Source: Bacteroidales bacterium
Lineage (GTDB): Bacteria; Bacteroidota; Bacteroidia; Bacteroidales; UBA7960
Assembly: GCA_007128045.1 (NCBI GenBank)
Contig: SKYG01000294.1
Span: 1 to 38,489, forward strand
DNA: 38,489 nucleotides
Direction: 5' to 3'
The position numbers and the translations under genes were made by a program. The notes below the pieces were generated by a model. The model was not told the origin of the DNA, ran no database searches, and saw only the letters and a list, made by a program, of their open reading frames with translations. Shown in pieces: positions 1-38,489 of this stretch. Each line of letters starts with the position of its first letter. Position 1 is the first letter of the stretch.

Positions 1-1150
1 CTGCCAGGATAAACACCTCATGACCATCGGGAAAGATATACTTGTCTACCTGCGGTTTAATGTTTACCTTTTTGATTCCCTCCCAATTCTCCAGTTCATC
101 CATCTGAATCTCATTGTCGAAATGACCAATATTACAGACTATGGCCTGGTCTTTCATTTTCGACATATGCTCGGCTGTGATCACATCTTTGTTGCCGGTA
201 GCGGTTACAAAGATATTGCCTTCAGCGAGGGCATCTTCAACTGTTTTTACCTCATAGCCTTCCATAGCTGCCTGTAAGGCGCAGATGGGATCAATTTCCG
301 TGATGATGATTCTGGCGCCGTACCCGCGCATAGACTTGGCGGAGCCTTTACCCACGTCGCCATAGCCACAGACCACAACAACTTTTCCTGCCAGCATCAC
401 GTCGGTAGCCCTTTTAATGCCATCGGCCAATGATTCACGGCAGCCATACAGGTTATCAAACTTCGACTTGGTGACTGAATCGTTTACGTTGATGGCCGGA
501 ACAAGTAATTCACCTTTTTCCATCATCTGATACAGGCGATGTACCCCGGTGGTGGTTTCTTCAGAGATTCCTCGCAGCTCCTTTACGGTACGATGCCATT
601 TGTCGGCATCTTCTGCCAGTGTTTCCCTGATCAGGTTCAGAATGATTGCTTCTTCTCTGTTATCTGGCTCAACATCCAGCGCAGTCGCGTCTTTTTCGGC
701 GATGTATCCCTTATGGATGAGCAGGGTTGCATCACCACCATCATCGACAATCAGATGGGGGCCTTTGCCATCAGGAAAGCTCAACGCTTGTTTGGTGCAC
801 CACCAATACTCTTCCAGGGTCTCTCCTTTCCAGGCAAATACAGGAATGCCAGCCTGAGCAATAGCTGCAGCAGCATGATCCTGGGTGGAGAAAATATTGC
901 AGCTGGCCCAACGAACATCTGCGCCCAGCGCTACCAAGGTTTCTATCAGCACAGCCGTTTGCACTGTCATATGCAGCGAGCCGGTGATACGGGCACCCTT
1001 CAGAGGTTTCTCTTTGCCATACTTTTCACGTAACGACATCAGCCCGGGCATTTCTTTCTCAGCAATAACAATTTCTTTCCGGCCATAATCAGCCAGAGAC
1101 AGATCTTTAATTTTATATTTAATTTGCTTTTCTTTCAACAGAGTTTCCAT
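1..1150 (-). CDS. ahcY: adenosylhomocysteinase (SAH hydrolase); C-terminal end runs off the window
   Basis: Not in the ORF track because there is no stop inside the window. My minus-strand translation from the ATG (1150-1148) gives [96 protein letters not shown]..., then the NAD-site [12 protein letters not shown] and NIGHFDNEI. The frame stays open to the window edge. Confidence 0.95.
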
Positions 1151-1158
1151 GAAGTTTA

Positions 1159-1166
1159 TACCTTTG
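1159..1166 (+). promoter_or_regulatory. candidate -7 box TACCTTTG for the PPTase gene
   Basis: Matches TAnnTTTG about 54 nt upstream of the ATG at 1220. Confidence 0.3.
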
Positions 1167-1180
1167 TGTGAATAATGGTG

Positions 1181-1188
1181 CAAAGATA
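1181..1188 (-). promoter_or_regulatory. candidate -7 box (TATCTTTG on the minus strand) for ahcY
   Basis: Matches TAnnTTTG about 30 nt upstream of the ahcY ATG at 1150. Confidence 0.35.
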
Positions 1189-1219
1189 GTACAATCTGTT
1201 GTGTTTTAAAAACCTGCTC

Positions 1220-1858
1220 ATGAGCCTTTTCTTAAAAAAAGCTTTTGATCATGCTGCTTTAGGAGTCTGGGAAATCGATGAGGATGTGGAAGAGTTGTAT
1301 GCCAAAGTACAACTGTCAGAACAGGAAAAGAATCATTTTTCTCTTCTCAAGTCAGAACGAAGACGTCAGCATTGGTTAAGCTACAGACTGATCTTGCCTC
1401 ATCTTGTAAAAATGGGTGAACCCACCACGATTGAATACGACGAAAATGGAAAGCCGTTCTTAAACAATGGTGCCAGACATATATCTGTGTCACATTCAGG
1501 AAAGTTCTCAGCGCTAATTGCCAGTAAGAACAAACATGTTGGCATCGACATAGAATGTATGCAACCCAAAATTTTTCGCGTCGCACACAGGTTCCTCAAC
1601 AGAAAAGAGTTAAAACAGGTGTTTTCAAAACATGCCATGGAGAGCCTTTACTTGGTTTGGGCGAGTAAAGAGGCTTTATTCAAGCTGCATGGGAAGCGTG
1701 ATCTGTCATTCAGAGAACATATCCGCATCTTTCCATTTAAATTTAAAGGGAAGGGAAACATATACGGAGAGATCCGCACCCCTGACTATCAGCAAACATA
1801 TACCATTTATTACGAAACCATCGAAAATTATATTCTCGTTTACGCCATAGATAATTAG
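1220..1858 (+). CDS. 4'-phosphopantetheinyl transferase (Sfp-type superfamily)
   Basis: ORF 1199..1858 contains [26 protein letters not shown] and [10 protein letters not shown], which are PPTase signature regions. I prefer the in-frame ATG at 1220 over the TTG at 1199. Confidence 0.8.
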
Positions 1859-1898
1859 CAGGATCGCGAAATTAATATTCAATAAAAAGCAAAGGACT

Positions 1899-2642
1899 AT
1901 GAAATTATTGGATGTCATAAATGGGAAGTGCCAAGAGGGAAAGAAGCAGCTGGCCATCATGGTCGACCCCGACAAGAGTGACTTTGATGGATTGCAGAAG
2001 ACTGCAGAAGTAGCAGATGCCACCGGAGCTGATTATCTGTTTATTGGAGGGAGTCTGCTAACACGCGACAATATGGCTTCATGTATCGAACAGCTAAAAA
2101 AAAGCAGCGAGGTGCCTGTAGTGATTTTCCCGGGCAGCATGCTGCAAATTTCATCCAACGCCGATGCCTTGCTGTTACTATCACTGATCTCAGGACGCAA
2201 TCCTGAAATGCTCATCAGCAATCATGTTGTGGCAGCGCCAATGATCAAGAGCAGCAAACTGGAGGTAATCCCAACCGGATATATCCTTGTGGAAAGTGGC
2301 AAGATCACCTCGGCATTGTATATGAGCAACACCCTGCCTATTCCATTCGACAAAACAGATATCGCAGTGTGTACGGCCATGGCAGGAGAAATGCTGGGGC
2401 TAAAAATCATCTATATGGATACAGGAACAGGTGCCATCCACTCTGTGCCCATGGAAATGGTCAGGGCTGTAAGGCAGAATATTCAAGTCCCACTTGTGAT
2501 TGGTGGTGGCATCCGCACCCCCGAAGACGCCCTTGAAACATGGGATGCCGGCGCCGACATAATCGTTGTGGGAAACGCAGCTGAAACAAACCCCGACATC
2601 ATCTTTGAAATGGGAGAAGCAAAAAGGGTGTTGAATGATTAA
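1899..2642 (+). CDS. geranylgeranylglyceryl/heptaprenylglyceryl phosphate synthase family protein (GGGPS/PcrB family)
   Basis: The 247-aa product has DPDK, FIGGS, VVIFPGS...ADALLLLSLISGRNPEMLI, IYMDTGTGA and VIGGGIRTPEDA...IVVGNA. This is the (beta/alpha)8 PcrB/GGGPS pattern. Confidence 0.8.
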   Translation: MKLLDVINGKCQEGKKQLAIMVDPDKSDFDGLQKTAEVADATGADYLFIGGSLLTRDNMASCIEQLKKSSEVPVVIFPGSMLQISSNADALLLLSLISGRNPEMLISNHVVAAPMIKSSKLEVIPTGYILVESGKITSALYMSNTLPIPFDKTDIAVCTAMAGEMLGLKIIYMDTGTGAIHSVPMEMVRAVRQNIQVPLVIGGGIRTPEDALETWDAGADIIVVGNAAETNPDIIFEMGEAKRVLND

Positions 2643-2693
2643 AGCAATCTTTATAATTATTATATTACCAAATAACTAATACGCGAATACATT

Positions 2694-4085
2694 ATGAATT
2701 ACGACGTGATTGTCTTGGGCTCAGGGCCCGGAGGTTATGTAGCAGCCATACGGGCTGCTCAGCTTGGAATGAAAGTGGGTGTTGTAGAAAAAGAAGAACT
2801 GGGAGGAATATGTCTGAATTGGGGATGCATCCCCACCAAAGCATTACTGAAAAGTGCACAAGTGTTTGACTACCTGAAACATGCTGCCGATTACGGTATT
2901 AGCATGAAAGGTGAGCCACAGGCCGATATAGGAGCAATGGTAAAAAGAAGCCGCGATGTGGCAGCCGGCATGAGTAAAGGCATTCAGTTTCTGTTTAAAA
3001 AGAATAAGATAGATCACCTGAATGGACACGGAACAGTATTGCCAGGCAAAAAAGTTGAAGTGACAGACAGCGAAGGCAAGAAAACAACCTACCAGGCAAA
3101 GCACATCATCATTGCCTCCGGAGCCAGAAGCAGACAGCTCGACAACCTGAAACAAGACGGCAAAAAGATCATAGGATACAGGCAGGCCATGGTGCTTGAC
3201 AAGCAGCCGGGTTCAATGGTGGTGGTGGGCTCAGGCGCTATCGGCGCTGAGTTTGCCTACTTCTATAATACCATAGGCACCAACGTTACCCTGGTTGAGT
3301 TTATGCCAAACATCATACCCCTGGAAGATGAAGAGGTATCCAAACAACTGGAACGTTCCTTCAAGAAGTCCAAAATGAGGGTTATGACCAGCAGCACCGT
3401 CGAATCAGTCGACACCACCGGCGATACATGCAAAGTGGTTGTAAAAACGCCTAAAGGGGAAGAAGTGATTGAAGCTGATATCGTTCTTTCTGCGGTGGGC
3501 ATCTCTGCCAATATAGAACAAATCGGATTGGAAGAAACCGGGATAAAAACTGAGAATGGCAAAATTGCTGTCGACGATTTTTACCGCACCAATGTGGAGG
3601 GATATTATGCCATTGGTGACGTGGTACCTGGTCCGGCACTGGCTCACGTGGCATCGGCAGAAGGTATTATCTGCGTAGAAAAAATCGCTGGTCACCACCC
3701 TGACCCTCTCGACTATAACAACATACCCGGATGCACCTATACCTCACCTGAGGTAGCCTCTGTCGGCTATACCGAAAAGGCAGCAACAGATGCCGGCTTC
3801 GCCCTGAAAATCGGCAAGTTCCCCTTCTCAGCATCAGGAAAGGCAAGTGCCGCAGGCACCAAAGATGGTTTCGTAAAGCTGATCTTCGATGCCAAATACG
3901 GCGAGCTGCTCGGCGCACATATGATAGGCGCCAATGTAACCGAAATGATCGCAGAGATCGTGGTGGCCAGAAAACTGGAAACCACCGGACAAGAAATGAT
4001 CAAGGCCGTTCATCCGCACCCAACCATGTCGGAAGCTATCATGGAAGCTGCCGCAGCTGCCTATGACGAGGTAATTCACCTATGA
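2694..4085 (+). CDS. lpdA: dihydrolipoyl dehydrogenase (E3 / L-protein)
   Basis: FAD-binding DVIVLGSGPGGYVAAIRAAQLG, redox disulfide GGICLNWGCIPTK, and C-terminal HPHPTMSE interface motif. Length is 463 aa. Confidence 0.93.
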   Translation: MNYDVIVLGSGPGGYVAAIRAAQLGMKVGVVEKEELGGICLNWGCIPTKALLKSAQVFDYLKHAADYGISMKGEPQADIGAMVKRSRDVAAGMSKGIQFLFKKNKIDHLNGHGTVLPGKKVEVTDSEGKKTTYQAKHIIIASGARSRQLDNLKQDGKKIIGYRQAMVLDKQPGSMVVVGSGAIGAEFAYFYNTIGTNVTLVEFMPNIIPLEDEEVSKQLERSFKKSKMRVMTSSTVESVDTTGDTCKVVVKTPKGEEVIEADIVLSAVGISANIEQIGLEETGIKTENGKIAVDDFYRTNVEGYYAIGDVVPGPALAHVASAEGIICVEKIAGHHPDPLDYNNIPGCTYTSPEVASVGYTEKAATDAGFALKIGKFPFSASGKASAAGTKDGFVKLIFDAKYGELLGAHMIGANVTEMIAEIVVARKLETTGQEMIKAVHPHPTMSEAIMEAAAAAYDEVIHL

Positions 4086-4091
4086 TAAATA

Positions 4092-4195
4092 GAGTTGAGG
4101 AGTTGAGGAGTGGAGGAGTGGAGGAGTTGAGGAGTGGAGGAGTTGAGGAGTGGAGGAGTGGAGGAGTTGAGGAGTGGAGGAGTTGAGGAGTTGAA
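4092..4195. repeat. 13 tandem 8-nt units GAGTTGAG (T) / GAGTGGAG (G) in the order TTGGTGTGGTGTT, which contains a 40-nt higher-order repeat (TGGTG x2)
   Basis: Read directly. The array starts 6 nt after the lpdA stop and fills most of the lpdA-rfbC spacer. It is G-rich, with many GG tracts. Confidence 0.95.
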
Positions 4196-4231
4196 GGGTA
4201 TTATTTATTAATTACAACAACTATTTTTCCA

Positions 4232-4774
4232 TTGACAATCATTGAAACACCATTTCGCAAGTTACTGATTATTGAGCCGCGAATTTTTCGCGACAACCGT
4301 GGCTATTTTTACGAATCCTGGAACCAGCAGGTATTTGCACGGGCAGGCATCCCGGATATTTTTATCCAGGATAACCAATCCGGTTCATCAAAGGATGTTA
4401 TCAGAGGTCTTCATTTTCAAATTCCACCGCACGAACAGGGTAAACTGGTGAGGACACTGGCAGGGTCGGTACTCGACGTAGTGGTCGACTTGCGAAGAAG
4501 TGAACCTACCTACGGACAACATTTCAAAATGGTTATTAACGCATCCGGCCACAAAATGCTTTTTATACCACCAGGATTCGCACATGGGTTCCTGACCCTG
4601 GAAGACGACACCGTATTCGCGTATAAATGCACCAAGGCATATCATGCACCGTCAGAAAGGTCGTTGCGATGGGACGACCCCGACCTGGGTATCGACTGGG
4701 GCATTGATAAACCTATACTCTCTGATAAAGACAAACAGGCTGCTCTTTTTAAAGGATTCAGAAGTCCGTTCTGA
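4232..4774 (+). CDS. rfbC: dTDP-4-dehydrorhamnose 3,5-epimerase
   Basis: RGYFYESWN, IRGLHFQ and FIPPGFAHGF cupin motifs; 180 aa. The apparent start is TTG at 4232, with no in-frame upstream ATG. Confidence 0.9.
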   Translation: MTIIETPFRKLLIIEPRIFRDNRGYFYESWNQQVFARAGIPDIFIQDNQSGSSKDVIRGLHFQIPPHEQGKLVRTLAGSVLDVVVDLRRSEPTYGQHFKMVINASGHKMLFIPPGFAHGFLTLEDDTVFAYKCTKAYHAPSERSLRWDDPDLGIDWGIDKPILSDKDKQAALFKGFRSPF

Positions 4775-4783
4775 TTGGCTAAC

Positions 4784-4840
4784 CTGAATTGAATTATTCA
4801 GACTAGCCTGGATTATATATACTAGCCTGGATTATTCAGA
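4784..4840. repeat. degenerate 19-nt tandem repeat, about 3 copies (CTGAATTGAATTATTCAGA / CTAGCCTGGATTATATATA / CTAGCCTGGATTATTCAGA)
   Basis: Read directly. CTAGCCTGGATTAT occurs at 4803-4816 and 4822-4835, and ATTATTCAGA at 4793-4802 and 4831-4840. The last copy covers the stop codon (4836-4838) of the 960-aa gene. CTGAAT/ATTCAG (4784-4789/4796-4801) can form a weak hairpin. Confidence 0.8.
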
Positions 4841-7718
4841 ACGATACAGACCATAAAAACTGAAACTGTATTGATTCCTGGTCGCCGGGAAGATAAGCCC
4901 TGACCCCCATATCCAACGGAAAGAAAAACCTGAACAGATGCAAATGGGCCAAAAGGTCTATACCCATAGAACTGAGTGAGCCTTCGTGCCTGCTTATAAC
5001 CTCATCGGAAGAAGACTTTTGGCTGTATCTGACATTGGCATAATCATAGAAAATATTGCTGCTCACCCTTTTAACAAACACCAGGTGAGGAATCCGCCAG
5101 TCAGGATACACGACTGGAAACGCATAATCAACTGAGAAGATGGCAGCCTGGTCGTCATTCCTTCCTGTGATACCCCGCGGATAGACCACCTGATTGGAGA
5201 ATGTGTAATTGATGGTCTGGTCAACACTTGTACCCTCCCGGCGTTTCTGGTAAGATCCAATCAAACGCAAGCTGTGGTGTGGCAACAATCCAGGAAAAAA
5301 CAACGCCAGGCGGGTGGCAAACACTTCACCCATATCACCCCCTGCGAAAGGCGTATGCCGGTAGCTTACATCCAGCACCTGACCCCACCGTGTCCGGATA
5401 TCTCTTGCAACAGTGCGTTGCTGATTATAGGCAAATAACCGGTATTCCAATGACTGCACATGATTGTGCTTAAAAAAATCCGGCGTCTTGTCAACGGAGG
5501 TGGCCTGTGTAAAAACCATATTTGCCGAAGGCCTTACACCGATATTGAAACTTTCCTTCTGAAAATTCAAGGGTATATTAAATCCCAGCTTCCAGCTGCT
5601 CTCACGCCACAGAAATGGCACCAATTCATTCTGTCTGCTTCGGTAATTAGACCGTCGCAGGCCTGTCTCTGCAACCAGGTCAATGACAGGGTACAAGCCT
5701 TCATAACTATATTTCATATAGTATTTCCCAAGCCCTTCATTAAGATCGTATATGTAGCCTATATTGGCAAAGGATGTGCTGAGCTTGTTCTGTGATAACA
5801 ACGAGAACCCCGGTTTTCCTTCAAGATTGTCTGCATCAAGCACTATTGGCCCCCAACTATGAAATGAAAACAAGTTGGACATTTTGTAATATGGGATGGC
5901 CAAATATTCCTTTCGTGGGATGTTGCCGCGTGTAACAAGACCCTCCTCCTGACCGGCCAGTACTTCATGCATCTGTAGTGAATGATCGGCCACATCATCA
6001 AGCAATGGAGCAGAATCAGTTGTAAAAGTGCCTTTAACCATATCATATCCCATATAAGAATAATCAGACCAAAATAATGAATCACCACCGGGCGACAACA
6101 CGGCATCCAGGGCGCCATACTCTGAGGAGACAAGCATGCGTATTTCTCCTGTTGGCACATCCAATGAATACACGTTGTCGACACCAGAAAACGACCCATT
6201 AAAGAAAATGCCATCAGAAGAGAAAAAGCGCGGTCTCGATATCTCCGTATGTCCTGCATGGAAAATAGTGGCAAACCCTCCCAGCTCCTTGTCAGTGACT
6301 ACCAGTCTTTTACCACTCTCGTCAAGGGCAACAGCTATGATGGTATAGTTATTCTGATGCCATGAAGGGGTCATAAGAAAATCATTTCCCGGCGTGCTAT
6401 AACGTCGGAGAAAGTCACCGGATGTGGCATCAATAACAACAATTGAATATTGATTCTGATCTGTAACCTCTGCAACGGCAATTAGCTTGCCATCGGCAGA
6501 TATGGACGGAGAAAAGTACCTTGTCTGCCGGGTAAGTTGTTGCTTTATACCCGTGCTGACATCGTACCTGTACACCTCCGACCAGCTACGATGTTCCCAG
6601 CGTGGGTCTCTCCTGTACTGACTCCAGACAATGACATCCCCGTTGGCAGATATTGGATGAGACTGAAGCGGGCCAGGTCTGAACAACACCGACTCACTAC
6701 CATCGAGGCCCAGCGAAACAACAGCCGGGATCGCCTCCATACCGGTCTTTAATGCCATCAGGGTGGTGTCATTGATAAATGCAGGATAGCGATAACTGGA
6801 GAAAAGCTTCTTATCTGGGTTCACGGCTTCATATGCACTATAGGCACCCCGCTCCCATTGGTCAGACCATGCCGATTCCAGCATACCCATGGTATTTCTG
6901 TAATGCTGCATTTTTGTTACGCCCGCATATTTTTTCAGTCCAAATGTCATAGGGAAAATGGTGTATGGCCTTCGACCCACATGGGTCAGCACTTTATCCC
7001 AAATATCAACACCATATTGTTTACGGGCAGATGCGACAAGTTGATATCCCAGCTCGTAATAATTTGGAACGTGGTCCTTCATAGATCCCAGTACGGCTTT
7101 ATCAAAAGAGTACACCCCCTTCTCAAGCACCTGCGCACGCAGTCCTTGTTCAAAAGATGGCAGCCTCCCTCGTCCGGCATTTGTCAGTGCAGTCTCTGTT
7201 GCCACCGCATCGCCTTCCATGAACCACATAGGCACGAACAATCCTAAAACGGCACCTGTAGCCTGCTCTCCAAACAGAAATGAAAGCAACCTGGTGACTC
7301 CCTGGTTCAGCTTGTCAATTTGCACAATATGCCTGAACTCGTGCAATGCCAATGACTCCAACCAATCGTGGGCATCGTTATTCTGGGGTGGGTTGGTGAA
7401 CATCTCGATACGGCTTGGCGCCCAGCTTACAAAGCCATTTGAGACGACTGTCTGGTTATGAATAATTACAGATACCTTTTTTGGATTATGGCCAAGGCTC
7501 ACCGACCCATACTGGTAAGCATATTCAAGCACATCAGCGATATAAGCACCTTGCTCCTCATAGTTCTCAGGAAAGATCACCTGAAAATTTACAGACTTGA
7601 TCTGCATCCACCTGATCGATGATGGGTCCTGCCCCATAGAAAAGTACTGCCCCATCAGCGCAATATTTCCGAAGAAGATAAAATAACAACAAAAAATTAT
7701 ATGTGCTAATTTGCTCAA
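4836..7718 (-). CDS. large exported protein: N-terminal HExxH (gluzincin-like) domain, TolB/PD40-like beta-propeller repeats, and a C-terminal beta-barrel-like region ending in Phe
   Basis: 960-aa ORF with the hydrophobic N-terminus MSKLAHIIFCCYFIFFGNIALMG (TTG start). It carries LALHEFRHIV followed by WFMEGDAVATE, and repeated segments such as SPSISADGKLIAVAEV and LSPGGDSLFWSDYS. The last ~330 aa alternate hydrophobic and polar residues and end ...FLWSVSF. Confidence 0.6.
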   Translation of the reverse strand: MSKLAHIIFCCYFIFFGNIALMGQYFSMGQDPSSIRWMQIKSVNFQVIFPENYEEQGAYIADVLEYAYQYGSVSLGHNPKKVSVIIHNQTVVSNGFVSWAPSRIEMFTNPPQNNDAHDWLESLALHEFRHIVQIDKLNQGVTRLLSFLFGEQATGAVLGLFVPMWFMEGDAVATETALTNAGRGRLPSFEQGLRAQVLEKGVYSFDKAVLGSMKDHVPNYYELGYQLVASARKQYGVDIWDKVLTHVGRRPYTIFPMTFGLKKYAGVTKMQHYRNTMGMLESAWSDQWERGAYSAYEAVNPDKKLFSSYRYPAFINDTTLMALKTGMEAIPAVVSLGLDGSESVLFRPGPLQSHPISANGDVIVWSQYRRDPRWEHRSWSEVYRYDVSTGIKQQLTRQTRYFSPSISADGKLIAVAEVTDQNQYSIVVIDATSGDFLRRYSTPGNDFLMTPSWHQNNYTIIAVALDESGKRLVVTDKELGGFATIFHAGHTEISRPRFFSSDGIFFNGSFSGVDNVYSLDVPTGEIRMLVSSEYGALDAVLSPGGDSLFWSDYSYMGYDMVKGTFTTDSAPLLDDVADHSLQMHEVLAGQEEGLVTRGNIPRKEYLAIPYYKMSNLFSFHSWGPIVLDADNLEGKPGFSLLSQNKLSTSFANIGYIYDLNEGLGKYYMKYSYEGLYPVIDLVAETGLRRSNYRSRQNELVPFLWRESSWKLGFNIPLNFQKESFNIGVRPSANMVFTQATSVDKTPDFFKHNHVQSLEYRLFAYNQQRTVARDIRTRWGQVLDVSYRHTPFAGGDMGEVFATRLALFFPGLLPHHSLRLIGSYQKRREGTSVDQTINYTFSNQVVYPRGITGRNDDQAAIFSVDYAFPVVYPDWRIPHLVFVKRVSSNIFYDYANVRYSQKSSSDEVISRHEGSLSSMGIDLLAHLHLFRFFFPLDMGVRAYLPGDQESIQFQFLWSVSF

Positions 7719-7755
7719 CGATGCAACAATTCAACAATTCAACGATGCAACATTT
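7716..7755. repeat. 5 tandem 8-nt units CAACGATG CAACAATT CAACAATT CAACGATG CAACATTT
   Basis: Read directly. The array spans the whole gap between two minus-strand genes. It contains both the TTG start of the 960-aa gene (7716-7718) and the stop plus last ~8 codons of the RluA-family gene. Confidence 0.9.
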
Positions 7756-8477
7756 AACCCCTTCACCAGTTCCTCAAAACATTCCCATAAAGAATCTCCT
7801 GCCGGTGTTGGGGCAACCACCCTGACGCGTTCTTTACTTACAGGGTGAATAAAATCGACCTCTCTGGCGTGCAAATGAATGCCCCCGTTACTGTTAGACC
7901 GGGGATATCCATACTTCAGATCACCCCTGACCGGGCACCCAATGGCGCTAAGCTGTGATCGTATCTGATGGTGTCGTCCGGTTTGAAGTTCAATTTCAAG
8001 CAAATGGTAATGATTGCCTGAGCCAAGCATTTTATAATTCAATATAGCTTTTTTTGCCCCGTCAACATCAGGCCTGACCGGGTAAGACTTGTTTTGTTTT
8101 TCATTCTTTTTGAGATAGTGCTCCAGAGTACCCTCAGCCTCAGGAGGAAGATTTCTGACCACCGCCCAGTAAAGTTTTTTTAGCTCATAGTTTTTCAGCA
8201 TCTCGTTGATACGCGTCAATCCCTTTGAGGTGCGTGCAAAAATAACCGCACCGCTAACCGGTCTGTCGAGACGATGTGCTACACCAAGAAACGCATCTCC
8301 GGGCTTGTTATACTTCGCACGAATATAAGCCTTTACAATATCACTCAAAGGCATATCGCCCGTTTTATCACCTTGAACAATCTCCGACGATTGCTTATTG
8401 ATAACAATCAGGTGGTTGTCTTCGTACAAAACCCTTCTGCTGAAAGAAGTTACAGGATCAATGGTTTCTGTGGTCAT
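7731..8477 (-). CDS. RluA-family pseudouridine synthase
   Basis: HRLDRPVSGAVIFARTSKG catalytic-Asp motif and GRHHQIRSQL. I start at the ATG at 8477 (MTTETIDP...), because the 16 upstream codons of track ORF 7731..8525 lie in an intergenic repeat module. Confidence 0.85.
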   Translation of the reverse strand: MTTETIDPVTSFSRRVLYEDNHLIVINKQSSEIVQGDKTGDMPLSDIVKAYIRAKYNKPGDAFLGVAHRLDRPVSGAVIFARTSKGLTRINEMLKNYELKKLYWAVVRNLPPEAEGTLEHYLKKNEKQNKSYPVRPDVDGAKKAILNYKMLGSGNHYHLLEIELQTGRHHQIRSQLSAIGCPVRGDLKYGYPRSNSNGGIHLHAREVDFIHPVSKERVRVVAPTPAGDSLWECFEELVKGLNVASLNC

Positions 8478-8562
8478 AGTTGTTGCGGATTGTGGGCCTG
8501 TCTCGAACGAAGTGAGAGATCCCATGATGGTCGTGTATGTTACGGGTTGTGAGTCGCGGGTT
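8478..8562. repeat. composite REP-like module: GTTGTTGCGGATTGTGGG, then TCTCGAACGAAGTGAGAGATCCC, then GTTACGGGTTGTGAGTCGCGGGTT
   Basis: Read directly. The 23-mer at 8501-8523 is the exact reverse complement of 11778-11800. The GTTRCGG-type words recur at 11814-11840, 24037-24062 and 28278-28298. Confidence 0.85.
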
Positions 8563-9070
8563 AAAACGGCCAGAAGTTGTTATCATACCAAACCTGTTCG
8601 GTAAGTTGCTTATTCAAATCAAGCAACATTTTATGGTGGCCTTTCTCCCAATTGGCAAGCCACTCGTAGAGTTCCTTCTCATTGGGATCAGAAGCTTCCC
8701 TGGCCCTGGAGGCATATACCTCAATAGATTTCGACTCCATGTCGATGGCTGCAGAAATGGCAGCTGCCTCAAATCCGGCCCCAGAAATATCCTTTTTAAT
8801 AGAATCGGTAAGAATTAAACCGGCAATATGTTCATTGGAAGCATCCTCTTCAAATGAAAGCACATCGAAAGAACCTGTCTTCTTGTAGTTCTTAAATTGC
8901 TTAAGCAGAAAATCTATGTGCAACTGTTCTTCATCGGCCATGATGCTGAAAATTTTTCTCACATCAGCACTCTCTGTTTGTTCAGCTACCTTGGTGTAAA
9001 GTGCTTTTCCGCGATGCTCCATGATCACTGCCTGCTTTAAAACATCTATAACTTGTTCTGATTTAGTCAT
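8561..9070 (-). CDS. ferritin-like / rubrerythrin-family di-iron protein
   Basis: The 169-aa product has two helical halves, each with an E...ExxH pattern (ADEEQLHIDF and ANWEKGHHKM). Confidence 0.65.
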   Translation of the reverse strand: MTKSEQVIDVLKQAVIMEHRGKALYTKVAEQTESADVRKIFSIMADEEQLHIDFLLKQFKNYKKTGSFDVLSFEEDASNEHIAGLILTDSIKKDISGAGFEAAAISAAIDMESKSIEVYASRAREASDPNEKELYEWLANWEKGHHKMLLDLNKQLTEQVWYDNNFWPF

Positions 9071-9109
9071 TTAAACAGTTTTTTATATATAAGGGTAAAC
9101 TAACACAAA

Positions 9110-9117
9110 CAAAAATA
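9110..9117 (-). promoter_or_regulatory. candidate Bacteroidota -7 box (TATTTTTG on the minus strand) for the ferritin-like gene
   Basis: Matches TAnnTTTG about 40 nt upstream of the ATG at 9070. Confidence 0.35.
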
Positions 9118-9168
9118 GACATTTTCAGAACAAAAAACCGAAGAAAGTGCTGTTTCAGGGAAAACAAG

Positions 9169-9176
9169 TAACTTTG
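9169..9176 (+). promoter_or_regulatory. candidate -7 box TAACTTTG for the AmgK-like gene
   Basis: Matches TAnnTTTG about 30 nt upstream of the ATG at 9207. Confidence 0.35.
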
Positions 9177-9206
9177 TCTTATAAAAATTGGTCGTAAAAG
9201 AAACAT

Positions 9207-10640
9207 ATGCATTGGTCGATTGAGCGTATAGTACTGGCACTGTATCATAAATGGCATGGCGATGCGCCGGTACATATTATTGAATTACCCCTTTCTGGCT
9301 CCAGCCGCCAGTATTTCAGGCTAAGTACTGAAGAACACAGCTATATCGCAGCCTTTAATACCGATGTGAAAGAAAACAAAGCCTTTCTTACCATGACGAG
9401 GCATTTTCATCGGCTGGGCTTCCCCGTACCAGAGATACTTGCCGTCGATGATGATGAACATGCCTACCTGCTGTCAGACCTTGGCGACACCACGTTGTTC
9501 TCCCTGCTGCCACATGGCCAGCCTGACAAACAATTCGACCACCGAATCATCAACCTGTATAAAAAAACGATCGAATGGCTGCCAGCCTTTCAAGTAAAGG
9601 GCGCTGAAGACATGGATTTCAACGTTTGTTATCCACGACACGCTTTTGACAAGCATTCAATGATGTGGGACCTGAATTATTTCAAATACTATTTTCTAAA
9701 AACTTCAGGTATCGCATTCGATGAACAAAAGCTCGAAGACAGCTTTGACCTGTTCGTTACCCGGTTACTTGAAGCACCCCGCGAGTTTTTCATGTATCGC
9801 GACTTTCAGTCAAGAAATGTAATGGTGATTGATGACCAGCCATTTTTTATAGACTACCAGGGAGGCAGAAAAGGTGCCCTACAATACGATATTGCATCCA
9901 TGTTGTTCGATGCCAAAGCCAATCTTCCTTTCGACCTTAGACAACATTTACTGGAACACTATATAGGCGAATTATCGAACATTACACGTGTCGATGAACA
10001 TCAGTTCAGATCAGTATATTATGACTTTGTTCTGATCCGGATCATGCAGGCACTGGCTACCTACGGCTTCAGAGGTGGCGTTGAAAAGAAGCCGCTTTTT
10101 CTGCAAAGTATGCCTTTTGCACTAAACAATCTGAAGTGGCTTGCTGATAACCACCTGCTGCCAACATACAACCCTTACCTGTGCGATCTTATCACAAGAA
10201 TTGCTGCCACAGCCCCTGATATTGCAGAGCAACCAACAAAAGAAGGGCTTACCATTACCATCAGAAGCTTTTCTTACCGGCAAGGCATCCCTGCTGATTC
10301 TTCGGGAAATGGTGGCGGGTTCGTGTTCGACTGCAGGGTGCTGCCAAACCCTGGCCGGCAGAACCAGTATAAAATGCTTACAGGCAAAGACCCGGACGTG
10401 GTGAGTTTCCTCGAAAGAAATCAGGAAGCTAAGGAGTTCTTTGGAATGGCTTCCGCAATGACCAGCAATGCGATAAAGAACTATCTTAACAGAGGCCACA
10501 CAAGCCTGATGATAAGCTTCGGATGCACGGGAGGACAACACAGATCAGTTTACTGCGCGGAGAAACTGGCAAAAACAATCAGCGATAACTATAACGTACA
10601 TGTTGACCTGCAACATATGGAAGAGAAAAACTGGCCGTAA
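9207..10640 (+). CDS. fusion protein: N-terminal APH-fold anomeric sugar kinase (AmgK-like), C-terminal RapZ C-terminal-like domain
   Basis: The N-terminal ~340 aa have LSGSSRQYFRL, YRDFQSRNVMV and FIDYQGGRKGALQYDIASML, an aminoglycoside-phosphotransferase/AmgK-type pattern. The C-terminal ~130 aa (from ~10246) read LTITIRSFSYRQGIP...FVFDCRVLPNPGRQNQYKMLTGKDPDVVSFL...ISFGCTGGQHRSVYCAEKLA. By eye this aligns closely with the E. coli RapZ C-terminal domain (FDVRFLPNP...LTG.D..V..FL...IGCTGGKHRSV). Confidence 0.8.
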   Translation: MHWSIERIVLALYHKWHGDAPVHIIELPLSGSSRQYFRLSTEEHSYIAAFNTDVKENKAFLTMTRHFHRLGFPVPEILAVDDDEHAYLLSDLGDTTLFSLLPHGQPDKQFDHRIINLYKKTIEWLPAFQVKGAEDMDFNVCYPRHAFDKHSMMWDLNYFKYYFLKTSGIAFDEQKLEDSFDLFVTRLLEAPREFFMYRDFQSRNVMVIDDQPFFIDYQGGRKGALQYDIASMLFDAKANLPFDLRQHLLEHYIGELSNITRVDEHQFRSVYYDFVLIRIMQALATYGFRGGVEKKPLFLQSMPFALNNLKWLADNHLLPTYNPYLCDLITRIAATAPDIAEQPTKEGLTITIRSFSYRQGIPADSSGNGGGFVFDCRVLPNPGRQNQYKMLTGKDPDVVSFLERNQEAKEFFGMASAMTSNAIKNYLNRGHTSLMISFGCTGGQHRSVYCAEKLAKTISDNYNVHVDLQHMEEKNWP

Positions 10641-10646
10641 CAAGTG

Positions 10647-10694
10647 TTGAATTGTTGAACTGTTGAATTGTTGAATTGTTGAATTGTTGAATTG
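10647..10694. repeat. 6 tandem 8-nt units TTGAATTG (one is TTGAACTG)
   Basis: Read directly. The array starts 6 nt after the stop of the AmgK-like gene. Confidence 0.95.
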
Positions 10695-10700
10695 TTTGCC

Positions 10701-10826
10701 ATGGGAGATAACAAACGGTGTAAGTCATCTAACAAAGAAGATTCCCAAAAGGGGAAATATGCATGCAAAAAATGCGGTCTTAAAGCCAGCAAGGAAAAGC
10801 ATTTGTGCAAACCCAAAAAAGGATGA
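10701..10826 (+). CDS. possible small Lys/Cys-rich protein (41 aa), zinc-knuckle-like
   Basis: Below the ORF-track size cutoff. My translation is MGDNKRCKSSNKEDSQKGKYACKKCGLKASKEKHLCKPKKG, with CxxC (C22, C25) followed by HxC (H34, C36). It has ATG and TGA and sits exactly between two repeat arrays. The region is A-rich, so chance is not excluded. Confidence 0.35.
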   Translation: MGDNKRCKSSNKEDSQKGKYACKKCGLKASKEKHLCKPKKG

Positions 10827-10828
10827 CA

Positions 10829-10860
10829 GACTTTTGACCTTCGACTTTGGACTTTCGACT
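10829..10860. repeat. 4.5 tandem 7-nt units GACTTTT GACCTTC GACTTTG GACTTTC GACT (complement of the GTCGAAGG family)
   Basis: Read directly. The array ends 13 nt before the murU-like ATG, followed by AAATTTTAAACAC. Confidence 0.9.
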
Positions 10861-10873
10861 AAATTTTAAACAC

Positions 10874-11731
10874 ATGAAAGCAATGATTCTTGCCGCAGGT
10901 CTCGGCACACGGCTCAGACCATACACCAATACCACCCCAAAAGCCCTCCTAACGGTCGGAGAAAAAACCATGCTGCAGATAGTGTCTGAAAAACTGATCG
11001 ATGCCGGCGTATCAGATATCGTTGTAAACGTTCACCATCACGCAGAACAGATGAAATCAGCCATACACAACCTACAACATCCCGGTATCAGATTTCATAT
11101 CTCCGACGAAACAGACCTGCTCCTCGACACGGGAGGCGGCATCAAAAAAGCCAGGCATCTGCTTGATGGCAATCAGGCCTTCCTGGTCTACAATATCGAC
11201 ATCCTGTGTGACATTGATCTGAAAATGATGCTTACGACACATACAAATTCAGGTGCGCTGGCTACATTGGCGGTAAGTAACAGGGAGGCCTCACGCTATT
11301 TTCTGTGGAAGCAAGGCCTGCTGTACGGCTGGCAACATACTGAAACCGGAGAGACCATCCTATGCCACAAAAAAGGCGTTGTGGAGGAAAACATGCATTC
11401 AAGACACCAAAAAGACAATACAAAATCACGCCCCGGAAGCCCTTCTGATGAACACCCGGCAACGATTAACGACGAAGAACAACCAGAAACAATACAATAT
11501 CAACATTATGAAGCCACTTTTGTGAAAAAGGCATTTAGCGGTATCCATATTCTCGAACCCGCCATATTCGACCTGATTGACGAAACCGGAGTGTTCTCCA
11601 TCAAAGATGTGTACCTCCGGCTGGCAGGCAATCATCCCATAACATGCTTTGAACATGACCACAAAACATGGATCGACATAGGCACACCCGAGAAACTGGC
11701 CCGCGCGCGAAAATCTTATAACTCCAAATGA
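10874..11731 (+). CDS. murU: sugar-1-phosphate nucleotidyltransferase, MurU-like (MurNAc-1-P uridylyltransferase candidate)
   Basis: MKAMILAAGLGTRLRPYTNTTPKALL N-terminal nucleotidyltransferase motif, next to an AmgK-like kinase. The start is taken at the ATG at 10874 because upstream track codons lie in repeat. It contains a charged ~50-aa insertion (about 11366-11521). Confidence 0.7.
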   Translation: MKAMILAAGLGTRLRPYTNTTPKALLTVGEKTMLQIVSEKLIDAGVSDIVVNVHHHAEQMKSAIHNLQHPGIRFHISDETDLLLDTGGGIKKARHLLDGNQAFLVYNIDILCDIDLKMMLTTHTNSGALATLAVSNREASRYFLWKQGLLYGWQHTETGETILCHKKGVVEENMHSRHQKDNTKSRPGSPSDEHPATINDEEQPETIQYQHYEATFVKKAFSGIHILEPAIFDLIDETGVFSIKDVYLRLAGNHPITCFEHDHKTWIDIGTPEKLARARKSYNSK

Positions 11732-11770
11732 ACCCGTTAAACTGGAATACCGTTAATCAGGGAACCTCGA

Positions 11771-11840
11771 TCTGTAGGGGATCTCTCACTTCGTTCGAGA
11801 TGACGGGTGCTATGAACCCGCAACTCATAACTCACAACCC
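11771..11840. repeat. composite REP-like module: TCTGTAGG, then GGGATCTCTCACTTCGTTCGAGA, then GAACCCGCAACTCATAACTCACAACCC, abutting the next ATG
   Basis: Read directly. Positions 11778-11800 are the exact reverse complement of 8501-8523. The AACCCGCAACTC-type words are complements of the GTTGCGG words at 24040-24060. TCTGTAGGGG also occurs at 27954-27963. Confidence 0.85.
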
Positions 11841-14717
11841 ATGACAAAACCATTCCTCGAAGAAATTGCTGATTATGTATTTGAGCAGTATGGAGATCAA
11901 ACGGGCGACATATGCCTGGTAACCCCAAACAGAAGGGCCGGCTTGTTTTTCAGAAAATATTTCTCACAGCGGGTAGTGAAACCGGTATGGGCTCCGGAGG
12001 TTTTAAGTATTGAAGATTTCATAAACCGAATCAGCGGCATGAAGGTTTGTGATTCCACAAGTATACTATTTACCTTCTTCGAGCTTTACTGCGACCTGGA
12101 AAAAGACAAGGCACAAGACATTGATGAATTTTCATTATGGGCTCCCGTGCTGTTAAACGATTTTGATGAGATTGATGCAAATATAGCAGATACGGAATCG
12201 CTTTTTGATTACCTGCATGATGTCAAACGTATTGAAACCTGGAATCCTGATGGCGCCCCATTAACAGACTTCCAGAAAAAATACCTGGCTTTCTTTTCCA
12301 GGTTAAAAGCATGGCATCGCCATTTGACAGAACACCTGATTACAGCCAACCAGGCATACCAGGGTCTTTCTTCAAAACAGGCCACCAAAAAGGTAGAATC
12401 GGATAGTTACAAGTTACCCTGGCAAAAAGCATTGTTTGTAGGGTTCAACGCGCTCAACCATTCGGAAGAGCTCATCATCAGCACCTTACTAAGAAAAGGG
12501 CAAGCAGTGTACCTTCCAGACTCTGACCCCTATTATACCGACGACACAGACCATGAAGCCGGACTGTTTATCAGAAAATACCAGAAGAAATTCGGCCATA
12601 CAATAAACAAGGACAACACCTTCATCACAGGCCTGAAAAAACAGATCACCATACTGGGAATTGCAAAGAATGTAAATCAGGCGCGCCTGGCGGGAAACAT
12701 CCTGCAGCAACGAAAAGAGCTCAAACCAAATATTGACACTGCTATTGTGCTGGCCAATGAGCAACTGCTGATCCCAACCCTGAATGCACTTCCCCACGAT
12801 GCGGAGAGTATCAATGTCACCATGGGATACCCCTTGAATAAAACAAACATATTCGGTTTTTTCGATGCCTTGTGGAAGTTACAATTAAATGCAACAATCA
12901 CTGAAAAAGAGAACAGCACCTCAGAAATCTGCTTTTACCATAAAGACCTGATCCGTTTTCTGAACCATTCTATATGCTCTTTATTGTGGGATGGTGAAGG
13001 TGCCGAAAAGCTCATCACTTCAGTAATACAACAGATAAAACAATCAAATAAGGCATTCCTCGGCGTGGAGGAGTTTTTTGCATTCTTTGAAAAAACAGAG
13101 GGCATACCTGATCCATTGTCCTGTTTGCAATTTAACTGGAGCAACAACAAGGCAGGCATCTTCCCTTCACTCCTGAATATAGTTGGGCGCCTTGATCAGG
13201 CATTCAGAGACAAGGCCGCCAAACAGGGCAAAGACATCCTGCATACACCATATTTTATTGACTTCGAAGCCCTGTATTTTTTCTCCACACTGTTACGGCG
13301 GTTAAACTCTTTTTTGCTTAGATATCCTTTTCTCCAGTCATTGCAAACGATCTACAAATTATACAAACAGCTTACCCAGGAAACATCGCTGGCATTTTCC
13401 GGCGAGCCTTTGCAAGGGATGCAGGTTATGGGTATGCTGGAAACACGAAGCCTCGACTTTAAAAACATCATATTGCTGTCTGCAAACGAAAATATTCTCC
13501 CACGACCCAAAACCAACAATTCCTTTTTACCATTCGACATAAGAAAGAAGTTCGGGATGCAGGTACATACTGACAAAGACGCCATATATGCTTATCACTT
13601 TTACCGTTTATTGCAAAGGGCACAAAATATATACCTGATTTACAACACCCAATCAGAAGATATAGGTACTAATGAAAAAAGCCGATTCATCACACAGCTA
13701 CAAATGGAGCTGCCTGGTCGTGCACCACACATCACCATTACAGAACAAATCATAGCACTCCCTCCGCCGGCCATGGTCATGCAACACGACTTCCGGGTTT
13801 TTAAAGACAAGGATATATCAGACCGGTTGATCGCCATGAGCCAGAACGGACTGTCACCCTCAGCGCTAAACACCTACATCAATTGCAGCTTGCAGTTCTA
13901 TTTCACCAGGGTAGCACGACTGGAAGAACCACAAGGCATGGAGGAGACATTGGAATCTGCCACGATGGGAACAGTGGTGCATGGCATACTGGAAACATTG
14001 TACAGACCATTGACAGGAAAACACCTGGAAGCACATAATATTGAAACCATGCGCAAACAAACAGATGACGTGACACGTCGGATATTTGAAGCGCATTACC
14101 CGGGAGGCAATGTGTCATCAGGAAAGAATTTGTTGCTTTTTAACCTGGCCAAACGATATACCTCCAATTTTTTAAACGCTGAATCTGCCTATTTAAAAAC
14201 CATCAATGGCCATTCTATCAAGGTACTTGCTCTCGAGGAGGAATTGGAGGGCACCATAGATGTCCTCATCAATGGGTCGCCTGTAAAAGTTAAGATAAGA
14301 GGAAAAGCCGACCGCATTGATCAGGTCGGACCAACCATCCGTGTTATTGATTACAAAACAGGCAAGATAAAAAGAAATGAGCTGAAGTTTCCTGACTGGG
14401 CCCAGGTGTCGACCGACGGACAATTTGGAAAAGCTTTTCAGCTTTTAAGCTACGCCTGGCTTTATAGCCGGAAATATCCAAAGGCAACACAGATAGAACC
14501 AGGCATCTATAGTCTGAGGGAGACCAAAAAAGGCCTGCAAACACTAACCATTCCTGATGGAGACAGCATCCTGAACCCAGGTAATCTGGATATGTTTACT
14601 GAACAACTTTCAGCATTAATACAAGCCATCCTGGATAACCAAATACCATTTGGGCAAACTGCCAACGAAAACAATTGCACCTACTGCCCGTTTAAGGTAT
14701 ATTGCAGACGGTTTTAA
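11841..14717 (+). CDS. PD-(D/E)XK nuclease family protein, AddB-like (inactivated helicase-like N-terminus plus C-terminal nuclease with Cys cluster)
   Basis: 958-aa ORF with C-terminal GKADRIDQVG..IRVIDYKTGK (PD-(D/E)XK core) and NNCTYCPFKVYC (AddB/Cas4-type Fe-S cysteines). No partner AddA/UvrD-like helicase is present in the window. Confidence 0.7.
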   Translation: MTKPFLEEIADYVFEQYGDQTGDICLVTPNRRAGLFFRKYFSQRVVKPVWAPEVLSIEDFINRISGMKVCDSTSILFTFFELYCDLEKDKAQDIDEFSLWAPVLLNDFDEIDANIADTESLFDYLHDVKRIETWNPDGAPLTDFQKKYLAFFSRLKAWHRHLTEHLITANQAYQGLSSKQATKKVESDSYKLPWQKALFVGFNALNHSEELIISTLLRKGQAVYLPDSDPYYTDDTDHEAGLFIRKYQKKFGHTINKDNTFITGLKKQITILGIAKNVNQARLAGNILQQRKELKPNIDTAIVLANEQLLIPTLNALPHDAESINVTMGYPLNKTNIFGFFDALWKLQLNATITEKENSTSEICFYHKDLIRFLNHSICSLLWDGEGAEKLITSVIQQIKQSNKAFLGVEEFFAFFEKTEGIPDPLSCLQFNWSNNKAGIFPSLLNIVGRLDQAFRDKAAKQGKDILHTPYFIDFEALYFFSTLLRRLNSFLLRYPFLQSLQTIYKLYKQLTQETSLAFSGEPLQGMQVMGMLETRSLDFKNIILLSANENILPRPKTNNSFLPFDIRKKFGMQVHTDKDAIYAYHFYRLLQRAQNIYLIYNTQSEDIGTNEKSRFITQLQMELPGRAPHITITEQIIALPPPAMVMQHDFRVFKDKDISDRLIAMSQNGLSPSALNTYINCSLQFYFTRVARLEEPQGMEETLESATMGTVVHGILETLYRPLTGKHLEAHNIETMRKQTDDVTRRIFEAHYPGGNVSSGKNLLLFNLAKRYTSNFLNAESAYLKTINGHSIKVLALEEELEGTIDVLINGSPVKVKIRGKADRIDQVGPTIRVIDYKTGKIKRNELKFPDWAQVSTDGQFGKAFQLLSYAWLYSRKYPKATQIEPGIYSLRETKKGLQTLTIPDGDSILNPGNLDMFTEQLSALIQAILDNQIPFGQTANENNCTYCPFKVYCRRF

Positions 14718-17332
14718 GAAATAGCCTTTCTGCTTTCACTGATAGCTTTGTCAAGGCCCTGTAGATTTTTTCCCCCGGCAGTTGCAAAAAATGGCTGGCC
14801 GCCGCCACCACCATCAATAAATTTGGCGAGCTCCCGCACCAGATTGCCTGCATGCAAATCTTTCGAATGTACCAAAGAATCAGACACCATCACTGTAATG
14901 CCTGGTTTACCCTCATATTCATGTCCCAACACCAAAAACAGGTCGTTTAGCTTTTCCTTGATGGCAAATGCCAGGTCTTTCACTGTTTTGGGTTCCATAG
15001 TCAGACGTGCTGACAGGTAATTTACCCCATTGAGGGTCTCCACATCCTGTATCAGATCGGCAGCCAATTGCCGGATTCGCAGGTGCTCCAGCTCTTCTAA
15101 TTTCTTTTTAAGGAGCTCTTGCTGTTCCATGAGCTGATTAATGGCACGTAAACTATCTTTGGGATGCTTCAATGCAGTACGAATGGCTTCCATTTCCTCC
15201 AGCTTGCTATTGACAAATTCTTCTGCCCTGATGCCTGTCAGCGCCTCCAGCCGCCTGATCCCCGCAGCAATGGCACCCTCACTGGAAATTTTGAACAATC
15301 CGATCTGGCCTGTAGCATTTACGTGCGTTCCTCCGCATAACTCAGCAGAATATCTCTTGTCGAATGCCACCACCCTGACACGTTCGCCATATTTCTCACC
15401 AAAAAGACCTACAGCCCCCATTTCCAATGCTTCATCCATCAAGACATCACGGTGATCTTCGATGGGTATATTCTCCCTGACCTTCTCATTGACCCTATTT
15501 TCTATGGCAATCAGTTCTTCCTTGGTTAGCTTGCTGAAATGGGAAAAGTCGAACCGCAGGCGTTCCTCGTCAACCAGCGATCCTTTCTGCTGAACGTGCC
15601 CACCAAGAACCTCTCTGAGTGCTGCATGCAACAGATGGGTCGCAGTATGGTTGTTGGCTGTCAGCAACCGTTTGGTCTGGTCTACCTTAGCGTACAATGT
15701 TTCAGGCCATTCATCCGGAATATCTTTGGTGATATGAACGGTCAGGTTATTTTCCTTTTGAGTATCAATAACATCAAAACGTTGACCGTGAACAACAAGT
15801 ACACCACGATCGCCGACCTGCCCGCCGGATTCAGCATAAAAAGGCGTTTGATCCAACACTACCTGGTAGAACACCCTGTCTTTTTCTTTTATTTTCCGGT
15901 ACTTAACCACCGACACATCAGCTTCCAGGCTTTCATAGCCTAAAAACCGGGTTTCTTCAGCCCATGGCTTCAGACTGACCCAATCGTCGGTTTCTTTTAT
16001 TGCCGCCGACCTGCTGCGTGCCTTTTGTGCTTCCATGCCCTGGTTAAACCCTTGCATGTCAACATCCAGGCCTCTTTCACGAGCCATAAGCCGGGTAAGG
16101 TCAACAGGAAACCCATAAGTATCAAACAACTCGAAAGCAAACCCTCCATCAATAAACTTGATGTCAGCATGCTCCTGTACATACAGGTCGAATTTTTGAA
16201 TTCCCATTGCCAATGTCCGGAGAAATGCATGTTCTTCTTCAGTAATCACCTTCACAATCAAATCTTTCTGAGCAAGCAACTCAGGAAATGCCGCTCCCAT
16301 ATGTTCTGCTAAAACAGGCACAAGACTGCCAATGAATGGCTCTCTGAACCCAAGAAAGGTATATCCGTAACGTATGGCACGACGAAGGATTCGTCTGATC
16401 ACGTATCCGGCTTTATTGTTTGATGGCAATTCCCCATCAGCAATGGCAAATGCTACGGCACGAAGGTGGTCGGCCACCACACGCATGGCAACATCTGTTG
16501 CTGGATCATCGCCATAGGTCTTGCCAGCAAGTAAGCTGAGCTTATGAATATAGGGCTGAAACACATCGGTATCGTAGTTTGACTGCTTCCCCTGTAATGC
16601 CATGCACAAACGCTCAAACCCCATCCCTGTATCCACATGTTTTGCAGGCAGGTTCTTTAACGCTCCATTCGCCATGCGGTTAAACTCAATAAATACCAGG
16701 TTCCAAATCTCTACAACCAGCGGGTGATCCTTATTAACAAGCGAATCACCGGGAATGTTGTTTCGTTCATCGTCACCACGCAAGTCGATATGTATCTCTG
16801 AGCAAGGACCACACGGGCCAGTGTCGCCCATCTCCCAGAAATTATCCTTCTTTGACCCATAAAGTATGCGGTCTGCCTCTACATAATCCATCCAAAAACC
16901 ATGCGCCTCATCATCCCTGAGCAAACCATCGGCCTCATCACCACCAAAAACCGTTACGTATAACCTATCCTTCTGCAGACCATACACCTCGGTTAATAAC
17001 TCCCAGGCCCAGGCAATGGCCTCCCGTTTGAAATAATCTCCGAAGCTCCAGTTACCCAGCATCTCAAACATGGTATGATGGTAGGTATCGTGCCCTACCT
17101 CTTCAAGGTCGTTGTGCTTTCCTGATACACGAAGGCATTTTTGTGTGTTGGCAATACGTTTGTATGAGGCCGGAATATTTCCAAGAAATACATCTTTAAA
17201 CTGATTCATCCCGGCATTGGTAAACATCAGCGTAGGGTCATTCTTAACCACCATCGGAGCCGAATGCACAATATGATGATCCTTTGAAGCGAAAAAATCG
17301 AGAAAGGCTTTGCGAACTTGTCTAGCATTCAT
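14714..17332 (-). CDS. alaS: alanine--tRNA ligase
   Basis: The 872-aa product has DPTLMFTNAGMNQFK, the editing-domain HTATHLLH...CGGTH, and a C-terminal DHHA1-like GGGGGQPFFATAGG. Confidence 0.97.
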   Translation of the reverse strand: MNARQVRKAFLDFFASKDHHIVHSAPMVVKNDPTLMFTNAGMNQFKDVFLGNIPASYKRIANTQKCLRVSGKHNDLEEVGHDTYHHTMFEMLGNWSFGDYFKREAIAWAWELLTEVYGLQKDRLYVTVFGGDEADGLLRDDEAHGFWMDYVEADRILYGSKKDNFWEMGDTGPCGPCSEIHIDLRGDDERNNIPGDSLVNKDHPLVVEIWNLVFIEFNRMANGALKNLPAKHVDTGMGFERLCMALQGKQSNYDTDVFQPYIHKLSLLAGKTYGDDPATDVAMRVVADHLRAVAFAIADGELPSNNKAGYVIRRILRRAIRYGYTFLGFREPFIGSLVPVLAEHMGAAFPELLAQKDLIVKVITEEEHAFLRTLAMGIQKFDLYVQEHADIKFIDGGFAFELFDTYGFPVDLTRLMARERGLDVDMQGFNQGMEAQKARSRSAAIKETDDWVSLKPWAEETRFLGYESLEADVSVVKYRKIKEKDRVFYQVVLDQTPFYAESGGQVGDRGVLVVHGQRFDVIDTQKENNLTVHITKDIPDEWPETLYAKVDQTKRLLTANNHTATHLLHAALREVLGGHVQQKGSLVDEERLRFDFSHFSKLTKEELIAIENRVNEKVRENIPIEDHRDVLMDEALEMGAVGLFGEKYGERVRVVAFDKRYSAELCGGTHVNATGQIGLFKISSEGAIAAGIRRLEALTGIRAEEFVNSKLEEMEAIRTALKHPKDSLRAINQLMEQQELLKKKLEELEHLRIRQLAADLIQDVETLNGVNYLSARLTMEPKTVKDLAFAIKEKLNDLFLVLGHEYEGKPGITVMVSDSLVHSKDLHAGNLVRELAKFIDGGGGGQPFFATAGGKNLQGLDKAISESRKAIS

Positions 17333-17388
17333 AAAAGAGGTCTCCTAATGGAATAACAAATTATTAATATTTTTTTCAGATTGACATG

Positions 17389-17396
17389 CAAAATTA
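17389..17396 (-). promoter_or_regulatory. candidate -7 box (TAATTTTG on the minus strand) for alaS
   Basis: Matches TAnnTTTG about 57 nt upstream of the alaS ATG at 17332. Confidence 0.3.
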
Positions 17397-17409
17397 CAGG
17401 TTTTTTCTT

Positions 17410-17417
17410 TAGTTTTG
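17410..17417 (+). promoter_or_regulatory. candidate -7 box TAGTTTTG for the M23 peptidase/merR pair
   Basis: Matches TAnnTTTG but implies a ~190-nt leader, so confidence is low. Confidence 0.25.
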
Positions 17418-17610
17418 CACTGAAGGAAAAGGAGAATCCCTTCCCATCTGCTAAGATGACCAATATGTGTATGTTTTATCTGTCGGCAATATAATACATT
17501 CTGACAGACTCAGTGCCTTTTTGCAGGCATGTTTTGTTTGCAACAGGCCGCTTTATAAAGTACATACACTGCTTGGTTTTGAGTAACAAAGAAGATCACT
17601 GCCAGACATT

Positions 17611-18579
17611 ATGGGAAACGTCAAATACCGTTTTAATACCAAGTCGCTTACTGTTGAAAAAGTTACCATAACCTTATGGGATAAACTAAAGGTGTTAATG
17701 CGTATCGTGCTGGCCGGGATGGTATTCTCGGTTATCGTACTTACCATTGGTTATACCTTTTTCGATTCGCCCAAAGAAAAGGTTTTGCGACGGGAGATCG
17801 AACAATATAAGGTTCAGTATCAAATTATTAACGACCGCATGGATCTGCTGGCATCAGCTCTCGAAGATATTCGCGAGCGTGACGATCATATTTACAGGGT
17901 GATTTTTGAAGCAGAACCAATTCCCAGAACCATTCGTGAAGCAGCATTTGGGGGCACCGACCGTTACGCCCCATACCGGGGTTTTCAAAACACCCAGCTG
18001 ATCTCTGAAACTATGCAACGCCTCGATCAGCTCACCCGCCAGCTGTATGTCCAGTCCAAATCGTACGACGAAGTGTTTGAGATGGCAAAGAACAAGACAG
18101 ACATGCTCGCTTCAATTCCGGCTATCGTTCCGATTGCCAGAGGTACCGAAAGATTGGTTTCCGGGTTCGGATACCGCATCCATCCTATATATAACGTCAG
18201 AAGAATGCACACTGGTGTTGACTTCACCGCTCCGACCGGCACACCCATCTATGCAACAGGCAATGGCGTTGTTGTTGAGGCAGATAGAAATAACCACGGA
18301 TACGGACGGATGGTGCTTATAGACCACGGATATGGATACCAGACACTGTATGCACATTTAAGTGTGATACAGGTGAAACCGGGCCAGGAAATTAAAAGAG
18401 GAGAGGTTATCGGCCTGGTAGGCAACACGGGTATCTCTAAAGCCCCACACCTGCATTATGAGGTAATTCGCAACGGCAGAAAGGTGAACCCCGTGGGGTA
18501 TTTCTTCAACGACCTTACACCGGAAGAATTCGAATATATCATTGAAGTGGCATCCAGAGAAAATCAATCTCTTTCCTGA
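17611..18579 (+). CDS. M23 family metallopeptidase (peptidoglycan endopeptidase-like)
   Basis: HTGVDFTAPTGTPIYATGNGVV and GNTGISKAPHLHYEV (HxxxD / HxH zinc motifs), with an N-terminal membrane anchor. Confidence 0.88.
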   Translation: MGNVKYRFNTKSLTVEKVTITLWDKLKVLMRIVLAGMVFSVIVLTIGYTFFDSPKEKVLRREIEQYKVQYQIINDRMDLLASALEDIRERDDHIYRVIFEAEPIPRTIREAAFGGTDRYAPYRGFQNTQLISETMQRLDQLTRQLYVQSKSYDEVFEMAKNKTDMLASIPAIVPIARGTERLVSGFGYRIHPIYNVRRMHTGVDFTAPTGTPIYATGNGVVVEADRNNHGYGRMVLIDHGYGYQTLYAHLSVIQVKPGQEIKRGEVIGLVGNTGISKAPHLHYEVIRNGRKVNPVGYFFNDLTPEEFEYIIEVASRENQSLS

Positions 18580-18914
18580 TGGACAAACCCCCTTCTAACC
18601 CAGAACGCGTATATTATTCCATAGGTGAGGTGGCCCGTTTGTTTAATGTAAACACCTCGCTGATAAGATTCTGGGAAAAAGAATTTGACCTCATCCGCCC
18701 ACACAAAAACAAAAAAGGCAACCGCCAATTCACGCCGAAAGATGTCGATAATTTCCACAAAATATTTCACCTGGTAAAAGAAAGAGGCTATACCCTGCAA
18801 GGAGCCAAAGATAAGCTAAAAGAACAACCCGAGTCCCTCGACAGGGACTTTGAAATTTATAAAACACTGGAAAAGCTAAAAGAGTTTTTGACTGTTTTGA
18901 AAAAACAGTTGTAA
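18579..18914 (+). CDS. MerR-family transcriptional regulator (small, 111 aa)
   Basis: YYSIGEVARLFNVNTSLIRFWEKEFD helix-turn-helix. Its ATG overlaps the M23 TGA by 1 nt (TGATG), which implies co-translation as an operon. Confidence 0.8.
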   Translation: MDKPPSNPERVYYSIGEVARLFNVNTSLIRFWEKEFDLIRPHKNKKGNRQFTPKDVDNFHKIFHLVKERGYTLQGAKDKLKEQPESLDRDFEIYKTLEKLKEFLTVLKKQL

Positions 18915-18970
18915 CAACTTATCATTTCAACAACTCAACAACTCAACATTTCAACAATTTTCCAAACTTA
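18915..18970. repeat. 8-nt phased units CAACTTAT CATTTCAA CAACTCAA CAACTCAA CATTTCAA CAATTTTC CAAACTTA filling the merR-MFS spacer
   Basis: Read directly. The array starts at the first base after the merR stop and ends 5 nt before the MFS ATG at 18976. Confidence 0.85.
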
Positions 18971-18975
18971 TCCTT

Positions 18976-20382
18976 ATGGTCGAAACAATAAAAAACAGAA
19001 TCAACGACTCAGCATCCACCCGCTGGGGGATTATGCTCCTGGTAAGTTTTACGATGGCTACCAATTATTACTTCTATGATGCCCTTTCTCCATTAAAGTT
19101 TCTGATGGAACGGGAACTGGGGTTCAGCTCAGCCGACTATGGGTTTTTTACAGCAGCCTACTCCATACCAAATGTATTTCTGCTGATGGCCGTTGTGGGA
19201 GGGATTATTCTGGACAAGATTGGCATTCGTATTACCGGTTTTGCCTTCATTTTCATCCAATTCGCAGGAGCTGTTGTTACCGCATATGGTGCTTCCCCCT
19301 ATTTTAACCAGGGAGGCTTTGGCTACGATTTTATGAACTCCTTCTGGACCAATTATTCACCAGCATTAAAAACCACATCCCTCGGCTTTTTCCTTTTCGG
19401 ACTGGGGGCGGAAACAAGTATCGTTGTTATCTCCAAGGTCATCGTAAAATGGTTTAAAGGCAAAGAAATTGCCCTGGCCCTTGGCTTGAATATTGCCATT
19501 GCACGGCTGGGCATGGGGGCCGCCATGATCTTATCTCCACGACTCATTATCGACAGCACTGCCATTTTGCCTCTCTGGAATAACTGGACAGCACCCATCT
19601 GGTTTGGGGCCTTATTGCTCGGAATAGGGCTGTTGGCATTTTTGGTGTATATGATATGGGACATCCGATTCGACCGGGAGGTAAAAGAACGCATGGAGGC
19701 CGACCCCACTGAGGAGTTCAGATTGAAAGACCTTGCCAAACTAATGACCAACCGCAGCTTTCTGCTGATCTCAGCACTGTGTGTCACCTTCTATTCGGCT
19801 GTGTTCCCATTCATGAAATATGCACCAGACCTGATGATCAACAAATTTGGCGTGAACCCAACCCTGGCAGGAGATATTGCCTCGATACTGCCTTTCGGCA
19901 CATTGGTATTCACCCCTGTTTTCGCATACATCTGCGATTATAAAGGCAAGTCTGCTTCCCTTATGCTAATAGGAAGTTTGCTGCTCGTATTCGTGCATAT
20001 GACGTTTGCCGTAACAACCCTGACACCATTTATTCCTATGTTCGTGCTAGGCGTTGCCTTCTCCCTGGTTCCTGCTGCCATGTGGCCGGCAGTGGCTAAG
20101 ATTGTAGAAACCAATAAGATTGGTACGGCTTATGGAGCCATGTTTACCATACAGGCCTTCGGACTAATGGTTTTCCCATACCTGATCGGGGTGGTACTCG
20201 ATCATTACAACCCAGGCGTGGCTGAAACCCTGACGGCAGGAGGAGAAGCTGTCTATAACTACACCATGCCCCTGCTGATGATGGCCGCACTGGGTGTAAT
20301 TGGATTCGTATTTGCCATTCTGCTCAAGAGAGATGATAAAACGTCTGGCTACGGATTGGAACTACCCAATAAAATGGATTGA
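18976..20382 (+). CDS. MFS transporter
   Basis: The 468-aa product has about 12 hydrophobic segments and an MFS motif-A-like GGIILDKIGIR after TM2. The substrate is not inferable. Confidence 0.7.
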   Translation: MVETIKNRINDSASTRWGIMLLVSFTMATNYYFYDALSPLKFLMERELGFSSADYGFFTAAYSIPNVFLLMAVVGGIILDKIGIRITGFAFIFIQFAGAVVTAYGASPYFNQGGFGYDFMNSFWTNYSPALKTTSLGFFLFGLGAETSIVVISKVIVKWFKGKEIALALGLNIAIARLGMGAAMILSPRLIIDSTAILPLWNNWTAPIWFGALLLGIGLLAFLVYMIWDIRFDREVKERMEADPTEEFRLKDLAKLMTNRSFLLISALCVTFYSAVFPFMKYAPDLMINKFGVNPTLAGDIASILPFGTLVFTPVFAYICDYKGKSASLMLIGSLLLVFVHMTFAVTTLTPFIPMFVLGVAFSLVPAAMWPAVAKIVETNKIGTAYGAMFTIQAFGLMVFPYLIGVVLDHYNPGVAETLTAGGEAVYNYTMPLLMMAALGVIGFVFAILLKRDDKTSGYGLELPNKMD

Positions 20383-20437
20383 CAAACAGACAGATACAAG
20401 GTATAGATACCGGCTTATCGAAAAAACTCTTAATGAT

Positions 20438-21403
20438 ATGATCGTTGTAACAGGTGCCGCTGGTTTTATTGGAAGTTGCCTGGTAAACAAACTGAATAAT
20501 AAGGGGTATAAAGAAATTGTGGTGGTTGACGATTTCTCTGACGAAGAGAAAAACAAAAACCTCAACAACAAAATATTCAGGCAGAAACTAAACAGAAAAG
20601 TATTTTTTGAATGGCTACAGGAAAACCATTCGCAAGTAAATTTCATTTTCCATATAGGCGCACGAACCGACACCACAGAGTTTGACAAAAGTATATTTGA
20701 TCAGCTCAACCTCAATTACTCAAAACAACTTTGGGAACTTTGCAGCCAATATACAATACCTTTGGTGTATGCTTCCTCTGCAGCCACCTACGGGGCTGGT
20801 GAATTTGGATACAAAGACGATGACGGCCTGGTTGAACAACTGAAACCATTAAACCCCTACGGAGAAAGCAAGAATGATTTTGACAAATGGGTGCTAAAGC
20901 AAAAGAGCCAGCCTGCTTTCTGGGCAGGGCTTAAGTTTTTTAACGTTTACGGCCCAAATGAATACCATAAAGGCCGGATGGCATCGGTGATATTCCACGC
21001 TTATAACCAGATCATCCAACATGGGATAATGAAGTTGTTCAGATCACACCATCCTGACTTCAAAGACGGTGAACAGAGCCGGGATTTTGTCTATGTAAAA
21101 GATGTGGTGAATGTTTGTTATTTTCTGATGCTGCAAAAAAGACCATCTGGAATCTATAACCTGGGTACAGGCGTTGCCCGAACATTTAATGACCTGGCAA
21201 AGGCCTGTTTCACGTCTCTAGACAAAAAACCACAAATAGAATACATAGACACCCCTGAAGATATCCGCCAAAAATACCAGTATTTCACCCAGGCCGAAAT
21301 GAATAAGCTTCGCGCTATTGGGTATACAGATCATTTCTATACACTCGAACAAGGTATTCGTGACTATATCCAAAACTATCTTGTGGGCAATAACTATTAT
21401 TGA
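20438..21403 (+). CDS. hldD: ADP-L-glycero-D-manno-heptose 6-epimerase
   Basis: MIVVTGAAGFIGS, ASSAATYG, YGESK, FNVYGPNEYHKGRMASV and RDFVYVKDV align by eye along the whole length with E. coli HldD/RfaD. The start is the ATG at 20438, because the track ORF start at 20300 overlaps the MFS gene. Confidence 0.88.
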   Translation: MIVVTGAAGFIGSCLVNKLNNKGYKEIVVVDDFSDEEKNKNLNNKIFRQKLNRKVFFEWLQENHSQVNFIFHIGARTDTTEFDKSIFDQLNLNYSKQLWELCSQYTIPLVYASSAATYGAGEFGYKDDDGLVEQLKPLNPYGESKNDFDKWVLKQKSQPAFWAGLKFFNVYGPNEYHKGRMASVIFHAYNQIIQHGIMKLFRSHHPDFKDGEQSRDFVYVKDVVNVCYFLMLQKRPSGIYNLGTGVARTFNDLAKACFTSLDKKPQIEYIDTPEDIRQKYQYFTQAEMNKLRAIGYTDHFYTLEQGIRDYIQNYLVGNNYY

Positions 21404-21518
21404 GACAGCATCCTACAGCTTTAATACTGTGATTATTTCCAACGCAGCACAAGGCCACTTACAAATTAGAAAAACAAAGTTTTAAAGGGTAATAGCATAA
21501 AATGTAGTTGCCCTCCTG

Positions 21519-22151
21519 CTAATAGAATTGCCTGGCAATGGTCGGTTCTTCTTTGCCAAAATGGTGGTGATGGGTAATGCCAAGCCGCTCTACATAGGCT
21601 ATCAGGTCAGGAAAAAATGTGGCAAACTCCGCCCCAAACTCATCATAATATTGCTCAAGGTCTTCAACCGCTGTTTCCATGCCTGACTTGAATGGAGTTC
21701 GCTTTGCAAGGCCCTGGAAATGCTGCTTTAGCTTGTCAAGGTTGGATTAGTTGACCAGCCAGTTCGAAGCAATCATAAATGGCAACAGGTTCTTGGCACG
21801 TACCGGAAGCATAAAATAGTTCCTCAGCAACAACCCATAGGCATGACTTACAAACCTGGGAAGAGGCTGTATAGAATATTCACTCCAGTTTCTGGCCAGA
21901 TAATGATCGTAAAACATGTCGACAATCACCCCGGAATATAATCGATACCTGTTTCGCAAACGCCGCTTGCTCTGGTCTACAATGGGATGGTTGTCGGTGA
22001 AACTATCTATTTTGCGATGTAACTCTATACCCCTGACTACCCCATCCTGATAACTTTCAATCTGACGACCCTTGACCATATCGGCAATAAAGTTGCCAAT
22101 AATCAACTCCTGATCATCGCCTGCAAGGTATAAATGTGCCAGAAAATTCAT
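21519..22151 (-). pseudogene. acpH: acyl carrier protein phosphodiesterase (AcpH) interrupted by an in-frame TAA at 21749-21747
   Basis: The track ORF (134 aa) reads MNFLAHLYLAGDD...GNFIADMVKG...HRKIDSFTDNHP...NWLVN*. My translation of the same frame past the stop gives SNLDKLKQHFQGLAKRTPFKSGMETAVEDLEQYYDEFGAEFATFFPDLIAYVERL... for 75 aa to the TAG at 21521-21519. Together the halves match the full-length ~190-210-aa AcpH layout, with E. coli ...WLVRYRDMD... placing Tyr at the stop position. Confidence 0.75.
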
Positions 22152-22307
22152 TGATAGTGGTGTTATAACTTATTCACGTTTACACTAAAAAAACCATAAC
22201 TATTCTGTCTTCATTTTGTTAGATTAAAGATACATCAAATAATTTCAAAAATAATGCCAGAATAAAATAATTATTGATCAGATTCAGTCTGATCGGCAAG
22301 AATTATA

Positions 22308-22315
22308 TAGTTTTG
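22308..22315 (+). promoter_or_regulatory. candidate -7 box TAGTTTTG for iorA
   Basis: Matches TAnnTTTG about 54 nt upstream of the ATG at 22369. A 7-bp hairpin GATCAGA/TCTGATC lies at ~22275-22293. Confidence 0.35.
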
Positions 22316-22368
22316 TATACGACACAACAACGTTCTTTTGTCTTTATCTTCTTAAAGCGTACTTTTCT

Positions 22369-23982
22369 ATGCGAACTCTTTTATTGTTAGGTGACGAAGC
22401 GATTGCACAAGCAGGCATCGACGCAGGCATGTCAGGGGTTTATGCCTATCCGGGAACTCCCTCAACCGAGATCACAGAATATGTAAGGTCTTCCAAAGAA
22501 GCACACGAGCTGGGCATTGTTGCCAAATGGTGTGCAAATGAAAAAACGGCTGCAGAAACGGCACTCGGCATGTCGTACGCCGGAAAAAGAACCATGACAT
22601 GCATGAAACACGTGGGCCTGAATGTTGCTGCTGACCCATTTATCAACTCCGCCCTTACCGGAACCAATGGCGGGTTGCTATTCGTTGTTGCCGACGACCC
22701 ATCCATGCACTCATCACAAAATGAACAGGATTCCCGCTTTTTTGGGAAATTCGCCTTGTTACCAATTCTTGAACCATCAAACCAACAAGAAGCATACGAT
22801 ATGGTTTTCGAAGGATTTGACCTTTCAGAAAGGTATAAAGTCCCGGTCATGATACGCATTACCACCCGGCTCGCTCATTCCAGATCAGGGGTGGTCAGAA
22901 AAACCAGCAGGAAACAAAATAAGTTGCGTTTGCCTGAAAGCCCCTTGCAGTTTGTGCTGCTGCCAGCGGTAGCAAGAAAAAAATACAATACACTCTTAAA
23001 CACCATAGGTTCTTTTGAAACAGAGGCATTGTCATCTCCGTTTAACTCCTTCAAAGATGGACATGATAAGAGCATGGGCATTATAGCATGTGGACTGGCA
23101 TATAATTATCTGATGGAGAATTACCCTGACCGCAATCCTCCTTTTCCGGTATTGAAAATTTGTCAGTACCCTGCGCCAGCAGAATTATTCAGGGATATCC
23201 ATGACCATTGTGAAAGCATACTGGTGCTGGAAGAAGGCTTTCCTATGATTGAAGAATTGCTCAAGGGGTTATTGGCTTCCGGCAAAAAGATCAGGGGACG
23301 CCTGGATGGCACCATTCCCCGAGCGGGAGAGCTAAACCCAACTATTGTTGCCGAAGCACTGGGGTTTCCCCGGCAAACCATTACACCCATTCCTTCGTTG
23401 GTGGTGCCACGCCCACCTTCACTGTGTAAAGGATGCCCCCACATCGACAGCTTTCTGGGACTAAACGAGGCCATAGAAAGCTATGGAAAAGGCAGGGTGT
23501 TTTCAGATATAGGCTGTTACACCCTGGCCGCATTGCCACCCTATGAATCGATCTACTCCTGTGTCGACATGGGTGCTTCTATAACCATGGCGAAGGGAGC
23601 AGCAGATGCAGGGCTGAAACCTGCCGTGGCAGTGATTGGAGACAGCACATTCACCCATTCGGGAATCACCGGATTGCTGGATGCAGTAAACGACCATTCA
23701 ACGATTACTGTTATTATTCTCGACAATGCCACCACCGCCATGACGGGCGGACAACCTTCAGCTGCCCTGAACAGGATTGAAGCCATTTGCAAGGGCGTAG
23801 GGGTAGAAGAAAACCATATCAGGGTGATGAAACCCCTCAGAAAACAACATGAATACAATACCCAAATACTGAAGGAAGAGCTTGAATATGACGGCGTATC
23901 AGTTATCATAGCCCGCAGGGAATGCATACAAACACTCAACAAACGTATGCGCGAAAAATTTAAGGATAAAACCAAATCGTAA
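22369..23982 (+). CDS. iorA: indolepyruvate:ferredoxin oxidoreductase alpha subunit (TPP-dependent 2-oxoacid oxidoreductase)
   Basis: LGDEAIAQAGIDAGMSGVYAYPGTPSTEI N-terminus, a TPP-binding GDSTFTHSG...ILDN region and a CKGCPH motif; 537 aa. It is followed by a gamma-type iorB. Confidence 0.85.
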   Translation: MRTLLLLGDEAIAQAGIDAGMSGVYAYPGTPSTEITEYVRSSKEAHELGIVAKWCANEKTAAETALGMSYAGKRTMTCMKHVGLNVAADPFINSALTGTNGGLLFVVADDPSMHSSQNEQDSRFFGKFALLPILEPSNQQEAYDMVFEGFDLSERYKVPVMIRITTRLAHSRSGVVRKTSRKQNKLRLPESPLQFVLLPAVARKKYNTLLNTIGSFETEALSSPFNSFKDGHDKSMGIIACGLAYNYLMENYPDRNPPFPVLKICQYPAPAELFRDIHDHCESILVLEEGFPMIEELLKGLLASGKKIRGRLDGTIPRAGELNPTIVAEALGFPRQTITPIPSLVVPRPPSLCKGCPHIDSFLGLNEAIESYGKGRVFSDIGCYTLAALPPYESIYSCVDMGASITMAKGAADAGLKPAVAVIGDSTFTHSGITGLLDAVNDHSTITVIILDNATTAMTGGQPSAALNRIEAICKGVGVEENHIRVMKPLRKQHEYNTQILKEELEYDGVSVIIARRECIQTLNKRMREKFKDKTKS

Positions 23983-23998
23983 ACACATAAATGCCCAT

Positions 23999-24128
23999 GT
24001 CGAAGATCCCGATTGTTCAGAACTTCGCTTCGCTACGAGTTGCGGGTTGTGGGTTGCGGGTTAAACTTTAAACCTTAAACTTTAAACTGACTTTTCGACA
24101 TTCAGACATTCAGACATTTAGACAATTT
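23999..24128. repeat. composite spacer: GTCGAAGATCCCGATTGTTCAGAACTTCGCTTCGC module, then GTTGCGG GTTGTGG GTTGCGG, then AAACTTT AAACCTT AAACTTT AAACTGA, then CTTTTC, then GACATTCA x2, GACATTTA, GACAATTT
   Basis: Read directly. It occupies most of the 152-nt iorA-iorB gap. The last ~50 nt are nearly identical to 35701-35748. Confidence 0.9.
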
Positions 24129-24134
24129 TAACAT

Positions 24135-24725
24135 ATGAAAAAAGACATTATTCTTGCCGGAGTTGGCGGACAAGGGATTTTATCGATCGCGGCTATAATA
24201 GGCTACGCTGCTATAGAATCAGGCTTATACCTTAAACAAGCCGAAGTGCATGGAATGAGCCAGAGAGGCGGCGATGTGCAATCTCACCTGCGCCTCTCTT
24301 CCGAACCTATTGCCTCCGACCTGATACCATATGGGAAGGCAGATCTGATCATCTCTGTTGAGCCCATGGAAAGCTTGCGATATCTCCCTTACCTTAGTCA
24401 GACAGGGTGGCTGGTAACCAACAGCAAACCTTTTGTCAACATGACAAATTATCCCAACCCGGACGACATCATGAAGGAACTGCAACAAATTCCAAATAGT
24501 ATTGTTCTTGATGCCGAAGAAATAGCCACCGAAGCAGGAAGCATTAAATCAGCAAATATGGTGATACTAGGCGCTGCATCACCTTTTCTGGATATAGCTT
24601 ACGATAATATCGAAAAAGCCATCCATGCAGTATTCGGCAAAAAGGGCGAAGATGTTGTTGCCATAAACCTCGTTGCATTACAATCAGGACGAAATATAGC
24701 TGAACAATCGATCAAACGACCATGA
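24135..24725 (+). CDS. iorB: indolepyruvate oxidoreductase beta subunit
   Basis: MKKDIILAGVGGQGILS...HGMSQRGG is the gamma-domain pattern of 2-oxoacid:ferredoxin oxidoreductases; 196 aa. Confidence 0.85.
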   Translation: MKKDIILAGVGGQGILSIAAIIGYAAIESGLYLKQAEVHGMSQRGGDVQSHLRLSSEPIASDLIPYGKADLIISVEPMESLRYLPYLSQTGWLVTNSKPFVNMTNYPNPDDIMKELQQIPNSIVLDAEEIATEAGSIKSANMVILGAASPFLDIAYDNIEKAIHAVFGKKGEDVVAINLVALQSGRNIAEQSIKRP

Positions 24726-24918
24726 AATGTCTGCAAAATATATGTTGTGGGTAATTCACCACTCCGGATGCATGAACATCGCCAATGATACAAATAATAA
24801 TCCTGAACCAAACATCCCTTTACTTGTTTTACTACATATACCTAAAAGAAGGAATATAAACTATTACATTGATTTTACATTCTGCGAATAACAAACCACC
24901 AACTGTAATAAAATAACT

Positions 24919-27807
24919 ATGCTAACAAATAACTTTATAGACCGGCACAATGGCCCCAACACACATGACAGGGAGAAGATGCTTAAGACAATTGGCCTGG
25001 ATGATATTGATGCACTAATCAATCAAACCATCCCTGCCACCATACGATTGAATAAAGCATTGGATTTGCCTGATGGTATGAACGAATTTGAGTTTATCAG
25101 CCATCTGAAAAAGATCGGATCAAAGAACAAGGTGTTTAAATCTTTTATTGGGATGGGTTATTATAACACGATTCTGCCGGGAGTAATTCAGCGAAACATT
25201 CTGGAGAATCCTGGCTGGTATACGGCCTATACCCCCTACCAGGCAGAGATATCTCAAGGCAGGCTTGAAGCATTGTTGAATTTCCAGACTGTCGTTTCTG
25301 AACTGACAGGCATGGAAATTGCCAATGCTTCTCTTCTCGATGAAGCGACGGCAGCAGCAGAAGCGATGATCATGCTATTTAACTCACGCTCCCGTGACGC
25401 CATCAAAAAGGGGGCAAACAAGTTCCTGGTATCTGACCGCTGCTTTCCGCAAACAATAGACGTGTTGAAGAACCGGGCTAAACCCTTAGGTATTGAGCTT
25501 TTGATTGAAGACCACCATCAGGCAGACCTTAGTGATGCCTTCTTTGGGGTCATGATTCAGTATCCAGACGGGTATGGACATATTGAAGACCATTCAGGCT
25601 TTGTTGAACAGGCAAAACGCGCTGATCTCCGGGTAGCTGTTGCGGCAGATCTGCTGAGTCTTACCATGCTTACCCCTCCGGGTGAGTGGGGTGCTGATGT
25701 AGTGGTAGGCTCATCACAAAGATTTGGGGTGCCGATGGGCTATGGAGGTCCACATGCGGCTTTCTTTGCCACCAGGGAAGAATTCAAACGTCAGGTTCCT
25801 GGTCGAATCATCGGTGTCTCCATCGACAAACAAGGGGCCAACGCCCTGCGTATGGCCTTGCAAACTCGCGAACAGCATATAAAGAGGGAACGCGCCACAT
25901 CAAATATATGTACCGCGCAGGCACTTCTGGCATCTATGGCGGCCATGTATGCCGTGTATCATGGCCCAAAAGGGCTGCAACAGATCGCCCGGCACATCAA
26001 TATCCTTACGGGTGTGCTTTCGCAGGAAATACAGCAATATGGTTATAAACAGCTTAATGAGAATTTCTTTGATACCATACTGATAGAAATGCCCGACAAT
26101 GTGTATACTGATAGTATCCGGCAAATGGCAGAAGAACGGATGATGAACTTCAGATACATAGACCAAAAGCATATAGGGATAAGCCTGGATGAGACCACCA
26201 CGCTCAATGATGTAAATGTTATGCTGGACGTTTTTGCCAGGGCGGCGACCAAAACCTTTCACACCTTTGTTTGCGACCCTGTTGAATGCGTGAAGATCAC
26301 CACGATACCACCAAAACTCAGACGTAAGAGCGATTTTCTGACTCACGAGGTGTTTAACACCTACCACTCCGAAACTGATATGATGCGGTACCTGAAGAAG
26401 CTGGAAAACCGGGACCTCGCGCTGAACCGCACCATGATACCCCTCGGCTCGTGCACCATGAAGCTGAATGCAGCATCAGAGATGTTTGGCTTAAGCTGGC
26501 CTGAATTCAACAGCATCCATCCTTTTGTGCCTGCCAGCCAGGCCGATGGTTACCTGGAGCTGATCCGGCAACTGGAAAAAGACTTATGTGAAATCACGGG
26601 ATTTGCCGCCTTGTCGTTTATGCCTAACTCAGGTGCCTCCGGTGAATACACCGGCCTCATGGTTATCCGGGCCTACCATGAAAGCCGGGGTGAATCACAC
26701 AGAAATGTGACCCTGATTCCCTCCTCTGCCCACGGAACCAATCCGGCAAGTGCCGTTATGGCAGGGATGAAAGTGGTTGTAGTAACATGCGATGAGAACG
26801 GCAACATCGACATGAATGACCTTAAAGTGAAAGCAGAGCAGCATAAAGACAACCTGGCAGCCATCATGGTCACCTACCCGTCAACCCATGGAGTCTTTGA
26901 AGAGGAAATCCTGGAGCTCACCAGCGTCATCCATGAATATGGCGGACAGGTTTATATGGATGGGGCCAATATGAATGCCCAGGTGGGCCTGACCAATCCG
27001 GCTATTTGTGGTGCCGATGTGTGCCATCTGAACCTTCACAAGACCTTTGCCATACCGCATGGTGGCGGCGGTCCCGGCGTTGGCCCGATCGGGGTTGCCA
27101 GCCACCTGGTACAGTTCCTTCCCAACCATCCATTATTTAAAACTGGCGGCGAGAACGGCATACATGCCGTGGCAGCAGCACCATTTGGCAGTGCCCTGAT
27201 CCTGACCATCACTTATGGATACATCAAATTACTGGGAGGCGATGGGCTTACAGAAGCTACAAAGGTAGCTATCCTGAGCACCAACTACCTGAAGAAAGCA
27301 TTGGAGAACGATTATAAGGTGCTGTATACTGGTAAGAATGGATGGGCTGCCCATGAAATGATCCTCGACTGTAACCCATTCAAACGGCAAGTGTCGGTCG
27401 ATGCCATCGACATTGCCAAACGATTGATGGACTACGGATTCCATGCACCCACCGTGGCCTTCCCTGTACCTGGAACACTGATGGTAGAACCCACTGAAAG
27501 CGAGCCCTTATCCGAGCTTAACAGATTCATTGAGGCCATGAAGTCTATCCGCAATGAAATAAGAGAGATAGAAGAAGGAAAGGCTGACCAGGAAAACAAC
27601 GTAATAAAGAATGCTCCGCATACTGCAGAAATGGTAATCACCAGCAACTGGAACAAACCATACAGCCGGGAAAAAGCAGCCTTCCCCATGCCCTGGTCTA
27701 AAGAAATGAAGTACTTTACTCCGGTCACAAGAATAGACGATGCCTATGGCGACCGCAACCTGGTATGCACCTGCGAGCCTATCGAAAGCTACAGCACTGG
27801 ACACTGA
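24919..27807 (+). CDS. gcvP: glycine dehydrogenase (aminomethyl-transferring), single-chain P-protein
   Basis: The 962-aa product has [24 protein letters not shown] and the PLP-Lys region [19 protein letters not shown]. Confidence 0.97.
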
Positions 27808-27814
27808 TTCACAA

Positions 27815-27948
27815 GTCAAAAGGTCGGAAGGTCGAAGGTCGAAGGTCTGAAGGTCTGAAGGTCTGAAGGTCTGAAGGTCTGAAAGTCTGAAGGTCGAAGG
27901 TCGAAAGGTCGAAGGTCGAAAGGTCGAAGGTCGAAGGTCGGAAGGTCT
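27815..27948. repeat. 17 tandem 7-8-nt units of form GTC(N)GAAG (GTCGAAG, GTCTGAAG, GTCGAAAG, GTCGGAAG)
   Basis: Read directly. The array starts 7 nt after the gcvP stop. GTCTGAAG x4, GTCTGAAA and GTCTGAAG form the centre, and GTCGAAG-type units flank it on both sides. Confidence 0.95.
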
Positions 27949-27960
27949 ATGCATCTGTAG

Positions 27961-27980
27961 GGGCGAAAAACCTTTCGCCC
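27961..27980 (+). other. perfect 8-bp hairpin GGGCGAAA-AACC-TTTCGCCC, preceded by TCTGTAG
   Basis: Read directly. No U-tract follows on either strand, so it is not a canonical intrinsic terminator. The TCTGTAGGGG prefix is shared with 11771-11780. Confidence 0.6.
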
Positions 27981-28057
27981 ACGATTCAAAGTCATCGACA
28001 GTCTATAGAAATACCCATGACCAATGTCAACAAACAAATCTTTACGTGGTAAATTGT

Positions 28058-28212
28058 CTCGGCGTGACTTTACGCATCACTCGGCGTGACTCTGCGGTTA
28101 AAAAACCATGAGCCAGCGCCCTCTGCGAATAACTCGGCGTGACTCTGCGGTTAAAAAACCATGAGCCAGCGCCCTCTGCGAATAACTCCGCGGCACTCTG
28201 CGGTTAAAGTAA
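28058..28212. repeat. 53-nt tandem repeat: two identical full copies (28080-28132, 28133-28185), a 22-nt partial copy before and a diverged partial copy after
   Basis: Read directly. The unit is CTCGGCGTGACTCTGCGGTTAAAAAACCATGAGCCAGCGCCCTCTGCGAATAA. Confidence 0.9.
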
Positions 28213-28218
28213 CCTGGT

Positions 28219-28298
28219 AACCCGAAGCGAAGCGAAGATCCCGATTTATCAGGACGGCAACTTCGTAACTTTGTAAACTCACAACCCGTAACTCGCGT
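28219..28298. repeat. REP-like module: CCCGAAGCGAAGCGAAGATCCCGATTTATCAGGA...CTTCG, then ACTCACAACCCGTAACTCGCG
   Basis: Read directly. It shares CGAAGATCCCGATT..T.CAG.A...CTTCG with 24001-24028, and the AACCCGTAACTC word family with 8539-8562, 11814-11840 and 24037-24062. Confidence 0.8.
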
Positions 28299-28312
28299 TC
28301 AGCAGACCGAAA

Positions 28313-30112
28313 CTAGCTATCCTTCTGTTGCTGATACAGAAACCGTTTGATTTTTTTCGTGGGGGTCTTTTCGAAGGGTTCATCCTGTTCTTCAACAATG
28401 GCAACCTTTGAGAACCTATTCAGCCGTTCATTTACCCTCTGTTTGATTTCATTAAGACGATCAAACACCTTTTGCCGCGACTCTTCATACATTTGTTCTG
28501 CCGAGTCCTTCATGTCTTGATAGCTTTGGCCGGCTGATTCCCTGATCTCCTGATAGCTCTGGCCAGCCGACTCCTTAAATTCCTGATAACTTTTCTCTGC
28601 CTTGGTTTTCAGTTCATGGTAGCGCTGGTCTATATCTTCGTAATTCAGGTGTATTCTGGCCACCAGCTTGCCCTTAATTTCATATACCAATGATTCAAGA
28701 ACCTGATGTTCACTATTGATAACAGCCTCAATATCTTCGGGATAAATATTCTCCCCGGAGGCACTGATGATAATATTTTTCAGGCGGCCTTTGATAAACA
28801 GATAGCCGTCCTCATCAAAATTTCCGAGATCACCTGTTTTAAACCACCCATCATCAGTAAACACTTCTTGTGTAAGTTCAGGCTCTTTGTAATAACCAAT
28901 CATCACGTTGGGGCCTCTGGCAATGATCTCCCCTTCACCTGTTTGCGGGTCAGGGTTCAGGATTTTTATCTCCTGGTTGGGGAGGTTAAAACCGGTAGAA
29001 CGATATTTAGTAATTTTAGGACCGCATCCGGCAAGAAGCGGTGAGGTTTCTGTCAATCCATAACCTATGGCATAAGGAAACCCTGCGTCCCTTAAAAACA
29101 ATTCAGTGGCAGCGTCAAGCTTGGCACCACCAATGCCAAAGAAATGCAACTTGCCTCCAAAAGCTTTGTAAATCTTTTTACCAGCCATCTTATGAAAGAA
29201 CTTACGGGCTGGCTTGAATTTGCCCAGTGTTCTCATTACAGGACTTCCTGTGAGCTTGGGTAATACCCTGTTCTGATATACCTTTTCGATGATTAACGGA
29301 ACCGTAAGCATCATGGTGGGCTTTACCTTCTCCATGGCGGGGAGCAGAACAGCAGGTGTAGGCAGCTTGTCCAGGTAATATACCGAAGCTCCTGTCATAA
29401 AAGGGATCAGAAAGCCAATGGTGCACTCATAGGTGTGAGGCAAAGGCAGCACGGACAACAGCCTGTCTTCTACAGAAACAATTTGAATGCCGAGGGTGTT
29501 AACTGCATTGGAGAGTAGATTCCGGTGACTAAGCATCACCCCTTTGGGCGTGCCGGTAGTGCCTGAAGTATACAGAATTGCCGCGAGGTCTTCTTCCTGG
29601 GGATATGTAGCAGCATCTCTAACAGCAGCTTTGGCAGTTGGTTTTTGTCTGCTGGCAGGTGAAATGGTGCCACTAAGTTCCAAACTGCCCAGGCTGATTT
29701 CGCTCAGATCATCAAGCAGGATGGCTGCCTGAAGGGTTTCGGGCAGTTCCTGACGGATCTTATCTGCCTGTTTTTCACTTATGATGATGGTTTTTGCTTC
29801 GCTATGTGCAAGAATCTTAACAACCTCTGGAGTACTGAAATCAGTCAGTATAGGAACTATAACGGCTCCCATAGCAGTTACTGCAAGATAGGCAACCCCC
29901 CAGTTGGGCATATTCTGACTGAGCAGGGCAACACGATCTCCGTGTTGAACTCCTTGAGCCACTAAGAGTGACTGTAAGCTCTCTATCAACAATTTAACAT
30001 CGCCATATGTCAGGGGTTCTTTACCGACAAACGACAAGGCAGGTCTGTCAGCATACAACTCCACGCTGTTTTCAAGCAGGGCGTGAAATGTGAGATGTTT
30101 AGGGATGTTCAT
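28313..30112 (-). CDS. long-chain acyl-CoA ligase (AMP-forming, ANL superfamily)
   Basis: ILYTSGTTGTPKGVMLSHRNL AMP-binding motif, YGLTETSP and GWFKTGDLG. I start at the ATG at 30112 (MNIPKHLTF...) rather than the TTG at 30133. The C-terminal domain carries an 11-aa tandem repeat insertion. Confidence 0.85.
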   Translation of the reverse strand: MNIPKHLTFHALLENSVELYADRPALSFVGKEPLTYGDVKLLIESLQSLLVAQGVQHGDRVALLSQNMPNWGVAYLAVTAMGAVIVPILTDFSTPEVVKILAHSEAKTIIISEKQADKIRQELPETLQAAILLDDLSEISLGSLELSGTISPASRQKPTAKAAVRDAATYPQEEDLAAILYTSGTTGTPKGVMLSHRNLLSNAVNTLGIQIVSVEDRLLSVLPLPHTYECTIGFLIPFMTGASVYYLDKLPTPAVLLPAMEKVKPTMMLTVPLIIEKVYQNRVLPKLTGSPVMRTLGKFKPARKFFHKMAGKKIYKAFGGKLHFFGIGGAKLDAATELFLRDAGFPYAIGYGLTETSPLLAGCGPKITKYRSTGFNLPNQEIKILNPDPQTGEGEIIARGPNVMIGYYKEPELTQEVFTDDGWFKTGDLGNFDEDGYLFIKGRLKNIIISASGENIYPEDIEAVINSEHQVLESLVYEIKGKLVARIHLNYEDIDQRYHELKTKAEKSYQEFKESAGQSYQEIRESAGQSYQDMKDSAEQMYEESRQKVFDRLNEIKQRVNERLNRFSKVAIVEEQDEPFEKTPTKKIKRFLYQQQKDS

Positions 30113-30220
30113 GCTATACCTATTTGGGTACAAAGGTACGCTTTTTTAAGGGCTTTGCACTCACAAATAAATATAAACGAGCGTATAAGATTGTCTTACT
30201 GTGTTTCCCTGGATACTCCC

Positions 30221-32422
30221 TTATAATATTGAATAGGCTACCGCCAATCCTACGGTAACTACTGAGGCCATGACCATCAGTTTTATCAGGATGTTAAGGC
30301 TTGGGCCGGAGGTATCTTTGAATGGGTCTCCTACGGTATCTCCGACAACGGCAGCTTTGTGGTTTTCGGAGCCTTTGCCGCCAAGGTGGCCTTCTTCGAT
30401 ATATTTCTTGGCATTATCCCATGCCCCGCCGGCGTTAGCCATGAATATGGCCAGGGCAAAACCGCTGGTAATGGTTCCTACCAGCAAGCCGGTAACACCT
30501 GCCACACCAAAAATTAGTCCGACCACTACAGGGATCAACAAGGCAACGAATGAAGGCAACATCATCTCTCTCTGGGCAGCCTTGGTGGATATGGCAACGC
30601 AGCGGGCATAATCAGGTTCTGCTGTACCCTCCATGATGCCGGCAATTTCACGGAATTGCCGTCTTACTTCATCGACCATTTTCTGTGCTGCCCTTCCAAC
30701 GGCATTCATGGTCATCCCACTAAAGAGAAAAACCGCCATGACACCCAGGAAAACGCCTACAATAACTTTTGGGTTCATCAGGTTGATCTCATAATGATAA
30801 ATGAAGTCGATAAATGTGGCATGCTGAGCCTGCACGGCACCTTCCTTCCCGTTAATAGCAAATTCAGGCATATTTAAGAATTCGACAAACATGATCTTCA
30901 CCTCTTCAATATAAGCGGCAAGTAATGCCAGAGCCGTCAGTGCTGCGCTTCCGATAGCGAACCCTTTGCCAGTAGCTGCGGTAGTATTTCCAAGGGCATC
31001 GAGGGCATCGGTACGTCGTCGCACTTCCGGACTAAGCTTACTCATCTCGGCATTTCCTCCGGCATTGTCGGCTATGGGTCCATAGGCATCAGTAGCCAGG
31101 GTAATCCCTAAAGTAGAAAGCATCCCGACGGCGGCGATACCGATCCCATACAGTCCATAGCTCAGGCCTGACACATGAAAAGAAAAGCCCGTGGCAAACA
31201 GATAAGACATGGTAATGGCTACGGCAATAATGGTAAGCGGTATAGATGCGGATATCAGTCCTGTTCCAATACCATTGATAATCACTGTTGCCGGGCCGGT
31301 AGTGCTGGCTTCGGCAATTTTTCGTGTGGGAAAGTAGGAGGAGGCTGTAAAAAACTCCGTGCTCTGGCCGATGGCTATACCAGCAAGAAGACCTGTCAGT
31401 ATCGAGCCCCATATTCCTATATAGTTGGGAATATTCAACAGGTACAGGATGGCCAATGAGAACACCACGATAAGTGCTGCGCTGAAGTTTACGCCAAGGC
31501 CCAGCGCCTTAAGTAGTTTTTTCTGGGATGCGCCCTCATCGGTTTTCACCAGATAGATGCCAATGATAGATAAGATGATGCCAACGGCTGCGATCAGCAT
31601 GGGGGCCATCACCACATTGATCGCTATGGCAGGCTGAGCAAGAAAGGCAGCAGCGCCAAGCGCAGCGGTGGCCAGTATGGAGCCACAGTAAGACTCATAC
31701 AGGTCGGCACCCATGCCAGCCACGTCACCCACATTATCACCCACATTATCCGCTATAGTAGCCGGATTTCGCGGGTCATCCTCAGGTATTCCGGCCTCTA
31801 TCTTTCCGACAAGGTCTGCCCCTACATCAGCAGCTTTGGTGAATATTCCCCCGCCAACACGTGCAAACAGGGCCTGTGTTGAGGCTCCCATCCCGAATGT
31901 CAGCATCGTAGTAGTAATGATCAGGAGATTATGTGTGCTTTCAGCTGCCGGGTATACCAGGTTCAACACAATAAACCAGGCTGAGATATCAAGAAGTCCT
32001 AAGCCAACAACAACAAGACCCATTACAGCACCACTACGGAAAGATACCTTCAGTCCCTCGTTCAACGAAACGCTGGCTGCCATAGCTGCGCGTGCTGAAG
32101 CATAGGTCGCCGTCTTCATCCCAATAAAACCAGCCAATGCCGAGAAAAAACCACCGGTGAGAAACGCAAAAGGCACCCAGGGATTCTGTACACCAAGGCC
32201 ATATGCCATGAAACTGAATATCACTGTGATGGCCATAAACACAAGAAAAACTATTTTGTATTGCTGTCGCAAATAGGCTGCCGCTCCTTCCCGGACATGC
32301 AACGCAATTTTCCTCATCATAGCTGATCCTTCATCATAACCCAGCATTTGCTTAAAAAACACATACGCAAATACCAACGCCAGTATAGCACTGGCCGGTG
32401 CCAACCAAAATATAACAGGCAT
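30221..32422 (-). CDS. hppA: membrane-bound cation-translocating pyrophosphatase, K+-dependent type
   Basis: The 733-aa polytopic protein has IADNVGDNVGDVAGMGADLYESY and DALGNTTAATGKGFAIGSAAL. The Ala in GNTTAA is the K+-dependent signature. H+ versus Na+ specificity cannot be decided by eye. Confidence 0.93.
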   Translation of the reverse strand: MPVIFWLAPASAILALVFAYVFFKQMLGYDEGSAMMRKIALHVREGAAAYLRQQYKIVFLVFMAITVIFSFMAYGLGVQNPWVPFAFLTGGFFSALAGFIGMKTATYASARAAMAASVSLNEGLKVSFRSGAVMGLVVVGLGLLDISAWFIVLNLVYPAAESTHNLLIITTTMLTFGMGASTQALFARVGGGIFTKAADVGADLVGKIEAGIPEDDPRNPATIADNVGDNVGDVAGMGADLYESYCGSILATAALGAAAFLAQPAIAINVVMAPMLIAAVGIILSIIGIYLVKTDEGASQKKLLKALGLGVNFSAALIVVFSLAILYLLNIPNYIGIWGSILTGLLAGIAIGQSTEFFTASSYFPTRKIAEASTTGPATVIINGIGTGLISASIPLTIIAVAITMSYLFATGFSFHVSGLSYGLYGIGIAAVGMLSTLGITLATDAYGPIADNAGGNAEMSKLSPEVRRRTDALDALGNTTAATGKGFAIGSAALTALALLAAYIEEVKIMFVEFLNMPEFAINGKEGAVQAQHATFIDFIYHYEINLMNPKVIVGVFLGVMAVFLFSGMTMNAVGRAAQKMVDEVRRQFREIAGIMEGTAEPDYARCVAISTKAAQREMMLPSFVALLIPVVVGLIFGVAGVTGLLVGTITSGFALAIFMANAGGAWDNAKKYIEEGHLGGKGSENHKAAVVGDTVGDPFKDTSGPSLNILIKLMVMASVVTVGLAVAYSIL

Positions 32423-32426
32423 AATG

Positions 32427-32434
32427 ACCTCCTT
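32427..32434 (-). promoter_or_regulatory. strong Shine-Dalgarno-like AAGGAGGT 4 nt upstream of the hppA ATG
   Basis: The minus strand reads TTAAAATAAGGAGGTCATTATG. No other gene start in the window shows a comparable SD. Confidence 0.5.
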
Positions 32435-32457
32435 ATTTTAATAGATTAATGAATGAT

Positions 32458-32499
32458 GACCTTCGACCTTCGACCTTTGACATTCGGCTTTCGACATCT
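32458..32499. repeat. 6 tandem 7-nt units GACCTTC GACCTTC GACCTTT GACATTC GGCTTTC GACATCT
   Basis: Read directly. The array lies between the hppA start and its candidate promoter, so it would be in the 5' UTR, read as GTCGAAGGTC... on the mRNA. Confidence 0.9.
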
Positions 32500-32512
32500 C
32501 AACATATGGAAA

Positions 32513-32520
32513 CAAATTTA
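32513..32520 (-). promoter_or_regulatory. candidate -7 box (TAAATTTG on the minus strand) for hppA
   Basis: Matches TAnnTTTG about 90 nt upstream of the hppA ATG. Confidence 0.3.
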
Positions 32521-32610
32521 TTAATTTATTTGGATTGACCACATACATAAAACTTAAAAATCAGTCGCTTTAAAACAGAGACCAGGCATGCTGTTGTAAA
32601 AAATTTATGT

Positions 32611-32618
32611 TATTTTTG
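32611..32618 (+). promoter_or_regulatory. candidate -7 box TATTTTTG for the BFN nuclease / CNT transporter genes
   Basis: Matches TAnnTTTG about 57 nt upstream of the ATG at 32676. Confidence 0.35.
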
Positions 32619-32675
32619 TGACTGCTTCATAAAGCCAGGTGTTGAAAGATAGAAACTATCGAAACGATTGTCAAG

Positions 32676-33266
32676 ATGAAGAAAATCAAACTGGAGATAT
32701 TGGGAATTTCTTACAGTCAGTCGCAATCCGGCGCATATGCCCTGATACTGGGAGAGGCAGGAAAAAAACGCAGACTTCCGATCATTATCGGAAGCTTCGA
32801 GGCACAGGCTATAGCCATCGAACTGGAGAAGATGAAGCCCAGCAGACCTTTAACCCATGATCTGTTTAAAAATTTCGCCACCACGTTTAATATCGGCATC
32901 AAGGAAGTCATCATCTATAAATTCAGTGAGGGCATCTTTTTTGCCAAGCTGATTTGTTTCGATGGTGTCAAAGAAATGGAGATAGATTCAAGAACATCTG
33001 ATGCGGTAGCCATCGCAGTGCGTTTTAAGTGCCCCATTTATACTTATGAGTCCATACTTAAAGCGGCAGGTATAGTTTTGCAGGATGAGAACGAGCCGCT
33101 CGACCCGGAAACCATATCGGAGGAGCCTGAAGAAAAAGAAGGAGCCTATGCATCATTTACCCTTGGTGAGCTGGAGGCCATGCTACTTGCTGCCATAGAC
33201 GAAGAAGCATATGAAAAAGCATCCCGGATCCGGGATGAAATCAATATCCGGAAAAAAAAGAAATAA
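32676..33266 (+). CDS. bifunctional nuclease family protein (BFN/DUF151 domain) with C-terminal UVR motif
   Basis: GISYSQSQSGAYALILGE...RLPIIIGSFEAQAIAIELE...RPLTHDL is the BFN-domain pattern. The C-terminus EEAYEKASRIRDEI resembles a UvrB/UvrC motif. Confidence 0.75.
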   Translation: MKKIKLEILGISYSQSQSGAYALILGEAGKKRRLPIIIGSFEAQAIAIELEKMKPSRPLTHDLFKNFATTFNIGIKEVIIYKFSEGIFFAKLICFDGVKEMEIDSRTSDAVAIAVRFKCPIYTYESILKAAGIVLQDENEPLDPETISEEPEEKEGAYASFTLGELEAMLLAAIDEEAYEKASRIRDEINIRKKKK

Positions 33267-33277
33267 TCCCCAACAAC

Positions 33278-34774
33278 ATGGTGCTACTTAATCGATTGTT
33301 ATGGGTTGTGTGTCTTTTGGTCATACCCATTATGTTGCACGCAACCCAGGCTGACAGCCTGCAGGATCCTGCCATATTTAACAACATAGCAGAACCAGAG
33401 TTAAGCCAGGATGTTGGGTTGCAAGCTGAACCGGTTAACGTGGTTGACCATGAGGCAATTGAAGTACCTATTAAACCCGGACTTTCTGCAAGAAATCTTT
33501 TCAGAGGCTTGCTGGGTATGATCTCATTGATTGTTATTGCCTGGTTGTTCAGCACCAACCGCAGGGCTATCTCCTGGAAGGTGGTGGGTATTGGGCTTGG
33601 ACTACAACTATTGCTGGCATTCAGCATATTGCAGGTTCCTCCGGTACAATACTTTTTCGAAATGATTGGAAAGATCTTTGTGGTGATCCTGGACTTCACA
33701 AAGGCCGGTTCAGAATTTCTCTTTGCCGGCTTTTTAGATATCGAAACGTATGGTTTTATTTTTGCTTTTCAGGTTTTGCCTACGATCATCTTTTTTTCAG
33801 CGCTCACAAGCTTATTGTTTTACCTGGGTATCATACAAAAAATCGTTTATGCACTGGCCTGGGCCATGACCAAAGCCATGCGGCTGTCGGGTGCAGAGAG
33901 TTTATCTGTAGCAGGAAATATCTTCCTCGGCCAAACAGAATCACCCCTGATGATCAAGGCATACCTGGCCAATATGAACAGGTCGGAGATCTTGCTGGTC
34001 ATGACCGGAGGTATGGCCACCATGGCGGGAGGTGTGTTGGCAGCCTATATCAGTTTTCTGGGCGGCGACGATCCTGTTCAGCGACTGATCTTTGCCAAAC
34101 ACCTGTTGGCGGCATCCATCATGGCAGCGCCAGGCGCTGTGGTCATAGCCAAAATTCTTGTACCGCAGACCGAGTCTGTAGATAAAACCATGGAAATAAG
34201 CAAAGATCGTATCGGCAATAACATTCTGGATGCCATCTCCAATGGGACAACCGAAGGCCTTAAGCTGGCCGCCAATGTGGCCGCCATGCTTTTAGTTTTT
34301 ATTGCTTTCATTGCCATGTTCAATTTTATCGTGGGAAAGATCGGATTGTATACCAACCTGAATGCCACCATAGCAGAAATGACCAATGGTCAGTATTCGC
34401 AGCTGTCGCTACAATTTATTCTCGGATACACATTTGCCCCTCTGATGTGGCTGATAGGCATCAGCCTGCCTGACATCACCCTCGCGGGGCGTCTGTTGGG
34501 TGAAAAGGTGATCATGACAGAGTTTATCGCCTATGTAAGCCTTGCAGAGCTCAAAGAAGCAGGCGCCTTTTCCGACCCAAAATCTATTATCATGGCTACC
34601 TACATGCTATGCGGGTTTGCCAATTTTGCCAGTATAGGTATTCAAATTGGAGGGATCGGCTCCCTGGCACCTAACAAGCGTGTGCTTCTCTCGCAATATG
34701 GCATGCGTGCCCTGCTGGGAGGCACCCTGGCCGCCCTCATGAGTGCTACCATTGTCGGGATCATCCTGGGATAA
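33278..34774 (+). CDS. concentrative nucleoside transporter (NupC/CNT family) with an N-terminal extension
   Basis: GNIFLGQTESPLMIKAYL, MTGGMATMAGGVLAAYI and LCGFANFASIGIQIGGIG match CNT signature regions. About 80 extra N-terminal residues include a signal-like segment. Confidence 0.85.
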   Translation: MVLLNRLLWVVCLLVIPIMLHATQADSLQDPAIFNNIAEPELSQDVGLQAEPVNVVDHEAIEVPIKPGLSARNLFRGLLGMISLIVIAWLFSTNRRAISWKVVGIGLGLQLLLAFSILQVPPVQYFFEMIGKIFVVILDFTKAGSEFLFAGFLDIETYGFIFAFQVLPTIIFFSALTSLLFYLGIIQKIVYALAWAMTKAMRLSGAESLSVAGNIFLGQTESPLMIKAYLANMNRSEILLVMTGGMATMAGGVLAAYISFLGGDDPVQRLIFAKHLLAASIMAAPGAVVIAKILVPQTESVDKTMEISKDRIGNNILDAISNGTTEGLKLAANVAAMLLVFIAFIAMFNFIVGKIGLYTNLNATIAEMTNGQYSQLSLQFILGYTFAPLMWLIGISLPDITLAGRLLGEKVIMTEFIAYVSLAELKEAGAFSDPKSIIMATYMLCGFANFASIGIQIGGIGSLAPNKRVLLSQYGMRALLGGTLAALMSATIVGIILG

Positions 34775-34808
34775 AGCCATAAACTTTGGTTTTCTTTCAT
34801 GTTTCGAT

Positions 34809-34816
34809 TACTTTTG
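34809..34816 (+). promoter_or_regulatory. candidate -7 box TACTTTTG for thyA
   Basis: Matches TAnnTTTG about 40 nt upstream of the ATG at 34856. Confidence 0.4.
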
Positions 34817-34855
34817 AATTAAGTAAGTGCATCAACAATACCTCATTATAATTCC

Positions 34856-35647
34856 ATGCAGCAATACCATCAGTTAATGGCTCATGTGCTTGAGCACGGC
34901 ACCCGGAAAGATGATCGCACCGGCACAGGTACCATCAGCGTTTTTGGCTATCAGATGCGATTCGCCCTCGACAAAGGCTTTCCGCTCGTAACCACCAAAA
35001 AGCTTCATCTCAGATCCATCATACATGAACTCCTGTGGTTTCTCATAGGGAATACCAACATTGCGTATCTGAAAGAAAACGGGGTAAGCATCTGGGACGA
35101 ATGGGCCGATGAACATGGTGATCTTGGCCCGGTGTACGGTGCACAGTGGCGTAGCTGGCAAAGTGCTGCCGGCCCCATCGATCAAATAAGTCAATTGATA
35201 AAACAGATAAAAACCAACCCTGACTCGCGGCGACATATGGTGAGTGCCTGGAATGTCGGCGAGATTGAGAAGATGGCATTACCACCATGCCACATCCTGT
35301 TTCAGTTCTATGTAGCAAACGGAAAGCTCTCTTGCCAGCTATACCAGCGCAGTGCAGATATATTCCTTGGCGTACCCTTTAATATAGCTTCTTACGCATT
35401 GTTTACCATGATGATAGCACAGGTCTGCGACCTTCAACCCGGCGATTTTGTCCATACCTTTGGTGATGCCCACCTGTATTTGAATCATCTGGATCAGGCC
35501 CGCTTACAATTAAGCCGCGAGCCAAAACAGCTTCCAGTCATGCATCTTAATCCCACAATAAAAAACATATTTGATTTCCGGTATGAAGATTTTACACTTG
35601 AGGGTTACGAGCCACACCCCCATATAAAAGCGCCTGTGGCGGTGTAG
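34856..35647 (+). CDS. thyA: thymidylate synthase (ThyA type)
   Basis: [17 protein letters not shown] and [13 protein letters not shown] (catalytic Cys), with C-terminus ...APVAV; 263 aa. Confidence 0.97.
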
Positions 35648-35654
35648 AAATAAG

Positions 35655-35741
35655 GTCGAAAAGTCAAAAGATCGAAAGGTCGGAAGGTCGGAACCCTTTT
35701 TGACTTTTCGACATTCAGACATTCAGACATTCAGACAATTT
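35655..35741. repeat. composite spacer: GTCGAAAA GTCAAAAG ATCGAAAG GTCGGAAG GTCGGAAC, then CCTTTTTGACTTTTC (inverted arm), then GACATTCA x3, GACAATTT
   Basis: Read directly. It fills the 101-nt thyA-folA gap. Positions 35655-35670 and 35696-35712 form a ~16-bp inverted repeat with one bulge. Confidence 0.92.
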
Positions 35742-35748
35742 TAAACAT

Positions 35749-36252
35749 ATGAAACTATTTCTGATTGCGGCTGCAGCCAATAACAATGTAATAGGCAATA
35801 ACAATCAGTTGATCTGGCATATGCCGGCTGATTTGAAGCACTTCAAGGATCTCACCATGGGGCACACCCTGATCATGGGCAGGAAGACATTTGAATCGCT
35901 GGGTACTCCTTTGAAAGGCCGGACTACCATCGTATTAAGCAGGAAAAAGGATTACGATGCGAAGGGGTGCCAGGTGGCACATGACCTTTCTGACGCATTG
36001 AAGTTGGTAAAGGGAGAAAAAGAAGTCTTCATTGCGGGAGGCTCTCAGATTTATGATCAGTCGATGAATTTACATCAATCACGCCGTATTTATCTTACCA
36101 GGATATTTGCCAGTTTCGATGGTGATGCTTATTTCCCTGAGATTGATCCCGCTCAATGGGAGCTTATTGAGCGAACAGACCACCAACCTGATGAAAAGAA
36201 CAAGTATGCCTACTCATTCCAGACGTACAAGAGGCGTCTAAGGTGTAAATAG
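35749..36252 (+). CDS. folA: dihydrofolate reductase
   Basis: LIAAAANNNVIGNNNQLIWHMPADLKHFKDLTMGHTLIMGRKTFESLG is the type-I DHFR pattern; 167 aa. Confidence 0.93.
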   Translation: MKLFLIAAAANNNVIGNNNQLIWHMPADLKHFKDLTMGHTLIMGRKTFESLGTPLKGRTTIVLSRKKDYDAKGCQVAHDLSDALKLVKGEKEVFIAGGSQIYDQSMNLHQSRRIYLTRIFASFDGDAYFPEIDPAQWELIERTDHQPDEKNKYAYSFQTYKRRLRCK

Positions 36253-36259
36253 ATGACTA

Positions 36260-37519
36260 TCAGGTTTTTTGCTGTTGTTTTCGTGCTGCCGGGAACAACA
36301 CGTTATTCAGTATAAGTCTGTAGGCAGGTGAATTGGGAAACAGGTTCAGGTCTGTTGGCGGATCACCAACGAAATGCCGGTAATCTTCCGGGTCGTGGCC
36401 GCCCAAAAAGGTGAAGGTGCCATTACCTAAGGTTCCATGAATATATCTTGCTTCAGACTTGGCCCTGGTTTCTGCCATGATCGTTACCGTGGGCTTTATG
36501 ACGGCATTCCGGAAGGCTGTTGTTTGACCCATAAATCCTTTGATCACTGTTTCATGATTTTGTGTCAGCATGGTGGGGATGGGATCCCACTTGGCTGAAA
36601 ATTCAAACAGGGTAAAAAAGTCTGTTCGTTCATCGCGCCCTGTTTTAGGCACGTCGATGTTTGATTTCTCATAGATGGTGGGATCGGTTATCACCATAAA
36701 ATTCTGAAACGCGAAAGTACGGCTGAAGTCAAGCTTTTCCTGTGCATTGGGTTCAACAGGGTCACCATCATACACCTGATGCAATATATCGATACCTTCT
36801 GCAGCCAGGGCGATATCAATACTTTCCGGGGCAGAACACATGGCAAACATATATCCACCACCGGCAACAAAGTCCCTGATTTTTTTCGCCACATCAAGTT
36901 TCATATGAGACACCTTACTATATCCCATTCTTCGTGCCATTTCCTGTGCAAGCCTTACTTCCTCTTTGTACCAGGGGTGATTCTGATAGGCAAACCAGAA
37001 CTTGCCGAACTGACCGGTAAAATCTTCATGATGGAGGTGTAACCAATCATAAAGCGGCAGAACGCCAGACAACACTTCTTCATCATAAACCACATCATAG
37101 GGAATCTCGGCAAAGGAAAGGGCCAATGTCACTGCATCATCCCACGGAAGGCTGTTTGGCGGAGAATAGACAGCTATGCGTGGCACCTTATGCAGGCGTA
37201 TTTCATCCATGTTTACCTCTGGGTCGGATATCTCTCTGAGGATGCCAGCTGCCTGCACATCAGCAATGATCTGAAAGGAAACGCCCCGTATGACCAGCTC
37301 CTGCTCAAACTCAGGATGATGGTCGAACATAAAACTTCCACCGCGGTAATTCAGCAGCCAGCTTATTTCAACATCATAGGTAAGCACATAATAGGCAATT
37401 CCATATGCTTTCAGGTGATTACGCTGTGAGCCGTCCATCGGCACCAATATTTGTGCCCCATAAGACCATGCGCTTGCAATAGCGATCAGGCATGTAACAA
37501 GAAACTTTTTCATAAACAT
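36260..37519 (-). CDS. exported conserved hypothetical protein
   Basis: 419-aa ORF with the signal peptide MFMKKFLVTCLIAIASAWSYGAQ. Its length and non-repetitive composition support a real gene, but I see no motif I can assign with confidence. Confidence 0.55.
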   Translation of the reverse strand: MFMKKFLVTCLIAIASAWSYGAQILVPMDGSQRNHLKAYGIAYYVLTYDVEISWLLNYRGGSFMFDHHPEFEQELVIRGVSFQIIADVQAAGILREISDPEVNMDEIRLHKVPRIAVYSPPNSLPWDDAVTLALSFAEIPYDVVYDEEVLSGVLPLYDWLHLHHEDFTGQFGKFWFAYQNHPWYKEEVRLAQEMARRMGYSKVSHMKLDVAKKIRDFVAGGGYMFAMCSAPESIDIALAAEGIDILHQVYDGDPVEPNAQEKLDFSRTFAFQNFMVITDPTIYEKSNIDVPKTGRDERTDFFTLFEFSAKWDPIPTMLTQNHETVIKGFMGQTTAFRNAVIKPTVTIMAETRAKSEARYIHGTLGNGTFTFLGGHDPEDYRHFVGDPPTDLNLFPNSPAYRLILNNVLFPAARKQQQKT

Positions 37520-37652
37520 ATTTGGTTATCCTATTATAAAGATAACGATTATTTACACAAAATGTTTTAGGAATAACGCCGCACCAGGCTGCAGACAAAT
37601 CCGAAGTTTTACAAAAAAAACAAAGTTTTATAGGGCAATGGCATCATGCAGG

Positions 37653-38489
37653 CTAGAAAGGCACGTCATCATCATCCATATCGTTCATTCGTGAGGGCAT
37701 GGTCATAATTTTCGATCCCTGATCGAACGAGTCAGATGGTTTCAGGTCTGAGGCTAAATCATATTCACCGGAGTCATAATCTGCAAACTTGGCAAAGCGG
37801 TCGATAAACCTCAGGGGCACTTCACCGAGGCTTCCGTTACGATGCTTTGCGATGATCAGCTCTGCCATTCCTATAGTGCTGTTACCTTGCTCATCTTCGG
37901 TAATCTTGTAATATTCTGGTCTGTATATAAACAGTACCATATCGGCATCCTGTTCAATGGCTCCGGATTCGCGCAAATCAGACAGTATTGGTTTTTTCGA
38001 ACCGCCACGGGTTTCTACTGCCCTGCTTAACTGGGAAATGGCAATAACCGGAATTTCCAATTCTTTAGCGAGGCTTTTCATGGAGCGGGAAATATTACTG
38101 ATCTCCTGTTCCCGGTTACTACGATTATCAGTACCTGTCGACATTAATTGCAGGTAGTCGACAATGACCATCTGGATATTGTGTTGTGCTTTCAGTCTGC
38201 GGCATTTGGCCCTTAGCTCGAAAATAGACAGAGCGGGGGTATCATCGATAAACAAGGGTGCATCTGTAAGGGTATTGATCCGAGCGTTTAGCTGCTCCCA
38301 TTCATACTGTTCCAGTTGTCCACGCTTCAGTTTGTTGGCATCAAGTTCAGCTTCACTGGATATTAAGCGTGTAACCAATTGCACACCCGACATCTCAAGT
38401 GAAAATATGGCGATAGGTTTTTTAAAGTCTACGGCCATATTTCTGGCCATGGTAAGGACAAATGCCGTTTTACCCATACCTGGTCTGGC
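37653..38489 (-). CDS. dnaB: replicative DNA helicase DnaB, C-terminal ATPase domain; N-terminus off the window; unusual acidic C-terminal tail
   Basis: The frame is open to the window edge. It reads (G)ARPGMGKTAFVLTMA (Walker A), MVIVDYLQLM (Walker B region) and IAISQLSRAVE. The tail ends ...NDMDDDDVPF. Confidence 0.93.
   Translation of the reverse strand, partial: ARPGMGKTAFVLTMARNMAVDFKKPIAIFSLEMSGVQLVTRLISSEAELDANKLKRGQLEQYEWEQLNARINTLTDAPLFIDDTPALSIFELRAKCRRLKAQHNIQMVIVDYLQLMSTGTDNRSNREQEISNISRSMKSLAKELEIPVIAISQLSRAVETRGGSKKPILSDLRESGAIEQDADMVLFIYRPEYYKITEDEQGNSTIGMAELIIAKHRNGSLGEVPLRFIDRFAKFADYDSGEYDLASDLKPSDSFDQGSKIMTMPSRMNDMDDDDVPF

Follow-up and report, generated by a model that had tools for sequence, protein, structure and literature searches.

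The intergenic spacers of the 38,489-nt contig of an uncultured Bacteroidales bacterium analysed here (the whole stretch is hereafter called the window) harbour tandem arrays of 7-8-nt units, which are real and not a product of chance at shuffled composition. We consider it probable that they result from slippage-driven spacer inflation, together with copying from one spacer to another, under a filter set by gene expression. The arrays are an extreme, lineage-specific example of the long simple-sequence repeats described in bacteria, and not a new kind of system.

Tandem Repeats Finder (TRF) detected 12 arrays of period 7 or 8 in the window (77-100% matches, 3.4-16.9 copies), compared to 0.11 expected per shuffled window in 100 dinucleotide-preserving shuffles. 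The top array score was 167, against a maximum of 40 among the shuffles. Every array named in the initial annotation was recovered at essentially the coordinates given there (Table 1). An origin as assembly artefact or random low-complexity sequence is effectively refuted. Short-read contigs often break inside arrays (L001, L214, L082 in the lpdA array and L212 in the gcvP array), but assemblies made independently for at least seven samples, through three pipelines (ENA, Logan and JGI), recover these arrays together with their flanks.

Table 1. Repeats detected in the window, with examples of array-free spacers.
Position	Strand	Feature	Detection and context
4092-4194	+	(GAGTTGAG/GAGTGGAG) x12.9, 8 nt	TRF; onset 6 nt after lpdA stop; mRNA strand G57 C0
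7716-7755	-	(AATTGTTG/CATCGTTG) x~5 (gene strand)	TRF core 7716-7752, x4.6
8538-8560	+	Degenerate GTTRYGR heptamer remnant (gttacgggttgtgagtcgcggg)	Read directly
10645-10696	+	(TGTTGAAT) x6.5	TRF; onset 4 nt after amgK-like stop; G13 C1
10826-10873	+	Start-proximal module: GACYTTN x4.6 (7 nt) and tail GACTAAATTTTAAACAC	TRF 10829-10860
11773-11805, 27957-27982		GTAG-plus-hairpin units	Separate from arrays
11815-11840, 28283-28300		Similar degenerate GTTRYGR remnants	Read directly
18915-18975	+	Degenerate 8-nt phased CAAC/CATT units	Whole merR-MFS spacer; G0 C10; TRF core 18927-18957, TCAACAAC x3.9
24039-24062	+	(GTTGYGG) x3.4	TRF; iorA-iorB spacer
24061-24088	+	(TTAAACT/TTAAACC) x4	TRF
24086-24134	+	Start-proximal module: TGACTTTTC, GACATTCA x3.5 and tail GACAATTTTAACAT	TRF 24097-24124; touches iorB ATG
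27815-27948	+	Mixed 7/8-nt array (AAGGTCG, AAGGTCGA, AAGGTCTG) x16.9	TRF 27820-27948; onset 7-12 nt after gcvP stop
28079-28208	+	53-nt tandem repeat x2.5	gcvP-acs spacer; different repeat class, equally variable
32458-32495	+	(GACCTTC) x5.4	TRF; divergent H+-PPase/BFN spacer; 35 nt 5' of PPase start
35652-35690	+	(AAGGTCGA/AAAGTCAA) x4.9	TRF; onset 4 nt after thyA stop
35655-35737	+	Hairpin pairing stop-proximal and start-proximal arrays	Predicted fold; thyA-folA spacer
35697-35748	+	Start-proximal module: TTTTTGACTTTTC, GACATTCA x3.5 and tail GACAATTTTAAACAT	TRF 35710-35737; touches folA ATG
9071-9206, 17333-17610, 21404-21746, 22152-22368, 24726-24918, 34775-34855		Array-free spacers (examples)

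The arrays concentrate in spacers, as the initial annotation had proposed, and equal abundance in coding DNA is contradicted: of 567 array bases, 542 fall within the 3,260 nt of intergenic DNA and 25 within the ~35,200 nt of coding DNA. A strict restriction to spacers holds for the arrays overall but not for the one at 7716-7755, which provides the end of an rluA-like ORF (its final ~7 codons and TGA stop) and reaches the next gene; no array disrupts a reading frame. Their density in the window, ~0.3 per kb, is ~9-fold above that of our Bacteroidota sample. The described hugging of genes was also confirmed, with array onsets 0-12 nt 3' of the lpdA, amgK-like, merR, gcvP and thyA stops and array ends 10-18 nt 5' of the murU-like, MFS, iorB and folA starts. 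Contrary to the earlier statement that array-free junctions are all overlapping or shorter than 10 nt, there are 13 array-free spacers of 35-343 nt, and an array was detected in 9 of the 23 spacers of at least 10 nt. The flanking genes (lpdA, gcvP, thyA/folA, iorAB, amgK/murU) have unrelated housekeeping functions with no common theme.

The initial annotation found no described repeat family for the arrays, yet they fit the LSSR5-11 class of long simple-sequence repeats and its STRR, TAACTGA and GGGAATC relatives. According to the summaries in PMC4679880 and PMC4692102, Mrázek, Guo & Shah (2007) attributed the variable length of LSSR5-11 to polymerase slippage and noted an excess of heptamers. 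As far as those summaries describe the class, it shares with our arrays head-to-tail units of 5-11 nt far exceeding chance length, the confinement to intergenic DNA of unit lengths not divisible by three, and an occurrence beside ordinary metabolic genes of free-living bacteria, not at contingency loci. The 8-nt units outnumber the 7-nt units here, whereas heptamers dominate both the survey, as summarised, and our sample of 80 other genomes, and the host belongs to a lineage not named in the summaries. Period 7 was the commonest tandem-repeat class in 1.5 Mb from those 80 mostly Bacteroidota genomes, where 80% of it was intergenic; the intergenic counts were 33 of 41 arrays of period 7 and 9 of 11 of period 8. 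The slippage-type length polymorphism of LSSR5-11 was found here too, as read solely from short-read data.

The short tandemly repeated repetitive (STRR) heptamers of cyanobacteria, reportedly described by Mazel and colleagues in 1990, are a further likeness, and small dispersed repeats (SDR) inside cyanobacterial heptamer arrays were reportedly described by Elhai and colleagues in 2008. The STRR words of heterocystous cyanobacteria are CCCCAGT, TTGGTCA and CAACAGT. As with STRR, a few genome-specific words stand in tandem at many intergenic loci in both orientations, and other tiny dispersed elements occupy the same spacers. A cyanobacterial source, which the heptamer style and a GC content of 45% might suggest, is ruled out by the similarity of the proteins to those of Bacteroidales MAGs. 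The differences are the Bacteroidales host, the prevalence here of 8-mers, STRR being 7-mers, and the words themselves, of which only CAACAAT-type units resemble STRR3; we found no evidence in our arrays of hairpin-type SDR insertions like those in cyanobacterial heptamer arrays.

TAACTGA and other heptamer direct repeats have been reported in Beggiatoaceae, Cyanobacteria and five Bacteroidetes, with long mixed heptamer arrays in Gramella and Aequorivita where the spacers of close relatives are shorter and repeat-free (MacGregor 2015, PMC4679880). Like our arrays, the TAACTGA repeats are intergenic, lie directly 5' of the starts of unrelated and often essential genes and have a Shine-Dalgarno-poor context. 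Their mostly fixed orientation before starts is shared here only by the GACNTTYN module described below, and our arrays include an additional, separate stop-proximal class; no two-unit TAACTGA tandem with up to two mismatches occurs in the window. The GGGAATC repeats of Xanthomonas and the GGGGAYT repeats of Nostoc/Anabaena are ~90% intergenic and nearer the upstream ORF, with some overlapping stop codons, and sister species share the junctions while repeat length and sequence vary extensively (Rehm et al. 2015, PMC4692102). Those repeats form G4 structures and constitute one word family, whereas there are several families here, with no G-runs of three or more except in GTTGCGGG.

Other known repeat types do not match. 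Phase-variation repeats, whose copy number switches expression, are placed within the ORFs of surface or virulence genes or between elements of their promoters, whereas these arrays lie between housekeeping stops and starts. The earlier view that they are non-coding and not CRISPR was upheld, the units being contiguous 7-8-mers without spacers, unlike the 23-50-nt repeats and unique spacers of similar length of CRISPR. REP/BIME elements have a GTAG head and an imperfect palindrome and often form inverted clusters; our arrays are non-folding direct repeats.

Copy number varies between conspecific assemblies. The lpdA array has 13 copies in the window and 6 in L081, with identical flanks, and the iorB array has 3.5, 3 or 2 units in conspecific contigs. 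From the gcvP array of L210, a homogeneous (GGTCTGAA)6 block is missing; its unit has a single T inserted relative to the adjacent GGTCGAA units. The GTTGYGG array differs by one unit in L210/L211, and the 53-nt repeat of the gcvP-acs spacer, related to units 27/49 nt long in L081, has 2.5 copies in the window versus 1.5 in L210. The proteins flanking polymorphic arrays are identical between these assemblies. The copy-number differences were read from short-read metagenome assemblies only (k = 141); a collapse artefact is unlikely, because the arrays are shorter than k and a unit type is missing altogether from one variant. Four conspecific assemblies have an identical thyA-folA spacer.

Among relatives, the thyA-folA junction differs more widely. 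In L206, whose ThyA is 87% identical, the spacer is 10 nt long, compared to 101 nt of arrays in the window; it is 64 nt in L203, which has the stop-proximal array alone, and 205-222 nt in L204/L205, with units x4 versus x7 between the two samples. The initial annotation proposed to check whether the same junctions carry arrays in related strains. The thyA stop-proximal array has orthologues in L203, L204 and L205, and both this array and that of the rSAM-OmpA spacer are kept with changed copy numbers, but the thyA junction of L206 is empty, and the PPase array has a counterpart with different units in L204 and none in L203 or L206. The gcvP-acs spacer measures 82 nt in L203 and 505 nt in the window; L203 has an x5 array of the GTTGYGG family after gcvP (CCCGCAA), to which the degenerate remnant at 28283 is orthologous. 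Between the window and L204, identity is ~88% for coding DNA and 88-89% for spacers without arrays, whereas the array-bearing thyA-folA spacer is only 39% identical between the window and L205, of L204's species. Arrays diverge far faster than the flanking DNA, including non-repeat intergenic DNA. Of the roles initially listed, slippage-driven spacer building is the one with direct support, from the conspecific copy-number differences, the 10-nt spacer of L206 and this fast divergence.

The initial annotation described the arrays as occurring in either orientation relative to genes, but their orientation is not random. On the mRNA strand, all eight stop-proximal arrays have G in excess of C (G-rich, C-poor) and all six start-proximal arrays C in excess of G (G-poor; sign test over both sets, p = 1.2e-4). 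The same trend holds across the 80 other genomes (MWU p = 0.002). Polarity follows the flanking gene and not the chromosome, and the G-rich bias beside stops exceeds background composition. Identical strand polarity was described for the GGGAATC/GGGGAYT repeats, the G-rich strand being coding 0-50 bp after stops and non-coding 0-50 bp before starts (Rehm et al. 2015, PMC4692102). TGA occurs in six of the eight stop-proximal units, which is not convincingly above the composition expectation, as regards the idea of three-frame stops.

Single arrays are mostly unstructured as RNA (z from -1.8 to +1.1), with a predicted MFE of 0 for the merR-MFS spacer, but complementary array pairs form long predicted hairpins. 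In the thyA-folA spacer the hairpin reaches -26.9 kcal/mol (z = -4.2), and none of 200 shuffles folds as well; L205 has the same predicted hairpin architecture made of other units (z = -5.0). That array-to-array complementarity is kept in a sister species despite different units hints at constraint.

These features favour an alternative that is possible but unlikely, namely a post-transcriptional system in which the arrays, transcribed as parts of operons, would act in cis at the RNA level. Before starts, G-poor arrays would be unstructured ribosome landing pads or phased sites for candidate S1, Csp-like or RRM proteins, and G-rich post-stop arrays and their hairpins with inverted copies would tune mRNA stability or cistron coupling. 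The strict gene-relative polarity, the structure-poor single arrays, the conserved hairpin and the invariance of its spacer fit this reading, as do arrays between gene pairs of co-transcribed type (iorA-iorB, thyA-folA, amgK-murU, merR-MFS), a module ending exactly at the ATG of four genes, and units with common cores (GACnTT, GTTG) and variable remainders. The same role was proposed for the TAACTGA repeats (MacGregor 2015, PMC4679880). However, orthologous junctions of close relatives can be array-free with genes and order unchanged, conspecific populations differ two-fold in copy number, turnover is much quicker for the units than for adjoining non-repeat intergenic DNA, the housekeeping neighbours share no theme, and the polarity is equally explained by a filter on neutral insertions. 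A rather doubtful variant would make the arrays a polar RNA-level spacer code of Shine-Dalgarno-independent bacteria, C-poor after stops and G-poor before starts, in which phased GUUG/GACnUU sites, read by a candidate single-strand RNA-binding factor or the ribosome, would with register-slipping hairpins set the relative translation or stability of neighbouring cistrons, slippage being a population-level tuning knob for housekeeping operons.

A very improbable alternative is that the arrays are double-stranded binding sites for a nucleoid or global regulator protein, or terminators or insulators. Their architecture is like that of the class 1-3 "global regulator sites" of Geobacter metallireducens, paired tandem 7-9-mers that were hypothesised to be IHF/HU sites (Aklujkar et al. 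2009, PMC2700814). Both are tandem arrays of short units (3-5 units of 7-9 nt, often as inverted pairs, in Geobacter), are intergenic or operon-internal (proB-proA in Geobacter) and are species-specific, and the GTTG family here has look-alikes in the Geobacter words GTTGCTYN and TWGTTGAY, the latter resembling the TGTTGAAT/TGTTGATN units. The Geobacter sites have fixed small copy numbers and are paired, whereas arrays here reach 17 copies and are mostly unpaired. Against protein binding to duplex DNA, a spacing of 7-8 bp sets successive sites on different helix faces, array turnover is high, and gene-relative polarity argues for a constraint at the single-strand or RNA level. The terminator or insulator role suggested initially is not supported for single arrays, which do not fold. 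An intrinsic-terminator scan (GC-rich hairpin and U-run) placed no site at any array in the window, with totals equal to those of shuffles; the thyA-folA hairpin has no U-tail, and terminating transcription would do harm in the likely operons that contain arrays. A sigma-70 promoter scan, a model inappropriate for Bacteroidota, gave counts equal to shuffles and none at arrays, and no Bacteroidetes-type TTTG...TAnnTTTG promoter pair was found by eye in the modules. The whole window gave no Rfam match at gathering thresholds, and a tRNA/tmRNA scan found nothing.

The vocabulary common to the arrays extends beyond the window, as the initial annotation anticipated. At least 12 common 6-mers are found in 18 of 105 array pairs within the genome (17%) and in 11 of 1,285 pairs between genomes (0.9%); only this stringent threshold separates the two, the looser criterion of at least one common 6-mer being uninformative (30% versus 18%). 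The window's words recur in 4.5 kb of upstream sequence (L081) and in ~8 kb of downstream sequence (L216) of the same genome, and in the sister species L203-L205. Within the window, the (GACCTTC) array of the PPase spacer matches a portion of the gcvP array exactly in reverse complement. A pattern scan of metagenomes (GTCTGAAK x3) retrieved 120 loci with GC from 28% to 71%, showing that GTCTGAAK-type arrays, often mosaics with other 7-9-mers, are widespread. One of these loci (L140) has a REP-like element in common with the window.

The start-proximal module, composed of GACNTTYN units and a AATTTTAAACAY tail, touches the ATG of four unrelated genes, in a single orientation in all four cases, the units ending 10-13 nt from the ATG and the tail contacting it. 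A 44-nt stretch is 98% identical 5' of iorB and folA (in the latter at 35701-35744), and all four genes begin with ATGAAA (Fisher p = 0.001). At the murU-like nucleotidyltransferase gene, the module abuts the ATG at 10874, which is likely the true start; the Pfam match of the TTG-start ORF begins only at residue 11. The folA leader with the module is not native, because L203 and L206 carry other leaders before the same MKLF/MQVS start. The module is clade-specific and absent from all 120 loci of the metagenome scan, which therefore added no further sequence of this genome.

Near-identical modules of 44-52 nt at four loci, and an insertion associated with ATGAAA starts, could suggest that very small, non-autonomous mobile elements insert at gene boundaries and either leave the arrays as footprints or contain them, the common vocabulary being that of the elements. 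The small dispersed repeats attributed to Elhai and colleagues are an analogy, as are REP/REPIN elements, which a RAYT transposase moves. The initial annotation saw neither terminal inverted repeats nor target duplications of a MITE; no inverted repeats flank arrays in the window, but three spacers hold a segment of 100-145 nt that lies between direct repeats of 11 nt (AACACATGAAA). The array spacers also hold other dispersed elements (GAAGATCCCGATT, AAATRCCCATG and GTAG-plus-hairpin REP-like units). Nevertheless, the putative duplicated target is identical at the three sites and may itself belong to the element or reflect duplication of a junction; unique flanks of the module kind are missing from most arrays (lpdA, amgK, gcvP, merR); slippage is needed anyway for copy-number change within arrays; and there is no transposase or RAYT gene in the 38 kb. 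We consider mobile elements an improbable origin.

Spacer inflation by slippage with inter-spacer copying is the reading we prefer, and slippage as the mechanism, the copying and the nature of the filter are the parts of it that we infer. Spacers originally of ~10-20 nt, many within operon-like gene pairs, would have been inflated by arrays, and the 10-nt thyA-folA spacer of L206 may represent the ancestral type. The apparent hugging of stop and start codons would arise because the array fills a formerly very short spacer. Replication slippage would create and continually remodel arrays by unit gain and loss; a point-mutated unit could then be amplified, and a 1-nt insertion could convert 7-nt into 8-nt units. 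Purely neutral slippage is insufficient, because the same few words recur and a module with a non-repeat tail stands at four ATGs. The common vocabulary would reflect common descent, with arrays and their immediate flanks copied from spacer to spacer, sometimes inverted, probably when arrays recombine ectopically or undergo conversion with one another; a spacer that holds an array together with its inverted copy would yield a long hairpin. Copying in the form of modules is favoured by the near-identical 44-nt stretch at iorB and folA, by the tail found at four genes and by the foreignness of the leader to folA. Under the expression filter, only units that are G-poor and unstructured on the mRNA strand would persist at starts, as expected for Shine-Dalgarno-independent initiation in Bacteroidota, and G-rich, C-poor units at stops. 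We count against this explanation the invariance of the thyA-folA spacer in four assemblies, the retained complementarity and the stop-proximal G bias over background.

The question why some free-living bacteria fill scarce intergenic DNA with 7-8-nt arrays goes back to the STRR reports of 1990 and the LSSR survey of 2007, and this lineage is an unusually dense case. In practical terms, arrays break short-read contigs and mislead ORF calling, giving false TTG starts and C-terminal extensions; they are also good prospective VNTR markers for strain tracking. Public metagenomes supply the contrasts of conspecific copy-number variants and of sister species with filled and empty junctions, and the strand-polarity rule is also found in other Bacteroidota, Xanthomonas and Nostoc. 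Together, these make the choice between neutral and functional arrays testable by comparative and reporter work.

The 7- and 8-nt arrays listed in the initial annotation were all recovered by Tandem Repeats Finder, with coordinates practically unchanged (table below); their words, some in RNA letters, include GACAUUCA, GUUGAAUU and AAGGUCG. In 100 dinucleotide-preserving shuffles, 0.11 period-7/8 arrays were expected by chance per shuffled window, and the maximum array score was 40, compared with 167 observed. The anticipated intergenic enrichment was found: 542 of 567 array bases lie in 3,260 intergenic nt, making up 17% of the intergenic DNA, whereas the coding DNA (about 35,200 nt) contains only 25. 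Confinement to spacers, as initially proposed, holds overall and fails at 7716-7755, where the 3' end of a rluA-like ORF (~7 codons and the stop) is formed by the array. Arrays were detected in 9 of the 23 window spacers of at least 10 nt, and degenerate GTTRYGR remnants occur at three more sites (two further spacers and the gcvP-acs spacer). Contrary to the initial claim, some array-free junctions exceed 10 nt: 13 such spacers measure 35-343 nt and are mostly divergent promoter regions. Short-read contigs often end inside arrays. Nevertheless, the less likely reading of an assembly artefact was ruled out, as arrays and flanks are the same across independent assemblies (ENA, Logan and JGI) from at least seven samples, and we give it practically no weight.

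Arrays recovered by Tandem Repeats Finder, and other features of the window and compared loci
Feature	Locus	Coordinates	Detail
GAGTTGAG array	window	4092-4194	x12.9
Array	window	7716-7752	x4.6
TGTTGAAT array	window	10645-10696	x6.5
7-mer array	window	10829-10860	x4.6
TCAACAAC array	window	18927-18957	x3.9; 8-nt CA phase over all 61 nt of the spacer
Three arrays side by side	window	24039-24124	
Mixed 7/8-mer array	window	27820-27948	x16.9
GACCTTC array	window	32458-32495	x5.4
Two arrays	window	35652-35690, 35710-35737	
27-53-nt tandem units	window	28079-28208	
27-53-nt tandem units	L081	211-264, 1708-1829	
Module adjoining ATG, murU-like	window	10874	likely true start
Module adjoining ATG, iorB	window	24135	start
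Module adjoining ATG, folA	window	35749	start
Module adjoining ATG, HMA-domain gene	L081	447	
GAAGATCCCGATTGTTC / AAAT(G/A)CCCATG elements	window	23983-24020, 28219-28250, 28009-28019	
GAAGATCCCGATTGTTC / AAAT(G/A)CCCATG elements	L204	4615-4665	
GAAGATCCCGATTGTTC / AAAT(G/A)CCCATG elements	L081	328-350	
REP-like units	window	27957-27982, 11773-11805, 8501-8523	
REP-like units	L140		
REP-like units	L203	17622-17799, 19337-19460	
REP-like units	L216	3203-3346	
29-nt dispersed repeat AAAAACAAAGTTTTAWAGGGYAATRGCAT	window	21470-21498, 37616-37644	90% identity
33-nt tandem repeat	window	28518-28593	x2.3; in frame (11 codons)
rluA-like ORF	window	7731-8525 (-)	lengthened by array codons
TTG start	window	7718 (ORF 4836-7718, -)	inside array, probably false
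TTG start	window	10847 (+)	inside array, probably false
ORF	window	539-1033 (+)	spurious, because 1-1183 (-) is AdoHcy hydrolase
Array and inverted copy	L072 (Flavobacterium)	12916-12979	heptamers
Array and inverted copy	L068 (Flavobacterium)	12925-12992	heptamers
Array and inverted copy	L039 (Gracilimonas)	14185-14272	heptamers
ACTGATC array	L005 (Bacteroidales MAG)	7520-7654	x19
ACTGATT array	L029 (Flagellimonas)	14216-14306	x13

The best matches of GcvP are in uncultured Bacteroidales MAGs (78-79% identity), and the GC content of the window is ~45%. Its gene content is ordinary housekeeping (AdoHcy hydrolase, ACPS, PcrB, lpdA, rmlC, rluA-like, rubrerythrin, amgK-like, murU-like, AddB-like nuclease, AlaRS, M23 peptidase, merR, MFS, epimerase, ACP phosphodiesterase, iorA, iorB, gcvP, acyl-CoA synthetase, H+-PPase, bifunctional nuclease, nupC, thyA, folA and dnaB), and several arrays lie within normally co-transcribed pairs, namely iorA-iorB, thyA-folA, amgK-murU and merR-MFS. 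An Rfam search and a tRNA scan of the window gave zero matches. Some ORF calls are distorted by arrays (table). The 33-nt tandem repeat lies within the acyl-CoA synthetase gene, in a C-terminal region with a weak Apolipoprotein-like Pfam match.

Array length changes rapidly. Between conspecific contigs with identical flanking proteins, all from short-read assemblies, unit number is 13 vs 6 in the lpdA array and, for the GACATTCA units of the iorB array, 3.5, 3 or 2. The conspecific contig L210 lacks the entire homogeneous (GGTCTGAA)6 block of the gcvP array and has one 53-nt unit fewer, its spacer measuring 404 vs 505 nt in the window. The units of this block are those of the adjoining GGTCGAA stretch with one T inserted; mutation of a unit, its subsequent amplification and 7-to-8-nt conversion can be seen here directly. 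A second repeat class, of 27-53-nt tandem units built on CTCTGCG...CTGCGGTTA, occupies the same spacers; its 28079-28208 repeat has 2.5 copies in the window vs 1.5 in L210.

Among three syntenic relatives, the thyA-folA spacer is 10 nt long and array-free in L206 (ThyA 87% identical), 64 nt with only a stop-proximal GGTCGAAAAGTC array in the sister species L203 (90%), 101 nt in the window, and 205-222 nt in L204/L205, two contigs of one sister species (93%), where the start-proximal units are GACTGTTY, repeated four times in one sample and seven in the other. Of the window and its syntenic relatives, only the window and L204 have the PPase array. The gcvP-acs spacer measures 82 nt in L203 vs 505 nt in the window, which retains two of the CCCGCAA units present there five times in L203. 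Other orthologous arrays, such as TGTTGATN after a radical-SAM gene, have altered copy numbers across species. Between the window and L204, identity is about 88% in coding DNA and 88-89% in array-free spacers, whereas for the array-bearing thyA-folA spacer it is only 39% between the window and L205; the arrays thus evolve faster than any other DNA of the region. Originally tiny spacers have been inflated by arrays, which sufficiently explains the apparent hugging of stop and start codons.

After rotation and reverse-complementing, the array words form two superfamilies: a GTTG-core family (GTTGAGGA, GTTGAATT, GTTGAACT, GTTGATNT and GTTGYGG, with reverse-complement forms CAACAAT/CAACAAC) and a GAC-n-TT family (GACATTCA, GACTTTCA and GACCTTC, with reverse-complement forms AAGGTCG/AAGGTCTG). 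At least 12 common 6-mers were found in 18 of 105 array pairs within this genome vs 11 of 1,285 between genomes. Within the about 52 kb of source-genome sequence examined, the vocabulary extends beyond the window, as had been suggested: the upstream conspecific contig L081 contains GACTTTCA x4.4, GTTGAATT x3.5 and TCAACAAC x3.8, and L216, downstream in the same genome, TGTTGATN and GACNTTCA. Window words are also present in the sister species L203-L205. In other genomes, words were shared within a locus in 5 of 41 array pairs, so genome-specific vocabularies are general to this repeat class. Among 120 metagenome loci retrieved with a GTCTGAAK x3 pattern, GACATTCA/GTCTGAAG arrays occur in contigs of 28% to 71% GC (e.g. 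L091, L105, L119, L154 and L188), usually as mosaics of different 7-9-nt arrays with grading units (e.g. gactttca to gacattca).

Array orientation, initially described as arbitrary relative to genes, was found to be ordered, with G/C skew on the mRNA strand of the nearest gene following the adjoining stop or start. All eight stop-proximal arrays (within 21 nt of the stop) have G>C (GC skew +0.43 to +1.0) and all six start-proximal arrays (within 18 nt of the start) C>G (-0.14 to -1.0; sign test 1.2e-4, module copies not being fully independent). Only the PPase array, which is 35 nt away from the PPase start, departs from this rule. In 80 other, mostly Bacteroidota genomes (40 intergenic arrays, genes called with a crude longest-ORF caller), mean skew was -0.45 for start-proximal and +0.18 for stop-proximal arrays (MWU p = 0.002), against a background of only -0.13 before starts and -0.04 after stops; metagenome loci showed the same trend (p = 0.02-0.07). 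Opposite skews within one co-directional spacer exclude replication-strand effects as the cause, and the polarity constraint is tied to the gene.

One partner of the G-C pair is missing from each array, and single arrays are predicted to be unstructured (z -1.8 to +1.1; MFE of the merR-MFS spacer = 0). Pairing is predicted for spacers that contain both a stop-proximal array and its inverted start-proximal relative, such as thyA-folA (z = -4.2 in the window and -5.0 in L205, with different units). An intrinsic-terminator scan found no terminator-like site at any array; that the arrays act as terminators or double-stranded DNA sites is among the less likely readings and appears very improbable. 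In two Flavobacterium loci, heptamer arrays followed by inverted copies lie directly after the canonical gcvP terminator, with predicted 24-27-bp hairpins (z about -10); a Gracilimonas pair has a shorter predicted hairpin (z = -4.8).

The start-proximal module, found before four genes unrelated to one another, is composite, with TTTTTGAC followed by GACNTTYN units and the tail GAC(T)AAATTTTAAAnAy. Its iorB and folA copies share 98% identity over 44 nt. In L203 and L206, folA has leaders unrelated to that of the window, where start codon and N-terminus are native; the leader is thus foreign, so the module was acquired by copying, as one unit. All four module-bearing genes start with ATGAAA, vs 2 of 22 others (Fisher p = 0.001), which suggests microhomology-anchored copying or target preference. 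At the left end of three spacers, a pseudo-start AACACATGAAAT(G/A)CCCATG creates 11-nt direct repeats flanking a 100-145-nt segment. ATGAAA-anchored ectopic conversion, junction duplication and a small mobile element are alternative candidate sources of the module and these repeats, in no order of preference. For the arrays themselves, a mobile-element origin is less likely, and we regard it as improbable.

Other dispersed elements recur in these spacers. GAAGATCCCGATTGTTC and AAAT(G/A)CCCATG, the latter preceded by the pseudo-start AACACATGAAA, are found repeatedly; the copy in iorA-iorB opens a 29-codon ORF in the contigs L210/L215, and the window copy has lost its ATG by a 1-nt deletion. 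REP-like units consist of a GTAG(G) head and a short hairpin, and one 23-nt stretch has an exact inverted copy 3.2 kb away and is also found in the metagenome contig L140; such units may hint at a RAYT-type system in another part of the genome. The 29-nt repeat lies in two otherwise unrelated spacers.

The main rival to our preferred explanation is a true cis-acting RNA function, which the polarity, the ATG-adjoining module and the conserved predicted thyA-folA hairpin would reflect. The rapid turnover of the arrays, and the fact that close relatives have these operons without them, speak against an essential role but leave room for a modulatory one, and overall we hold this function to be possible but rather unlikely. 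Slippage-driven expansion, copying between spacers and an expression filter together form the mechanism to which we commit as the probable one. Arrays would grow by slippage within short non-coding gaps and now and then be copied between spacers, directly or inverted, which would yield the genome-specific vocabulary. They would be kept only if compatible with expression: G-poor and unstructured before Shine-Dalgarno-independent starts, G-rich/C-poor after stops.

Tandem repeats in 1.5 Mb around gcvP from the 80 genomes are most often of period 7 (41 arrays, 33 intergenic), and among the non-coding classes period 8 follows (11 arrays, 9 intergenic); array density in the window is ~9x that of this sample, with 8-mers preferred. 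The cyanobacterial STRRs are a described class matching the features of the window arrays. For LSSR5-11, Mrázek et al. 2007, as summarised in PMC4679880 and PMC4692102, described a heptamer excess and non-triplet units restricted to non-coding DNA, and hypothesized slippage. MacGregor 2015 (PMC4679880) reported heptamer arrays, TAACTGA among them, from Beggiatoaceae, Cyanobacteria and five Bacteroidetes; these are forward-oriented and closely precede start codons, with shorter, repeat-free spacers in close relatives. The words of the long L005 and L029 arrays are one mismatch from TAACTGA. The GGGAATC/GGGGAYT repeats of Rehm et al. 2015 (PMC4692102) are ~90% intergenic, lie nearer the upstream ORF and recur at the same junctions of sister species with varying length and sequence; their polarity is exactly that of the window arrays. 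Species-specific paired tandem 7-9-mers (GTTGCTYN, TWGTTGAY and MTYCTGA) in Geobacter metallireducens, e.g. between proB and proA, were guessed to be global-regulator sites (Aklujkar et al. 2009, PMC2700814), and a 2025 survey reported high short-tandem-repeat density in Bacteroidota. Since their features match these published descriptions, the window arrays add a new and dense case to a class that is known but functionally unexplained.
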